Assembly: GCA_965222605.1 (NCBI GenBank)
Contig: OZ244960.1
Coordinates: 5,504,001-5,568,000, forward strand
Source: Candidatus Latescibacterota bacterium
Lineage (GTDB): Bacteria; Latescibacterota; UBA2968
DNA: 64,000 nucleotides
Reading direction: 5' to 3'
Part shown: positions 1-64,000 of the stretch, one piece after another
Position numbering within the stretch: the stretch's first letter is position 1
How the letters are laid out: the number at the start of each line of letters is the position of its first letter
Made by a program: the position numbers and the translations under genes
The notes under the pieces: model-generated
The model's database searches: none
What the model was told of the DNA's origin: nothing
What the model saw: only the letters and a program-made list of their open reading frames with translations

Positions 1-34
1 AAGTCATCAACTTGATCGTCTTCTCGTCCGCCAT
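1..34 (-). CDS. 5' start of a gene running off the window (MADEKTIKLMT...)
   Basis: ATG at 34-32 preceded by GAGGA RBS; frame open to the window edge. Confidence 0.4.
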   Translation of the reverse strand, partial: MADEKTIKLMT

Positions 35-69
35 CAGATTTCCTCGAGTATATTTGGGTGTTTATTCAT
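34..69 (-). pseudogene. sulfatase 5' stub (MNKHPNIL)
   Basis: Manual translation ATG AAT AAA CAC CCA AAT ATA CTC gives the typical sulfatase N-terminal PNIL strand, then runs into the next gene's RBS. Confidence 0.45.
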
Positions 70-168
70 AAAATCACATGAGGGGGAGGTCCTTCACATC
101 GAGGCCGTCCGCCTCCATGCGGTCAATAAGATGTAGATAAGTCCCATAGCGTGTGTTGTCCCAATGTT

Positions 169-1239
169 TCAGGCTCCTGCCACAGCGACCTCTTGTCCGG
201 ACGACGCCGAGGCATAGAGCGCGTCCATCAGACGCTGGATGCGGATGATTTCCGGTCCTGAAACGGGAGATGCCTCACCCTGACGGACGGCACTCAGAAA
301 ATCGTTGATCAGCCGCCTCATATCGTAGTCGCAAGGCTTCAACGTCCCTCTGGCGGGGGTCTCATCACGCCACGATCGTCCGTTGTCGGTCCAGATTCTG
401 AGTGGTGAGATGGACGCGGTACCCCGGTCTCCGAGAAAGGCCCAGCCTTCGCGTCTATCAGAGGGTGCCTGAAGAAAATTCGCTTCCACAGTCAGGATGG
501 TATTTCCAGACAGTCGAATGAAGCCAGCGCCGAAGTCCTCGAAATCCGGATCGAGCGACGCCGGATCGATGTCATCTCGTACGGGTCCGGCCGCCGACGG
601 GTAATCGGAGACCCGCTGGTGGCGGAATGCGCTGGCGGTCAGCGGTTCGGGGTTGCCAAGCAGCCAGAGCACGAGGTCGAGGTTGTGGATCGTCCAGTGT
701 GCGAGAACGCCGCCGCCGTTTTTTAGTCCACGCGACCGGTGCGCTCTCTTCGGCAGTCCGTAGGCACTCCCGCCCCACGTTCGAACGGCGTGTACGTGAC
801 CGAGGACGCCGTCTGCAATTCGGTCTCTCAGGTATCGGGACTCGTCCCAGGTTCGGTATTCGAAGCAAATGCTCAGCAGTCGATTGTTCGTTTCGGCGGC
901 GTGGACCATGTCCCGGGCCTCGCCCGCATTCATTGCCACGGGCTTCTCGCACAGGACGTGACATCCCGCCTCCAGGCACATCACTGCGAGGTTTCGATGA
1001 CTCGAGGGCAGCGTAGCGATGCTCACGACATCGGGCCTGGTCTTTTCGAGCATTTCTTCCGCGTTTTGAAATCCGGCGACTTCAAACTGCTTTCCGGCCC
1101 GCGACACCCGTTCGGGCTCCAGGTCGCATACGCCCACGAGCGAGCAGACCCCGGCATCTGCTGCCTCCCAGTAGGCTGGCAGATGTTGTGTGGTTGCAAT
1201 TTGGCCGCACCCGATTACGGCGACTTTCATCGGACTCAT
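169..1239 (-). CDS. Gfo/Idh/MocA family oxidoreductase
   Basis: VAVIGCGQIA Rossmann motif and HVLCEKP motif; start reassigned to MSPMKV after GAGGA RBS. Confidence 0.9.
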   Translation of the reverse strand: MSPMKVAVIGCGQIATTQHLPAYWEAADAGVCSLVGVCDLEPERVSRAGKQFEVAGFQNAEEMLEKTRPDVVSIATLPSSHRNLAVMCLEAGCHVLCEKPVAMNAGEARDMVHAAETNNRLLSICFEYRTWDESRYLRDRIADGVLGHVHAVRTWGGSAYGLPKRAHRSRGLKNGGGVLAHWTIHNLDLVLWLLGNPEPLTASAFRHQRVSDYPSAAGPVRDDIDPASLDPDFEDFGAGFIRLSGNTILTVEANFLQAPSDRREGWAFLGDRGTASISPLRIWTDNGRSWRDETPARGTLKPCDYDMRRLINDFLSAVRQGEASPVSGPEIIRIQRLMDALYASASSGQEVAVAGA

Positions 1240-1250
1240 GAGTTCCTCAT

Positions 1251-3356
1251 TCAATCTTCGATTAGCACGGTGTCCATCGCCGGAACCAGGACCGATCGGT
1301 CCGCCAGTTCCACGGATACGGATGCCGGTGTGAAGTTCGCAACGGCGATCACGTTGCAGGTGCGGGACCGGAAGCGATATGCCCTGACTCCTTCCAAACC
1401 CGTATCCAGCCGGTCTATCTCCTGGCCAATGCGGCGAGTTCCGGCACGACCCTGGCGTATGACACACGCGTAGTCCCGGACGTTTCTACCGCTCACTCCG
1501 GGGCACAGGAATACGCGGTCCTGGAGCAAGTTCTTCCACCGCTCAGGTGTATTTCTCTCCGAGGCATCTTCATAGAAAAGTTGCTCGCCGCACGTCTCGA
1601 TCCCCAAACATCCCGCGATCTTGATCCAGGTCGAATCTGTTTCAATCACCCGTGCTCGTCCACCTACGCCTCGCACGGTGCGACGACCGCCTTCGAAGGA
1701 GATCGGGACCCGGTTGCCGTTTACAAAGTCATTCATGATATAGACGCCAAATCCCTCGTTCAGCGAGAGCGCGACATCCGCGACTGTCCAGTCTATAACG
1801 AGCGAAGTTTCCCCGTCTTCGAGCGCGACGACGGCGATTGATTGTCGAATTCGACCGTCCGCGTATTCGATCGCACCCGTGGTCGTGAAGCCTTTCTCCG
1901 ATGTGTGATCGGTGTGGAAGAGCGGCGTGGGATTCAGGCGCTCGCCGTTGATTTCGAAACGTCCGATGAAGGCGTCCTGATCTGATCCGAGCGTGTCTTC
2001 TCCACCAGCCGGTACGACCATTCCCATCACGCTGTGTGCCAGGGATCGCCAGGCGAATGAGAACAGGCCCTGCTTGCTGCGGCGAACTTGCAGCCAGACA
2101 TAGGGATAGGCATCAGTTCCGACCTGTTCGCGTCTGAATTCCTCGACGGATATCGGCGAGACGTCGGGTATGCCGGCAATCACGAGGCCGGCCAGTTGCC
2201 CCATGATGCCCGTTTCGAACTGGAAGTAGCGACCACCAGCCGCGTGTGGCATTCGGGCGTTGAATCGGCCGTCTCCTGCGTCCCGCATCAACTCGTCCAG
2301 ATACACGAGGTTCTGCCACAGCATATGACCTGCAAATCGGTCGCCGAATTCCTCGAACATGACGGCGTGCTGGAAGCTGATGTCGGGTTCGTGGTAGGTC
2401 CAGTCCTGGCCGGATGGGTAGGCCGTAAATCCGTTATAGAGAAAAAAACGCCTTAGCACCTTCCAGGCATCGTGGACGTGGTGCAGGTAATGCGGGGGAG
2501 GTGTTTTGCCCGTCAGTGTGAAGGCGAGGCGCCCCGTCATCAGGAGGACACCACAGCCGAGGTACCCCGGATGGAAGGAACCGTGGTTCTCCACGGTGAG
2601 GTCGGGGTGGGCCGTTTGCGTGCAGATCCAGTCTTTCAGCGGGCGACCGTCGAAGAGTCGCGTATCGACCCGATCGAGGTCCGTGGTGAAGGTGTTGACG
2701 GCGAACAGCTTGCCCCGGTAGAGCCATTCGTCCGCGTGGGGATGGTCGGGAAGGAGGCAATACGCCCAGGCAAGCAGATAACTGTCCCACGCATTTTCCT
2801 CCTCCTTCGTGTCGTGCCAGCGGCCGTCCGGGGGATCGACACCGAGAAATCGGTCCGCTTCAAACGCGAGCACGCGATGGAAGGCTTCGCGCACGTCCGG
2901 CTCCAGTTCGTTCGCAACGTGGTTGGCTGCCATTGCGATGTCCGCGATCCAGAGGGACGATTCCCAGTCGTCGCCCCACTGGCCATTCCATTCGAACGGC
3001 TCCGTTCTTCGCGATCCGCTCAGATGGTGCGCGCAGATCCAGCGGAGACACTGGTTTAATCGGTCGAGCAGGACGGGCTTTTCGATTCCAGCAAGCATCG
3101 GATCGAAGAACGCGCTCTGATGGAGGGCTGCGTAGCCTCGAAGTTCATCGCCCAGGGATCGGATGATCATTTCGTTGATCGGTCCGCCCGGGGGTTGAAA
3201 CTCGTTCACATCGAGGGTTCCGAAGTAGCCGTGTTCCGCGCCCTCATCGACCCAGTACTGCTCGATGTAGGGGATGTGCCGACACATCAGGTGAACGAGA
3301 TCGGCCTCGGACGGAAAAGTCGGCGCGCTCGTGTCGAGTGGTGGGTAGTCGATCAT
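1251..3356 (-). CDS. large uncharacterised protein, possibly polysaccharide-lyase-like (helical toroid plus beta domain)
   Basis: 701-aa ORF with DTKEEENAW and VENHGSFHPGY motifs and YPSGQDW; function inferred. Confidence 0.6.
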   Translation of the reverse strand: MIDYPPLDTSAPTFPSEADLVHLMCRHIPYIEQYWVDEGAEHGYFGTLDVNEFQPPGGPINEMIIRSLGDELRGYAALHQSAFFDPMLAGIEKPVLLDRLNQCLRWICAHHLSGSRRTEPFEWNGQWGDDWESSLWIADIAMAANHVANELEPDVREAFHRVLAFEADRFLGVDPPDGRWHDTKEEENAWDSYLLAWAYCLLPDHPHADEWLYRGKLFAVNTFTTDLDRVDTRLFDGRPLKDWICTQTAHPDLTVENHGSFHPGYLGCGVLLMTGRLAFTLTGKTPPPHYLHHVHDAWKVLRRFFLYNGFTAYPSGQDWTYHEPDISFQHAVMFEEFGDRFAGHMLWQNLVYLDELMRDAGDGRFNARMPHAAGGRYFQFETGIMGQLAGLVIAGIPDVSPISVEEFRREQVGTDAYPYVWLQVRRSKQGLFSFAWRSLAHSVMGMVVPAGGEDTLGSDQDAFIGRFEINGERLNPTPLFHTDHTSEKGFTTTGAIEYADGRIRQSIAVVALEDGETSLVIDWTVADVALSLNEGFGVYIMNDFVNGNRVPISFEGGRRTVRGVGGRARVIETDSTWIKIAGCLGIETCGEQLFYEDASERNTPERWKNLLQDRVFLCPGVSGRNVRDYACVIRQGRAGTRRIGQEIDRLDTGLEGVRAYRFRSRTCNVIAVANFTPASVSVELADRSVLVPAMDTVLIED

Positions 3357-3592
3357 AAGGCGGCTCCCGACTCTACGGTTTCGTGTGGTTCGTCGCAGCG
3401 GAAAACGACGAGTTTGCCGCTGTCGATGCGGTTTTTCACATCCCGCACAAATTCACGGGCGAGGTTGGTATCGTAGAGTACCAGAGCACCCGGTGACTGT
3501 GTGTGGGTTTGGAGCCGCTCCGATTTTTCGCTCCAGGTCGATTGAAGCGTGTCGGATGCATCTCCCTCAGCGATAAGAATGACGTATGCCAT
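3353..3592 (-). CDS. small hypothetical protein
   Basis: 79 aa, GGGAGAG RBS, 4-bp overlap with the next gene. Confidence 0.55.
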   Translation of the reverse strand: MAYVILIAEGDASDTLQSTWSEKSERLQTHTQSPGALVLYDTNLAREFVRDVKNRIDSGKLVVFRCDEPHETVESGAAL

Positions 3593-3721
3593 GTGGTCTC
3601 TCCCTTTCTTTTTTTATCTTTTACGCCTCAAACCGATGCAACTGACGCGAAGGCACGAGCAATTTATCGCCGAGAAGCTTGTAATCCCGGCCATTACGGC
3701 CCAGGCATTGCTTACGGGTGA

Positions 3722-4576
3722 TTAACTTCTCTGCACGGCAAAACCGGCTTCTTCGAGAAGCTGTATGATTCGGTTGGCGGCTTCAATGTAGTTCTCTCGG
3801 CCGGAGACGTGGAATTTCTGAGAATGAAGCAAGTGTGGCTCAGTGGTGATATAGCCTGAGTAGTTCATTTGGAAAAGGCGTTTGAAGATTTCGGGATATC
3901 CGCATTTTCCGTCGCCAGCAATGCAGTAGGTGCTGGTGTCGCCAGGTTCTCGGATGTCTTTGACGTGGACATTGGTGATGTAATCTTTCAGGTTTTCAAA
4001 AATGTCGATTCCAACTTCGCCATGTGCACCAAAGTTGCCGGGGTCAAAGTTGAGCCGGAAATTCGGAGAATTAACATCTTGAAGTGCTTTTAAACATTCG
4101 GAGGCGGTGCAGACGGCTGACGTTTTGTTGGGTGGATTTTCGAGTATAAGGGTTTTATTTTCCGCGGCAGCTATTTCGGCCATTGCGGTGTACATTTCAA
4201 TGGCGATTGCAAACCAGTCGGTTCCTGCGTCGCCTTTTTTATATCCCATCGTGCGCAGTTGGGTTGTGCCAACGTAGTCGGCACGTTGAACGGCGCGGGT
4301 GATGTGCGATATGTCCTGTGCGCGATTGGCTTCGTCGGGTACTGTGCGGCCCACCTGACCGAGATAAGTGGTGACGGTAAAACCTCGTTCTTTGACACGA
4401 TCTGCGACACGGATGAATGTGTCGTCATTCATCTGATCGACCATTTCACCATAGGCCGCACGCAGTTCAATAAATTTGATGCCAAGTTCATCGAGCACAT
4501 CCAACCCTTCGTCCAGATCCCACGATGGACTGGGTTCGTCGTTAACACCGGCGATACGGATTTTTCTATCAGTCAT
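3722..4576 (-). CDS. sugar phosphate isomerase/epimerase (xylose-isomerase-like TIM barrel)
   Basis: LILEN, NFDPGN, VHVKD and ITTEPH metal-ligand motifs. Confidence 0.85.
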   Translation of the reverse strand: MTDRKIRIAGVNDEPSPSWDLDEGLDVLDELGIKFIELRAAYGEMVDQMNDDTFIRVADRVKERGFTVTTYLGQVGRTVPDEANRAQDISHITRAVQRADYVGTTQLRTMGYKKGDAGTDWFAIAIEMYTAMAEIAAAENKTLILENPPNKTSAVCTASECLKALQDVNSPNFRLNFDPGNFGAHGEVGIDIFENLKDYITNVHVKDIREPGDTSTYCIAGDGKCGYPEIFKRLFQMNYSGYITTEPHLLHSQKFHVSGRENYIEAANRIIQLLEEAGFAVQRS

Positions 4577-4612
4577 CTTTTTATCTCCATTGGAGCTCTC
4601 TTTTTTGGACTT

Positions 4613-5008
4613 CTACGAGGAAGGGAGGAAAGCTACGGCTTCAATCTCGACCAGGTAATCGGGGTGAGCGATGCCACTGACGAACAACAGCGTGTTCGGG
4701 GGGGAAGGCGCCCTGAAGAAGCTGTTGCGGACACGACGAAAGGCCTCCAGGTGGCTGCGATCAGTCAGATAGGTAGTCAATTTGACGATGTCTTCCAGAC
4801 TGCCTCCGAGTTCCTCGATGATGGTCTGAAGATTCGCGTAAACCTGGTGAGTCTGTGCCTTGATATTGCCTTTCCCTACCAGATTGCCGTCCACATCCAG
4901 GGCGATTTGACCGGCGATATAGACGGTGTCGCCAGCCTTCGCTACGTGAGAGTAACCCACCCCCGCAGTCGAGTGGACACTCACCGGTTGTATAATCTCA
5001 CGAGCCAT
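4613..5008 (-). CDS. RidA/YjgF/UK114 family protein
   Basis: GYSH, YIAGQI and LVEIEAVA motifs. Confidence 0.9.
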   Translation of the reverse strand: MAREIIQPVSVHSTAGVGYSHVAKAGDTVYIAGQIALDVDGNLVGKGNIKAQTHQVYANLQTIIEELGGSLEDIVKLTTYLTDRSHLEAFRRVRNSFFRAPSPPNTLLFVSGIAHPDYLVEIEAVAFLPSS

Positions 5009-5039
5009 CGCTTCCGACCTCCTGTGTTATTGGTTGTGT

Positions 5040-5990
5040 TCATCTCCCAGTCAGACCCGTCTTCCCGGGTGGGCAGATCGTGTCTATCTTGTCCAGGGTG
5101 GCTTTATCGAGCTCGCCGTCGGCTGCTGCTGCATTCTGTTTTGCCTGCTCGGGCGTCTTCATTCCGGGAATAGGGCAGGTGACAGCAGGATTGGCGAGGG
5201 TAAACTTGAGCGCGAAATCAACCATGTTTGTCCCGTCAGGTACTAACTCGCGCAGTGCCGCGACCTTGTCGAGTTTGGCGAGGAAATCATCGCGTTGACT
5301 TTCTCCTGGATTCCAGTGATCTCGAACCGAGTCTTCAAACTTTGTATCTGTGGAGAATTTATCCGCCAAAAGACCCTGAGCTATTGGTCCTCGCAGTAAC
5401 ACCCCGATATTGTTGTCCAGGCAGTGGGGGAGGATGTCATTCTCAGGCCTCCGGTTAAAGAGCGAGTAGTTGATCTGACACGATGCGCAGGCACCCTCTG
5501 AGTCGAGCGCTTTGAGCGAATTCAGGTCGTTGGTGGATATCGCGTAGTGACGGATCTTTCCCTCTTTCTTGAGCAACTCAAAGGCTTCGACAAAGATCTC
5601 GGGATTTTCCGGGGTTCCTATGTGACACTGATACAGGTCGATATAGTCTGTATCGAGACGGTAGAGGCTTGCGTGACAGCAGTTGATGATGCTGTATATC
5701 GACTTGTATCCGAGGGGATCTTCCTGGCGCCGCCCCCAGTTGCCAGCCTTTGTCGCGATGTAGGCCTCGGATCTCTTACTTTTGAGTGCTTTACCTGTGT
5801 AGATTTCACTCTGCCCCAGGCCGTAGCCATCCGCGGTGTCAAACAAATTAACGCCCGCCTCGAGGGCTGCGCTGATGGTGTCGAGGGCCTGCTTTTCTTC
5901 GACCGGTCCCCACTGGCCACCAATGCCCCAGCATCCCATAGAGACGGCGCTTACGTTCCACCCAGTTTTCCCAAGCGTTCTGTATTGCAT
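5040..5990 (-). CDS. aldo/keto reductase
   Basis: MQYRTLGKTG, FDTADGYG, IATKAG, IDLYQCH. Confidence 0.92.
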   Translation of the reverse strand: MQYRTLGKTGWNVSAVSMGCWGIGGQWGPVEEKQALDTISAALEAGVNLFDTADGYGLGQSEIYTGKALKSKRSEAYIATKAGNWGRRQEDPLGYKSIYSIINCCHASLYRLDTDYIDLYQCHIGTPENPEIFVEAFELLKKEGKIRHYAISTNDLNSLKALDSEGACASCQINYSLFNRRPENDILPHCLDNNIGVLLRGPIAQGLLADKFSTDTKFEDSVRDHWNPGESQRDDFLAKLDKVAALRELVPDGTNMVDFALKFTLANPAVTCPIPGMKTPEQAKQNAAAADGELDKATLDKIDTICPPGKTGLTGR

Positions 5991-6057
5991 GATATTCCTC
6001 CGTATGTGTTGTGCCGTAGCTTCTACTCTGCTTCGACGGTCTGATTGAAGTCCAGGG

Positions 6058-6900
6058 TCATTCCTTGAGATCAGCAGCGTCCTGAGCTATCCACTGTTCC
6101 CAACTCACTTCATCTGGTTGCATAAATCCACTATTGGCTCGCCGAAATACATTCTCATCTTCTCCCAATAGGCGCAGCAGCCGACGATTTCCAGTCGCTC
6201 GGGCTCGCGCTTTAACAGCTTCAGAAATCGGCCCTGAATAATTGGCTCTGTGTTTGAGCCAGGAATGATTCATCGTTAAAAAGAAAAGATACCGATAGTC
6301 CTTTGAATAATTGGCTGTTCCCGAGTGTACGATAGCATTATGGAACACTGCGACATCTCCGGCTTTGGGATAAACAATGACCTCGTCGGGATGGGGTTGT
6401 TTTCTTTCTTCTGGCGTTAAAGACATGGCTTTCATGTGAGAACCTGGAATAATTCGCAGTGGGCCAATTTCGTCATCGAGATCCTGTAAATAGCTCAGGG
6501 CATTGAAGAGTAAGGGTCTATGGTAGATGCCTTCCTGAGGAAACTCGGCAAACATGTCCCGGTGAAAACCCAGTACTGGGTTTGTGTTTGGGTCCTGTGG
6601 CGCAGTGCGGCGGTACGTGATTGATTCAAGTTGGACATGAGGTCCGACGATCATTTCGGTAAAGTCCAGGAGGCGGTTATTTGTCAAGGCAGGAAAAACG
6701 AGATCGGGTTTATGTTCTAACACATCCACAAAGGCTTGGGGGCGGCTGCCATCAGGCTTGCGCAGGCGATCACCGATTTCATCAAACGAATCTCGCATAG
6801 CTTTGACCCAGCTATCGTCCAGCATCTTTGGAAAAACTGTAAATCCAACGGTTTTGAATTCTTCTAAGTGTTCCTCGAGAGATTTGGGATTTTCTTGCAT
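6058..6900 (-). CDS. phytanoyl-CoA dioxygenase (PhyH) family Fe(II)/2OG oxygenase
   Basis: FHRD, IPGSH, AGDVAVFH..IVH. Confidence 0.88.
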   Translation of the reverse strand: MQENPKSLEEHLEEFKTVGFTVFPKMLDDSWVKAMRDSFDEIGDRLRKPDGSRPQAFVDVLEHKPDLVFPALTNNRLLDFTEMIVGPHVQLESITYRRTAPQDPNTNPVLGFHRDMFAEFPQEGIYHRPLLFNALSYLQDLDDEIGPLRIIPGSHMKAMSLTPEERKQPHPDEVIVYPKAGDVAVFHNAIVHSGTANYSKDYRYLFFLTMNHSWLKHRANYSGPISEAVKARARATGNRRLLRLLGEDENVFRRANSGFMQPDEVSWEQWIAQDAADLKE

Positions 6901-6966
6901 TTCAGTCTCCTGGTACTTCAGTTTTCAATGGGTTTGTTGCTCGAATCTTCACCAGCCGGTTGCCCT

Positions 6967-8538
6967 CTAATGCGCCCCGATCACCACCAGATCACGCGGT
7001 GGTAACGGGAATGCCTGGAGCATGACTCGGTGCATCATTTCCTTCATCAGTTGTTGACGCGTCTGTTGGTACGCTGGATCATGCACGACGTTGACGAACT
7101 CGTCGGGATCTTTGGTGAGATCGAAGAGTTCTTCCCCTTCATCGCGCCCCGGCGTGACCGAGTACCGGAATTCACGGTTTCGCAACGTTTCTTTCCAAGG
7201 GTATTTCATAGCCCCCTCACGGAAGGGCGACTCGCACAGGCCGCCGAACGACTCGGAGAATGACGACTGCCTCCAGCCCGAAACCTGATCTCCCTTACAC
7301 AGAGGCATCAGGGAACGACCCGCACATATCGGATGGTCATCGGCTACCCCGCGTCTCGACAGGGGCCTCGGGTGATGTTCCAGAAGTGTTTCGTGCATAT
7401 CTAACACAGTCGGACAGATGTCTTCGTGCTGCACGATGTGGTCGCAAGTGCTGCCCTGCTTCAGGCCTGGTCCAGCGACAATCAGCGGAATGCGGATGAC
7501 GGCGTCATAGTGTCTGGCTGATTTGCCGCCCAGATTGTGATCCATGAGCATCTCACCGTGATCGGACACGAAGACGAAGTAGCTGTTCTCCATCCTGCCG
7601 GTCTGTTCAAGACGCTCCAGGATGCGGCTGATCTGTTCATCGAGGTGGATGAAATCAGCGAAGTAGAGCTTGCGGTAGTAGCGCCAGTTCGGTATCCGGT
7701 CAGGCCCATCCCAATGCTCCGTGTCGTAACCAACAGGGTCAGGGATGAGATCTTCGTTGACCATCTCAAGGAATCGTGCAGGCGGATGAAACGGGGGATG
7801 GGGCTGCACATAGCTGATGTGGGTGTAGAGAGGTTGATCGGCGGGCGTCTCGTTGATGAAGTCCAGGGCATGTTCCGTGATCCAGTTGGTTTGCGAGATC
7901 TCTTCCGGGAAGGGGAGGGGGTAGTAGCCTTCGGTGCGGGTTTTCAGGCCTCCGTCATCCCCTTTAGACCATGCCATTTTCTCCTTTGCCCGGCGCATCC
8001 TTTCGGTCAGGTTGACCCTCCGCTCGCCATACGAATCGTAATAAGGCAACTGAGAATTCCAGTTCGCCGGGGTTGCCATGATCGCATCATAGTGCTCGGG
8101 GTGCTCTTTCTCAATCCAGTCGTGCCACTCGCCGGTCCGGTTGTCCTCGGTGTTGTGGACCACATCCCAGCCGTACTCCCGGTAGTCCGGGTACGGGTAG
8201 TATTCTGAGTCAAAGGGATAGAAGTGGATCTTGCCAAACGCGCCGGTTCGCCACCCGGCCGTCTGCAATGTCTTCATGAAGGTGGGGATGTCGGGATTGA
8301 GCCGGTAGCCATTGGAGAGCAAACCGTGGCCTCGGCTGGTCAGACCCGTGGCTATGCCCGCCCGGGCAGGACAGCAGACCGGGTTGTTGGAAAACGCATT
8401 GGTGAAGGTCACGCCCATGCTCTGGAGGCGTTTCAGATTCGGCAGGTCGCAGATGCCGTTCATGGCCGCTTCCAGCCACTTTGCCCCCATCTGATCGACC
8501 ATAAGGAAGATGACGTTGGGTTTGTTCTTTGCGTTCAT
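6967..8538 (-). CDS. Cys-type sulfatase
   Basis: PNVIFLMVDQ, CCPAR, GKIH, SDHG; start at MNAKNK. Confidence 0.92.
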   Translation of the reverse strand: MNAKNKPNVIFLMVDQMGAKWLEAAMNGICDLPNLKRLQSMGVTFTNAFSNNPVCCPARAGIATGLTSRGHGLLSNGYRLNPDIPTFMKTLQTAGWRTGAFGKIHFYPFDSEYYPYPDYREYGWDVVHNTEDNRTGEWHDWIEKEHPEHYDAIMATPANWNSQLPYYDSYGERRVNLTERMRRAKEKMAWSKGDDGGLKTRTEGYYPLPFPEEISQTNWITEHALDFINETPADQPLYTHISYVQPHPPFHPPARFLEMVNEDLIPDPVGYDTEHWDGPDRIPNWRYYRKLYFADFIHLDEQISRILERLEQTGRMENSYFVFVSDHGEMLMDHNLGGKSARHYDAVIRIPLIVAGPGLKQGSTCDHIVQHEDICPTVLDMHETLLEHHPRPLSRRGVADDHPICAGRSLMPLCKGDQVSGWRQSSFSESFGGLCESPFREGAMKYPWKETLRNREFRYSVTPGRDEGEELFDLTKDPDEFVNVVHDPAYQQTRQQLMKEMMHRVMLQAFPLPPRDLVVIGAH

Positions 8539-8566
8539 GAATAAGGCTCTCTTTTGCAAATGATTT

Positions 8567-10204
8567 TTAGTGAATGCCAAACAAAAACAGATCCCGGGGC
8601 GGTAGGGGATAATCCTGGCGGATAATCTGTTCCATCAGGCGGTCTTTCAGTTCGCGGCGTAAAGCGGCCTGCTCCGGATCGTTGACAAGATTCTTCTGCT
8701 CGTCCGGATCTGCCTCGAGATCGAATAGCTGCTCGCCGTGTCCATCGGGATAAAACGTGTAACGATATTTGGATGTGCGTACGGTGCGCGCCCAGGCTCC
8801 CAGGGTCCCTGGACCGAAACATGGAAAAGATTCAACATACGCCTCCTCCCGCCAATCGTCCAGGACTCGTCCACGGCAGAGGTCAACCAATGACCTTCCT
8901 GTAATTGCTGGCGAACTGTCGAACGAGCCAGTGCGAAAATTGCGAAAGCGCACGTGAGGCAGGGGCACGCCGGTCATTTCGAGAATGGTGGGACAGATGT
9001 CTTCCAACTGCGCAATTTCCCGGCACACGGCGTTCTTCTGCAGGCCGGGGCCGGCAATGATCAGTGGCACCCGGATGCCGCCGTCGTAGTGGCGCTCCTG
9101 TTTTTGCCAGAAGCCGTGATCGCCGAGAAATTCACCGTGATCAGACGTGAAGATGATGTACGTGTTGTCCTGACGCCCGGAGTCCTCCAGGGCTTTCCTG
9201 ACCCGACCGAGTTGTTCGTCCAGGTGGGTAATGTCGGCAAAGTAGCAATGACGCTCGTAGCTGAGATCCGTCGTCAGGCTGGATGGCCGACCGTCTGAAT
9301 CGAGTACAGCAGCCAAATCTTTCATCCAGGCTGGTCGGTCGTCGCTCTCGCCGTGCAACACCCGCGCCATTTTCCGAAAATATTCGGGCGCGTCAGCATC
9401 GTTGAGCCATTCCGCCGGGACCGGGGCGGGGATTTTCTCCGGCTCAACGCGGTCCATGAATTCGGCTGGTGGACAAAACGGGCCATGGGGCGCCACATAG
9501 CTGATATGGGCAAAGAAAGACTGATCCGCACCGGTGTCGCGGATGAAATCCAGCGCCCTTGCGGTTATCCAGGATGACTGCGACACTTCCTCGGGAAACG
9601 GCAGCGTATAGGCCTTGCGAGAGTTCTTGGGCCACGCTTCGGTGGCGCGTGGGAAACGCTTTTGAGCGGCGCGTATGGCCGGTCTCAGATCGATACCGCC
9701 GTATTTGTCGAAACCCGGAACGTCGCGCCATGCCGTTGAAAGGGCCGCTTCGTAATGTTCAGGATGCGCCTCTTTGACCCAGTCGAGCCACTCGCCGGCG
9801 CGGTCATCCTCTGTGCCGTGTACGACATCGAAGCCATAGGGACGGTAGTCGTGCCTGAGGCTTTCGTGATGCGGCCTGAGGTGCAGCTTTCCAAAGGCAC
9901 CCGTCCGCCACCCTTTCCGCTGCAGCGCTTGCATGAAGGTCGGGATGGATGGATTGAGCGCGTACCCGTTCATGATCAAACCATGTGCTCTCGAACAGAG
10001 CCCGGTGGCAATCGTTGCCCGGGTAGGTGAGCATACCGGATTGCTGGAGAATGTCCGGGTAAAGGACGTGCCGTTTTCACGCAGCCAGTCCAGGTTCGGC
10101 AGGGCACAGATTCCTTTGTCCCGAGCCACTTCGAGCCACTTGGCCGACAACTGGTCAACCATAAAAAGGATAACGTTGGGTTTATTTGGAATTTTGCGTT
10201 CCAT
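8567..10204 (-). CDS. Cys-type sulfatase, close paralogue of 6967-8538
   Basis: PNVILFMVDQ, CSPTR, GKLH, SDHG, shared PLPPRDL..GxH tail. Confidence 0.92.
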   Translation of the reverse strand: MERKIPNKPNVILFMVDQLSAKWLEVARDKGICALPNLDWLRENGTSFTRTFSSNPVCSPTRATIATGLCSRAHGLIMNGYALNPSIPTFMQALQRKGWRTGAFGKLHLRPHHESLRHDYRPYGFDVVHGTEDDRAGEWLDWVKEAHPEHYEAALSTAWRDVPGFDKYGGIDLRPAIRAAQKRFPRATEAWPKNSRKAYTLPFPEEVSQSSWITARALDFIRDTGADQSFFAHISYVAPHGPFCPPAEFMDRVEPEKIPAPVPAEWLNDADAPEYFRKMARVLHGESDDRPAWMKDLAAVLDSDGRPSSLTTDLSYERHCYFADITHLDEQLGRVRKALEDSGRQDNTYIIFTSDHGEFLGDHGFWQKQERHYDGGIRVPLIIAGPGLQKNAVCREIAQLEDICPTILEMTGVPLPHVRFRNFRTGSFDSSPAITGRSLVDLCRGRVLDDWREEAYVESFPCFGPGTLGAWARTVRTSKYRYTFYPDGHGEQLFDLEADPDEQKNLVNDPEQAALRRELKDRLMEQIIRQDYPLPPRDLFLFGIH

Positions 10205-10223
10205 TAAAAATCCTCAATAATTA

Positions 10224-11180
10224 CTACTTATATTTGGGTCCCTTATAAGGTTGGCCGATAGGGAATCGGTGCGGTTCAAGGTGCGGACGAAACGGTACCA
10301 TATCGGCGATCTCCTTAAGCCCGGAGAGTATCTCTGGTGGAAGAGGTCCTTTTTCAGCAGCTGCCACATTTTGTTCGACTTCCTCTATAGATCCTGTCCC
10401 CATGAGAACGGTGGAGACGTTGGGATTGGAAATTACCCAGCGCAGAGCGACTTCTGCAAGTGGTAATCCGATTTCATCCACAAAAGCGTAGAGTTTTTTG
10501 AACTGCTCCAGACGTGGCGGACTCAGCCATCGTGCGCCATTTTCCAGTTCCGGGATGTCGCGACGGGCCAGAAGACCCTTGAAAAAGGCTGCACCTATGA
10601 CAATTCCCATATTCTGTTTCTTAGCTTCAGGCAATCCAGAAATAGCGAATTCCTGCCGGACCAGATTGTAATTACCCGCTGCCAGAACCACATCGTAGTT
10701 ACCTGTGGCCATGATGTGTGTAAGTTCATAGGAACTGGTGCCAGCCAGCCCTGTGAATTTGATTATTTTTTCCTCTTTAAGTTCCTCCAGGACTTCACAC
10801 ACAGGTCCATGGAAATTGTCATAGTCAGTCCACCAATCGAATATTGAGGGATGGTCAGGTTCATGGATTTGCAGAATATCAATACTGTTGCGCTTAAGTA
10901 ATCGGAGGCTCTCATCAACTGACCGACGTAGCATATCTTTATCTTGTGCGTCAAATGGTTTGGGCCTTCCTCCGAGCTTAGTGGCTATGTAATATGATTG
11001 ACTCGCCCCCTCCAGACCGATCCCTATATTTTCCTCACTATTTCCGTAGCCGGGAGCCGTGTCAACATAGTTTACGCCCAGTTCCAGCGCGCGCCGCACA
11101 GTCTCTGACTTTGCTCCAACCCCTCCCATACCGAGAACAGTGACTTCAAATCCCGTGCGTCCAAGAATTCGTTTCTCCAC
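10224..11180 (-). CDS. aldo/keto reductase
   Basis: GTG start; VDTAPGYG, IATKLG, IDILQIH. Confidence 0.9.
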   Translation of the reverse strand: MEKRILGRTGFEVTVLGMGGVGAKSETVRRALELGVNYVDTAPGYGNSEENIGIGLEGASQSYYIATKLGGRPKPFDAQDKDMLRRSVDESLRLLKRNSIDILQIHEPDHPSIFDWWTDYDNFHGPVCEVLEELKEEKIIKFTGLAGTSSYELTHIMATGNYDVVLAAGNYNLVRQEFAISGLPEAKKQNMGIVIGAAFFKGLLARRDIPELENGARWLSPPRLEQFKKLYAFVDEIGLPLAEVALRWVISNPNVSTVLMGTGSIEEVEQNVAAAEKGPLPPEILSGLKEIADMVPFRPHLEPHRFPIGQPYKGPKYK

Positions 11181-11315
11181 AGAGCTCTCCTATTCAGTTT
11201 TCTACCCCCTGATGCGCTGTTTGAGCTTTTTAGTCGATAATCTTTGTTCCCACAGTCATTTTATTAATCAAATCCCAATTCCACTGAATAAGGGTTCATA
11301 CTTATTTGGCAGAAA

Positions 11316-12662
11316 TCAGGATTGGAAAATCGTCCCGGGCCACGGGTAAGCGTTGGATCCAGCCTCATCATCGATGGGGCCTTCCGGCAGTGTGGCTTGC
11401 CAATCCATGACCTGCTCTGACATCTGCTTGACCAAGGCCTCTTCAAATTTGGCGTGATTGACGAGTTCCATCGGGTCTGCAGGAATGTTGTAAAGCTCGA
11501 CACGACTTCTGTCCGGGTTGAGAAGCAGCTTCCAGTCACCCTCGCGGATTGAAAGGATCGGGCTTTTGTGAAGGCAATGGCCGTGAACCCGAAATCGCCA
11601 CTCCCACATCAACGGCGTCGTGCGATCTACCGAGTTACCTCGAAAGGCGGCTGTCATATCCTCGCCCTGCAGACCAATGTTGTCGGGAATATCTACGCCA
11701 GCGATGGAACAAAAAGTAGGCAACAGGTCTATGGCACATAAGGGCGTCGTGTTGTCAACTTTGCCTTTTGGTCCGCCACTGCTTGGCCACCGAAGAATGA
11801 AAGGGGTTCGCACACCGCCTTCGTAGAGGCTTCTTTTTCGACCTCGAAAGGGACCAGAAGAACCGACGCCACTGTGTGACGCATTTCGAACGTGGATATC
11901 CTCAGGGCCGTTGTCAGCTGAGAAGATGACAATCGTGTTGTCGGAAAGGCCCAGTTGATCCAGCCGATCCATGAGCCGTCCAATGTGGTAATCTGCGTTG
12001 GTAACGACAGAATAGTAGATGCGTAGTGCACCTTTGTGTTTGTCTTCCAGGCCTTGAGCGGTAAAATTCATATAGGGTTCCATCTGCTCCTCTGTAGGAT
12101 CCAGAGTGGCGTGGGTGTCAAGCAACCACGCTTGAACAAAGAAAGGCTCATCCTGATGTCTTTCGATGAAGGATATGGTTTCATCTATAATTACCTCTGT
12201 AGACTGAGATCTGCCTTCGGGAATCTCAATGGCGGGTCCGACCGCATTGAATGTTTTGGATTCGTCAATCCCATAAGCCGTGGTATCGGGTGCTTCTTCG
12301 CCCCTTCCCAGGTGCCACTTGCCAAAGTGTCCAACAGCATAGGCACTTTGTTGCAGGAGACCCGTGATGGTTGTTGCATCGGGATCCAACCAGTCTGGCA
12401 TGCCGCGTTGGTCGTTCAGCTCATGACTGGCAAAATGGCCATGTATGCCCCAGTGGGCAGGAAATCGACCCGTCATGACCGCTGCCCGGCTGGGTGAGCA
12501 CACACCCGAGCAAACATAGAATTGTGAGAAGAGAATGCCCTGCGAAGCGAGCCGATCCAGATTTGGCGTTTTTACAAACTGGTGGCCGTAGCAACTCAAG
12601 TCACCCCACCCCCAATCGTCGGCGAAGACAAATACGATATTGGGTCTTTTCGATTCAGCCAT
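11316..12662 (-). CDS. Cys-type sulfatase (arylsulfatase/GalNAc-6-sulfatase-like)
   Basis: PNIVFVFADDWG, CSPSR, GKWHLG, SADNG. Confidence 0.93.
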   Translation of the reverse strand: MAESKRPNIVFVFADDWGWGDLSCYGHQFVKTPNLDRLASQGILFSQFYVCSGVCSPSRAAVMTGRFPAHWGIHGHFASHELNDQRGMPDWLDPDATTITGLLQQSAYAVGHFGKWHLGRGEEAPDTTAYGIDESKTFNAVGPAIEIPEGRSQSTEVIIDETISFIERHQDEPFFVQAWLLDTHATLDPTEEQMEPYMNFTAQGLEDKHKGALRIYYSVVTNADYHIGRLMDRLDQLGLSDNTIVIFSADNGPEDIHVRNASHSGVGSSGPFRGRKRSLYEGGVRTPFILRWPSSGGPKGKVDNTTPLCAIDLLPTFCSIAGVDIPDNIGLQGEDMTAAFRGNSVDRTTPLMWEWRFRVHGHCLHKSPILSIREGDWKLLLNPDRSRVELYNIPADPMELVNHAKFEEALVKQMSEQVMDWQATLPEGPIDDEAGSNAYPWPGTIFQS

Positions 12663-12706
12663 TGCGGTTCTCCTTCAGGTTGTAGGGACCAGGCAGAGTC
12701 TTAACC

Positions 12707-12800
12707 TTATGCTGATTTTCCGGGCGGGCAGATCGTGTCTATCTTGTCCAGGGTGACTTTATCGAGGTCGCCATCAGCGGCAGCCGCATTCTGTTTTCAC
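12707..12800 (-). pseudogene. aldo/keto reductase 3' stub, homologous to the end of 5040-5990
   Basis: 12717-12797 aligns to 5062-5142 with 9 mismatches in 81 bp; reads KQNAAAADGDLDKVTLDKIDTICPPGKSA*. Confidence 0.85.
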
Positions 12801-12803
12801 CTG

Positions 12804-13652
12804 CTATGATTTTTCCCGACGCGGCGTCACTCGCCAGTCGGTTCGCAGTTTGGCAACGCGATCGGCTGGCGGCTGCATGAAGCGCTTGACCCTTTCACTG
12901 GCTTTCGCTTGCAACTCAGGCCCGACCAGTTCCCAGGCATTGTAGAACAGCCGGTCGCCGTTTGGTACGATGCGGATGTTCAGGGTGCGCCGGGGCTCGC
13001 GAGTCTGATTTACGCCTGCGCAATGCAGGCCCCCCGCATTTACAATCAGTAAATCACCCGGATCACCAGTAGTCTGGATCTTGTTGCTGTCTGAATCCGG
13101 CTCGGGATCCATCATTTCGGGTTCATCGGCTTTAAAACAATGTGTGCGCGGAATCAACCGGGTGCCGCCATTTTCCGCTGAATAGCCGTCAAGCATAAAG
13201 AAGAACCACAGGCCGTTGTGCTTGCCTTCGTCCGTGAGGCCGGGCCTGAAGTCGCGATGGAAACGTCCCTGCCGCGCTTCGGGGTGATAGCGTACGGTGT
13301 TGGCAACAAGATCTAAAAAATGGTAAGTACCCAGAGCACGTTCGCAGATCCTGTGAACGGTGTCATGGTCGAGCAGATCCATGGCTGTTTTACCCCACAT
13401 GAAACAGGCGCGGGCGTTCGGATTGATTGTGAAGTTGCGTTTCCCATTTCCGTCGAGAATGCGCACTTCAGGCAACTTCATCCCCCCTCGCCACTCGGCG
13501 ATATAATCATCCGCAGCACGCTGGGCGATATCCCGAAGAGGGGCGAGATACCCGGGGGCGATTTGCTCCCGCAGGATGACATAACCGTTTTCTTGCAGAT
13601 CGGCTACGCGTGAGTCCAATTCTTCGCCGCTCATTGGATGGACTGGTTGCAT
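12804..13652 (-). CDS. PhyH family dioxygenase
   Basis: FHRD, NGGTRLIPRTH, PGDLLI...LH. Confidence 0.87.
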   Translation of the reverse strand: MQPVHPMSGEELDSRVADLQENGYVILREQIAPGYLAPLRDIAQRAADDYIAEWRGGMKLPEVRILDGNGKRNFTINPNARACFMWGKTAMDLLDHDTVHRICERALGTYHFLDLVANTVRYHPEARQGRFHRDFRPGLTDEGKHNGLWFFFMLDGYSAENGGTRLIPRTHCFKADEPEMMDPEPDSDSNKIQTTGDPGDLLIVNAGGLHCAGVNQTREPRRTLNIRIVPNGDRLFYNAWELVGPELQAKASERVKRFMQPPADRVAKLRTDWRVTPRREKS

Positions 13653-13682
13653 AGGTTGACTCCTTATTGTTCGTCTACGCCC

Positions 13683-13880
13683 CTACGGTGCCAAGGCTTT
13701 CAGGTAGGTGGTGCCTTGCGTGTCGGCGTGTGCCTGGACCCAATCAGATAGTCGGTTTCGGTGATCCGTTAGGATCTGAATGAATTCAGGATCATTGGCG
13801 AGGTTCTTTGTTTCAGTGGGATCCGAAACCATATCGACAAGCATTTCTTCCGACGTGCCATCGTAGTGGAAGATTGAAGT
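13683..13880 (-). pseudogene. sulfatase 3' stub
   Basis: EEMLVDMVSDPTETKNLANDP..HRNRL is a sulfatase C-terminal motif; no N-terminal part present. Confidence 0.75.
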
Positions 13881-13893
13881 TACGTTCAAGATG

Positions 13894-15366
13894 TCAACGA
13901 GGGTCGCCAGCTTCAATTGTTCGTTCCAGCAGCCTGCTGCGCATTGCTTCTTCCCGATCTCGATAATCCGGGTTTCCTGCCAGATTCACCAGTTCGCCCG
14001 GGTCGTTCTGCAAGTCGTAAAGTTCAGAACGATCATTCACATAATGTGCGTATTTCCACTTCTCGTTTCGAACCATGCGACCCCGAGAAAGGAAGAACGT
14101 TCCCGACTCAACCAGCGGCAATTCAGGTACGGGTTCAGTCCGACTTATGCCGGCTTTCAGCGCGTCCAGTTCTGCTTCTGGTCCTCCCTCTGGCAATGGC
14201 TGACGGCTGCCAACTTCCGCATAGGTACAGTCTCTTTCTGGAGCCATACCCGACATCATTTCGGTCACACTTCTACCCTGAACACCCGGCGGGATCGAGA
14301 TTCCGCTACTCTGGAGTAATGTAGGCATCAAGTCGATTTGCTCAATTTGCAGTGCGTTTGTTGCACTATCCCGTGCATGTTCCAAACCCCTTACGATCAA
14401 TGGGACCTGGACAATGCAGTCGTAGAATGCAGCTGTTTTCCGAATGAGTCCGTGTTCGCCCAGGTACTCACCGTGGTCACCTGTGGCAACAATGATAGTG
14501 TCGTCCCAACGACCAAGCGCTTTTAGTCCATCAAAGAATTTGCCCAAGCATTCATCCAGGTGCCTAAGCATGCCATAGTAATACGCCATTGTCTGCCGCA
14601 GCTGCTCGTCATCCATGAGATGCAGCCACCCGCCGTGATAGTAGACTTGCTGAACGAATGGTTTTGAGTCCAATTCACCCTCAGGTCTATGTGGGAGAAG
14701 CATGTCCTCTGGTCTGTACATCGTGGCAAAAGGTTCGGGAGCCCGATAGGGCGGATGAACATCGGAAAAGCTCAACCACACAAACGAAGGCTCGTCACCC
14801 TTCCGTTCAAGATAATCGAGGGCCTGATTCACGTTGGCTCTTGCTGGAGATTCAGCAGGATCGAAAGGGTAGGTTCCGCCATACCAGATTGGGTTTGGGT
14901 GATCTCCCCAACGGAAACGTCTTGTTTGTGATTCGAACACGGATGGGTCGATGGGTATTGCAGGCCCAGGAAATGGCTTCCCATAGGCTTCTCGCTGCTT
15001 TTGCCGAAGTGGTGACTCTTCAATACACGCTTCAAATCCTGCAGTTTTGGCATCTGGAAAACAGTGGTTTTTCCCAAATAGGCCACAGCCGACACCAGCA
15101 TCTTTCAAGAGCCCTGGAAGATGAAACCCTTCCTTTTCTTGCATCAACAGCGTGTTGTCTCTGGAACCTGTAACGCTGGGATAACGACCCGTGAAAAATG
15201 CGACCCGCGATGCGACGCAGAGCGGAGAAGGTACGGTGCAGTTTTCAAACCTGATGGCTTCGCTGGCAAAGCTATCCAGATGAGGTGTCGCTCCGACGGG
15301 ATTGCCATAGCATCCTAATGCGCGAGCGGCAAGATGCTCAATGGTGATTACGACAATGTTTTTCAT
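13894..15366 (-). CDS. Cys-type sulfatase
   Basis: MKNIVVI after GGAGG RBS; CVASR, GKNH, GDHG, ELYDLQNDPGE. Confidence 0.9.
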   Translation of the reverse strand: MKNIVVITIEHLAARALGCYGNPVGATPHLDSFASEAIRFENCTVPSPLCVASRVAFFTGRYPSVTGSRDNTLLMQEKEGFHLPGLLKDAGVGCGLFGKNHCFPDAKTAGFEACIEESPLRQKQREAYGKPFPGPAIPIDPSVFESQTRRFRWGDHPNPIWYGGTYPFDPAESPARANVNQALDYLERKGDEPSFVWLSFSDVHPPYRAPEPFATMYRPEDMLLPHRPEGELDSKPFVQQVYYHGGWLHLMDDEQLRQTMAYYYGMLRHLDECLGKFFDGLKALGRWDDTIIVATGDHGEYLGEHGLIRKTAAFYDCIVQVPLIVRGLEHARDSATNALQIEQIDLMPTLLQSSGISIPPGVQGRSVTEMMSGMAPERDCTYAEVGSRQPLPEGGPEAELDALKAGISRTEPVPELPLVESGTFFLSRGRMVRNEKWKYAHYVNDRSELYDLQNDPGELVNLAGNPDYRDREEAMRSRLLERTIEAGDPR

Positions 15367-15434
15367 TTTACCTCCGGAAACCACGTCCTTTGGGACGTGA
15401 TCAGAGAAAATGGGCTTTGCCGTAAAAGTTGATG

Positions 15435-15463
15435 TTGACAAACCATTTCATACTGATTACATC
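15435..15463 (+). promoter_or_regulatory. putative sigma70 promoter for a leaderless tnpB mRNA
   Basis: TTGACA-N17-TACATC, 7 nt before ATG 15471; same geometry as in the second copy. Confidence 0.45.
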
Positions 15464-15470
15464 TATCAAC

Positions 15471-16210
15471 ATGACACTTACTTTACAAATACAACTGCTA
15501 CCGGATACGGACACAGCACAGAAGTTAAAAGCGACTGTTGAGCGGTTCAACGAGGCTGCCAATTGGCTTGCACTGAAGGCTTATGAGCGCAAGCTGGCAA
15601 ACGGCATTGCGTTACACAAACTATATTACTACGAGTTGCGTGCGCGATTTAGCCTTTCGTCCCAGATGGCGTGTCGCTGTATTGCCCAGGTTGTAGAGGC
15701 GTATAAGCGCGACAAAGAGGTGCAACCGTCGTTTCGTCGCCATGCTGCTATGCCTTACGATCAACGCCTGTATAGCTTCAAGGGCATAGACCGGGTATCT
15801 CTGCCATCTCCGGCAGGGAGAGCAGGTTTCGTAGAAACACCAACCATATCATCTCTAAACGCATCGTTGAGAAGGCCAAAGACACTGGCAAAGCGATTGC
15901 TCTTGAAGACCTCGAAGGCATACGCAAGAGCCAGAAACGGTTTCGCAAGCCTCAGCGTGCAAAGATGTCTGGATGGTCTTTCTTCCAACTTCGCACCTTT
16001 ATCGAATACAAGGCCAAGCGTGCTGGTATCCACGTAGAACCTGTTGACCCCAAATATACCAGCCAGACGTGTGCCGAATGCGGACACTTTGAGAAAGACA
16101 ATAGACATACCCAGGCATTCTTCCTGTGCAAAGTGTGTGGTCATAAAGACCATGCCGACCGCAACGCTGCTCGGAACATCCGAGCAAGGGCTTTGTGTCA
16201 ACAAGCCTAA
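15471..16210 (+). pseudogene. tnpB: TnpB with an internal ~352-bp deletion and frameshift
   Basis: Aligns to the intact copy on both sides of TCTCTG at 15798-15803; RuvC-I (GVDLG) removed. Confidence 0.88.
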
Positions 16211-16274
16211 TGTAGCGAATCGCCCCGCTGGGTGTGACAGCTACAAGCCACCGACTCTGGCGGTGGTAGTTGAC

Positions 16275-16942
16275 CTCTTATCCAGTCTCTGTAGATGTGT
16301 AACAGTTTTGTAGGAGAGCGTTACAAAAAAGGGATCCTCCCGGTGGCGCTTGAGGAAGTCGATTGTTGCGTCGGTGAAGATCTCCGTCAGGTAGCCCTCC
16401 CCAAATTCTTTGTAACCCCGGTTGTGCATGAGCGGCCCAACAACCGCGCTGTGCCCCTTTGGATCGGGCGTACGATCTTCGATATCTTTGGTGAGCAGGA
16501 AATAGTCGTGGCCGTGCGCCGAGAAACCGAGAAACTCGTCATAGCCATGGTTCAACGGATATTCGTGAGCCTCGTGATCATGAAAACCCAGACCATAATC
16601 GTTCTTGCCAAAGCGCGCTGTGGTATAGCCGTTTGCCTTCATGATCTCGGCGATATTCTTTTCGGTCTGGGGATGCCCGCATAAGAAGGAGGATTTCGGA
16701 TCCCAACGCACCTGGTGCCGTCCCGTATTCCATCCGGCACGCGAAGGGCTACACACGGGAGCCGTAAAGGCCTGCGAAAAGAGAACCCCGCGCTCAGCGA
16801 GCCGATCCATGTTCGGCGTCTGCACGTCCGGCGCATGGTGTTTGAATGCGGTCAGGTCGGCGTACCCCTGGTCGTCCGTGACGATGATGAGGATGTTCGG
16901 TAAGGAAGAGCCACTTCTGCATCTATCCGAATCTGCGCCCAT
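16275..16942 (-). pseudogene. 3'-truncated Cys-type sulfatase
   Basis: PNILIIVTDDQG, CSPSR; ends after FFVTLSY at the IS right end. Confidence 0.85.
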
Positions 16943-16944
16943 GA

Positions 16945-18012
16945 TTAGACCTCAGAGCCTGCAACAGTGCGAACGGCCTCGCTCCAGTCATCCCAAAGCC
17001 CCGGACCCTCCGCGCGTGGTTCAGGAGGCGGGACGGCCGGCCCAAGTTCAAGTCCGTAGTCCTTCCTCACCGAGGGCGGTGGCGATGGTCGTGGCCCTTT
17101 GACATAACGGCCGTTGTATGTTCTGTCATATACAGACTTTTTGTAGGCATCATAAAGAATCATCTGTCGAATCTGCGGAGGGTTGCTGTGGTTCGGCGTT
17201 GCCGAGTGGAACATTCGTCCGTGCGACAAGACCACATCTCCCTCGTCACCAAAGAACTCAAAGGGTTCAATGTTGGCGAGTGCGTCCTTGAGACCTGGAG
17301 GCTGTGGCAGCACGAATGCCGCAGCGCCACTATCTGGATGGGGCGAGTGCAGGATCGAATAGCGGGCGAGGTCTACGGAATCCGGCTCTGCTTCATAGAG
17401 CAAGCGGTGACTGCCGGGAAAGAGAGCAATGCCACCGCCGTCCTTTGGAACCTTATCAACGTATCCGATCGCCACCAGATGCATCGGCTCCGGGTCAATG
17501 TGTGCACCGGCACGGGCGGCATCCGCCAGAGAAGGTGAAGCGCTCTTACGCTCTCTCGGCAACACGCAGTACATACCGCGCAACTCCTTACCACCCCAGA
17601 CCGGCCAGCCACGTAGTCGGCTTCCACGAGGATCCGGATCGGCCGCGGAGGAACTGACCTCTGGTGTCACAACTTCACCTTTGCCGAGGAGTTGCTCAAA
17701 CCAGGGGAATACACGGCGTGGAAGCAAGTTGATCAGGTCCTCGTCGCCGGAGAGTTCACGCAGTCGCCAGCCGTGGTTACCGGTGCGATCATTCAGGCCA
17801 TCAGGCGTGCTTTGACGATCTGCCTCCGGGAGACCGTTTAGCCAGGTTTGAGGATCGTCTCGGCGCAAATGACTTGAGGTGTTTCCTGCCCACAGCCTGT
17901 CCCGCGCTGCAGCACAAAGTTTGGGGTCGAGAATATTTCGTTTAACGAGGAATCCGTTCGTAATAAATTGTTGGATCTCTTCTGTACTCAGTGCTGCCAA
18001 TGCTGTATTCAT
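16945..18012 (-). CDS. PhyH family dioxygenase
   Basis: FITNGFLV, AHID, FPGSH, GDVVLSH..MFH. Confidence 0.85.
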   Translation of the reverse strand: MNTALAALSTEEIQQFITNGFLVKRNILDPKLCAAARDRLWAGNTSSHLRRDDPQTWLNGLPEADRQSTPDGLNDRTGNHGWRLRELSGDEDLINLLPRRVFPWFEQLLGKGEVVTPEVSSSAADPDPRGSRLRGWPVWGGKELRGMYCVLPRERKSASPSLADAARAGAHIDPEPMHLVAIGYVDKVPKDGGGIALFPGSHRLLYEAEPDSVDLARYSILHSPHPDSGAAAFVLPQPPGLKDALANIEPFEFFGDEGDVVLSHGRMFHSATPNHSNPPQIRQMILYDAYKKSVYDRTYNGRYVKGPRPSPPPSVRKDYGLELGPAVPPPEPRAEGPGLWDDWSEAVRTVAGSEV

Positions 18013-18102
18013 GGAAATAAGCCTTCTTTCTTCAATACTGAACCATTGTTGGTTCTCCTGCCTTCTAATTAATTTGACTCTGTTACATGATAATAAATCA
18101 GA

Positions 18103-18117
18103 AATTGATTATCAATT
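18103..18117. promoter_or_regulatory. AT-rich 7-1-7 palindrome, candidate operator
   Basis: AATTGAT-T-ATCAATT in a divergent intergenic region. Confidence 0.35.
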
Positions 18118-18333
18118 CATTATACTTCGAACAAGAGCCTTAAAAAAACAGTCTTTGAGATTATCGAATACAAGGAGATGAGATGGATAGTCACACCGCC
18201 ACCACTTCCAGCACTTCCAGTGTCGTCGATCTGCTTGACGAATTGATCGCCAATTTGTAGTATGCATCCGGATCCTGCCCTTGGACACCAGCAGTAGTTT
18301 TGGTGATTTCAAATACATTGAGGAGGAAGAAAA

Positions 18334-19878
18334 ATGAAAGCAAGACCATTCAAAGGTGCGAAGATAGGCAGGGCTCTGACCATTGCGTTGCTATTGGCTT
18401 TGACCGCGGGCAACGTCGCGGCCCAAAGCCCCACCGAGCTGCCGGCCAAAGATTTGAGCACGATTGATTTGTCAAAATCGGAAGGTGCTAAATACTTTCT
18501 CATAGTAAAGGCTTATGCCGATTATATGATTACCCACGGGCGCGACCGTTACGGAAAAGAACATTCGCCCCTTTTTGCCACAACGCTTAACCGGGAAACC
18601 GGAAATGTATATCGCGAAAATCCTCCCGATGCACCCAAAGGTATCCGCAATGGCGATCGCACTTGGCGTGGTTCAAATACGTCAAAAGATAATGGTTTAT
18701 ACAGCATACTTTATCATTTGACAGAAATCACCGGAGATGACAAGTATGCACAGAAAGCGGATAAAGCAATCAAATGGTTTTTTGCCAACTGCCAAAGTCT
18801 TGAAACAGGATTTATGGCCTGGGGAGAACACATCGGTTGGGATTTTTTTACAGAGGCGCCTATTAAAATGGGTACTCGATCTTTGACACACGAGTACAAA
18901 ATTTTCAATTATTGGGACAAGGTGTGGGAATTTAATCCGGAAGCTGCTGAAAAGTTTGCACTGGGATTATGGGAACACCAGATTTATGCGCACGAAGGAC
19001 CAGAAGCGGGTGAGTTTAGCCGACATGCCAGTTATGACACGCATAGTCCTGGAAAAGGAAGAGCTTTTCCCGCACATGGCGGCAATTATATCTATGTTTG
19101 GACAAAAGCATATCGGGAAACTGGCAAAGAAGTTTTTTTAACCGCCATTGAAACCGTATTGAATTATTATGAGCGAAATACAACCGATAAAGGTGCGATC
19201 TTATATGCATCAGATTTTCCTGAGCAATATTCTTTGAAACAAAGTATGAATCTGGCATCCAATCTTTATCGCGCAAAGGATTTTATGCCCGCAGACCTTG
19301 CAAATAGGATGAAGAAATTGTCAGAAGGAACAGATCCTTTGTATTTAAGTTTTGATCACGATCCGTCAAAAGGCGGAAAAGGATTTCTTGAATCTGCCAA
19401 TCTTATGACCCTTGTACCGGGGAATTTTCGGAGGTCAAGTACTGGAACGGATGCCTGGACTGAAATGTGGTCGGCTGGTTATGGGGTGGGATCGGGAAGT
19501 ACCGAGCAGGCAAACAAATGTTATGCGCGGTATAAACTAACAGGTATTGAAGGCTATAGAATCCTTTTTATGAAATCGGTGAATGCCTATTACAACGAAG
19601 ATCCTCCGCCGTCAGCAGTACTTTATCCCAGCAATTATTCCAGCATATTTAATATGATGATGAATGCGTATGAATTAACAGGGGCAGAACGTTTTTTAAG
19701 CAAAGCAAAAACGTATATGGACTTATCGGTAGAAACTTTTCTGAGTGATCAATCACCTCTACCAAAAGCATCAAACCAAAGTGAACATTATGAAGCCATA
19801 ACAGGTGGCCCAGAATTAATGGAAAATGTGCTGCGTTTATGGATGGTAATGAACCCTCAGGATCGTGCTGGCGAATAG
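18334..19878 (+). CDS. secreted protein, PL2-like (alpha/alpha toroid) lyase candidate
   Basis: Signal peptide; YADYMITHGRDRYGKEHSPLFA resembles the PL2 N-terminus; WGEH. Confidence 0.55.
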   Translation: MKARPFKGAKIGRALTIALLLALTAGNVAAQSPTELPAKDLSTIDLSKSEGAKYFLIVKAYADYMITHGRDRYGKEHSPLFATTLNRETGNVYRENPPDAPKGIRNGDRTWRGSNTSKDNGLYSILYHLTEITGDDKYAQKADKAIKWFFANCQSLETGFMAWGEHIGWDFFTEAPIKMGTRSLTHEYKIFNYWDKVWEFNPEAAEKFALGLWEHQIYAHEGPEAGEFSRHASYDTHSPGKGRAFPAHGGNYIYVWTKAYRETGKEVFLTAIETVLNYYERNTTDKGAILYASDFPEQYSLKQSMNLASNLYRAKDFMPADLANRMKKLSEGTDPLYLSFDHDPSKGGKGFLESANLMTLVPGNFRRSSTGTDAWTEMWSAGYGVGSGSTEQANKCYARYKLTGIEGYRILFMKSVNAYYNEDPPPSAVLYPSNYSSIFNMMMNAYELTGAERFLSKAKTYMDLSVETFLSDQSPLPKASNQSEHYEAITGGPELMENVLRLWMVMNPQDRAGE

Positions 19879-19937
19879 AGCTATAATATAACTGTCCGTC
19901 AGCAATAAAATTTCAGTATCACATTGAGGTGTTACTT

Positions 19938-20189
19938 ATGAGCGATGACGTATCAAACAAAACCAACAGGCGTGCGTTAAATATCTTGTACATCATGACC
20001 GACGAACAGCCGGTCAGTTGCGTGGCGGGGTTTGGAAACCCGGTTATCAAAACACCTAACCTGAATCCGGACTCTCCGGGGAAAAAAGCCTATACCGGGT
20101 TCCTGATGGATAGATATAAGGACAAATTGAACACACTCAAGGAATATTACAGGCTTCCGGACTCAGCCTTTCATGATAAAGTTTATTAA
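19938..20189 (+). pseudogene. sulfatase 5' stub fused to an unrelated or distal 3' end
   Basis: NILYIMTDEQ..GNPVIKTPNL, then homology is lost abruptly before the CxPxR motif. Confidence 0.8.
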
Positions 20190-20247
20190 TTCTTGAATTG
20201 TGAGAAAACCAAGAAGATTATAAAGATTCTGAGAAAAGGAGATCAGT

Positions 20248-21459
20248 ATGAGCCTGGCAATCGAAAATCAGAAGTGGGATGAAAAATTAAAGACGTTGTT
20301 TGGAGACCACGCACACAGTGAATCCCCATTTTCCCAAAGTGGGGCTGGTGTGCGTTTTACAGGTATTGATTTGTACCATCCTTTGAATGAAGCGCAAGCG
20401 GGTTTTTTACTTGATGCCTTAGCTTATTTTCGGATCGTGTGTATTGCGGGCCAAGATTTGGATCGGTTTTCCCTAGCTCACTTTGAACGTTTTGCCAATC
20501 ATTGGGGCGCGCCTGTTCCGCATCCGAATAATTTTATGCGGGGTGGTAAACCTGCACAGCAGGATGGCGATAGTGAGGGGGAGATCGAGATGATCCCGTA
20601 TGCAAACAGGAAGGTGTCCCATGTTGATAAGACCTTTCCTGGGCAGTTGCAGTGTTTGCCTCATGAATCGCCGACGGTGTTGGTGACTTCCAATTTTAGT
20701 GGGAAAGTGGGAGAGGGAGAAATTCGGGTGGGTGGTGGTGGGTCATGGCATACAGATATTGAATATGAACCGTTGCCGATCTATGTGTCGATGTTTCTTG
20801 CTCACAGTATGCCAGTGTTGCGCGATGCGCCAGGTGGAACTTGGGTGGAAGTGCCTGTCAGCGATAGTCCCAAACCCTACTTCGAAGGTTCTGATGATGA
20901 ACTTATTCGGTTGTGCAAGCAGTTGCCGCTAAATGGCGAAACGGCTTTTGCTGATGCAGCAGGCGCTTTTGCTGCGTTGCCCCTAGGAGAACAGGCAGAG
21001 TTGGAACGCGTGCAAGTAAGGCGGCGATTGAATGAGGGAGATGAAGGATGGCTGGCGCCCTTGGTGCGCACCAACCTGCGTTCGGGGATCAAGTCTTTAC
21101 ACAGTCCCATTTGGGCATCGCGACCGAATCGGCGACCAGCGATTGAGGTAGACGGGATGACAATGGAAGAATCGCGTGCTTTTTTGGACCGCTTAGAAGC
21201 CCATGTGTTACAGCCACAATTTCGGTACGATCATTTGCACAAACCGGGTGATGTGGCGATTTGGGATAACTATATGACGCTGCACACCTCGACGCCAGTA
21301 AAGTTGAATATCAACTCGATTGATGATGCGCGGTTGCTCTATCGCTTGAGTTGCAAGGGTGAACCCGCATTGTCGTTGCCAAGGAATGATGATCCAGAAT
21401 GGCTTGCCGAGCATGTTGTTGGTGGGTATGCGACACCTCAGGAAATTCTTGATGTTTAG
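20248..21459 (+). CDS. TauD/TfdA family dioxygenase
   Basis: WHTD, GETAFAD, GDVAIWDN..TLH. Confidence 0.88.
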   Translation: MSLAIENQKWDEKLKTLFGDHAHSESPFSQSGAGVRFTGIDLYHPLNEAQAGFLLDALAYFRIVCIAGQDLDRFSLAHFERFANHWGAPVPHPNNFMRGGKPAQQDGDSEGEIEMIPYANRKVSHVDKTFPGQLQCLPHESPTVLVTSNFSGKVGEGEIRVGGGGSWHTDIEYEPLPIYVSMFLAHSMPVLRDAPGGTWVEVPVSDSPKPYFEGSDDELIRLCKQLPLNGETAFADAAGAFAALPLGEQAELERVQVRRRLNEGDEGWLAPLVRTNLRSGIKSLHSPIWASRPNRRPAIEVDGMTMEESRAFLDRLEAHVLQPQFRYDHLHKPGDVAIWDNYMTLHTSTPVKLNINSIDDARLLYRLSCKGEPALSLPRNDDPEWLAEHVVGGYATPQEILDV

Positions 21460-21525
21460 ATAAATTGAGCTATAAGGTAAGTCACTTACTGTTGCCGCTG
21501 GGTCAACTCGCCCTTGATGCCAGCG

Positions 21526-21573
21526 TGCTCGGAGTTCGTCGGCCAAGATCAACAGTATGTTTGGGGTGCTCAC
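21526..21573 (-). pseudogene. sulfatase 5' stub (MSTPNILLILADELRA)
   Basis: AGGAGA RBS, GTG start and sulfatase first strand, then non-homologous sequence. Confidence 0.75.
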
Positions 21574-21634
21574 ACGCTATCTCCTGATTGCGATATGAAA
21601 ATCCTATGCCAAATTGGGTCGCAAATCCATCAGC

Positions 21635-23104
21635 TCAGCGTTTCACCTGGGTATAGGGGCTTGAAATATACTGCTTGTAGCCGTTAACCACTCGTCCATG
21701 ATTGCTGAAGAAATCGATCTGGGAAAACCCATCCTTTAACGGTATGGCTGCAGTCCAGGCACCAGTCTTTGCATCACGTTCCATATCCATCCATTGGTCT
21801 GCGGGGATTTGCTCGTGCAAGAATGGGGCGGAACCTGCCGGAGCGCGATCATAGATCCACCATATGCGTCCGTTTATCGGCTGAGGTCCTTCATTAAAAC
21901 TCACGCTGACACTTAGTTTGTCCTTGGCGATTTTATAATTTGACTTCGGAGGCTGTAGCAAGGGCTCGCCGCCAAAGAAGTGATTCCAGAGGAAGGCATT
22001 GAGATTCTGATTGTCTTTTGCTGCAGCGCTATGCGGTTTTTGTTGGTGTCCACCATTGGGTTCGTAATAGACCGGCAACTGAGGATGGTTTTGCGCGCCC
22101 CAAAGAATGTCATATGCAACATAGTCATGTGATCCCGGCTGAAAAAACATATCGACGCCTCGCTCTTTTAGCCGATCCCAATTCTCCGTAACACACAATC
22201 TGCTAAGAAGGCAATCTGCCAAGTTGTGTATTTCGTCCCAGGACCTTCCCGCTTTCAGCGCAAGTTCATGCACACTCCTCTTTGATCCCACCATGTTGGC
22301 TTGATACCATTTCGCCCGTTGTTTCTTTAGATCTACATTGCCAGCCTTGCCAGCCTCAAAGAATGCTTTGTTTGCCGCTTCCACTTTGCCCATTTCTTCC
22401 CTATCGATCCTTCGAGTCGGCGAAAAGTAAGCAGGGGCTCTATTGGAGCATGTCGCAGTAAAACGCTCGTCATTAATCAAGGCGATTGCGGGCGCAACGC
22501 CGTTCTTCGAGCCGCCTGAGCCGGCCACTTTGCCTTTTTCAAAATGATTGACCTCTGCATACGCCGCGGTTGTAGCCCTCATTAAGGTCATCGAAAAAAT
22601 CCAGAGCTTCATGTAGCGCGGATTAAGGTCTTTCAGGAACAATTGTCCCATCTCTTGTTCCAGCCCCTGTTTTCCCGGAATCTGATTTAGCGACTTGACA
22701 ACAGTCTTGACTATGCCAACGCCATTGGCTAGTAGTTTTGCCTGAAAGGCGTTTGGTTTCGAATCTTTCATCAGTGCTTCATATGGATTTCCGCCTGTGA
22801 TATGAAAGCCCTTTGCTTTACCTTCGAGCGGCACAATCATGCGCACAGGAATCCGATAATCTTGTCCTGGCCACCATTCAGCGACCTTGATTTCGATAAG
22901 TTTCTGTCGCGTCGAGCCTGTCGGCTTGTCCGTGTGCCAATCTTCCAACGTCTTTATATCCAGCGTGCTTTCGTCAAGAATCTCTTCGGTATTGAATATG
23001 TCCCATTTCACAACAGAATCCTCCGCAGAATCGGCGGCAGACGCTGCGAGAATCATAAAAGTTGCGAGAATAACCAGCGATGCCATTATTCTAATTCTAT
23101 CCAT
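21635..23104 (-). CDS. secreted alpha/beta-hydrolase-like protein (PqaA-like)
   Basis: Signal peptide; VAGSGGSKNG nucleophile-elbow-like motif. Confidence 0.55.
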   Translation of the reverse strand: MDRIRIMASLVILATFMILAASAADSAEDSVVKWDIFNTEEILDESTLDIKTLEDWHTDKPTGSTRQKLIEIKVAEWWPGQDYRIPVRMIVPLEGKAKGFHITGGNPYEALMKDSKPNAFQAKLLANGVGIVKTVVKSLNQIPGKQGLEQEMGQLFLKDLNPRYMKLWIFSMTLMRATTAAYAEVNHFEKGKVAGSGGSKNGVAPAIALINDERFTATCSNRAPAYFSPTRRIDREEMGKVEAANKAFFEAGKAGNVDLKKQRAKWYQANMVGSKRSVHELALKAGRSWDEIHNLADCLLSRLCVTENWDRLKERGVDMFFQPGSHDYVAYDILWGAQNHPQLPVYYEPNGGHQQKPHSAAAKDNQNLNAFLWNHFFGGEPLLQPPKSNYKIAKDKLSVSVSFNEGPQPINGRIWWIYDRAPAGSAPFLHEQIPADQWMDMERDAKTGAWTAAIPLKDGFSQIDFFSNHGRVVNGYKQYISSPYTQVKR

Positions 23105-23214
23105 TGCTTTCTCCTTTGCAGATTTGGTGTGACTCGCTAAGACCTATTTTGGTGCCCCATTTTTCGTAAACAAACTCCGAAAAATGCAAGAACGCGCCTG
23201 ATGGGTAAAGCTAC

Positions 23215-24018
23215 CTATTGTAAGGATTCCGGATCGTAGACAGTGGGATTGTCCGGTTCACTCAAACGCTTCCGCTCGCTGCCCCAGTTGGCTGCGGTAC
23301 CGTTCCAATAACGGGTGTCCGAAGGGGAGTACGAGAAAAGGTAGGACCAGCGCGACTTGTCGGTGCTGTTGGGTGGGCCGCCGTGTACTGTGTATCCGTG
23401 ATGCACGGTGCAGTCACCCGGCTGGTAATGGAAAGGGGGAGAAAGCTCCAGCACAGACGTCAGATTTGGATATTGCTCAAGCAGATTGCCCTGGTCATCT
23501 TTGAATACCGAGCCAAGTGGTCCTTCGCGATGGGAGCGACTGACGAACCGCATGGCACTCATCTCGGGGGGCACTTCCGCCAGTGCAAGCCAAAACTGGA
23601 GCTCGCCCACGCGATCAGAACCGTGCTCTGACGAGTCTTGATGATAGGTGGCTCCGGCTGCTCCAGGAGGTTTGTGTTGGAGGATGTCGATGCGATAGCG
23701 AAGAGGGATGTCTACACCTTTGAGGCGCTTCCTGTTCACGAGTCGGGTCGCGTTTTTTGACATGCGCTCGCTGAACATAAACGAACCGAACTGCTTGGCC
23801 TCTTCCTGCCGCGCCAGGCCGACGGCCCGTCTGCCTCCCTTATCTGCGCTGTAGCGTTCCAACCACGCCTGACCGACGCTCAGGAGCTCTGTTGCAAAAT
23901 CCCGGTCCACGAGCTGCTTCATCATGACCCACCCGTATTCGTGGTAGTGGGCTACTTCTTCGTCTGTGACCTCCCGAACGACGGCTTCGATCTCACGCTC
24001 TGTCAATGCTTGTCCCAT
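23215..24018 (-). CDS. PhyH family dioxygenase
   Basis: YHQD, FWLAL, PGDCTVHHGYTVH. Confidence 0.88.
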   Translation of the reverse strand: MGQALTEREIEAVVREVTDEEVAHYHEYGWVMMKQLVDRDFATELLSVGQAWLERYSADKGGRRAVGLARQEEAKQFGSFMFSERMSKNATRLVNRKRLKGVDIPLRYRIDILQHKPPGAAGATYHQDSSEHGSDRVGELQFWLALAEVPPEMSAMRFVSRSHREGPLGSVFKDDQGNLLEQYPNLTSVLELSPPFHYQPGDCTVHHGYTVHGGPPNSTDKSRWSYLFSYSPSDTRYWNGTAANWGSERKRLSEPDNPTVYDPESLQ

Positions 24019-24058
24019 AACCAGTGCTCCTCAAGTGTAATGTCCCAATTCAAAACCA

Positions 24059-25543
24059 TCATACCCTGTCAGCCCCGCCGAGAAGTTGCTCTTTGGTCAT
24101 CACCTTGACTGGTGGCAGGTTATCGACCATTCCCGCGTCCGTGCGTCGCAGTTCATCAATGGTCCCTTGCCGAAATTGGGCGAGCAACTCGTGGTAATCA
24201 GATTCCAAAGCGAGGTTTTCCAGTTCCTCAGGGTCATTCTCGAGATCGTACATCTCTTCGATCTCCCCGGGGACGAGCCAGCGGATATATTTGTACTTTC
24301 CCGTACACAGAGATACCCACCAGGGGATAGGAGGATTGCCTATTGGCTCACCACAGCCGACATCGGTGTCTTCTCCAAAATAATGACCCGTACACTCCAT
24401 CAGCAGCGGGCGATCCCATTCGGCGTTGGGGTCGGAGAGCAATGGTGTCAGGTCCTCCCCGTGCATCTTCCATGGTTGTTCCATGCCGATCAACGAGAGA
24501 AAGGTAGGCGGGATATCCTGGCCGCCGATTGGCATATCGCATACTGTGCCTGCAGGAATCCGTCCCGGCATCCGCATGATCATCGGCGCTTTGATATTGG
24601 CATCATAGGGAGCCACCTTGAGTCGAAAGCCGTGCTGTCCCCAGGCAAATCCCTGGTCCGACGTAAAGACGACCAGAGTATCATCCAACTGCCCCATCTC
24701 CTCCAGGGCGCCGATCACCCTACCAACCCCTTCATCCAGGGCGCACACGCCTCGGTTGTATTGTTGTTCCCAATCGGTGAGGGTCCGTCCATCCCGGATG
24801 CCTACCGGTTGGCCCTGATCTCCCTCACGCCAAACACCATAGTCCCGCATATGTGTCGCCTTGGTCGGGCGCGGCGGATAGATGTCTTCTGGCGTGGGGA
24901 CCTGGGGAACATCTGGATAGTCCTGGAGATGGCGGTCAGCCACTGCCCAGGGTCCGTGCACTGCGTCATAGCACAGCCAGAGGTGCCATGGCTTATCCGG
25001 TTCCTCTGCTCGTCCACGGAGAAATTCAAGTGCATACTCCGTGTAGTTATCGGTAGAATAGCCGCCAACCGGTTCCGGCGGCCCCCCGTTGATACTCATA
25101 TTCTGATTGACATAATAGGGCCCGTATTTCTCGGGTTGGCTGTGGTCCCAGATGGCAGAAAAATCCCAGTACCGACCGTGACCATGATCGGGACCTGTGT
25201 GCCATTTGCCGACGATGCCTGTGTACCAACCGTTTTCACGGAGATTCTCGAGCCAGTACGGACACCGGTCTGGATCACGGACATAGTTTGGGTAGCCCGA
25301 GGGCAGGTGCATGCTCATCACGCCATGCGGCAATTTTCCGGTCAGGTACGTGGCGCGTGAAGGAGCACACCAGGCACTGGTATAGCAGTTGGAAAAACGC
25401 ATCCCCTCATGGGCGAGGCGATCGATGTTTGGCGTACTGATCCACGAATGCGCCTCGGGATAGCAACTCACAGACCGAAAGCTCTGATCGTCGGTGAAGA
25501 TGTACAAAATGTTGCGCGGACGGTTCGATTGATCATCGTTCAT
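24059..25543 (-). CDS. Cys-type sulfatase
   Basis: NILYIFTDDQ, CAPSR, GKWH, SDQG. Confidence 0.92.
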   Translation of the reverse strand: MNDDQSNRPRNILYIFTDDQSFRSVSCYPEAHSWISTPNIDRLAHEGMRFSNCYTSAWCAPSRATYLTGKLPHGVMSMHLPSGYPNYVRDPDRCPYWLENLRENGWYTGIVGKWHTGPDHGHGRYWDFSAIWDHSQPEKYGPYYVNQNMSINGGPPEPVGGYSTDNYTEYALEFLRGRAEEPDKPWHLWLCYDAVHGPWAVADRHLQDYPDVPQVPTPEDIYPPRPTKATHMRDYGVWREGDQGQPVGIRDGRTLTDWEQQYNRGVCALDEGVGRVIGALEEMGQLDDTLVVFTSDQGFAWGQHGFRLKVAPYDANIKAPMIMRMPGRIPAGTVCDMPIGGQDIPPTFLSLIGMEQPWKMHGEDLTPLLSDPNAEWDRPLLMECTGHYFGEDTDVGCGEPIGNPPIPWWVSLCTGKYKYIRWLVPGEIEEMYDLENDPEELENLALESDYHELLAQFRQGTIDELRRTDAGMVDNLPPVKVMTKEQLLGGADRV

Positions 25544-25545
25544 TT

Positions 25546-26427
25546 CTATCCTCCGTAATCTATTCCATATCTTTTTTCAACAACCGGCCTGATCTCCGGC
25601 GCTCCGTTCTGTTCACACCACGGCGTAAGCGGGCTATCTCCACCACCGGGTTTGTATCCCTCTATCTTTGGATATCTTTCACCAACCAAATACTGACCCA
25701 ATTCATCCAGCTTATTCAAGAAGGCAGGCTCTTGACTTCTATAGTCCAGCGGCATAACCCAACGATATCCATAACCAAACATGATCGCCTTCCGGATGTT
25801 ACACGATGCGTTTATACCCGCCGCATGCGCTGTTCGATTTTCGAAGAATAGACAATCACCAGCCTTTAAAGAAGCTTCAACATAACCTTTTGGCCCAAGC
25901 TCTCCTTCTGGTATATCAATGGGTTTGCCGTCGCGATTGGTGCCAGGCGCAACCAGCGTCATTCCCGAGTTTGGTTGGGTCATATCGTTGAGATAAAACG
26001 CGCACTTCAACAAAACGCGGGGGACATGAACGCCAAACACTTTTGTAGCTGCGCCATAATCGCGATGCCAGCCCGGCCGCCGAATCTTGCCAGAGGGATC
26101 GGAAGGGGATTTGTAAACGAGGTGTGATACCATCAGCTGGATATGCGCGCCTAAAAGCTGTACGACAACCGACAGCGATTTGGAATGTGTCAGAAGTGGG
26201 ATAAAAGCATCATCTTTCACAATACAATTCTTAAAGCCACCCCCTGTGCGCATTTCGCGATCATCACTCGCAATCAACCGATCACCAGCTTCAACAATCC
26301 GATCAATCATTTCCCGATCGAGTACGTTGCGCACAATGAGATAGCCTTGCTCATCAAACTGCCTGATTTCTTGTTCTGAAAGTGCATGCCAGTCCAAATC
26401 AATCGACGATTCTGTCATCTGAGCCAT
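25546..26427 (-). CDS. PhyH family dioxygenase
   Basis: FDEQGYL, WHRD, AGDCLFF...TAH; start MAQMTE after GGAGAG. Confidence 0.87.
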   Translation of the reverse strand: MAQMTESSIDLDWHALSEQEIRQFDEQGYLIVRNVLDREMIDRIVEAGDRLIASDDREMRTGGGFKNCIVKDDAFIPLLTHSKSLSVVVQLLGAHIQLMVSHLVYKSPSDPSGKIRRPGWHRDYGAATKVFGVHVPRVLLKCAFYLNDMTQPNSGMTLVAPGTNRDGKPIDIPEGELGPKGYVEASLKAGDCLFFENRTAHAAGINASCNIRKAIMFGYGYRWVMPLDYRSQEPAFLNKLDELGQYLVGERYPKIEGYKPGGGDSPLTPWCEQNGAPEIRPVVEKRYGIDYGG

Positions 26428-26512
26428 TGTTTGCTCTCCTTCTGTTCCTGCGTTAATATTTGCTCCATTACATCTCCAGAAAATCAGTATTGATAAAAAC
26501 ACAGAGGGGATT

Positions 26513-27940
26513 CTAAACACTCGGCAAAGGCACAGTATCTCCTGTTTCATGTTGCCACACTCGAATCTTCGCCGCCATATCGCGAATGCGATCGCGATGT
26601 TCAGGAACATCAAACAGATTGTTTTCTTCATAAGGATCTGTATTAAGGTCGAACAACTCACACTGATCACCAGCACACAAATTCAACTTCCAGCGATCAC
26701 CCGTCACCACAGATCGCCAAGGCAATGTCGCCATCAAGTTAATGCTTGGATTCCCTAAATTGCGATCGCCAATCCCATTCCACTCTATAAATGCAACGTG
26801 ATCCTTCAAATCGCGCTCACCGGTGAGTGCACCAGCCAAACTCACCCCTTCACACTGATCTGAAACTTCAACGCCCGCCAGATCCAAAAGTGTCGGCACC
26901 AAATCCGCATGCCCAAACACACCATCGATTCGTTTCTGTTCCTTATTCAACCACGGCACACTGAGCAAAAACGGCACTCGCGCAGACTCTTCGTAAAACG
27001 TCCGCTTTTCCATCATCGCATGATCGCCCACCATTTCCCCATGATCACTCGTGTAAGCAATAATCGTATTCTCCAGTTGCCCTGTCTCTTCCAATGCCTG
27101 AATGATCCGCCCCACAGCATCATCCACAATCTTCATATTTCCGAAGTATTGCGATCTCACTTTCCGCCATCCCAATTCCGTACTTAAATCTTCACCTGCC
27201 TCCATCTTCGTTGCATAATGCTCTGCTCGCACCTGATTAAATCGCGAATGCCCTTCAGGCTGTTTCAAAAACGTCGGGCCAACCGGCAATTCCTCAGGAT
27301 CATACAAACCGTCATACGGCCCTGTATACGGAGGGTGCGGTTCAAACGTACTGCACACCAGCAACCAAGGCTGATCGACATTTTCTCGAATAAACCGATC
27401 CGCTTCCTGCGCGACAAACGCCCCGACCTGTTGTTCCGCTGGCAAACGTGCGCGATCTCCTGCAGAAAATTGTTTCAAGTCCGGTGCCAAATGCGAGGGT
27501 GGTTCAACGCCCTGCGCCACCAACCACTCATAGTGGGCACTCATCGGCGCATCTTGAATCGTATTCAAATGCCGCAAATTATCCTGAATACTGATCCACT
27601 CATCAAACCCATGTTGGCGAACGGTATCGTTGCCCAAATGCCATTTGCCCATATATGCCTTGCGATATGTATCTGGCATCATTTCCGCAATCGACTTTGT
27701 ATCTTCCCGTAGATGAATCCCATTCGCCACACATCCGTGCGAATGAGGGTACAGCCCAGACATCAACGTACCCCGCGATGGCGTACACACAGCCTGACTA
27801 ACATACGTATTCTCAAAAACAAAAGACCGCTCCGAAAGCGCATTCAAATGCGGCGATTGAATCCAATCATTGCCGTAACACGACATGGTATCTGTGCGTT
27901 GCTGATCTGTGAACACAAAAAGAATATTCGGTTGATTCAT
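26513..27940 (-). CDS. Cys-type sulfatase
   Basis: PNILFVFTDQQR, CTPSR, GKWHLG, SDHG. Confidence 0.93.
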   Translation of the reverse strand: MNQPNILFVFTDQQRTDTMSCYGNDWIQSPHLNALSERSFVFENTYVSQAVCTPSRGTLMSGLYPHSHGCVANGIHLREDTKSIAEMMPDTYRKAYMGKWHLGNDTVRQHGFDEWISIQDNLRHLNTIQDAPMSAHYEWLVAQGVEPPSHLAPDLKQFSAGDRARLPAEQQVGAFVAQEADRFIRENVDQPWLLVCSTFEPHPPYTGPYDGLYDPEELPVGPTFLKQPEGHSRFNQVRAEHYATKMEAGEDLSTELGWRKVRSQYFGNMKIVDDAVGRIIQALEETGQLENTIIAYTSDHGEMVGDHAMMEKRTFYEESARVPFLLSVPWLNKEQKRIDGVFGHADLVPTLLDLAGVEVSDQCEGVSLAGALTGERDLKDHVAFIEWNGIGDRNLGNPSINLMATLPWRSVVTGDRWKLNLCAGDQCELFDLNTDPYEENNLFDVPEHRDRIRDMAAKIRVWQHETGDTVPLPSV

Positions 27941-27983
27941 ATCTATCCCTCTCGTCGTTGTCGTTCACGGTATTTTCCTACTC

Positions 27984-29975
27984 TTACCCAGAGGACAATT
28001 CGATTCTTTTCATCACTCGCTCCAATACCCACACCCTGACGATGCCATCCCGCTGCCCACCAAGCCCGCCTCTGTAATTGTTCTTTTCGAGCTGCGCATT
28101 GTGTTCTGGCCCACACATCTCCTGTTTGTTTATGGCGTGCTCCAGGGCGGGAATAAGCGGCACCATAGGTTGCAATTCTTCGCGGCTGCGGTATGACAGA
28201 TAAGCGCCGGCCCGTAGCCGCGCCCAGAGGATATCGCTCGCCAGTGCCCGCTCAAAAGCAGGCAGGGCCAGGGCGCCTTCGCCTGCCCGCATCAGATAGT
28301 CTCCGGCGGCCAGGCTGACGCTGATTGAGGGATCGTCAAGAAGGGGGGAAAGTCGCTCGATCATCGTATGTTCCACACCAAGTGAGCAAAGGCCGGTAAC
28401 GGCCCAGAAACGCACGGCGCTGTCGGGATCACCAAGCCGTTTTGCGAGTTCTAACTTTGCTTCTTCGCCCATGCGCGCCAGGTCTGCTGTTTCCAGGATC
28501 CGCTCTAAATTATCACAGTTCACACCGACTGCATGGCTGATGCCGTTGTACTGCTCGGCTCGCGCGGCAATCTCCGGTTCATCGATCAACCCCAGATCAC
28601 GGGTCTCGATCATCCATCTGAACAGTTTCTGCCGCAGCTCATCCACGACAGCACTGAAAGCGGGATCATCTGCCAGGTTATGTATCTCTTCAGGGTCCTT
28701 TTCAATATCGTATAACTCTTCGGCGGGTTTGTGATCCTGCCAGATCTGGAACTGCCGGTAATGCTCTGGTAGCCCGTCCGGTTTGATCATCACTGGCGGG
28801 CCGAGCATCAAAAACACACCGTCGGGGTCGTGGACCTTTTGTTTGCCTGGCAGGCAAGAGGTCTCCCAGAAGGCGCGCTCCGGCGTTCCCTCCTCCGGGA
28901 CGGTCGCAAAGAACCCGCCGTCCGGATAGAACGAAGCGTATGGCTGGTGGGGCAAGAAGTTACGCATGTAACGGTATTTTTCGGTGCGGATCGTACGGAT
29001 CACTTCCGGATTGTTGTCCAGCCGATCCCTGGCACTGCAGACGAACTCCCTCGGTTCATCTCTATCGGGACCGCACAGGTTTCGACTCTGAATGTGTTCG
29101 GCGATAGGGACGCCTGCCAATTGCAGAGTCGTCGCACAGAGGTCCATGTGCAAGACGAGTTCATCAACCGCAGTGCCGGGGTCTGTCGGGGATAGGTGCC
29201 GGTATTTCTCCGGGAATCGCATGATCAGTGGGATATTCAGTCCGTCGTCGTAGGCGTGGATCTTGCCCCGGGGATAACCCGTGCCGTGGTCTCCCCAATA
29301 GACAACAATGGTGTCTTCATGGAGTCCCTGTGCTTCAAGCTCATCGAGGATCTCTCCGACCTGCTTGTCGATATTTGTAAGAGCATCGTAGAAGAGCGCC
29401 ATCCGTTCCCTGAACAGGGGGGTGTCGGGAACGAAGCTCGGAACTGGCACATCATTCGGATCGTGCAGTTCGTCGTCGCTCAAGAGCGGGGAACGCCCTT
29501 TTCGCGCCTCACCGGGCGTCAGCTTAAAAACACTGGCGTGGGAATTGCCCAGTTTGTAATACAAGAAAAACGGCTTGTCTTCAGGGCGCTTCTCCCAGAA
29601 ATCGCCAGAGCTGTAATACTGTTCACGCTCCTCTTTGGAGACGTAAAGATTGATGTCTCCGTCCGGCTCCGTGCAGGCGTAACCGGCATTCGTCAGCATT
29701 GTGTTTAACAACTTAACCCCTGCGGAGCGGATGACCGCGCTGCGGTGATGATGCGTGCCCAGCGTCGTCGGATGCATGCCGGTATAGATGCCCGTGCGCG
29801 ACGGTGAGCAGATTGGGCCGGCGGTGAATGCGTTGGTGTAGCGCACACCTTCTGCCGCCAGGCGGTCAATATTTGGGGTATGTGCGTATTGATCCCCGTA
29901 GCAACCGTAGTTCCAGGCACTGGAGTCGTGGTTACTGATCCACAGGATATTGGGTCTGTCTTGTTTTGCGTTCAT
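27984..29975 (-). CDS. Cys-type sulfatase with C-terminal HEAT-like repeats
   Basis: CSPSR, GDHG, DPDSAVRFWA/DDPSISV repeats. Confidence 0.9.
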   Translation of the reverse strand: MNAKQDRPNILWISNHDSSAWNYGCYGDQYAHTPNIDRLAAEGVRYTNAFTAGPICSPSRTGIYTGMHPTTLGTHHHRSAVIRSAGVKLLNTMLTNAGYACTEPDGDINLYVSKEEREQYYSSGDFWEKRPEDKPFFLYYKLGNSHASVFKLTPGEARKGRSPLLSDDELHDPNDVPVPSFVPDTPLFRERMALFYDALTNIDKQVGEILDELEAQGLHEDTIVVYWGDHGTGYPRGKIHAYDDGLNIPLIMRFPEKYRHLSPTDPGTAVDELVLHMDLCATTLQLAGVPIAEHIQSRNLCGPDRDEPREFVCSARDRLDNNPEVIRTIRTEKYRYMRNFLPHQPYASFYPDGGFFATVPEEGTPERAFWETSCLPGKQKVHDPDGVFLMLGPPVMIKPDGLPEHYRQFQIWQDHKPAEELYDIEKDPEEIHNLADDPAFSAVVDELRQKLFRWMIETRDLGLIDEPEIAARAEQYNGISHAVGVNCDNLERILETADLARMGEEAKLELAKRLGDPDSAVRFWAVTGLCSLGVEHTMIERLSPLLDDPSISVSLAAGDYLMRAGEGALALPAFERALASDILWARLRAGAYLSYRSREELQPMVPLIPALEHAINKQEMCGPEHNAQLEKNNYRGGLGGQRDGIVRVWVLERVMKRIELSSG

Positions 29976-29986
29976 TTTTACCTTGA

Positions 29987-32665
29987 TTACTTTTTTGTGG
30001 CGTTCCTTTCAGTATCTACTGTAGCGCCTGTTACAAACAATAAGGCATCTTTGGAAAGCTTCTTACCTCCCACGTACATCCCCCATCGAAAGGCACTACG
30101 ACCACTGGGTCTTTCCCAGTCGTGGCGTCCTGCAAATTCCCCATTGATGTAGCATTCAGATGTATGGCCGTTGTCGCGAATGCGGACATCAAAAGACTTG
30201 CCTTCCATGTTCTTTAATACAGTCTCAGGGGTCGCTCTGCGTGGCTGGTATATGACGTCACCATCAGCGGTCATAACCAACTGTATAGACCAGTCTTCGC
30301 CATTGTTTTTCACCTGAAAGATGGCACATCCTTGCGCTTTCACAATCGTGTAGGTGCCAATCCATTCATGCCAGGTACCACGGTTCCACCTCTTTTTGCT
30401 AAACGCCTCGATCCGAGCCGCATTGGCACGTGCATTGCGCACATTGTGCTCACCATCAAAAAGGCGAAACACCTGTGTGTTTTCGTCCTCCTGATACCAT
30501 CGCGACCATTTGTGAAAATCACGTCGAGGAATCAAACTGTTGCCCAGTGTGTGAATGTTGATTTCACTTTCTATGGAGCGAAAGGCATGAGGTCCCTTTT
30601 CTACCACCTCGTTATTGACGTCAATTATTGAACCTGTTATTCCCGCATATGAGTTCGTACCGATCGGAATCTGTTTCTCTTCGAGAATGGACGACCAGGA
30701 AGGATCACTGTCGTGCCTGGTGTAAAGGAACCGATCAGGATTGTCTTCTGCCTGTTTTGTAAAATCCAGGACCTTCTTTCGCGTCCCTTTGCTGATGGTG
30801 ACAACCCCGCTGTTCCACTCAGCATTGAGAAAGGGGCTTTCAAAGACTTTCTTTGGAGCGTAGTCAACCGGCTTGCCATTGATTGAGGGGACCGCTTTGG
30901 CGCTGGTATCAAAGGTCAACTGATCGCCATAGATGGTTTTGTAGTGCAGCACCGTCCCATCCATATGAACTTTACAGACCTTCACCTTTTTATTGAAAGC
31001 GTCGAAACTCGTGACATCGCTCTTGGCCATGACTTCAATGATCACTGGTGCGTATTCATCATTGGGGATCATGGTCGCGTTTTCGGGAACAAAGCGATCC
31101 GTTTCAAACTCGCCATCCATCCACTTGAAACCGCCTGTGGCCACGCGGACCGCCGCATAAGCGCCTTTGGCCTCCACATAGACCACGCCATTCTCTTCCA
31201 CTGGCGTGCTCAACCCGCTCTTCGACATCCAGATGATCATCTCGGCACCGTCCTTATGGTGCTTAAGCTTCTGGGTAATCAAGCTTCCCTTGCTCTGCAC
31301 AGACCACTGTGCGTTCATGGCCACCCGGTTGTCTTTGGGGCGAACGATGGGAACAATACGCGCATCGTGTTCGCCGGCAAAGATCACGCCTTGCCAGCGG
31401 TTTTGCGCACTGATCGCAGCCCAATCCTCCAGGGGCCTCGCTTCCGTCATCGGCGTTCCCATGATGAAGGCGGGATCACAGTAGCTGTAGCGCAGAATAC
31501 CACCCCCGTCGGTTCGCATCCTGGTCGGCACTTTTGTAGCAGCAATCTTCAAAGGGCGCCCCGTTTTTCCCAGACCCTGGGGACGTTGCCGCACCTCGTA
31601 TCGTCCTCGTCCTGCCACGTCGATTGCGATATCGGCCACCACGGCTGGTGGTCGGTAGTCGCTGAGAGCTGCGTTCATGTCATGACCATAAACAGCAGGT
31701 TGCTTGCCGATGCCAAAGTAGAACCAAGCCAGCGGCGCATTGCCATGCTCCCGGTTTTGCTTAAGCCCTTTCCAGAAATAGATGCGCGACCGTCCACCAC
31801 CTTGAACGCCGTCAATCTGTTCCTGCGCCCAATAGGCAAAATAAAGATCGAGCAACAGCCCGGCCGACCGTCTCACCTGCGGGTCACCAAAGTCGTAGAA
31901 ATTGTAGAACCTCTTGATCAGTGTGCTGTTATAGTCGTCGCACATCATCTCGATGCACAGGCTTTTGCGCGCACGTTCACGGCAGTAAACCACAAAATAC
32001 GCATTCCAGGCCCGATAATGTTCCGCCGCCGTAGCGCCGTCATCATACTTGAGATCCTTGTATTCGGGCCGATCCTTCGCGATCTTGGCAAACTGCCAGC
32101 ATACCGTAAAACTCATGGCGTGATGATTCTCTGATAGGTAGATGTGCCAGGTTTTAGATTTCTCGTATTCCGCCTTATCAAGTCTGGAAACCTTCCTGAC
32201 GTACTCCCATATCGGCTTGAGAGCGAGGGTTTCGGTCTTTTTGTTGATGCGATTATTATCATCGGTGCCGTACATCTCAATCAGCCGCATGACGATCTCC
32301 GCATGCCAGTGAAAACTGTCGCGGTCATTGATGTCCAGGGGGTTGTCGAGATAATGCTGGGCATTTTCGGCAAGTGCGGCATTGGCTTCTTCCAGCATCT
32401 CGTTCAGGTAGAGGCAACGTGCGGCAAATCCCACCATGGAATAGGAATAGGCCCGCACATAATTCCCTCGCCCGGGATCGAGGGGCTTCTGTTTCTTTGC
32501 CCGCACCAACGGCTTGCCGAATTCAGCGCGAAACATCGCATCCACTCGTTGTTCAAAGCCAGCCACGACCGCTTCGGGGGTTAAATTTTTCTTCACTGAT
32601 TCCGCTCCTTGTGTCTGCCCAGTTATAAGTATAACGACCAGCATTATGCGGTTGATGACTCGCAT
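29987..32665 (-). CDS. secreted two-module protein: uncharacterised lyase-like module plus C-terminal PL7-like jelly-roll domain
   Basis: Signal peptide; SENHH and RWQG motifs shared with 33030-35129; C-terminal RIE..IFQVK..FRWGMY. Confidence 0.6.
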   Translation of the reverse strand: MRVINRIMLVVILITGQTQGAESVKKNLTPEAVVAGFEQRVDAMFRAEFGKPLVRAKKQKPLDPGRGNYVRAYSYSMVGFAARCLYLNEMLEEANAALAENAQHYLDNPLDINDRDSFHWHAEIVMRLIEMYGTDDNNRINKKTETLALKPIWEYVRKVSRLDKAEYEKSKTWHIYLSENHHAMSFTVCWQFAKIAKDRPEYKDLKYDDGATAAEHYRAWNAYFVVYCRERARKSLCIEMMCDDYNSTLIKRFYNFYDFGDPQVRRSAGLLLDLYFAYWAQEQIDGVQGGGRSRIYFWKGLKQNREHGNAPLAWFYFGIGKQPAVYGHDMNAALSDYRPPAVVADIAIDVAGRGRYEVRQRPQGLGKTGRPLKIAATKVPTRMRTDGGGILRYSYCDPAFIMGTPMTEARPLEDWAAISAQNRWQGVIFAGEHDARIVPIVRPKDNRVAMNAQWSVQSKGSLITQKLKHHKDGAEMIIWMSKSGLSTPVEENGVVYVEAKGAYAAVRVATGGFKWMDGEFETDRFVPENATMIPNDEYAPVIIEVMAKSDVTSFDAFNKKVKVCKVHMDGTVLHYKTIYGDQLTFDTSAKAVPSINGKPVDYAPKKVFESPFLNAEWNSGVVTISKGTRKKVLDFTKQAEDNPDRFLYTRHDSDPSWSSILEEKQIPIGTNSYAGITGSIIDVNNEVVEKGPHAFRSIESEINIHTLGNSLIPRRDFHKWSRWYQEDENTQVFRLFDGEHNVRNARANAARIEAFSKKRWNRGTWHEWIGTYTIVKAQGCAIFQVKNNGEDWSIQLVMTADGDVIYQPRRATPETVLKNMEGKSFDVRIRDNGHTSECYINGEFAGRHDWERPSGRSAFRWGMYVGGKKLSKDALLFVTGATVDTERNATKK

Positions 32666-32680
32666 TATAAAAACACTCTG

Positions 32681-32995
32681 TTAATCCTGGTGAAAAACTT
32701 CCTGTAGCGGTATGCAGACCGGCGAGTTGTCGGGGTTGGTATCCATGATATCGGCCATGTAGGCCCACCACTTCTTGACGATTGCGGTCTCCGGCAACTC
32801 ATCTGCAGTATTGTCGTCGGCCAGCTTCTGCACGGCAAAGAGTGTCAGCGTCTCCTCATCGAGAAAAATTGAATAGTCCGAGACGCCAGCTTTGCCCAAT
32901 TCTTCAGCCAGCTCCGGCCAAATTTCGTCGTGGCGCTTTTTGTACTCGGCCTCGTAACCGGGCTTCAACTGCATCTTGAAAGCATTGCGTTGCAT
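32681..32995 (-). CDS. rhaM: L-rhamnose mutarotase
   Basis: EYKKRHDEIWPEL, YSIFLD, KKWWAYMADIM, EVFH. Confidence 0.95.
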   Translation of the reverse strand: MQRNAFKMQLKPGYEAEYKKRHDEIWPELAEELGKAGVSDYSIFLDEETLTLFAVQKLADDNTADELPETAIVKKWWAYMADIMDTNPDNSPVCIPLQEVFHQD

Positions 32996-33029
32996 GATAT
33001 TTTGCTCCTAACTTCGAGGATGAAGGGTT

Positions 33030-35129
33030 TTAGCATTCGTCCCTTGAATTGTTGTTAAAGTCGAGGTTGAGTTTGTAATCACCTTTGCAAATTTCAATCT
33101 GGCCGCTATCATAATTGGATTGGATATAAGGGCTGTCGAAAACTTTCGGGTGCTCATAATCGACATACTCGCCACCAATTGTAGGCACATCGCTTGTATT
33201 GGCCGCATTAAATACCATTTCTGCCATTTCGGGTGCTGCACTCTTGTAAACAACAACAATGCCTGTTTCTCTTGTTACCACGGTTCTATAGAGTGTGAGT
33301 TCGCCCTGCAAAATCATACGCTTAAAACTTTCCAACGTTGGGTGATCTGCCTTGCGACCTGCTTCTATCAGAATGGGACTATATCTGTTGGTCAGTTGCA
33401 AAATAGTCCGATCGTTATTGAATCTATAACTGTCGTTTCTAAGAACCACATTGCCCCGGTAGCTGTCGGTCCCTTTTGCCCAGGCTTTGGCATCGGCCTC
33501 TGCTTCCAAAAGAATAATCCGTATTGCCACATAGACATTTTTCTTCTCTGCAAATATCCATCCATCTGTTTCATCAATACGATCCCATCCGTTGCTTAAG
33601 AATAACCCGAATTCCCGATCATACCGATTGTCATTGGCTGGATACCAGTCTGGATTGGATTGTGCCCAACGTCTTCTTTGTTGGGTGATCAGCACTTGCT
33701 TATGCTGGACGCTGTGATACACCAATTCCATATCGTAGCCATTTTCACCTTCGCGTTCTCCTTCTGGCGTATCCAGTGCAATGGTTGCCAGACGGGTGTT
33801 GGGATCTTTGGTCACCAGACCTTGCCAGCGTCCGGCGGTTGATAGGTGGTTGTAAAGCGCATAAGGGTGATCCATCTGAGTACCCAGCATATAATCTGGC
33901 GTTACCCAGGTGTATTTGACAAACCGCGATGGCGTATCTCCCATCACGGTGCGCTCCGTGCCCAGTGGACGAGGGCTGGCAGGTTCTTCTTCTCCAATGC
34001 CCCGAGAGAGATATGCAAATGACCCGAGACCTTTTCGATCCAGAGCCAATTCCCATACGATTCTTGGCCAGGCATAGTCGCTTAAGAGTTGTTGCGGATA
34101 GTTGAACGAGGTTTTGCCCTCACCACCCAGATAGAAAATGGCAAGATCTGACATAGAATCGTACCCACCAGCAGTCTTGTGGTGGCGTGTTTTGGGACCA
34201 CCTCGTAAACCTGCAATTTGTAGCTGTGCCCAATCGGCCCACATCAGATCTAAAAACATGCCAATTTTCTTTTTAAGCCCCTCATTACCACAGAAATTGT
34301 AGAGCAGAAGAATATAACTGATGGTGTACTTCATATAGGTTGGCGAACCATTTTCAAGAAAGAAGCCCCGCTTTGCACGCTCAGTGAAATAGTCATTGAG
34401 ATAGGGCAACCAGGCATTGTAATGATCGGCTGCGTTATAAGATTTTCCATCCGCCCAATTTGCGCGCCCACCACCGTGTCGATCACTGCTGCCCTGCCCA
34501 CAATAGCCCGACTCGCCGTATCCGATGCCATCTCCATAACCGAGGTCAGGATAAATGTGGTCAACATACTCGGGTTCATTGGCAAAAATACGCGCACTTA
34601 AAAGATTACAGGCTTTTGTATTCAGATCATGATTCTCACTACCCGCGATCCACCATGTGCTCTTTTTTGCGACAGAAATATCATTTTTGTACCTGGTTCG
34701 CGCCCATAATAAAGCCAGCAAAGTTTGCTCTGTTTCAGGCGTGAGTCGATTTGGCATCTGTGTACTTTTAGACCCAAACCAATTGTAGAATGTAATCAGC
34801 CTTGGATTACGCCACAGGCTGTAGAGACTCTGCCCGGGTTGTATGCCTTTCTCCTCACATTCTGCGAGATTTGCCAGTTCGGTTTGAAAATCTATCGTCA
34901 ATTCTTTGTTGGCTTCGTTTAGATTTTGGTTGAGCCACATCTGATCAAATAGCTGGCGGTCTTTGCCCGAGAAATCTGATTTTGCACCTGCTTCAAAGGC
35001 TTGTTGAATACGTTGTGGGCGCGTTTCCAATTCTTCTGCCATTAATTCGGTGATACGCTTGGCGACGGGTGAATCACCAAATTCCAGAAGGGATCGAAAC
35101 CAACTGTTTTTGGCATCTGCTTCGGGCAT
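33030..35129 (-). CDS. uncharacterised protein, paralogue of the N-terminal module of 29987-32665
   Basis: SENHD, GGPKTR, YMLGTQM, RWQG, FDSPYI; start MPEADA after RBS. Confidence 0.7.
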   Translation of the reverse strand: MPEADAKNSWFRSLLEFGDSPVAKRITELMAEELETRPQRIQQAFEAGAKSDFSGKDRQLFDQMWLNQNLNEANKELTIDFQTELANLAECEEKGIQPGQSLYSLWRNPRLITFYNWFGSKSTQMPNRLTPETEQTLLALLWARTRYKNDISVAKKSTWWIAGSENHDLNTKACNLLSARIFANEPEYVDHIYPDLGYGDGIGYGESGYCGQGSSDRHGGGRANWADGKSYNAADHYNAWLPYLNDYFTERAKRGFFLENGSPTYMKYTISYILLLYNFCGNEGLKKKIGMFLDLMWADWAQLQIAGLRGGPKTRHHKTAGGYDSMSDLAIFYLGGEGKTSFNYPQQLLSDYAWPRIVWELALDRKGLGSFAYLSRGIGEEEPASPRPLGTERTVMGDTPSRFVKYTWVTPDYMLGTQMDHPYALYNHLSTAGRWQGLVTKDPNTRLATIALDTPEGEREGENGYDMELVYHSVQHKQVLITQQRRRWAQSNPDWYPANDNRYDREFGLFLSNGWDRIDETDGWIFAEKKNVYVAIRIILLEAEADAKAWAKGTDSYRGNVVLRNDSYRFNNDRTILQLTNRYSPILIEAGRKADHPTLESFKRMILQGELTLYRTVVTRETGIVVVYKSAAPEMAEMVFNAANTSDVPTIGGEYVDYEHPKVFDSPYIQSNYDSGQIEICKGDYKLNLDFNNNSRDEC

Positions 35130-35130
35130 A

Positions 35131-37068
35131 CTATCTCTCCTCTTCCATTTCCAGTTGCAAATAATCGTAAATAACGCCAAAGTGAGGATAGTTCTGTCGT
35201 TGCCCGCGATGTTGTTTCAGTGGGAGGAGATCGAGCGTCAACACATTCTCCCCTGTACGCAACAGCGACGCATCAAACGCAATAAAGTGCTCACTGAAGC
35301 GCCCGTAGATGCCACTACGAGGAAGCGCACTGTCGTTCTCCAAACCGGTAATCTTATCCAAAGATTTGCCATTGAGGCCGATAGCGATTCCCCCATCGCG
35401 ATTCACCGACGCCAGAGCGATTGCGAGGGTCGCACGCCCGGACATTGGCTTATCATCGTATTGAAATCGAACCCTCCAGGTAGGCAGTCGCCAGTTGCCC
35501 TCTCCAGTCCGATCAGCAGGCTGTATGCGGGGTTGCCATCCACCTTTCTCTTCCCAAATTGCCATATGTGCATAATTCCAGTCGCTTCTCTCTTTACTCT
35601 TGCCGATCGCGAAATCGACGTCCTCGGGAAAATCCTTCTGGTAATTGAACCATAGCCCCCAGTGACGATGGTCATCTCCGTGTCGAAATTCAGCAGCAGT
35701 TCGGTCTGGTTTCCCGACACGCCAGAGCAACTTGCCGAAAGAACGGGGTGACCACTGCAGACTGCCGAGTTTGACTTCGCCGGTTGCGTTGATTAAGACG
35801 TCATCTTTTCTAAACTCACCAATCATGTCAGGTGCAAACGCATAAAGCGTATACCTTCCTTTTCGAACAGCCGGTATTGCAAAGGAACCATCATCCGCCA
35901 TCCTGGCACGGTAGATGTAGTTCTCTGCGCCTTGCTGCTGCCAGTCCAGCCCTCGATATTCTTGGGGCCGCGCCAGAACGACCCATCCATTGCTGTGGTG
36001 TGTTAGACCCGTATCTTTGAATCTTCCCGTAACCACAGCCCTGTTAATCGGGTACTCCGGATGTTCCAGCCAACTGTAGGGCCAGCGCTTTCGATGTTTT
36101 TCACCCTCACGCTTTGCATCATACCACAAATGCTGGGCATCTTCACCTTTGTTCATATAAACAAAAACTGGCCCAAAGATCTTCTCCCATTTACCGCTGA
36201 CGTAATCTCCTCTGCTGCCGTAGTGGTGAGAATAAAGCAGCTTCAGGATGATCGGCCCCCGATCAGTCGCGTGGCTGGTATTATGTTGCTTTGTCGGACC
36301 GCCGCAGAGGTATTCATTGCTCGGTGTGACCATCCACACGCCCTGCTTTCCATTGTGCAAACCGTGTACAAGAGCCTCCTCAGTTGGAGATGACCAGTTA
36401 TACTTTGTATCCACCTCTCCTGATTGAAGCGCATGTGTGGCATCCATCACCATGCCCTTTGCGCTGGATATTGCCTTGCTATCCGGAATCACGCCAGAGA
36501 GCTTTTCATTGACCCTGATATTCACCATCGAATCATTTAAGCGCATCCCAAAACGAAGTTGTGTCAGCACGGCGTCGCCCGTATCCTCGGGTTTGCTGGC
36601 CACAACATAATAATAGAACCCCGAATCACCCGCTCTCAAGACATAATGGAGCTCCATCTTGAACGGGAAACCTTCAGGTTGTTTGGGGGTGAATGAAATG
36701 TCGACCATTTCCGGGTTATTGACGTGGACGTTAAACTCAGGGCTTTGGTCGCGCAAAAATTTCGCCCTTACACTCGACTCTTTGCCCGCCATATAGTTTG
36801 TATCCGAATCATCGACATAACTGGCCAGGATGGTGAAATATCCAAACTGCTTGGGAGCCAGGAGAGAGTCTCCCTGATGCTCCAGCGAGATAATCCGTCC
36901 AGTAGACTTTTGGATCGTCATCGAGACGGAACTGTTCTCAAGGATGATTCTATTGCCAGATTCAACAAGCATCGAAACCTCGGCGAAAATCGGCGTGCTT
37001 ATCATACACTGGATGGATACGAGCAGACTACACGCCGTGAATCTGCCAAACCCAATCTTTTTGAACAT
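35131..37068 (-). CDS. rhamnogalacturonan lyase (PL4 family)
   Basis: HYVLRAGDSGFY, DTKYNWS, SNEYLCGGPTKQ, HHYG, DRTAAEF, IYDYLQLE. Confidence 0.88.
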   Translation of the reverse strand: MFKKIGFGRFTACSLLVSIQCMISTPIFAEVSMLVESGNRIILENSSVSMTIQKSTGRIISLEHQGDSLLAPKQFGYFTILASYVDDSDTNYMAGKESSVRAKFLRDQSPEFNVHVNNPEMVDISFTPKQPEGFPFKMELHYVLRAGDSGFYYYVVASKPEDTGDAVLTQLRFGMRLNDSMVNIRVNEKLSGVIPDSKAISSAKGMVMDATHALQSGEVDTKYNWSSPTEEALVHGLHNGKQGVWMVTPSNEYLCGGPTKQHNTSHATDRGPIILKLLYSHHYGSRGDYVSGKWEKIFGPVFVYMNKGEDAQHLWYDAKREGEKHRKRWPYSWLEHPEYPINRAVVTGRFKDTGLTHHSNGWVVLARPQEYRGLDWQQQGAENYIYRARMADDGSFAIPAVRKGRYTLYAFAPDMIGEFRKDDVLINATGEVKLGSLQWSPRSFGKLLWRVGKPDRTAAEFRHGDDHRHWGLWFNYQKDFPEDVDFAIGKSKERSDWNYAHMAIWEEKGGWQPRIQPADRTGEGNWRLPTWRVRFQYDDKPMSGRATLAIALASVNRDGGIAIGLNGKSLDKITGLENDSALPRSGIYGRFSEHFIAFDASLLRTGENVLTLDLLPLKQHRGQRQNYPHFGVIYDYLQLEMEEER

Positions 37069-37169
37069 TTGTCATGGACAGCGTGAACCTGTGAAAACAG
37101 CCTCGCGGCCAAACGTCCTTCTGCCCGTCGTAGTGACGATAAGTAGCAAAATGAATGGATGGGCTCACG

Positions 37170-38096
37170 TTAGGTCGCAACAATTCTCTGATCGGACGCC
37201 CGAGTTTCGCTATCTTCATCCCCAAAAGCTGCGTTCTCTTCGTCGTAATACCTGTTGTATCGTATTTTATTCCCTCCGCTTACCCACACGGCGCGAAACA
37301 GCGTTTGCCGTTTTGGCGGCATTGTAGCAATCACTTCTTTGGGTACGCTGCGACCTCCCCATCTGCTGTTTACAGCATTGTAGAGGTGAAACAAGCTCAA
37401 CCGTTGGCGATTCTTGTTTGTCCACAGAGTACCGGTATGGCATAAAGCTTCTGTGAAGATCAGCGCAGAACCTGCAGGACACGTATATGTATCCCAAATT
37501 TCGCTCTCGCGGTTACTCAATGACTCAGGTCGTTGAAATGCTGCCTTGTGGCTACCGGAAGCCAGCATGGTGCCCCCGTCACCCGGCTTGATCTCATTTA
37601 ATTCCCAAACCACGCGTGTCAATCCTGAATGCACCTTACCCGGAAGCATCTGATAGATGTGTGAATTTCCAATAAGATTGAAATAGCCACTGCCCCCGTG
37701 AGGCTTGAATTGATCGTATCCCGCCTCGCGATAGTCAGTGCGTGTGCGCTCAAACGTAAAGCCATAACACTCCTCGGTTGCCAACTGCAGACTTGAAACA
37801 AGCTCATTTAAAATTCCGACAATCACGGGATGATCCAGCAGCACTTGAGAAGGCCCTCCCACCGGATTTCGTTCTTCCGGCGGAAGCGACTCAGGCTCTT
37901 TAATGAGCTTCATCTGGTGTTCGTGAATCTCTGCCAACTGATCGCCCTCAATCAATCCCGGCAGACAAATCCAGCCCTTCATATCAAACAGGTACTTGTG
38001 CTCTTCGGTCATAGGAATGACCGGGAGTCCATCGGCGTTGGTGGTCGGTAACATTCCTCCCACATCAGACTCCAGATTTGGACGTCCTCGATTCAT
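37170..38096 (-). CDS. PhyH family dioxygenase (HGG variant)
   Basis: YLFDMKGW, PHGG, GSHKA, AGSALIFTEALCH. Confidence 0.85.
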   Translation of the reverse strand: MNRGRPNLESDVGGMLPTTNADGLPVIPMTEEHKYLFDMKGWICLPGLIEGDQLAEIHEHQMKLIKEPESLPPEERNPVGGPSQVLLDHPVIVGILNELVSSLQLATEECYGFTFERTRTDYREAGYDQFKPHGGSGYFNLIGNSHIYQMLPGKVHSGLTRVVWELNEIKPGDGGTMLASGSHKAAFQRPESLSNRESEIWDTYTCPAGSALIFTEALCHTGTLWTNKNRQRLSLFHLYNAVNSRWGGRSVPKEVIATMPPKRQTLFRAVWVSGGNKIRYNRYYDEENAAFGDEDSETRASDQRIVAT

Positions 38097-38151
38097 TGTG
38101 CCTAACTCCTTTCTGTCATTTCGGTTCTCCTGCAGGTTGTCGGGATAAGGC

Positions 38152-38180
38152 AGGTTAATACCTTAATCGCTTGCTGTCAA
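38152..38180 (-). promoter_or_regulatory. sigma70-like promoter at the head of the 38.1-21.5 kb minus-strand run
   Basis: TTGACA-N17-TAACCT on the minus strand. Confidence 0.55.
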
Positions 38181-38293
38181 TCTCTTGTTCAAAAACATGG
38201 TAGTGGACTCGTCAAAAGTCAGTTGGTAGTCAACGCCATCGAGCTTATCTTCAGTACGAAATGAGCCGTCTTCAGCCATTGAGGGGGTCGACT

Positions 38294-40116
38294 ATGGAAG
38301 CGGACACAGAAATCCGCAAACAGCACCAGCGTGATGCGATCCTTCGAGATCGTATGCGGAAGGCATTTGACATGGCGTACGACACGGACGCTGCGCTGAT
38401 CGTCCGCAGGAACCCGTTCTTCCCCCGTTTCAACGGCCACACCGTCGCCCAGCAATCCCTGGACTACGCCATCCTCCTGCTTATGTCCGACGACCGCACC
38501 TACGGGACGGACGATGCTGGTGAGGCCAACCGAATCATTCGCCGAATCCTGGACCATCAGGACTTACGACCGAAGTCCGACACCTTCGGCAATTTCTTCT
38601 GGATGACCCACTGGGATCGGGTCAAAGACAAGAACGCCGTCTCCTTCCTCACGATCGGCCTGGTCTTCACGTACGTCAACTTCCAGGACAAGCTGGAGGA
38701 TAACACGAAGGCTGCGCTCGAGCGCGCCTTTCCAAACGTGTTGCTCGGCATCCGTGGCCACAAAGTCCGATGGCAGTACACCAACATCTACTTTCTCAAC
38801 CTCGGCGGCCTGGTCGGTCTTGCCCGTGTGCTGGGCGATCCATCGATCCACGCCGAAGCGGTGGCCGACTTCAACACCTGGGTCGAAGGCACTTCGGAGG
38901 ATGGCTTCCACGAATTCAACAGCCCGACGTACACACCCGTCACGCTCTCAGGTATGAAGCGGCGTGGGCTTACACGTCAGATGGCGAGTTCAAAGACAGA
39001 CTGCGGCGCACCATGGATTTGATCACCTATCAGATGGCGCTCAACCTGATGCCCGGTGGGTTTCTGGCGGGTGCTGCCGCAAGGGCTTACCAGGGAGACG
39101 CGCTGAACGGTTCAATCGGGGCTGCTTCGTATGCCCACGTTAAATTCGGCACCCCTGCTCCGGCCGAGCCTGCGGCCCTGAAGTCGAGCCTGTTCGACTA
39201 CGTGCCGCCGGAACCTGTTCGGTCCCTGGCGAACGAGATGGCGGACGGGACCGAAATACACGATCGGGGAATCTCGCTGGGTAGTCGGCGAACCCACGTC
39301 ATTACGCAGGCTTACGGGCTGGCATCTCAGAGTTTACAATCTGTGGGCGGTCACTCGCCTCCGTCGTACATCCTGCTGGCCCGGAACAGCAAGGTCCCGC
39401 GACCCAGTATCCCGTTCCTTCCGGACGAATCCTTTACGCATCAGCCGTGCGCCACATTCCTGTCGCGTCAGAACGGCAGTCAGGTGATCGGCAGACTGTC
39501 CTACGATCTGCAAGAGGATCAACGAAGCAAGTTTCTGGACGATCCTACGTTCATTTGCGAACCTCGCGTTCTGTTCGGCCTGAGGGACCAGATCGAGTCC
39601 GTTCGCATCGGCAATGTGGATTGGGGTGGAAAACCTGTGAGCCTTTTGCCAGGGCAATCAGTGGCTGTTTCTTATGGAGACATCTACCTGGGTGTTGTCG
39701 TCCTGCTGCTAGACTGCGACGGTCAAGCGATTCGTAGCCGCGCGACGCTGGCCTATGGCGAAGACGGCGAACTGCGCCTGCGAGTCAGACTCCACGGAGG
39801 AGAGGACGTGCAGCAGGAAGATAACCCACTCGTCGCTCTGCTCTACGTCGAAGTTCAGGTTCCCGAGGAGAGTCATCCGCTTGAGACATTTGCCGACCGG
39901 TTGTCGGGCTGGCAGCTTTCCGATCGGAGCGACGGAGAGACGGTCTCCTTCTTGGCCGAGCACGAAGATGGCGCAACCATCGCCTATCCCTACACCGAGG
40001 CGGAGCCGGATCCGATAGGCGATGCTCTGCACCTATCGCCCGGGCTTGCGCTCCAGCCGGGAGACTTTGTCAAGCTGGTGAACGGGGAGAAGCCTTTGCT
40101 CTTCGACGATCGGTAG
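38294..40116 (+). pseudogene. large uncharacterised protein with a single-base frameshift near 38956
   Basis: EFNSPTYTPVTLSGM continues as EAAWAY in another frame (ggtatg[g]aagcg). Confidence 0.7.
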
Positions 40117-40227
40117 GACGAGGGAATCAGCGATATTACCCCATCAAAACTGGACAACAAAATCAATCACACGGCAACCGTCGGCAAGTCTCACCTCTGG
40201 AGCCACAAGAAGGTATCTCATTTGCGC

Positions 40228-42462
40228 TCACGCTGAGCAGTCCCCGGCGTCTGTTGTACCGGTATCAAATGCCCATCCGTCCCACATGTTGTCAACGGTC
40301 GCTGGCACATCCTCTCGAAAGTTTCGGGTATCGACCCACCACTGACGGTTTGGTGCTGGTCCATGCGACAGGTTAAAAAATGGCGTCAAACCATCTCGTT
40401 GATACTCACAAGGAACGACGAGACGCACGACAGGTCGATCGCGCTCAGCAGAGCGATTGACACCTCCCCCGTGAATAAGGCGAGGATGCCAGAAAACAAC
40501 GTCCCCTGCTTTGCCGGAAAACTCCACTGGCGTGATCTCTCTCAGCACATTGTCACGGGCTTTGCTATATGGCTCTGCGAGGTCGGGGTCAAGGGGACCG
40601 TAAACAGTACTGTGATACAAGTGACTCATGCAATGTGACCCCGGCCAGATTGTAAAGCCACCACAGTGCGGAGGCACCGGGTCCACAAAAACCATTGCAG
40701 ACAATTGAGCCGCTGTATGGTCTCCATGGGGGCCCAAACGACTTTCTGAATTTGGTGGTTTTGGAAATATACAATAGACCCCGCGCACCCGTTTTGAACG
40801 CTTAACCGGCTCGCCGATAAACAACGAAACCAACTGCCGCATACGTGGGTGGTTGGCGATCTTGTCGACAAAAAAAGGCTCTGTACCAATTTTACGCGAG
40901 CGCATCTTCCATGTGCCGCGCGCAAAGTGCCCTGCCTTTTCGGCATCCGCCTCTGTCCACTGCCCGTGTGGCGCATCGAACCACGTTTGCACATCGTCGC
41001 GTTTGACAATCTCACGCGGCACATTTTCCCACACATAATCCACGATCCGGTCAAACGTCTCCTTCTCTTGCAGAAACCCACGTTTCACAACAAAACCATT
41101 CTCTTTGAAAAACGCGACTTCGGCTTCACTGAGGGTTGGATCTCCGTTCGCAAATTCTGGATCGGGCAAGAGGGTTGGGTCTCCGTTCGCAAATTCTGGA
41201 TCGACCAATACATGGGGATCACGGATGACGACGTCTTCGGAAATTCTGAGCGCGTGTAAACCGCTTCCTTCAAATGGCGGCACCGAAAGATTGTAGATTT
41301 GTTGCGCTTTCTCCTTCTGATTCATGCCTGCCAATTCGGCTTTCACAGGCTCAATATCCATATTTAAATAAAGGTAAGCGGCGAGCCTCATACATCCAAA
41401 TGCGCGCTCCCAAGAAAAGGGTTGAATCTGTGGAAGCGTCCACTCAAGGTCGCCCGTCCAGTAGGGATAAAGCCAATCAAAGGCGCGTCGCATGGATCGC
41501 CCATCGGTAGATTCAAAATTGGCGAGATCAATACCCCACTGTCGGCCAATTTCAGCGAGTTCTAAAAGAAGCTCCAAATTCATACTCGCGTATCCAAGTC
41601 CCTTTGTGCGTGCGAGTTCCAGAGGCTGTTGACCATCTGGCTCAATCTGATCAGCAATCCTTCTTTCTCCCACCCCTTTTAATATCATTCGCGCAAGATC
41701 TGATTGCCCTACAAAAAGCGCGAATGTCACAACCTGAACATCATAAGCACTCGAATGGTTATTGCCATGACGCGCTTCGTCAACCCCATAAGGATGCTTC
41801 AACATCCATTCGAGAAACGCATGAAACCAGGCCTGCAAATCTTCCATATCTTTTTTTGACCAGTTCCTGGAATCGCGCAAAAAACTGACCGCAGGGAGCA
41901 TCTCGCGTGCAAATGCAGCCGTCTCAATAAGCCCGATACCTCGCCCTTCGCATATCCCGGGTATGGCCTGCCCAAACAAAAGGTTTGGGTTCATCCTGGT
42001 TTCAGGATTCATAAACCATGTTCGCAACAACAATGCAGCATGAGCCGCGTAGTCTTCTCGATGTGTAAAACCATACGCAAACCCCAGCGTTTTCACCGTT
42101 GAAATGAATTTTGCCAACAAAGGGCGGTCCGTTTTCTCGACCTCGGGATTGACCTCGCCATCTCGTCGGATATAAGGCAAACCGTCAGGCTTATCGGGGT
42201 CTGGCCACCAGTAAGGCCCAACACTCATGTAATCGTGTTTGTCACCACTGGAAGGCAAGATCGGTTTGTTCACAATGGTCAGCGGTTCCTGCTTCAAAGC
42301 GGCATCCGCTTTCACAAGCAAGGCTTTAAGGGCTTGCCCACACGGGTTATCTTCCTGTTTGCCCAACGAGCGCGCCCGCTTGATGTAATCGGGATCTACT
42401 GTAAATATGGGTTCAGCAGGTGAAAACGCCTTGAGCAGATCAGCTTCTTTGTCTGGATACAT
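40228..42462 (-). CDS. fusion of an alginate-lyase-type (alpha/alpha) domain and a PhyH dioxygenase domain
   Basis: DKHDYMSVGPYWWP, MNPNL, NNH, QPLELART in the N-half; FFKENGFVV, PHGD, WPGSH, GDVVFWH in the C-half. Confidence 0.85.
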   Translation of the reverse strand: MYPDKEADLLKAFSPAEPIFTVDPDYIKRARSLGKQEDNPCGQALKALLVKADAALKQEPLTIVNKPILPSSGDKHDYMSVGPYWWPDPDKPDGLPYIRRDGEVNPEVEKTDRPLLAKFISTVKTLGFAYGFTHREDYAAHAALLLRTWFMNPETRMNPNLLFGQAIPGICEGRGIGLIETAAFAREMLPAVSFLRDSRNWSKKDMEDLQAWFHAFLEWMLKHPYGVDEARHGNNHSSAYDVQVVTFALFVGQSDLARMILKGVGERRIADQIEPDGQQPLELARTKGLGYASMNLELLLELAEIGRQWGIDLANFESTDGRSMRRAFDWLYPYWTGDLEWTLPQIQPFSWERAFGCMRLAAYLYLNMDIEPVKAELAGMNQKEKAQQIYNLSVPPFEGSGLHALRISEDVVIRDPHVLVDPEFANGDPTLLPDPEFANGDPTLSEAEVAFFKENGFVVKRGFLQEKETFDRIVDYVWENVPREIVKRDDVQTWFDAPHGQWTEADAEKAGHFARGTWKMRSRKIGTEPFFVDKIANHPRMRQLVSLFIGEPVKRSKRVRGVYCIFPKPPNSESRLGPHGDHTAAQLSAMVFVDPVPPHCGGFTIWPGSHCMSHLYHSTVYGPLDPDLAEPYSKARDNVLREITPVEFSGKAGDVVFWHPRLIHGGGVNRSAERDRPVVRLVVPCEYQRDGLTPFFNLSHGPAPNRQWWVDTRNFREDVPATVDNMWDGWAFDTGTTDAGDCSA
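41131..41203. repeat. in-frame tandem duplication (period 39 bp, DPEFANGDPTL x2)
   Basis: 41131-41164 vs 41170-41203, 1 mismatch in 34 bp. Confidence 0.9.
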
Positions 42463-42486
42463 GTGAATGCTCCTGTTTTAAGTTGG

Positions 42487-43848
42487 TCATTGTAAATTGC
42501 AGATGCTTCTTCTGCGAAATGCGTGGGGATTTACCATTTCATATCCCCATCGATCCAACAATTCACGCCCAGTCGCAAACTTGTCGTTCTGTTCCTCCAA
42601 AAGATCTGAAAGCACCCCTTCCAGATGCGTTTGAACGGCACGCATTTCTGATCGGTTGCACAGATTTTCCAACTGATAGGGATCTTCCTCATTGTCATAC
42701 AGCAACCAGGGCCCCTCCAGGTCACGTACATAAGTATAACGACTGGTTCGAATGCCCCGATATTCCCTGCCGCCATTGTTATAAGCGTAATTGGCAAACG
42801 GAACGTAGCACCCAAAGAGTGAAGCCTCAGAAGGCGCTTCGGCTTTGCCGAGAATGTGTTTGGCAAAACTCATCCCTTCGACCCCATCGGGTACAGGCGC
42901 GCCGACCAGGTCCAGCAATGTAGGCATGATATCCGGTATGCCAAAAGGCACTTCGATTTGGCGACCGATGCCATCTGGTAAATGCAGGAGAAATGGTACA
43001 AGGATAGATTCATCCCAGGGCCGTATTTTCCGATCATGACCTTGCGACCCATTCATTTCACCATGATCAGAAGTAAACACCAGGATCGTATCGTCGGCCA
43101 TTCTTAGTCTATCAATTGCCTCTTCGATCTGTCCAACGCAGTCATCAAGTGCCGTAATATGCGCATAATAACCCGACATATCCCGCCGAGCAGTAGCCTC
43201 ACAGTCAGCAGGCACATTTTCTCTCAATACGATACTGTCCTCCTCGTAAAGTGCTTTGTATTCTTCCGGCACCATGTGAAAAGGTGTATGAGGCGGGCCA
43301 TAGGAAACAAAAAGGAAAAATGGATCGTCTTCATTCTGTCTGCTTTCCAGATACGCAATGGCACAATCAGTCTGTGCAAACGCGTCGTATCCCTCCCACT
43401 TTTTCATTTCGCCAGAATCGTCATAATAGGGCGAATCGTAGTAATTGTGGGAACATTCGTGCGCTCTCCAGAAATCAAACCCCAACCGTCGTTCAGGTGG
43501 GATGTAATTGTGCTCGTGGCTATCCCCGTCCAAATGCCACTTGCCAATGTACGCCGTATCATAACCATGTGAAGTTAGAGCCTCAGCCAATGTGGTCGCA
43601 TTGGGCTCAAGCCAAATCTGGTTTATAAAAATCCCATGCGTCAAAGGATATTGCCCGGTCAAAAGACAGGCGCGAGCAGGACAGCAAACCGGGCAAGTTG
43701 ACACAGCCGTATCAAATCGGATACTCTTTTCAGCCAATGAATCGAGGTGTGGCGTTTGCACATTGGGGTCACCGGCATACCCGGTCGCCTGTGCTCGCCA
43801 CTGATCGGTCAATATGAATACAATATTGGGCTGCTTTGTACTGGCCAC
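42487..43848 (-). CDS. Cys-type sulfatase
   Basis: GTG start after AAGGAGG; PNIVFILTDQWR, CCPAR, GKWHL, SDHG. Confidence 0.92.
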   Translation of the reverse strand: MASTKQPNIVFILTDQWRAQATGYAGDPNVQTPHLDSLAEKSIRFDTAVSTCPVCCPARACLLTGQYPLTHGIFINQIWLEPNATTLAEALTSHGYDTAYIGKWHLDGDSHEHNYIPPERRLGFDFWRAHECSHNYYDSPYYDDSGEMKKWEGYDAFAQTDCAIAYLESRQNEDDPFFLFVSYGPPHTPFHMVPEEYKALYEEDSIVLRENVPADCEATARRDMSGYYAHITALDDCVGQIEEAIDRLRMADDTILVFTSDHGEMNGSQGHDRKIRPWDESILVPFLLHLPDGIGRQIEVPFGIPDIMPTLLDLVGAPVPDGVEGMSFAKHILGKAEAPSEASLFGCYVPFANYAYNNGGREYRGIRTSRYTYVRDLEGPWLLYDNEEDPYQLENLCNRSEMRAVQTHLEGVLSDLLEEQNDKFATGRELLDRWGYEMVNPHAFRRRSICNLQ

Positions 43849-43858
43849 AAAGACCTCC

Positions 43859-44008
43859 TTAATGCGGCGGCAGGTGGTCTTCCGGTGCGCTGTCGATGTA
43901 GCGCCTGGCGGCCTCCGAAGCCGCATCCAGTTCCTCCGGAGTCAGGACGTTCTTCAGGTGCAGGAAACCGCATAGATCAAAAAGATAGCGTTGTTCTTCG
44001 GTCATCAT
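43859..44008 (-). pseudogene. PhyH-family 5' stub
   Basis: Manual translation MMTEEQRYLFDLCGFLHLKNVLTPEEL..., similar to MTEEHKYLFDMKGW of 37170-38096. Confidence 0.8.
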
Positions 44009-44010
44009 CG

Positions 44011-44085
44011 TCAGCCTTGCCTTTCGTCAGAACAGTGAATTTGGACACCCTTAGAATCAAAGAAGCTGTTTTCCGTTGTTGTCAT
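44011..44085 (-). pseudogene. alpha/beta hydrolase 5' stub
   Basis: MTTTENSFFDSKGVQIHCSDERQG resembles the FFDSxGVxIHYxDxGxG N-terminus. Confidence 0.6.
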
Positions 44086-44286
44086 AGTCCCACCGCGAAC
44101 ACTCACGCACCATCGGCAGTGGGCGAGATGTAAAATCATCTTTGAACAGTTTCTAAACTTTGTTAAGTTTTTGTTATGATCTTGCCCAGTTCCCAACCTT
44201 ATTGAGGCTTAAGTCTATGAAACCCGTGGCGCGTTTGTCGTTTTGCATACCTGCAGATCAGCGAGTAGATTTCCAGGATGCCTTCC

Positions 44287-45333
44287 ATGGCTGATCCCGA
44301 AATCCTGATGCTGGGCGGTCCCGAGCGCGATCTCTATCTGGCCCCGGCCGATCTGGAGCGCCTGGATAGCTTTGCGAATTGGACGTGGCTCCCCTGTGAA
44401 GCGGGCCAGGTCCAGCCCGGTCACCAGGCCGAATTGTCGCGACGGCTGGCGTCTGTCCAGGCCCTGGTCGTCTATTCGGGGGCGCCCCACATCGGCCCCG
44501 AACTCATGGAACAGGCCCCCGAGCTACGCCTCATCGGCGAATTGAACGGCGATCGTTTCGCCGAGCGCATCGACGTGGAGGCGGCCTGGCAACGGGATAT
44601 CCGCGTTGTCGACACCACCAATGGCTCGTCCTACCCTGTCTCTGAGTGGGCCCTGGGCCTTATTCTCGTATCGTTGCGCAACGCCGGTTATTATCTGCGC
44701 CGCTACATGGAGGGAAATTGCCGCAAAACCCGCGACAACCCCAGCTTCCTGCGCGGCGAACTCACCGGCAAGACCGTGGGACTGATCGGCTGCGGCCATG
44801 CCGGCCGGCGCCTAATAGAATTGCTGCGCCCTTTCCGGGTCGATATCCAGGTTTACGACCCCTACTTGCCTGGAACCATGGCCGAAGCTCTGGGCTTTCT
44901 CCTGACCTCACTCGAACAGGTCCTGTCGAGCTCCGATGCGATTGTCTGTCTGGCCCCGCAGACCCCCGGGACCCAGGGCATGATCGGTCGGGCCGAACTG
45001 GATCTGATCCCCTCGGGGACTGTACTGGTCAACGTCTCCCGCGGTCCCATCATCGATTCGGTCGCCCTGGTCGAACGCCTCAAGCGCGGCGATATTATCG
45101 CCGGCCTCGATGTTTTCGATCCCGACCCTATCCCCGACGGCCACGAAATAACCGGGCTGGACAATGTATTTCTTACGCCCCATATCGCCGGCGTCACCCG
45201 GGCCGCCTACTGGCGCTTTTTCGAGCTGATGGTGGACGAGCTGGACCGCTTTTTCCACGGCTTTGAGCCCTATTTCGAATTGACCCAGCGCACCCTGGAC
45301 GACCGCAGCGGCCGTCGCCCCGCCACTCATTAG
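44287..45333 (+). CDS. D-isomer-specific 2-hydroxyacid dehydrogenase
   Basis: VGLIGCGHAG, VNVSRG, AGLDVF, LTPHIAG. Confidence 0.9.
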   Translation: MADPEILMLGGPERDLYLAPADLERLDSFANWTWLPCEAGQVQPGHQAELSRRLASVQALVVYSGAPHIGPELMEQAPELRLIGELNGDRFAERIDVEAAWQRDIRVVDTTNGSSYPVSEWALGLILVSLRNAGYYLRRYMEGNCRKTRDNPSFLRGELTGKTVGLIGCGHAGRRLIELLRPFRVDIQVYDPYLPGTMAEALGFLLTSLEQVLSSSDAIVCLAPQTPGTQGMIGRAELDLIPSGTVLVNVSRGPIIDSVALVERLKRGDIIAGLDVFDPDPIPDGHEITGLDNVFLTPHIAGVTRAAYWRFFELMVDELDRFFHGFEPYFELTQRTLDDRSGRRPATH

Positions 45334-45454
45334 CTGGAAAAACGATGTGGTCGAGAAGGACAAATATTTCAAGATACCAAAACCGGATCAGTATGCACGG
45401 AACGTTGCCCAAAATACCATGGGTCAATCATAGAATCGGACCCTTTAAAACATT

Positions 45455-46951
45455 TCACTTCGTATCATTCGTTGACAACGAAACCATCTGCATTGCATAC
45501 AATCCCACGTTGCGCAGGTAAAAGCGGATCTGCACGGACGTGCCTCGCAGCGGGGCCAGGTTCTTCCCCTGCCACGTCAGGTTGTAATCCAGTAGATCGT
45601 GAGGCTCGGCATCACAATCGGCGAACGAATACCCTTCCACGACCTCCGGCGGCCCCCACCTACGCTCCGGCACACGAATCACCTCAGCGGCAAACCGGGC
45701 GAAGTGGGTATGGTGTATCATTGGCGCCACGTTCACTTGCAAATCGTCTCCTTCCACCAGGAACTCCCGGGTTAGCAGATACCCGCCTTCCTCCCCACCA
45801 ACCTGGGCCACAAACCGATCACGGTGCACCATGGCCAGGCCAATGCTCGACAGCGTCTCCTGGTCGTGCTGCGAGCTCTGACTACCCGAGTAATACAGAT
45901 AATACCAGTCATCTACTGGCACAATATTCTTGGGTGCCAGGGCCTCTCCAAAGTCGAAATCTCCTTCCCGCCCCCGGGCCAGATAGGGTTCAGCCCCGGG
46001 CAGACGCTGCCAGTACAAACCATCCCGACTGAAGCCCAGATGTGTATCGGTCCGGCCTTCCCCATCCATCATCACCTTGAATCCGATAAAATGCGCCCCG
46101 ACCTTGTTCACCAGGTTCTGGTCAATCTTCTCGTTTTCATCCTCTTCCGTCCAGATTACGTTGCGCGGATACCCGAAACTGTGTGGTGTCTCCCCGATCG
46201 ATACCGCTGTCCGGCTTTTCATTCCGTAGGCTTCATCTGCCTCGGTCATCTTGTGCTGTCCGGCATAACTCATTGGCCGCGTGAACAACAGCCAGCGTTC
46301 TCGTTCATCGTCGTAAACCAGATTGTGGTTTGTATCTCGCAGTCCCATCATCACCGGGTTGGCCGGATCGGGACGCCAATGGATGCCATCGTCAGAATAC
46401 GCCAGACAAAGCGCACCGGGTGCGCCGGGTAAATTATCTTTATAATTTAACAGGAAACGCCCCGGCTGGCCTGTCGAGGGTGGGTTCGGAATCACTCGAA
46501 AAGCCTGGCACTTCTGCCTCCCGACCATGCCCACGTTTGTTTGCTTCCAGCCGCGGTAATCGATCAGTCCCAGCTCTGGTTTTTTCCAGTTGATGCCATC
46601 GGGGCTCTCGGCATAGCACATAAAGTAGGGATAGCCGTGATCGGGCGTCCAGTCCTTCTTGCGAAACTGGCGTACAAATGCAAACCAGTCGAAAACCGCA
46701 TACCACATCCGAAAGATCCCGGCCTCGGCGTCGAACAACACGCTGGGCAGAAACGGTCTGCTGTCCCAGGGTTTATCCCCTACCACCAGTGGATTGGCTG
46801 GATGCTTCACTGGCCTGTTCATAACCCGTCGAATATTCCACCTGTCCTCCACCATGAAATCATCGATTAACAACACCCGTCGCGTGTCGATACGCAGCGG
46901 CTCGCCCCCTACATAGCGGTCTCGTTCCCCGGGAAGTACACTGTGTGTCAT
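45455..46951 (-). CDS. beta-propeller glycoside-hydrolase-like protein
   Basis: KHPANP, FRMWY, AESPDGINW, SDDGIHW, SRDGLYW. Confidence 0.65.
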   Translation of the reverse strand: MTHSVLPGERDRYVGGEPLRIDTRRVLLIDDFMVEDRWNIRRVMNRPVKHPANPLVVGDKPWDSRPFLPSVLFDAEAGIFRMWYAVFDWFAFVRQFRKKDWTPDHGYPYFMCYAESPDGINWKKPELGLIDYRGWKQTNVGMVGRQKCQAFRVIPNPPSTGQPGRFLLNYKDNLPGAPGALCLAYSDDGIHWRPDPANPVMMGLRDTNHNLVYDDERERWLLFTRPMSYAGQHKMTEADEAYGMKSRTAVSIGETPHSFGYPRNVIWTEEDENEKIDQNLVNKVGAHFIGFKVMMDGEGRTDTHLGFSRDGLYWQRLPGAEPYLARGREGDFDFGEALAPKNIVPVDDWYYLYYSGSQSSQHDQETLSSIGLAMVHRDRFVAQVGGEEGGYLLTREFLVEGDDLQVNVAPMIHHTHFARFAAEVIRVPERRWGPPEVVEGYSFADCDAEPHDLLDYNLTWQGKNLAPLRGTSVQIRFYLRNVGLYAMQMVSLSTNDTK

Positions 46952-47000
46952 ACGCTCCCTCCAGAATAACATAAGGTCTTCATTAGGCGATTTTTATGTC

Positions 47001-48008
47001 TTAAGTCTCTTTGGGTGAAAGCAGAAAATGGTCAAACCATGCGACCATCTGCTCGAAGTACTCAACGAGAAAGCGATGATTGCCGTCGGGTTGATAGACT
47101 TTGAAACGATCATCGTGCCCTGTTGATGCATAGGCTTTTTGTACAACGGGTATAAGGGCATCGACAGCTTGACGCGGCATGTCTTCGTCTCGAGTGGGCG
47201 AGATCATCATAAAAGGTCGCGGGGGCATGCAGGTGGCTACGACGCGCGGATGATCAAAATGACACAGGAAGTTAGGGATGTAGTAATAAGCACTGTGTCG
47301 TTCGTTGTCGCCATGGTGAATGACGCTGGCCAGACTGCCAAGGCCACCACAGACAGTTACGCCTGCCGCGATCCAGGGTGCACACGCCATTGAATACCAG
47401 GTTGCGTTGCCGCCAAGCGACATGCCTGTCAGGCCAATGCGGCTTTTGTCAACGCCATTTATCGCGCAAAGAATTCGAGCGGCTCTGAGTGTTTCTTCGA
47501 CAAGAATGCCCATCTGGCTTCGTCCATACGGAGCCAGGAGCTTGCACTCGGTTGCCCATTCTTCAACGCTGCGGCGCCGTCCTTCTGTGCCTTTGATCGA
47601 GATGGCCAGTGTCGTGAACCCTCTTCGCGCAAGTTCACGTCCCCAGCCAATCAATGGACCATCGGGAGATTGATGGAATTGTGGATGAGCGACCCGTTCT
47701 GCAGAACCGGACGTGCCAGAAATGCATACGATTCCCGGTCGTAATTTTCCAGTATGTCTAAGCGGTTCCATGAGGATGGCAGGAACGGTTTCGTGCAGTG
47801 AGTTCTGGTAGCTCAGATGGGTGACACGAACGTCTTCGGTTTCGTGCGTTTCTGAGGTTGTGAAATCTACGTTGTCTGGGACTGTAGCCAGCCCCAGAAG
47901 ATCTATGAGCTTTGCACGGATATCTGAGTCGGCAAGGTCAGATGCGAATGCTGGCTGGATGTCAGGTGGTATGATAGGTGACATATCAAGAAACCTTCTC
48001 TCGGCCAT
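47001..48008 (-). CDS. alpha/beta hydrolase (dienelactone hydrolase/acetyl esterase-like)
   Basis: IGLTGMSLGG nucleophile elbow; C-terminal GNH. Confidence 0.82.
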   Translation of the reverse strand: MAERRFLDMSPIIPPDIQPAFASDLADSDIRAKLIDLLGLATVPDNVDFTTSETHETEDVRVTHLSYQNSLHETVPAILMEPLRHTGKLRPGIVCISGTSGSAERVAHPQFHQSPDGPLIGWGRELARRGFTTLAISIKGTEGRRRSVEEWATECKLLAPYGRSQMGILVEETLRAARILCAINGVDKSRIGLTGMSLGGNATWYSMACAPWIAAGVTVCGGLGSLASVIHHGDNERHSAYYYIPNFLCHFDHPRVVATCMPPRPFMMISPTRDEDMPRQAVDALIPVVQKAYASTGHDDRFKVYQPDGNHRFLVEYFEQMVAWFDHFLLSPKET

Positions 48009-48176
48009 CTACCGGTCAATACTTTCGGCAACGACACAGGAGATCGTAACTGTTTTGTACCCGCGGCTGATATTCGTATGACCGATCGCGATTGCATCAA
48101 TCTGCGATATTTCGAACAACCATTCCCGCACACTCCGCGAAACCTTTGGTTCATTGGTGCCCGGTACATTTGCGGG

Positions 48177-49211
48177 CTACTCAAACCAATGAGGGGGTTG
48201 AGGGCGCTTCGTGCGAATCGAATCCAATGCTGCCTCACAGATAGAAACAATGCGTGCACCCCATCGAGCCGGGATCGGATTACTGATTTTGCCGTCAAGC
48301 AGATTCAGATAATCGACCACAGAGCGTCCCCAGCCGTGTCCTCCAATCACTTCATGAGCAGATGATTCTTCAATTGGAACTGGCTCATGGCCGCGGCGGA
48401 AGAGTTGACCTTTCCACAACGTACCCTCGGTGCCATATACGGCCAAAAAACCACCGCCCATTCCCTCGCCCATGCCATGTCCGGAGCAGCCGCTTGACAC
48501 AAAGACTTTGCCTGTGACGCCATTTTCAAATTGAAGGATCACAATGTAACAGTCATCATCTGGAAACACCGGGATGCTGAGCTTATTGCTATAGGCATAG
48601 ACCTCCGTAACCGGGGATTCAACCGTCCACAAAATCAGATCAAGAGGGTGGCAACCGCCGCCCAACAGAATATTCTGGGGATTTTGCCGATCAATGCGCC
48701 AGGGCGTGTGGTTTTTACCCTCGGGTGAATAATGACTCCACATGTCATGGATGTAATCGCCTTGGAGAAAGAAAACATCGCCAATCTCGCCGGATTGGGC
48801 CATCAGTGCCATTTCGTGCCAGGGATGCAGGTAGCGCATGGTTTGGTCGGTCATGACGTGCCGGCCATTCTCTGCCTCCGCGTCGAGGATGCGTTGGGCA
48901 TCTGCCACTGTGGTAGCAAGCGGTTTTTCCACCAGGACGTGGCAGCCCTGCTCCAATGCCATGACAGTCTGGTCGGCGTGCAAGTGATCCGGTCCTGCCA
49001 CGACTACAACATCGGGCTGCGTTTCTCGCAAGAGTCGAGCGTACTCGTGGCTAGTCGAGGCTTCCGGATATTGCTCTCGCATAATGTCCAACTGTGCCTG
49101 CTGTGGATCGACAATCCCCACAATTTCTCCACGTCCATCGGCGGCGGCTACCTGGGCCACGTTACGGCCAGCGCTTCCACAGCCGCTAATCAAGAATTTG
49201 TAACGCTTCAT
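48177..49211 (-). CDS. Gfo/Idh/MocA family oxidoreductase
   Basis: ISGCGSAG, HVLVEKP, GGGCHPLD. Confidence 0.9.
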   Translation of the reverse strand: MKRYKFLISGCGSAGRNVAQVAAADGRGEIVGIVDPQQAQLDIMREQYPEASTSHEYARLLRETQPDVVVVAGPDHLHADQTVMALEQGCHVLVEKPLATTVADAQRILDAEAENGRHVMTDQTMRYLHPWHEMALMAQSGEIGDVFFLQGDYIHDMWSHYSPEGKNHTPWRIDRQNPQNILLGGGCHPLDLILWTVESPVTEVYAYSNKLSIPVFPDDDCYIVILQFENGVTGKVFVSSGCSGHGMGEGMGGGFLAVYGTEGTLWKGQLFRRGHEPVPIEESSAHEVIGGHGWGRSVVDYLNLLDGKISNPIPARWGARIVSICEAALDSIRTKRPQPPHWFE

Positions 49212-49249
49212 GGCAAATACCTCAAATTTTTCTGAAACCCGAACGTTCA

Positions 49250-50035
49250 CTACCTTCTTTTTTTACTAATTTCAGCGATGGTGTCGCCGGTTATTTTGAC
49301 GGTGTGGGTATCTACTCGCTCAACGTCCTCACGGGCAGCTCTGGCCTCGGCACTATCAGCGGACTGATATTCGGTCGCAAAAATATACGGGGATGGGATT
49401 GTATAAGGTGCGATTTCCCTGATCCGCCCCATGGCCTTGCGAGCGCCTTCTCGAATCAGATCCCGAGCTTTAGTGGGGGAGTAAGTAAGAGCAGCCGTGC
49501 GGCTGAGCCCCTCTTTCACGACAACGCCTTCGATGTCGGGAACATAACGTCGGGCCTCATCTACAGCAGCCCGATCCCCGCTGACGAAAACCGTGGGCAC
49601 GCCAATCTCACCGGCATGAGCTATGTTGAAACCAATTTCGCCGATCAGTTCATCGTTCAACCAGCAGTTGGCAATGCTTCGGGAACTCCAGCTATGACAC
49701 AGCACACCCTCAGGTGTGTTTTCCATCGCGTGATGACCATACAAAAACTGCGCCTCAAATGTCAATCCCATCTCCCATGCAGAGCCCCTGGGGCGGCCGA
49801 ATATCACCCGGGCTTCACGGTGGATGTGTTCGATATTGATTCCACCACTGCCGTGTCCGTCCAGCACGATAGGATCTGTGGCGCCTCCTTCTATAGCACC
49901 GTCTATAAGAGCGTTGATCTCCAGAGTGGCCAGATATTTGGCCTGTTCGTTGTCGCGACCCCCGTCGTAAGTCTGAGTTTTGAAATCTACGACGCCAGCA
50001 GTGCCTTCCAAATCGCACAAGATAAGAATTCTCAT
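49250..50035 (-). CDS. peptidase M55 (DppA-like D-aminopeptidase)
   Basis: DLEG, DGHG, GHHA, LCHS, GEIG, VSGD. Confidence 0.9.
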   Translation of the reverse strand: MRILILCDLEGTAGVVDFKTQTYDGGRDNEQAKYLATLEINALIDGAIEGGATDPIVLDGHGSGGINIEHIHREARVIFGRPRGSAWEMGLTFEAQFLYGHHAMENTPEGVLCHSWSSRSIANCWLNDELIGEIGFNIAHAGEIGVPTVFVSGDRAAVDEARRYVPDIEGVVVKEGLSRTAALTYSPTKARDLIREGARKAMGRIREIAPYTIPSPYIFATEYQSADSAEARAAREDVERVDTHTVKITGDTIAEISKKRR

Positions 50036-50096
50036 GGAAACTCTCCTGATGAAATTGATGGGAGATGTTTCACGTTAAGGGGTACAATGGCGGTGT

Positions 50097-51200
50097 TCAT
50101 TCGCAGTACGGCACAGCCACGCGCTCCCCATTGCACATGGCCGATTCGTGTGCGCAGACGCCCGCAGCAGTCCAATTCGCTGCTGTGAGAACGTCCACAG
50201 TCGGAGGACGATGCTCGACGATGCTTCGGACGAACTCGTGGGCCATAGGGATCCCGGTTTGGCGTCGGATCCGGCTGGTGCGCACAACTTCCGCAATTGC
50301 ATCGGGCACCAGGTCAGCCATTGGGGGTAGGTCCATCCTCTCGATGGATACCGTGCGGCCCCGCTGACCATCAGGGAGGACACCGGCTTCCGCTTCGAAC
50401 ACCACGGGATCCTCGCCCGCAATCTGGGGCGACTCGAAACTCAGGCGGCTACCGTAGAGGTAGAAACGGTCGCTCAGGAAGCTTCGCGCAAACCGGTGGA
50501 AAGACGCTGTTATCTCACAGATCGCATCCAACCCTGTGAGTTCGAAGACTGCACTCTCCGTGGTATACGGGCTTCCGTACTGCCGTTCTTCTTCGGGGAG
50601 CGTTCCTGAGCCCCTGCACTGGACACCCGCCACTGTGCAGCCTGTCACATGAAGCAGGGGCCCAAGTCCGTGATAGCAGTAGTACATTGGCGGCAGGCCG
50701 CGCCAGTAGTCGGGCCAGCCTTCCATGTTCTGATAATGAACACCACGCATTAGTTGTAGGTCCCCAAACGCTCCGTCCCGGTACAGTCGCCGGACGTACA
50801 GACAGGCAGCAGAGGCGATTTCGGTCTCCATCAACATGTACGTCTGCCCGGTCTCCGTCTTGGTGGCGACCACACGGTCCACGTCTTCCAGACTGAGTGC
50901 CATGGGAATGGCACATGCGCAGTGTTTGCCCGATTTCATCACGGCGATTGACTGTTCCACGTGCAGCGGAATCGGTGTTACCAGATGCACTGCATCGTAT
51001 TCATCTGATGCCAGCACTGAAGCCAGGTCGCCGTGTCTCCGCTTGATTCCGAGTTTATTGCCGACGGTGTTCAGCAGCGTTTCATCCGGTTCGCAGATAC
51101 CGACGTGTGCCACATCCGGAAGAGCCGCGTATGCGGCCGCCCAGGTTTGTCCGAAGTTTCCGAGTCCCACAACGGCGATACGGATCTTTCCAGCAGTCAT
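50097..51200 (-). CDS. Gfo/Idh/MocA family oxidoreductase
   Basis: VVGLGNFG, GKHCACAIP, YMLMET. Confidence 0.87.
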   Translation of the reverse strand: MTAGKIRIAVVGLGNFGQTWAAAYAALPDVAHVGICEPDETLLNTVGNKLGIKRRHGDLASVLASDEYDAVHLVTPIPLHVEQSIAVMKSGKHCACAIPMALSLEDVDRVVATKTETGQTYMLMETEIASAACLYVRRLYRDGAFGDLQLMRGVHYQNMEGWPDYWRGLPPMYYCYHGLGPLLHVTGCTVAGVQCRGSGTLPEEERQYGSPYTTESAVFELTGLDAICEITASFHRFARSFLSDRFYLYGSRLSFESPQIAGEDPVVFEAEAGVLPDGQRGRTVSIERMDLPPMADLVPDAIAEVVRTSRIRRQTGIPMAHEFVRSIVEHRPPTVDVLTAANWTAAGVCAHESAMCNGERVAVPYCE

Positions 51201-51234
51201 CTTTTCATCTCCATTGATAATACCAAAGATCTAC

Positions 51235-51289
51235 CGGTCAATATGAATACAATATTGGGCTGCTTTGTACTGGTCACAAAGACCTCCTT
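51235..51289 (-). repeat. RBS plus first 14 codons of the sulfatase at 42487-43848 (5' stub)
   Basis: Matches 43806-43860 with 1 mismatch in 55 bp. Confidence 0.9.
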
Positions 51290-51378
51290 TAATCACCTCG
51301 GGTACTCGCGGCCTGTGCAATCGGGCAGCGGACGTTGCGAAGCGATTCTTCTTTACTTTCGACCATAAAACCATGCCG

Positions 51379-51891
51379 TTATGTAGGCTTCTGGTTCTCC
51401 TTTGAGTACTGCCAGAGAGCTTGATCCAGCGTTCGCATATCGAGCCCAGATTGATGGGCAATGCTACGACAACAATTGACGTAGGACTGCCAGAAATCGA
51501 AATTATAGTTGGACGGTTTATCGACCAAAAGCGTCCACAGAGCTCGAAAATCGATGATCGGATATGGATCTTGATGAAAAAAATGAAGGATCACTGAAGC
51601 CATCGGCCACTGGACCCCATCGAGGAGAGTCAGTATCTCAATCCGTGTTCTCTCATTTTCGGCCCCAAGCGCGATCGCCGTAATTTCTCGCACAAATTCT
51701 TCGGAATTTCGCGCTATTAAGTGGTCAACACGGTGCGATTTCCATCGTGCTACTGAACGAAGCTCATCCTTCGTGAGATATCCGCGATCTCGAATCCCTT
51801 CTTTAAGACCAGAGAGATCTATCTCGTCGGACTCGTATCTCTGAGCTAGCGGCTTCAGGTCAACTATTTTGCAGCGCAATCTGGGCTTCAT
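51379..51891 (-). CDS. hypothetical protein, HhH DNA-glycosylase-like, cassette-type
   Basis: WKS, LDGVQWPMASVILH, PIIDFRA, RTLDQALW; stop overlaps an ACATAAC R''-like box. Confidence 0.65.
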   Translation of the reverse strand: MKPRLRCKIVDLKPLAQRYESDEIDLSGLKEGIRDRGYLTKDELRSVARWKSHRVDHLIARNSEEFVREITAIALGAENERTRIEILTLLDGVQWPMASVILHFFHQDPYPIIDFRALWTLLVDKPSNYNFDFWQSYVNCCRSIAHQSGLDMRTLDQALWQYSKENQKPT

Positions 51892-52051
51892 TCGAACTCT
51901 TTGTATAATTATTGCCTATACCGGAAAATCTCGGAATATCCGAAGCACGCTGTCCTTGCGCGACGCAGAACAGCGCGACGGACAGCATCACTGATGCAGC
52001 AAGTTGTGAGGATAGAGACATAAGCCTGCATCCGACAGAGAAGACTTTTTT

Positions 52052-52111
52052 CTTCTTTTTTTACTAATTTCAGCGATGGTATCGCCAGTTATTTTGATGA
52101 TATGGGTATCT
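52052..52111 (-). repeat. peptidase M55 3' stub
   Basis: Matches 49254-49313 with 5 transitions in 60 bp. Confidence 0.88.
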
Positions 52112-52220
52112 CCTCCCACGATGTATCACCTAACAGCCCGTGAAGCCCACATGCTTTAGCTGTGGGAGTGTAAGGGCTTCCGGTTATAGCTTTAGCGTAT
52201 AACAAGGCTGGAAAACCACC

Positions 52221-52249
52221 TTGATGACCGAAAATATATTGAGTATATT
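52221..52249 (+). promoter_or_regulatory. putative promoter for a leaderless tnpB mRNA
   Basis: TTGATG-N17-TATATT, 7 nt before ATG 52257, no RBS. Confidence 0.5.
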
Positions 52250-52256
52250 TCTCAAT

Positions 52257-53348
52257 ATGAAACTAACACTTCAAATACAACTGTTACCGGACGCCGCCAC
52301 AGGCCAGAAGCTAAAAGCCACTATTGAGCGGTTCAACGAAGCTGCCAATTGGCTTGCTCCGAAGGCTTATGAGCGCAAGCTGGCGAATAAGTTTGCACTA
52401 CAAAAGCTATACTACTCAGACTTACGCCACTTGTTTGGTCTCTCTGCACAAATGGCTATTCGCTGTATTGCTCAAGTTGTAGAGGTGTATAAGCGCGATA
52501 AAAAAGTGCAGCCTTCGTTCCGTAAGCATGCAAGCATACCCTATGATCAACGCCTGTATAGTTTCAAGGGCATAGACAAAGTATCTCTGCTTACCCTTGA
52601 AGGCCGCGTGTTTGTGCCAATGTTGATGGGCAACTATCAGCGTGAGCAGTTCGGCTATGCCAAAGGACAGGCAGACCTTGTGCTCCGCAAAGACGGCAAG
52701 TGGTTCTTGCTTGTCTCTGTAAATGTCCCTGATGGTACGCCAATACCTACCACTGACTTTGTTGGCGTCGATCTCGGGACAACAAACCTTGCAGTAACAG
52801 ACGATGGTGAAACATTTTCTGGCGACACTGTTGAAAATGTCCGACAGAAGATGCACGATCTGAAAAAGTCGCTCCAACAGAAAGCGTCTGCCCTTGTCAA
52901 GCAAGGCAAGAGACCCAAGAATGTTCGCAGAAAACTCTCTGTTATCTCTGGCAGAGAGAGCAGGTTTCGTAGAAATACCAACCATATCATTTCCAAACGT
53001 ATCGTTGAGAAGGCTAAAGACACTGGCAAGGCCATTGCCCTTGAAGACTTGAAAGGCATACGCAAGAGCCAGAAACGGTTTCGCAAGCCTCAGCGTGCTA
53101 AAATGTCTGGGTGGTCTTTCTTCCAACTCCGCACATTCATTGAATACAAAGCAAGACGGGCTGGCATTTCCGTGATCCCTGTGGATCCGAAATACACCAG
53201 CCAAACTTGTGCCGAGTGTGGACATTGCGAGAAAGACAATAGACATACCCAGGCATCCTTCCTTTGCAAAGTATGTGGTCACAAAGACCATGCCGACCTC
53301 AACGCCGCTCGGAATATCCGAGCAAGGGCTTTGTGTCAACAAGCCTAA
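52257..53348 (+). CDS. tnpB: RNA-guided endonuclease TnpB
   Basis: RuvC D (GVDLG), E (ALEDL), D (HADLNAA) and CxxC..CxxC zinc finger all intact. Confidence 0.95.
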   Translation: MKLTLQIQLLPDAATGQKLKATIERFNEAANWLAPKAYERKLANKFALQKLYYSDLRHLFGLSAQMAIRCIAQVVEVYKRDKKVQPSFRKHASIPYDQRLYSFKGIDKVSLLTLEGRVFVPMLMGNYQREQFGYAKGQADLVLRKDGKWFLLVSVNVPDGTPIPTTDFVGVDLGTTNLAVTDDGETFSGDTVENVRQKMHDLKKSLQQKASALVKQGKRPKNVRRKLSVISGRESRFRRNTNHIISKRIVEKAKDTGKAIALEDLKGIRKSQKRFRKPQRAKMSGWSFFQLRTFIEYKARRAGISVIPVDPKYTSQTCAECGHCEKDNRHTQASFLCKVCGHKDHADLNAARNIRARALCQQA

Positions 53349-53426
53349 AGTTGCCGAGTGCATTTATGCACGAGCGACAAGCCCAACTGCTTCAGCGTTG
53401 GGTAGTTGACGTTGTCAAAATACATG
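53230..53426 (+). ncRNA. predicted omega/reRNA of TnpB (5' end approximate), guide about 53411-53426
   Basis: Expected from TnpB biology; stem-loops after the stop codon are conserved in structure with the second copy. Confidence 0.55.
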
Positions 53427-53498
53427 ATTGTGGGGCGCTCCTGCAAGCAGAGATGCGCCCGCCCTTCTTCCAACGAGAGATGCTCTGTCCAATTGCGT

Positions 53499-53527
53499 TT
53501 GACTTCGGCATGGCCACTCCCTATCTT
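53499..53527 (+). promoter_or_regulatory. sigma70-like promoter for the sialidase-like gene
   Basis: TTGACT-N17-TATCTT. Confidence 0.45.
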
Positions 53528-53582
53528 GCCCTCTGGAAGATATTTTGCTACCTGGATCGATTTTTTTCGGAGGATTGGACGG

Positions 53583-54848
53583 ATGGCGGCTAAACCGAGT
53601 TTTCGCAAGCCAGCGCCGGAAGGGGTGGTAGAACTGACCGACATCGGTACTGGTACAGGCAATGGGATGGTGGTCTTAGACGATGGCTCCCTGATGATGG
53701 TTGTGGGGAGTCACTGCCATATCTCGACCAATGGCGGACAGACCTGGGGCGAGTCGCGGCCGTTGAACTGCGAGGCGATGGGAAGTTCGTCCAACCTGTC
53801 GTGTATAAAGATGCAGTCGGGCAAGCTGGCGCTGGCGCACCGGGGTAGGGAGGAGGCGGGACGGGGGACGGAGATGTTCAACTGGAATCCCTTTTATCTG
53901 TCGGTGTCTGAAGACGAAGGCCAGACCTGGGCGGGCGCGTGGCCGATGCTGCTGCTGGGCGGGCCGTACCACGATGCGATGATTCAGCTGTCGAGCGGGC
54001 GGCTGCTGATGCCCAGCCGGATCTGTCACAGCAACAACCAGCACCCGGGTTTGGAATACGAGCGGGTGAGTAGTTACGGGACCTGGAAAGGGCTGCGGTT
54101 GCAGGTAAGCGGACATTATCACTATCCGGAGGTAGATATCGCCGCGGTGAGTTATTCGGACGACGAGGGACAGACGTGGCAGCAGTGCCAGGGGCAACTG
54201 ATGGGCTGGTTCGACGCGGAGGGCATTCCCAACGGGCGCGGAGGAATCACGGCGGTGGATGAACCGAGTGTGGCGGAATGCGCGGATGGGCGGGTGATGC
54301 TGCTGGCACGATCTACTGTGGGGCGGCTGGTGCAGTGCGCCAGCGAAGACGAGGGCCAGACCTGGACGCCGATTTTGCCGAGTGATCTGGCGAGTTCGTA
54401 TTCGCCGCCGAGGCTGCGGCGGATTCCGAGCACGGGCGACTTACTGTGTGTGTGGAACCAGGTGTCACGGGATGAGATCAAACGGGGCTATCGGCGGGGG
54501 AGACTGTCGGCGGCGATTTCCAGGGATAGTGGCGCGAGCTGGGAGCGGTTCAAGACAATCGAGGTGAGCGACGGTATGGAGGACGTGGTGCGGGTGATGC
54601 CGCAGGAGCCGATTACGCCGGTGGTCGGGTTGCCCGATGTGGGCGCGCTGCCGGAGGGTTTCGCCACCTTCGACTATCCCAATGTGTGGTTTGCGGGCGA
54701 TAAGGTGTACCTGACCTACCACCGGAGCTGGGTCGAAGTGGACGAGGACGCCGGGGAAGCGGTGACACTGGGGGAACGGAAAGGGAGGGCGAGAAAGCCA
54801 CGCGAGATGGTGCTGCGCATTTATCCACTGGCGGAGTTTTACCGCTGA
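53583..54848 (+). CDS. BNR/Asp-box sialidase-like protein
   Basis: Five Asp-boxes (STNGGQTW, SEDEGQTW x2, SDDEGQTW, SRDSGASW); GGAGG RBS. Confidence 0.85.
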   Translation: MAAKPSFRKPAPEGVVELTDIGTGTGNGMVVLDDGSLMMVVGSHCHISTNGGQTWGESRPLNCEAMGSSSNLSCIKMQSGKLALAHRGREEAGRGTEMFNWNPFYLSVSEDEGQTWAGAWPMLLLGGPYHDAMIQLSSGRLLMPSRICHSNNQHPGLEYERVSSYGTWKGLRLQVSGHYHYPEVDIAAVSYSDDEGQTWQQCQGQLMGWFDAEGIPNGRGGITAVDEPSVAECADGRVMLLARSTVGRLVQCASEDEGQTWTPILPSDLASSYSPPRLRRIPSTGDLLCVWNQVSRDEIKRGYRRGRLSAAISRDSGASWERFKTIEVSDGMEDVVRVMPQEPITPVVGLPDVGALPEGFATFDYPNVWFAGDKVYLTYHRSWVEVDEDAGEAVTLGERKGRARKPREMVLRIYPLAEFYR

Positions 54849-54849
54849 A

Positions 54850-55154
54850 GCGTCAACGATTTTTGCATTCATATTCATGATCCCGCCGCCGATTTTCTCG
54901 ACCCAGTGTTCTTTGTTGTAACTGGCAAATCTGTACAGAGGCCCTACGTGATTCATTCCAACTGGAATAAAGGGTTCGCCATCACCGTTAACCATGGTCC
55001 AAATCCCTCCTGCCTTCTCCAGGTGGACAAATTCTTTGTTCCCGATGATTCTAACTGCGTCTTCCTTGCCGATCTGAGCAAACGAATGGCTAAACCCGAC
55101 TGTACAAAACAAGAAGAGCGTTGTTGCTCTGAATAGAGTTTGTGAAAGTATCAT
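54850..55154 (-). pseudogene. 5' fragment of a secreted glycoside-hydrolase-like (GH50/agarase-like) gene
   Basis: Signal peptide, EKAGGIWTMVNGDGEPFIPVGMNHV, truncated against the convergent gene. Confidence 0.6.
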
Positions 55155-55167
55155 AACTGTTTCCTCT

Positions 55168-55446
55168 TTAAGGAAAATGAGCAACTGTCTCGCCGCTCTC
55201 ATCAAGAAATTCTAATCTGGCTGTACCTTCTGGTTCAACAGAAAGTCTTATTCGGATACGCCCCTGTCCATCGTATAAACTCACAAGAGCAAGATTATTC
55301 TTTTTGCCGACAAAAACTCGCTGCGCATAATGGTTTTCTACTTCCAGACGTTTCAATGCGGCTTCCTTTTCTGGACCTTCAGGAAGATTCGAGAGGCGTT
55401 GGAATTCCTCACCCCACTCGTTTATGGGCATTTCGGGACGATCCAA
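55168..55446 (-). pseudogene. 3' fragment of a hypothetical protein
   Basis: LYDGQGRIRIRLSVEPEGTARLEFLDE looks like a C-terminal motif; no clear 5' end. Confidence 0.5.
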
Positions 55447-55477
55447 TGTTCACTCGATGTCATGGAAAGCTCTCCTT

Positions 55478-55957
55478 TCAAATTTTTTTACAAAATTCCT
55501 GTCCCAGTCGGCAGGTAAGGCGCACAAGTCCTTCCTCACCCGGTATTTCAGATTCTTCAGAAAACCCTACTGATCTGAAGCAGGCCAGACTTGCCACGTT
55601 CTTTGGCTCGATTTCTGCGATCAGCGCGGAAGCCCCGGCGATTTCCGGACGCCGCTTGAGCAGATGGAGAATGCGCCGACCATACCCGCGTCGCCTTGAT
55701 CCTGGATTCACAACGAGGTACACACTCCCTACTTCTTTCTCGATTTCGCAAAGGACAAGACCAACTGTCTCGCTCTCTTGCACTGCGATCCAAGCATAGT
55801 ATTGTGGCTCTGATTTGATGTAACTCACCAACCTGTCGGAAGGCTCCTCAGCCCATCTTTTGGTATCTGGATCGCTGAACCAGTTCTTGATTACCGGCAA
55901 ATGTGAATGGTCGAGCGGCTCAAAGATCAACTCAGGCTTCTGTCGATTGCGACCCAT
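55478..55957 (-). CDS. GNAT family acetyltransferase
   Basis: VNPGSRRRGYG, NVASLACFRSVGF. Confidence 0.85.
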   Translation of the reverse strand: MGRNRQKPELIFEPLDHSHLPVIKNWFSDPDTKRWAEEPSDRLVSYIKSEPQYYAWIAVQESETVGLVLCEIEKEVGSVYLVVNPGSRRRGYGRRILHLLKRRPEIAGASALIAEIEPKNVASLACFRSVGFSEESEIPGEEGLVRLTCRLGQEFCKKI

Positions 55958-55973
55958 TGATTTCCCCGTTCTG

Positions 55974-56108
55974 TTACCCCAAGACCCCTCTGGAGACCAG
56001 ATAGGATTCGAGCGTCTCTACGGTTGTATAGTGATGGGTATTCAGCCCAACGGAAATAGCAGTTTCGACGTTTGGCAGCCTGTCGTCGATGAACAGGGAT
56101 TCCTCTAT
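55974..56108 (-). pseudogene. HAD phosphatase 3' stub
   Basis: Manual translation EESLFIDDRLPNVETAISVGLNTHHY...VLG*. Confidence 0.72.
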
Positions 56109-56145
56109 GGTAGGCGTTGCGCCTATCAGGAGCAAGATAAACGCT

Positions 56146-56183
56146 AAAGAAAATCCCCGTCAAATAACCTATTGAACGGGGAT
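56146..56183 (-). terminator. rho-independent terminator
   Basis: ATCCCCGT(T)CAA stem followed by a T-rich tract on the minus strand. Confidence 0.55.
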
Positions 56184-56213
56184 CTATATCACAAAACCTG
56201 CTCTATAATAAAC

Positions 56214-56423
56214 TCAGGTAACCCGCTCTCTTTGTTCACTTGGATGAAGCGAAAGATACTCTCTCACCTCGAGATTCATCCGATCTATTTCGGCCAGATA
56301 GCCTCCTGCCGATAACCAATAGTTCTGTGGATTGGTTTCGACCTGTCGAAGCTTTTCTACTTGTCGCTGAAAATACTGGATGCGTTCCTTGGTCGCCTCA
56401 AGCTCTTGATCGTTCTGAATCAT
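56214..56423 (-). CDS. small coiled-coil protein, partner of the upstream nucleotidyltransferase-like gene
   Basis: 69 aa, overlaps the upstream ORF. Confidence 0.65.
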   Translation of the reverse strand: MIQNDQELEATKERIQYFQRQVEKLRQVETNPQNYWLSAGGYLAEIDRMNLEVREYLSLHPSEQRERVT

Positions 56424-56871
56424 CGCTGATCACCTCTATTATTCCACGTCGTGTTTTGTCCCGCTTGATCTGCCAGTGTTCCAGTGCCTCCTGATCTCCG
56501 TCGATCGCAGCCAGCCGCCGTATCCAAAAAACACTGGCACCTTCTAAATTTTGCACGGCCAAATGGTCGAAAATAATCGCAGCCTCACCACCTACCTGAT
56601 TGGAATCAAACGAATCCTCCATCAACATAAAAATGTCTATATCACCAGGATAGGGTTTGGCCGTGACAAATGAACCAAACACTACAAATCTTGCTACCTG
56701 TCCAGTATTGGAGGCCAATCTATAGATGCGTTCCAGGCGCTGTCCAATCAGGCGGCGCTGGACAGTTCCTGTTCCAACAGGCAAGAGGTAATCGTCAATG
56801 CCATCACACTTCACGAGTAAGAGGCCATCTTGCGTGATCAGAATCCCTGAGATACGATCGATAGTCTTCAT
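56398..56871 (-). pseudogene. chimera of a NUDIX-like 5' stub and the 3' part of a DUF6932-like nucleotidyltransferase-fold gene
   Basis: ISGILITQDGLLLVK..YLLPVG, then FGSFVTAKPYPGDID. Confidence 0.6.
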
Positions 56872-57722
56872 TATTTTCTCACAAAAGCCAGTTTACCACT
56901 CATCCAGATTGCTATCAAAAAAACTCATAATAACCCTGGAATCCGGCCTATCTATATTTTCACTCCTGCCTACTGGACAATCGCTTATATTCAAGAAATT
57001 TCTCTTGAACCAACCCTTTTGCGAAGAGATCTTTGCTCAGATCAAAGCCTTCCTTGATCGAATCTGTTCGTCCAAAACAGTAGAAAGCTGCACCGGCATT
57101 CAAACAGACCAGATCCAGAATCGGTTCGGGGGTCTGGTACTGTAAAAGAGATAGGAAGATTTCTGCATTCTCATCACTATCACCACCTGGAATCTTACTG
57201 TAATCCCGTTTAGCTATCCCAAAATCTGAAGGCGAAATCTGGTATTCTCTGGTCACACCTTCGGCTACTTCAAAGATATGAGTGTGCCCAGAAATAGAGA
57301 TCTCATCAATCCCTGGCTCTCCGACAACAATTAAGAAGCGTTTACGCCCAAGATGGCGGAGCACTTCTACCAGTTGTCTGCCCATATCGACATCAATTGT
57401 TCCGAGTATCTGATATTGAGGATTGGCAGGATTGCATAACGGAGCGCTGAGATTGAAAATCGTCCTCCTGTCAACCATTTGTCTGGCGGTCACAACTTTT
57501 TTCATTACTGGATGGTATGTGCGGGCAAATAGAAAACATACATTCGTTCTCTTGAAAATGTCCTCCAAACGGTCATCTCTGAAATCAAACTCACAGTTGA
57601 GTTTCTCCAGCAAATCAAAGCTTCCATTCGGTCTCTTTGAGCCTTTATTGCCGTGTTTCACCACGGGAACGCCGCCAGCAGATAAAACGAACGCGGCGGT
57701 TGTAGATATGTTGAATCGATTT

Positions 57723-59433
57723 GAGTGTGTATCAAAAGCAAGGCGTATGAAGGGTATAAGAAATAGGGAATTAGAATCGTGTGCAAAACATGATAGGACT
57801 CCTATATTGGCAAACATTCCGTTAGCAAAACCATGTTTGCTTTCAAAAGGAGCCCTACCATGATGACAATATACGAAAAAGAAGCCTTGTTTGACCAGTT
57901 GGATGAAGAGTTTTCTCAAATCAAAAGGTTCGTTTGCCAAGCCGCAGGTCAAGTCGAAGTGCATGAAGTAGAGGGGAAGGTTTTTCGCCAACTTCAAGAT
58001 TTGGGTCGCCAACTATTATCCCGTTTTGTCCAATTATGTGGCACAGGGTATGAGGCAAACGGTTTCAAAGAGCAAGGTAAGGGTCAAAAGATGCGCTACA
58101 AAGGTTGCCAATCGGTCTCGTATCTGTCCATCTTTGGGTCTATCCCCATCTGTCGTGCGGCCTATGCCCGTGCCGATGGGAGCTATTTCTACCCCTTAGA
58201 TGAGCACTTGAATCTGCCAGCTCACAAATACTCTTATCTGCTGTTAAAATGGTTGGCACAAGATGCGGCACAGCACGACTTTCGCCAGGCGGTGGCACGC
58301 TTCAATCAGATTTTCGATCTGTCTTTATCCGCCTCATTACCGCAGCGTTTGGGGGATGAGATCGCCGCATATGTCACGCCATTTTATGACGCACAGCCCG
58401 CGCCTGACCAGGATTTGGAAGGGAGCCATTTGGCTATGAGTGCCGATTGTAAAGGTGTACGCATCCTAAAATCTGAACGGGCAGAGGGCGCGCTGGACAC
58501 ACCTGCTTGTGCCAGACGAAGGCGCGGTGAAAAACCGAGCCTGAAGAAAGATGCGGTTGTCGTAACCGACTTTTCATTTTATCCGCAAGCACGCACCGCA
58601 CAAGAGATAGTCAAAGGCCTCCTCAATCAGTTTACCCAAAAAGAGAAAGACCAAGCCCGGAAGAATCGCCAAAAACGCACCGCATTGGGACTTTGCCACC
58701 CCCGCGAACCCATCCACAAGCATGTCTTTGCCACCATGAACGGGAAAAAAGAGGCTTTCGAGCATCTTATACGACACGTCCATAAACGAGACCCAACCCT
58801 TGAAAAACCGATCATCGCCCTAATAGATGGCGAACCGGCTTTAGAACGCAGACTCAAAGAATGTCTCGAAGCCTACAACATGACGGATCAACTTGATGCC
58901 ATTATCTTGGATATTATCCACGCGACGGAATACCTGTGGGATGTCGCCACCTGTTTGTATGGCGAAAAAAACAAAAAACGCACCGATTGGATGCAAGACA
59001 AATTATACGCCTTGACAAGCAGACCCGTCGGGTATCTCATCGGCGCACTCCGACAGATGATGACCAAGAATAAAATCCGATTTTCTACCTCACAGAAACA
59101 GGTGCTAAAAAAGACCATCACCTATTTTGATAACCACCGTCATATGATGGACTATGCCACCTATCTGAAAAAAGGATATCCTATCGCTACTGGCGTCGTC
59201 GAAGGAACCTGTGGCTCCTTAGTCAAAGACCGAATGGAACAATCCGGCATGCGATGGTCTCTCTCTGGTGCACAAGCCATTCTTGCTCAACGCGCTGTTG
59301 TCAAAAATGACGATTGGAACGCATTTTGGAACTTTTATATCGACTCTGAACACCAACGGTTATACCCCAAGGTAGGATACAAAACGCTATACCAACGAGC
59401 TGCTTAAGCTTGCCTGTCATTTTGTACACACTC
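57723..59433 (+). mobile_element. ISKra4-like insertion sequence
   Basis: TIRs starting GAGTGTGTA at both ends; 9-bp TSD AATCGATTT at 57714-57722 and 59434-59442. Confidence 0.92.
57860..59407 (+). CDS. ISKra4-family DDE transposase
   Basis: SADCKG, IDGE, LDIIHATEYLW, GYPIATGVVEGTC..VKDRMEQSGMRW. Confidence 0.88.
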   Translation: MMTIYEKEALFDQLDEEFSQIKRFVCQAAGQVEVHEVEGKVFRQLQDLGRQLLSRFVQLCGTGYEANGFKEQGKGQKMRYKGCQSVSYLSIFGSIPICRAAYARADGSYFYPLDEHLNLPAHKYSYLLLKWLAQDAAQHDFRQAVARFNQIFDLSLSASLPQRLGDEIAAYVTPFYDAQPAPDQDLEGSHLAMSADCKGVRILKSERAEGALDTPACARRRRGEKPSLKKDAVVVTDFSFYPQARTAQEIVKGLLNQFTQKEKDQARKNRQKRTALGLCHPREPIHKHVFATMNGKKEAFEHLIRHVHKRDPTLEKPIIALIDGEPALERRLKECLEAYNMTDQLDAIILDIIHATEYLWDVATCLYGEKNKKRTDWMQDKLYALTSRPVGYLIGALRQMMTKNKIRFSTSQKQVLKKTITYFDNHRHMMDYATYLKKGYPIATGVVEGTCGSLVKDRMEQSGMRWSLSGAQAILAQRAVVKNDDWNAFWNFYIDSEHQRLYPKVGYKTLYQRAA

Positions 59434-59842
59434 AATCGATTTAAACCGCTTCCACCTGTGCCACACGAATCAATGGCGTCGGAAGAGAGAGGAACAGGTC
59501 TCGACTTGGCCAATAAAGCTCTCGAAAATCCGAGAATTTCATCGGCAGTCTCGTCCTTCTCGGAGAACGCTATGAGCAGTTCGGCGATCTGTTCGTCTGG
59601 CAGATTACTTTCCAGGATTGCACTCAGACATTGTTCAGACTCATCGGCTTGGAGAGATTCACCCTCTCTGAGTTTATCAATGTATTTCGAGATCATAGGA
59701 GGTTCCGCCTTATAGTTTCTCTCAGCTCTTCTACAGTGATCTGCCAGCACTTCTCAGAGATTATCTCGCGTCGAATGGCCGAAGGAGCGCAGCGACTGAA
59801 GCACGGACACATGGTTAAGCGTCCGTGTTGTTTTTTGTTATC

Positions 59843-61003
59843 TTATTTTTGGGTGGGAAATAAGTGTTGCAGAGAATTCTTGGCAGATAGCGTATCATCA
59901 AATGGTTCGATTTTATTATTCTCAACAATAACTGATGAACGATCTATTGGAGCAACATCAATTTCAACAACTAATATCTTTGGATCGTTGGTATAAAAAA
60001 CATTGTTCACAACAGTGTTATCCCTCCCTGTTGGAGCAGGGATATTTTTCTGATCAAGATAGTCCACCCTTACTGGATCGTCCGTTTTTTTATTTAAAAT
60101 CTGAATATATCGAGTCAGGTTCTTATTAGATCCGATGAATTTATTATCCTTTATGATGTTGGCAAATCCCGCTAGTTTGACAACCTCTTCATTGTAGGAT
60201 TTTTCATAACAGTATAGAATATTATTCCGGACGGTTACAAATGAGGCCGCGTATTTGATATCGATATATTGCCCCAGTAATCCCGGTCCCAATATGCTTT
60301 CCTCAATTATGATATTATGGGCTCTTGCCATTTTTCCTCTTTCTTCAAGCCCTTTTGATGAACCAATATAAAAGCCTTCTCCTTCATGAGCGTTATAATC
60401 TTTATCCAGCCATTCTCCAATATGATGGATTTTCATTCTTCTAAAGGTGTTATGGTGACTTTCATTCCTGATAGCTACAGCAGTGTTATGTGTATGATGT
60501 ATATGCACATCTTCAATAATATTATGGTGTGATCCCGATCCCAATAAATATAAACCGATACGAAAACCATGCGTGTTCCAATACCCCTTGTATAGAGACA
60601 CTTTCTTCCCGGTTATTTCTATGCGGGAAATGTTCCAGAACGAGCCACTTAGTTTGATTGCTACCAAATCCTCTTCCTTTTTTTGGCCAACTGTGGAAAT
60701 TACAGCATATCGACCCTGGCCTGTGCTGTCTTTTGATGTAAGGGTGATTCTATTTTTATCGGACCCATTTGCATGTAGCTTAAAACTCTTATCGATTTCA
60801 TACACTTTGCCGCCCTGAAGCACAATCGTATCACCTGGCTTGACGGTATCCAATGCATCGTAAACATCCTTGCTTGTAGCGCATTGATAAATATCGTTAT
60901 CGCTAGCGTAAAGCACATTGATATTGGCAATCAACAGGGAAAAGGAAATAATCAAAGGGGGCAAGAGTCGTTTAGGGGCTAAATTGTTAATGACGTTTTT
61001 CAT
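59843..61003 (-). CDS. secreted right-handed beta-helix protein (pectate-lyase-like fold)
   Basis: KPGDTIVL, HHNIIEDVHIHH, GEGFYIGS; markedly AT-rich. Confidence 0.72.
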   Translation of the reverse strand: MKNVINNLAPKRLLPPLIISFSLLIANINVLYASDNDIYQCATSKDVYDALDTVKPGDTIVLQGGKVYEIDKSFKLHANGSDKNRITLTSKDSTGQGRYAVISTVGQKKEEDLVAIKLSGSFWNISRIEITGKKVSLYKGYWNTHGFRIGLYLLGSGSHHNIIEDVHIHHTHNTAVAIRNESHHNTFRRMKIHHIGEWLDKDYNAHEGEGFYIGSSKGLEERGKMARAHNIIIEESILGPGLLGQYIDIKYAASFVTVRNNILYCYEKSYNEEVVKLAGFANIIKDNKFIGSNKNLTRYIQILNKKTDDPVRVDYLDQKNIPAPTGRDNTVVNNVFYTNDPKILVVEIDVAPIDRSSVIVENNKIEPFDDTLSAKNSLQHLFPTQK

Positions 61004-61024
61004 ACATCCCGCACCATATCGTTC

Positions 61025-61813
61025 TCAGCCGGCAAAGTCATGGATTCTTTGATATACGCTCAATTTGGCCTGATCCAATTCATGCCCATATTCATGGAAA
61101 AACAAAGGAATCCACTCATTCCCAAGATTTCTGCGGATGGTGTAGTAAGCTGCGACAAAATCGAGATATCGATCTCCGACTCCCGCATAGCCCAAATCAA
61201 TGTAGCCACTTAAACGACCATCGTGGATCATTACGTTGGGTAGGCAATAATCCCCATGGGTGAATACCAGATCCTCTGGTGGCAGGTCGGCCCGTATGCT
61301 GTCCAGCTCATCCCGAAGAATATTCCTCGTTTTACCATTTGGTACCTGACCGTCCAGTACGCCTGAGTCAATCAAGTTTGTCGCCCATGCAAAATAGCGT
61401 TCCATGCGCCAATCCAGGGGGCACGAATCGCCCCCTATCGCGTGAATTTCACGAAGGCCATGAGCAAACAGGCGTACGAGACCCGGAGCATCACTTTTGG
61501 CATCTTGGTGGATACCAGATACACCAGCGATTTGGGTCATGAGCAGATACTGAGTGTCACCTTCTTCGTGGAAGCAGACTACGCGAGGCACGTTCAATTT
61601 CCCCTGGAGCCAGGACATTGCCGTTTTCTCGGCCAGAAGATCGGATTCTTGTGGTGCCGTACGCGTACCTCGTAATTTGAGGAACAAATTCTGTTTGCGT
61701 GGGTGAGTGTACCGGAACACATCGGCACACGATGCTGTCCGGAGATTTTCCCCATCTGACTTAAAACCCGCCAGATGAGCTTGGACAGCAGTTGGAAGAT
61801 TTTCGACTTTCAA
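61025..61813 (-). CDS. aminoglycoside 3'-phosphotransferase-like protein
   Basis: LFLK, VPRV, LVFTHGDYCLPNV, GYIDLG, GDRYLD. Confidence 0.85.
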   Translation of the reverse strand: MKVENLPTAVQAHLAGFKSDGENLRTASCADVFRYTHPRKQNLFLKLRGTRTAPQESDLLAEKTAMSWLQGKLNVPRVVCFHEEGDTQYLLMTQIAGVSGIHQDAKSDAPGLVRLFAHGLREIHAIGGDSCPLDWRMERYFAWATNLIDSGVLDGQVPNGKTRNILRDELDSIRADLPPEDLVFTHGDYCLPNVMIHDGRLSGYIDLGYAGVGDRYLDFVAAYYTIRRNLGNEWIPLFFHEYGHELDQAKLSVYQRIHDFAG

Positions 61814-61851
61814 TGCTCAACTCCCGACTAAGCTACTCTCAAATGCATTTC

Positions 61852-61870
61852 ACATAACCAGGGGATTAAC
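61852..61870 (-). repeat. right half (L'/R') of an integron attC-like site
   Basis: GTTAAT-CCCCTG-GTTATGT about 40 nt upstream of the aph-like start. Confidence 0.45.
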
Positions 61871-61893
61871 GACTAGCGGTCTCAGCAGGTCAT

Positions 61894-62000
61894 TTACGTC
61901 GCTAAGATATTGTCGATTGTCTGCAGTTCGTCCTCGGTGAAATTCAAGTTGTCGAGGACACCGAGGCTGTCCTCGATTTGTTCGGGGCGGCAAGTCGTTA
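61894..62000 (-). pseudogene. aldo/keto reductase 3' stub
   Basis: RPEQIEDSLGVLDNLNFTEDELQTIDNILA* matches an AKR C-terminal motif. Confidence 0.75.
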
Positions 62001-62011
62001 TACGATCTTCC

Positions 62012-63535
62012 CTACTGCTCCTCTCCGCGTCCATGGCGCGCGACGTCATACATTCCTCGAGCCATATCTCTAAGAAGCGCAAGCTGGTCTCCGTCCTTTG
62101 CATAAAGGTCATTATGTGTCCTACCTTCTAGGAATACGAAATGCGCTTGGGCATCCAGTTCCCTCAGTACCTCTCGGAGTTTGTAAACGGACTTCTCCAG
62201 ATAATGATCGTCAACCGTTCCGACGAATATGTGGAGTTTTCCGTTCAGATGCTCCTGTAGATCTTCCCAATGTTTCGAGATAAACCTTGAAATGTCGTAG
62301 TTATCCCTCCAGTAGCTTACGACTTCTCGATGTACTCTACCGTCCGCGCGATCAAACATCTCAAGCGGTGTGCCATCGGGCCCACGCGGTGAAAAGACCC
62401 ATTCCCAATGTCGGAAGATACCTCCATCAGGGCTGAGCAGACTCTCGAGTCTTGCAGAGTCGCGAGTGGTCGTGATGATTCGGTTGCGGTCCCGGGCAAT
62501 TCCTCGCAGGATCCCCTTCTCGTCTTGATAGAGGTTCGCACCAAACTCGTAGAGGTTGGTATTGAGAAACGCTCTAAAATCGAGAGAGTCAGGAGCGGTA
62601 GCCCAGGCACCACCAAATACCTTTGGATACCGCACCTGAAGCCATACGGAGGCCCACCCTCCTGAGCTGTGGCCCGTTAGCAAACGGCCAGATGAACGCG
62701 CATCCATCCTATAGCGCTGCTCCAACGCGGGGATCAGTTCCTCAGTCAGTGCCGATCCCCAAGGCCCATTATTCGCGCTATCCGCATACAACGTCGGACC
62801 GTTGGGCGTTGAATAGTCGAGGAATACCCATATCATCGGGTAGTCATTGGAAATGCCGGCCTGATAGACGTAATTTGCGAGATCAAAATTGCTCTTGTGC
62901 GTTGCGCCGAAGACGCCGTTTACGTAAACAGTCGGCCAAGTCTTTCTCGCGTCTTCTCTGTAGTCATCAGGCAAAAGCACCCAGGCGCGTAGGGCCACCG
63001 AGTGGTCCCAGAACGACTTAAGAAAGTTGCTTTGGAGCTTAAACTCTTGAAGATGGGGTTGGACAGAGGCTCGCCTTGCGTTGTCCGATTCACATTCACT
63101 TGAAGAGTCCCATTTCACACTCTCTGGGATCTGGTCGGCAAGGGTGAGTGTTACCGATTGCCCAAGAGGGAACTCGACCCTCTCCACGACAGAGAAGAGA
63201 TCACCTGGACCGCCTTGATCGTGATTGTATCTGTTGTCTCGACTTAGCACCGCCTGCATTCGATAACTACCCGCTGGCAAGGTGGAAAGGGCTGTGGGAA
63301 ACACGTTAGTCGATGTGTTCACTTTGACAAGGCGGTCGCTTCCCCACGCCACAATGTCCTGAGCAGCGACGTACATGTTGCCGGGAAATACGGCGTTGAC
63401 TTCAAGTCTTCTCTTCACTGTCCCGTCATCTGGTTCAACAAGAAGAAGCAGTCGACCGGAAGAATCTGCACTGAACGCCTCTGAGAGAGCCACGAACACA
63501 GTCCCACTCATTTTTCCTGGTCGTATCTTCTCCAT
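62012..63535 (-). CDS. putative esterase (enterochelin-esterase-like alpha/beta hydrolase)
   Basis: WVLLPDDY, DSANNGPWG, GHSSGG. Confidence 0.82.
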   Translation of the reverse strand: MEKIRPGKMSGTVFVALSEAFSADSSGRLLLLVEPDDGTVKRRLEVNAVFPGNMYVAAQDIVAWGSDRLVKVNTSTNVFPTALSTLPAGSYRMQAVLSRDNRYNHDQGGPGDLFSVVERVEFPLGQSVTLTLADQIPESVKWDSSSECESDNARRASVQPHLQEFKLQSNFLKSFWDHSVALRAWVLLPDDYREDARKTWPTVYVNGVFGATHKSNFDLANYVYQAGISNDYPMIWVFLDYSTPNGPTLYADSANNGPWGSALTEELIPALEQRYRMDARSSGRLLTGHSSGGWASVWLQVRYPKVFGGAWATAPDSLDFRAFLNTNLYEFGANLYQDEKGILRGIARDRNRIITTTRDSARLESLLSPDGGIFRHWEWVFSPRGPDGTPLEMFDRADGRVHREVVSYWRDNYDISRFISKHWEDLQEHLNGKLHIFVGTVDDHYLEKSVYKLREVLRELDAQAHFVFLEGRTHNDLYAKDGDQLALLRDMARGMYDVARHGRGEEQ

Positions 63536-63548
63536 GAGCTGGCATTTC

Positions 63549-63623
63549 GCATAACGTTTTCGCCGTGCCTGAACCGCGAAGCGGTTGGGCGCAGGCGCCG
63601 AAGCCGAGGGCACGATGTTAGGC
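63549..63623 (-). repeat. integron attC-like site (degenerate)
   Basis: R'' GCCTAAC 17 nt after a stop codon, R' GTTATGC 13 nt before the next ATG, internal AACCGC-TTC-GCGGTT hairpin. Confidence 0.6.
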
Positions 63624-63639
63624 GGCGTGTTGATCGTCT

Positions 63640-64000
63640 CTATAGAAGTGATCTGATCTCACCAACCGCTAACGGTAGTCTCCGAATCTGCCCTTCGAAG
63701 TCAAAGCGTGAGAGCACTGAGGTGTTCACCCTTCCCGGTTTCTCAATATAGTGCGACAGCTTATCAGCATAGTAGACCGCCCAGACGACTCCGAATGTTT
63801 CCCGGTCTCCGACTGAGAGTGGCCGCTCAGAAAGATAGCCTCGTAGGAAATCCAGCATCTCTTTCTCCAATAGAGATCGTCCCCCAATGAGATCATTCAT
63901 TAGCCATCTGTGTTGGACCATTGCAAGATCTACAGTAGCTGGAGCAAAAGAGCTGTAGACGTCGGTGAAACCGACTTTCTCTCCATCCGTGTGGACGTTG
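63640..64000 (-). CDS. 3' end of a phosphotransferase-like gene (runs in from outside the window)
   Basis: NVHTDGEKVGFTD..DLA..FLRGYLSERPLS. Confidence 0.55.
   Translation of the reverse strand, partial: NVHTDGEKVGFTDVYSSFAPATVDLAMVQHRWLMNDLIGGRSLLEKEMLDFLRGYLSERPLSVGDRETFGVVWAVYYADKLSHYIEKPGRVNTSVLSRFDFEGQIRRLPLAVGEIRSLL

Follow-up and report, generated by a model that had tools for sequence, protein, structure and literature searches.

A 64,000-nucleotide stretch (here called the window) of the closed 6.34-Mb genome of a Latescibacterota bacterium described as sponge associated (G000) is a section of a plastic zone of ~170 kb, carrying a sugar-degrading, co-oriented gene array that encodes cytoplasmic sulfatases, PhyH-type dioxygenases, and reductases as well as polysaccharide lyases. 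The short gene ends (stubs) found between its intact genes are leftovers of genes that were deleted or locally duplicated in place, not scars of arrival. The present gene order is probably the outcome of recurrent local tandem duplication and loss of either copy, to which plain loss, a few gains, and three IS insertions were added.

All 14 stubs named in the original prediction were checked by genome DNA matches, Pfam, reading frames in relatives, and blastp to paralogues (confirmed stubs and other features in Table 1). Genuine gene fragments make up 10 to 11 of them, depending on whether the stub at 19938 is accepted via paralogues alone (blastp E values of 5e-6 to 8e-4 against the heads of six sulfatase-sized paralogues in the same genome; no match at the corresponding place in relatives). 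Two more are plausible without significance, a sulfatase-like head motif at 21526-21573 (best E value, 0.54) and an 11-codon mini-ORF on an insertion junction (34-69), and two are unsupported: 44011-44085 is 96-97% conserved but has only 73-76 aa open in relatives, and for 55168-55446, 98% conserved in G031, no longer frame was found. Each confirmed stub shares the orientation of its local gene run, as had been predicted. Pfam gave sub-threshold matches for 3 of 10 stubs and none for the others. By a crude gene model made for this analysis, on which the density figures rest, the window holds 11 terminal-fragment clusters, where the genome averages 4.2 per 64 kb; this is within the top 2.7% of windows (maximum, 17). 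Stub density in the window is raised but not unique to it, with 417 clusters genome-wide.

Table 1. Features of the window (coordinates in nucleotides of the 64,000-nucleotide stretch; RBS, ribosome-binding site)
Feature	Coordinates	Strand	Remarks
Catabolic array	1..64000	−	Pfam matches: sulfatase, PhyH, AKR, GFO, lyase, and other catabolic genes
Foreign head on AP_endonuc_2 gene C (3722-4576)	4545..4592	−	RBS plus 8 codons
f', 3' stub of AKR gene F	12706..12805 (first listed as 12707-12800)	−	87.6% identity over 89 bp to intact F tail (5062-5149)
J', 3' stub of 490-aa sulfatase	13676..13886 (first listed as 13683-13880)	−	Pfam SGSH_C 108-150/154, E 0.0055
Truncated sulfatase L	16241-16942	−	Pfam positions 1-171/301; adjoins degraded TnpB-type IS at 15361-16274
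Sulfatase 5' stub	19929..20066 (ORF 19929-20189)	+	In plus-strand run; first listed as 19938
Insert of 115 bp between genes B and V	40112..40227		Includes 60-bp internal piece of 465-aa gene
PhyH dioxygenase 5' stub	43861..44026 (first listed as 43859-44008)	−	~50 codons, then stop; Pfam PhyH 2-32/213, E 0.008
r', copy of sulfatase R head	51235..51304 (first listed as 51235-51289)	−	RBS, GTG start, and first 14 codons; ends in stop
Orphan gene, 170 aa	51379-51891	−	No Pfam family; of 21 genus genomes, G000 alone has it
m55', Peptidase_M55 3' stub	52052..52124 (first listed as 52052-52111)	−	90.6% identity over 64 bp to intact gene tail (49254-49317)
IS200/IS605-type element, TnpB only	52126..53413	+	Pfam OrfB_IS605 and Cas12f1-like TNB
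492-aa secreted protein gene, 5' stub plus 24-bp internal piece	54850..55169	−	Frame in G015, G009
200-aa gene, 3' stub	55974..56108	−	91% identity to aa 156-203 of open 200-aa frame in G007
Chimeric head fused in frame to DUF6932 body	56778..56871 (first listed as 56775-56871)	−	ORF 56398-56871; DUF6932 starts at residue 33
IS of 1.7 kb, 524-aa ORF	57715..59442	+	No Pfam family; splits trpD-like gene
AKR 3' stub	61874..62000 (first listed as 61894-62000)	−	Pfam AKR 263-290/291, E 0.054

Stubs and their intact counterparts can be read directly from the genomes. Seven stubs lie where a sister species holds a full-length gene at the same relative place, and because the gene is intact there, these are in-situ deletions. 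J' is 95-97% identical to aa 426-492 of the open 490-aa frame in G009 and G015, with 1.2 kb of gene body missing in G000, and is also present as a stub in G031. The PhyH stub abuts the RBS of sulfatase R; G009 and G015 have the gene whole, as a 282-aa frame, and in G031 at least 268 aa of it are open. Since the open G031 gene already adjoins R, the G000 gene lost 669 bp in place; a reading in which a 7.4-kb tandem duplication had created the PhyH-head/R junction was dropped on the same ground. The stub at 54850..55169 (first listed as 54850-55154) comprises aa 1-99 and aa 295-303 of the open 492-aa frame (90.5-100% identity). The stub of the 200-aa gene has no Pfam match, and the gene is putatively HAD-like, going by motif reading. 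The chimeric head at 56778..56871 matches aa 13-49 of a frame of 150-155 aa (G009, G007) at 92-96% identity, and the DUF6932 body beside it (56231-56777) has a paralogue at genome position 2833002 with 78% identity. In G007, the AKR 3' stub has a 97% match in aa 301-338 of a 333-aa frame; a second truncated AKR, 10.1 kb from it in G000, is 94.9% identical to it.

Three stubs (f', r', and m55') are 55-89-bp copies, 88-98% identical and in the same orientation as intact partners that stand 7.7, 7.4, and 2.8 kb away, respectively. The first adjoins the stop codon of PhyH gene G (12804-13652), with intact F at 5040-5990, and in G007, G015, and G009 it forms part of an AKR frame of 324 aa; compared with G009, 855 bp of the F body are gone, the upper breakpoint lies inside the G stop codon, and the retained tail end is that of the F type linked to G. 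The second, 98% identical over 55 bp to 43806-43860 of intact sulfatase R (42487-43859), sits 35 nt upstream of a GFO-family gene (50097-51200) and carries the pre-deletion form of the PhyH-stop/R junction, as in G031. G009, G015, G007, and G031 lack it, and it may have come from a tandem duplication. In m55', similarity ends at the stop codon, and G009 has the stub, conserved at 92.6%, immediately upstream of the same GFO gene. That GFO gene also has a counterpart of its head (51169-51216) on gene C (89.6% over 48 bp); gene C has a different N-terminus in relatives, and the G000 junction lies within a shared patch of ~10 nt. The 465-aa gene represented in the insert between B and V sits ~3 kb away, between W and X, in relatives, and the insert is absent at that place in G031 and in sequencing run X1. 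Such in-place remnants and short direct copies of residents speak against the idea that genes arrive with an end of a former neighbour attached; simple in-situ deletion, named beforehand as an outcome that would count against that idea, explains most of the stubs.

Gene order in the array, observed directly by block-order comparison, differs in every congener compared, and shared blocks (≥84% identity) keep their orientation in G009, G015, G007, G031, and eight loci. The predicted gene-by-gene shuffling is thereby upheld, and the conserved order that would have spoken against it was not seen in any congener compared. Intact F directly follows G in seven of eight genus loci; in G000, f' follows G, and intact F stands after H. 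Similarly, sulfatase M is represented in G031 by a 67-bp tail between K and O, which is M's place in G009 and G007, and by an intact gene ~7 kb on. At locus L037, the G between K and I has been gutted by a 742-bp internal deletion with a 9-nt overlap, and an intact G stands before F. Locus L094 holds two partial copies in tandem whose decay is complementary, one with C intact and only the tail of F, the other with a C stub and F intact; the copies share b' and a' stubs. Within the window itself, there is no full-length recent tandem duplicate and no intermediate of this kind. A single ancient duplication serving all lineages was considered and is weakened by the gutted G, which is 96% identical to the G of L037 itself and 90-91% identical to that of G000; this own-genome affinity argues for repeated, lineage-specific duplications.

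One doubled unit (Y1a Y1b K J N1 G F N2 I E akr2 D H) holds 8 of 10 arrangements as a subsequence (G000, G009, G007, G015, G031, L037, L042, and L044), a fit that is not independent, the unit and its rotation having been derived from the same arrangements; L094 does not fit, and L035 is too short to tell. Each stub sits where the doubled unit loses a copy. Several moves are not fitted by a single doubling: B, V, and R form a group between X and PhyH in both G000 and G031, and the C-RidA block is 45 kb apart in G000 versus G031.

Orientation of duplicates separates local from distant copying throughout the genome. Low-copy duplicates of 40-400 bp that lie ≤30 kb apart are direct in 192 cases and inverted in 1, compared with 128 direct and 118 inverted for those >100 kb apart; all local pairs at 0.3-40 kb number 432 direct and 3 inverted. 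Among these, 49 pairs link a copy in a spacer with one end (head or tail) of an intact gene, and every one of the 49 is direct. Multi-kilobase tandem duplicates of 81-95% identity occur elsewhere in the genome. Plain erosion combined with unrelated rearrangements (IS moves, illegitimate insertion, and homologous exchange, between co-occurring lineages, of segments arranged differently), in which the stubs would be ordinary scars of deletion in a symbiont genome shedding accessory genes and tandem duplication has no special part, leaves the near absence of inverted local duplicates unexplained, as it does the constant orientation of the array and the presence of stubs at ancestral adjacencies while the intact gene stands nearby. 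Such erosion would suit the six or seven stubs that have no intact copy in G000 (among them J', the PhyH head, the 492-aa head, the 200-aa tail, and the AKR tail) and record loss only. It would also suit the only weak excess of collinearity among interlocking local pairs (77 versus 48, or 62%) and block identities to relatives that run from 84% to 99.6%, the baseline being 89-94%, a spread because of which exchange between lineages may contribute. Three IS elements within the window agree with it as well: the degraded one beside sulfatase L; the TnpB element, which has copies elsewhere in the genome at 92-94% identity and whose site is empty in G009; and the 1.7-kb IS, 99.8-100% identical to three further copies, which has Glycos_transf_3 on one side and Glycos_trans_3N on the other, the flanks being contiguous in G009 and G007. 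Most junctions, however, are without IS. Taken together, we consider erosion without a role for duplication unlikely, and duplication with loss of either copy remains the preferred reading.

Junction sequences, which can be read directly, show 0-10 nt of microhomology, share no common motif, and differ from case to case. A repeat search of the whole window found no multi-copy repeat family at the junctions, only pairwise stub copies, IS copies, and five chance-like, distant inverted pairs. A whole-genome search with PF00589 gave 10 matches, with no tyrosine recombinase in the window; the nearest matches are two broken fragments at genome positions 5467899-5468895, 36 kb before it. The original prediction was right that the array lacks a common att-like repeat and an integrase in the window, and these same results, along with the heterogeneous junctions and the in-situ origin of most stubs, make integron-like or site-specific capture, in which a recombinase would move single-gene cassettes at gene borders together with scraps of neighbours, very improbable. 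Several details do resemble it: the blocks have the size of genes and share one orientation, and their borders fall a few to ~40 nt from a start or stop; V has taken with it to its new place the last 12 nt of W, its former upstream neighbour; the relocated B, V, and R stand together; and the 170-aa orphan was gained at a junction. This orphan, found in a single genus genome, marks the sole junction that looks like a true gain, in the G000 lineage; the gene head beside it derives from a resident sulfatase rather than a foreign neighbour. Composition as a mark of foreign origin was rejected. The noted shift from gene to gene is real (standard deviation of gene GC content, 0.049 in the window and 0.041 genome-wide) but lies inside the genome range, and 13.9% of 45-gene runs are equally heterogeneous.

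An assembly artefact, that is, chimeric joins between co-occurring relatives in a metagenome-assembled genome, might be suspected given that the genomes of relatives are metagenome-assembled genomes, that the same kinds of samples contain several related lineages, and that one error is visible, an extra base behind 38955 in 4 of 4 runs. Contigs from another study nevertheless bridge junctions specific to G000: record 22 of run X19 (11.2 kb) spans 36001-43835; contigs of X17 and X19 span 44065-48743 and 44065-49035; and contigs of X15, X17, and X19 span 50011-51264 and 51244-52155, so that the r' junction is bridged by three runs. Among the contigs listed, none bridges 43835-44065, and run X1 gives no cover at 50675-52008 and shows other joints; no weight was placed on these gaps. 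With stubs also recurring at 91-99% identity in independently assembled genomes and the order X-B-V-R common to G031, chimeric assembly can be set aside almost entirely.

The favored mechanism, tandem duplication with loss of either copy, would proceed in four steps. Multi-gene segments of a few kilobases to ~15 kb would be duplicated in tandem, which would be the step that moves genes. Illegitimate deletions at 0-10 nt of microhomology would then remove one or the other copy of each gene. Selection would filter the deletion end points, the survivors being those that spare the stop codons, RBS, and starts of neighbours, so that short heads and tails persist, at times fused in frame to the next gene. 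Finally, lineages would lose different copies, giving a new gene order at constant orientation, with plain gene loss, a few real gains, and the three IS insertions superimposed. By analogy with SNAP, dosage selection on a catabolic gene may start the cycle.

Gene-order change in bacteria is usually ascribed to inversions, mobile elements, and horizontal transfer. In SNAP, a hypothesis with experimental support in Salmonella, duplication is followed by random gene loss from either copy, which yields a new linear order (Brandis and Hughes 2020, PMC7055797; Cao et al. 2022, PMC9016547). According to the 2020 paper, the footprint to seek is a pseudogene accompanied by a matching active copy, and there was no direct evidence in modern genomes because an event, once finished, leaves no unique mark (PMC7055797). 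The array is like SNAP in its constant orientation, in remnants with nearby direct intact copies (f', r', and m55'; the 49 pairs genome-wide), and, outside the window, in the complementary-decay intermediates of L094 and the gutted and intact G of L037. It differs in scale and setting: SNAP was framed and tested with very large (1.66-Mb) duplications between repeats in laboratory Salmonella, and the array concerns units of a few kilobases to ~15 kb within one accessory array, with many repeated events in wild, uncultured genomes where dosage selection is presumed. Because marks persist in the form of partnered stubs, ancestral-adjacency stubs, and tandem intermediates in sister genomes, SNAP becomes testable on natural data.

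The proposal of an undescribed mode of array assembly is not borne out, the favored mechanism being already known (SNAP; tandem duplication-random loss, TDRL); the interest lies in its natural, base-resolved footprint. We tentatively suggest that the zone, across ~20 closed or near-closed congeneric genomes, could be the first base-resolved natural record of duplication-random-loss reshuffling in a bacterial array. If so, it would display all stages (tandem copies, complementary decay, ancestral-adjacency stubs, and in-frame head swaps), supply the empirical evidence that the SNAP authors called missing, and place the process at single-gene scale inside the catabolic operon-like arrays of symbionts. 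For annotation, arrays of this sort present chimeric N-termini, mini-ORFs from a neighbour's start region, and truncated genes, all of which automatic pipelines will call as genes.

Among the papers listed by a literature search, the term TDRL was found only in mitochondrial ones, and a search on duplication-loss, differential loss, and operons found no bacterial array case. TDRL in animal mitochondria resembles the array in same-strand permutation of order and pseudogene remnants in spacers; unlike the array, it works on a small, fixed gene set with no gene gain. Integrons likewise have co-oriented, gene-sized units whose order varies between relatives, whereas the array, by the repeat and PF00589 searches, is without attC-like repeats, attI, or a nearby IntI and has heterogeneous junctions. 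In IAD (amplification and divergence), a catabolic gene under selection is amplified in tandem and surplus copies are then lost, much as in the array. IAD concerns the functional divergence of one gene, and the visible outcome in the array is reordering and scars.

The source genome is a single contig of 6.34 Mb (GC content, 51%), and the stretch at 5,504,001-5,568,000 is present mostly in sponge, coral, and marine metagenome runs. Pfam scans (~50 open reading frames) placed nearly all of the array on the minus strand and assigned 10 sulfatases, 8 PhyH-type dioxygenases (one fused to an alginate lyase), aldo/keto reductases (AKRs), GFO/IDH/MocA oxidoreductases, a PL4 lyase, a rhamnose mutarotase, RidA, and a BNR sialidase-like gene, among others. 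Most sulfatases begin at profile position 1 within their first 4-33 residues, and a Pfam domain start at residues 4-10 suggests that most have no signal peptide. PhyH-type dioxygenase and sulfatase genes alternate at least six times (6058-29975 and 40228-43926). The alginate lyase-PhyH gene carries an internal tandem duplication, with one copy fewer in sequencing run X1.

Nearly all window genes were found in three congeneric genomes (G007, G009, and G015) at 84-99% identity and in unchanged orientation, in an order that differs in each; still other orders were found in five further loci of the genus and in G031, the closest relative (93-99.6% identity). The gene shuffling proposed in the original prediction is thereby confirmed. 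One control region was fully collinear in 4-7.5-kb blocks (89-91% identity), and a second was mostly collinear (90-94%) apart from gene-sized gaps and a single swap that kept orientation. Logan contigs from another study's runs span the source-specific junctions between array blocks W/X, X/B, B/V, and V/R, as well as the path that starts at the GFO head, takes in r', the 170-aa gene, and m55', and finishes at the end of the insertion sequence (IS); the joint at 43835-44065 was spanned by none of the contigs listed. Misassembly does not account for the shuffling. Gene B (~620 aa) has an apparent frameshift giving two overlapping open reading frames, which is probably an assembly error, because all four runs compared, including the probable source run, have one extra base after 38955. 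The GFO-family gene at 169-1230 has no close paralogue in the source genome and is missing from all four relatives, where positions 1-45 or 1-69 adjoin gene A; it was either gained in the source genome or lost from the others.

Stubs were checked by six-frame translation of each one listed, the genome's own open reading frames against all spacers, blastn of the window against the genome, Pfam searches to an E value of ≤1, and placement in three complete congeners. Of 14 listed stubs, 10 or 11 held up as gene fragments; those at 21526-21573 and 34-69 are plausible and not significant, and those at 44011-44085 and 55168-55446 are unsupported as gene ends. Three unlisted fragments were added (Table).

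Table. Features of the array, with window positions and, for stubs, parent frames and resident copies
Feature	Positions	Parent frame in sister genomes	Identity to resident copy	Distance apart	Basis
GFO-family gene	169-1230
GFO-like start region grafted onto AP_endonuc_2 gene (unlisted)	4545-4592
f' (copy of F)	12706-12805	324-aa AKR	87.6%	7.7 kb
J'	13676-13886	490-aa sulfatase
Degraded copy of TnpB-type IS beside truncated sulfatase	15361-16274				Pfam + blastn
Broken sulfatase (unlisted)	16241-16942
Gene B (plus strand)	38261-40116
60-bp internal gene piece (unlisted)	40168-40227	Parent gene 3 kb away
PhyH domain fused to alginate lyase	40228-42462				Pfam
39-bp tandem duplication	41131-41208
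r' (copy of R)	51235-51304		98%	7.4 kb
170-aa gene	51379-51891
m55' (copy of M55; Peptidase_M55 tail)	52052-52124		90.6%	2.8 kb
IS200/IS605-type element, TnpB only	52126-53413				Pfam + blastn
1.7-kb IS splitting trpD-like gene	57715-59442				Pfam + blastn
PhyH head stub		282-aa PhyH
Further in-situ stubs		492-aa gene, 200-aa gene, 333-aa AKR
Head fused here to DUF6932 body		150-aa gene

The stubs are of two kinds. The first comprises in-situ remnants, for which sister-genome DNA at the matching position lies inside a full-length open frame. In G031, an intact PhyH gene adjoins the same sulfatase R, so the PhyH head in the source genome reflects a 669-bp deletion stopping at R's ribosome-binding site. 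The second kind comprises short direct copies of resident gene ends a few kilobases away (blastn), and three further direct pairs connect the window's right end to positions 9-10 kb outside. Microhomology at breakpoints was 0-10 nt, no motif was shared among the junctions compared, and positions often fell at a neighbor's signal: the f' deletion begins within the stop codon of the upstream gene, r' is exactly a ribosome-binding site, start, and 14 codons, and m55' ends at the stop codon. Selection would retain only deletions that spare the expression signals of neighbors.

The stubs had been read as ends of former neighbors brought in by integron-like, gene-by-gene capture. The 170-aa gene, which occurs in 1 of 21 genus genomes, has no Pfam family or paralogue, and adjoins the TnpB element, appears to be the sole clear gain, and the adjacent gene head duplicates the start region of a resident sulfatase. 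Since no att-like repeat was found in the whole window, no integrase was found there with PF00589, and the one gain has a resident head beside it, integron-like capture is unlikely. The original observation was largely right, and its interpretation was right on shuffling and wrong on capture.

The window holds three ISs (Table). The 1.7-kb IS has three more copies (99.8-100% identical), and its 524-aa open reading frame matches no Pfam family (best, UPF0236; E value, 0.015); it is possibly a recently active member of an undescribed transposase family. The 8 kb past the window (64001-72400, or positions 1-8400 of locus L031) contain half an MFS transporter (Pfam 2-181 of 347), a 130-aa AKR tail, and a partial DDE transposase, with small accessory genes interspersed among the truncated genes; the scarred zone thus extends past the window. 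The zone as a whole covers about 170 kb (genome 5.42-5.59 Mb). A ~28-nt motif (locus L029, source genome 1,000,558-1,000,585) has dozens of copies (96-100%, both strands) in G007 and G009 and appears to be a dispersed, REP-like repeat of the genus.

Genome-wide, low-copy duplicates of 40-400 bp were direct in 192 of 193 pairs ≤30 kb apart and in 128 of 246 pairs >100 kb apart, and this direct bias of local duplicates is the strongest mechanistic signal. All 49 local pairs linking a spacer copy to an intact gene's head or tail are direct, and multi-kilobase tandem duplicates occur at many genome loci. Stubs occupy ancestral adjacencies, with the intact gene located elsewhere: the AKR gene F directly follows the PhyH gene G in seven of eight genus loci, and the source genome has f' after G; the tail of sulfatase M is retained at M's old position in G031. 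Locus L037 has one gutted and one intact G, and locus L094 has two partial copies in tandem, whose decay is complementary. When one ordered unit is doubled, 8 of the 10 arrangements can be read off it as subsequences, and every stub falls where a copy was lost; the unit was built from the same arrangements and is a description of them, not a test.

Several observations do not fit duplication and loss. Interlocking local pairs are collinear in only 77 cases versus 48 that are not; B, V, and R are together in the source genome and G031 and separate in other species; the C-RidA block positions are 45 kb apart between these two genomes; many stubs reflect loss only; and the identities of blocks cover a wide range. 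An explanation must also bring in repeated events, large duplications, or lineage exchange. In L037, the gutted G is closest to the G of that same genome, which favors recurrent lineage-specific duplications over one ancient duplication.

The mitochondrial counterpart of such a process is tandem duplication-random loss. On balance, we lean toward reordering of the array by duplication and loss, as in SNAP and tandem duplication-random loss. Two publications present the process as the SNAP hypothesis (PMC7055797, PMC9016547). The mechanism would be of a known kind, and the worth of the array lies in being a natural example that is still legible.
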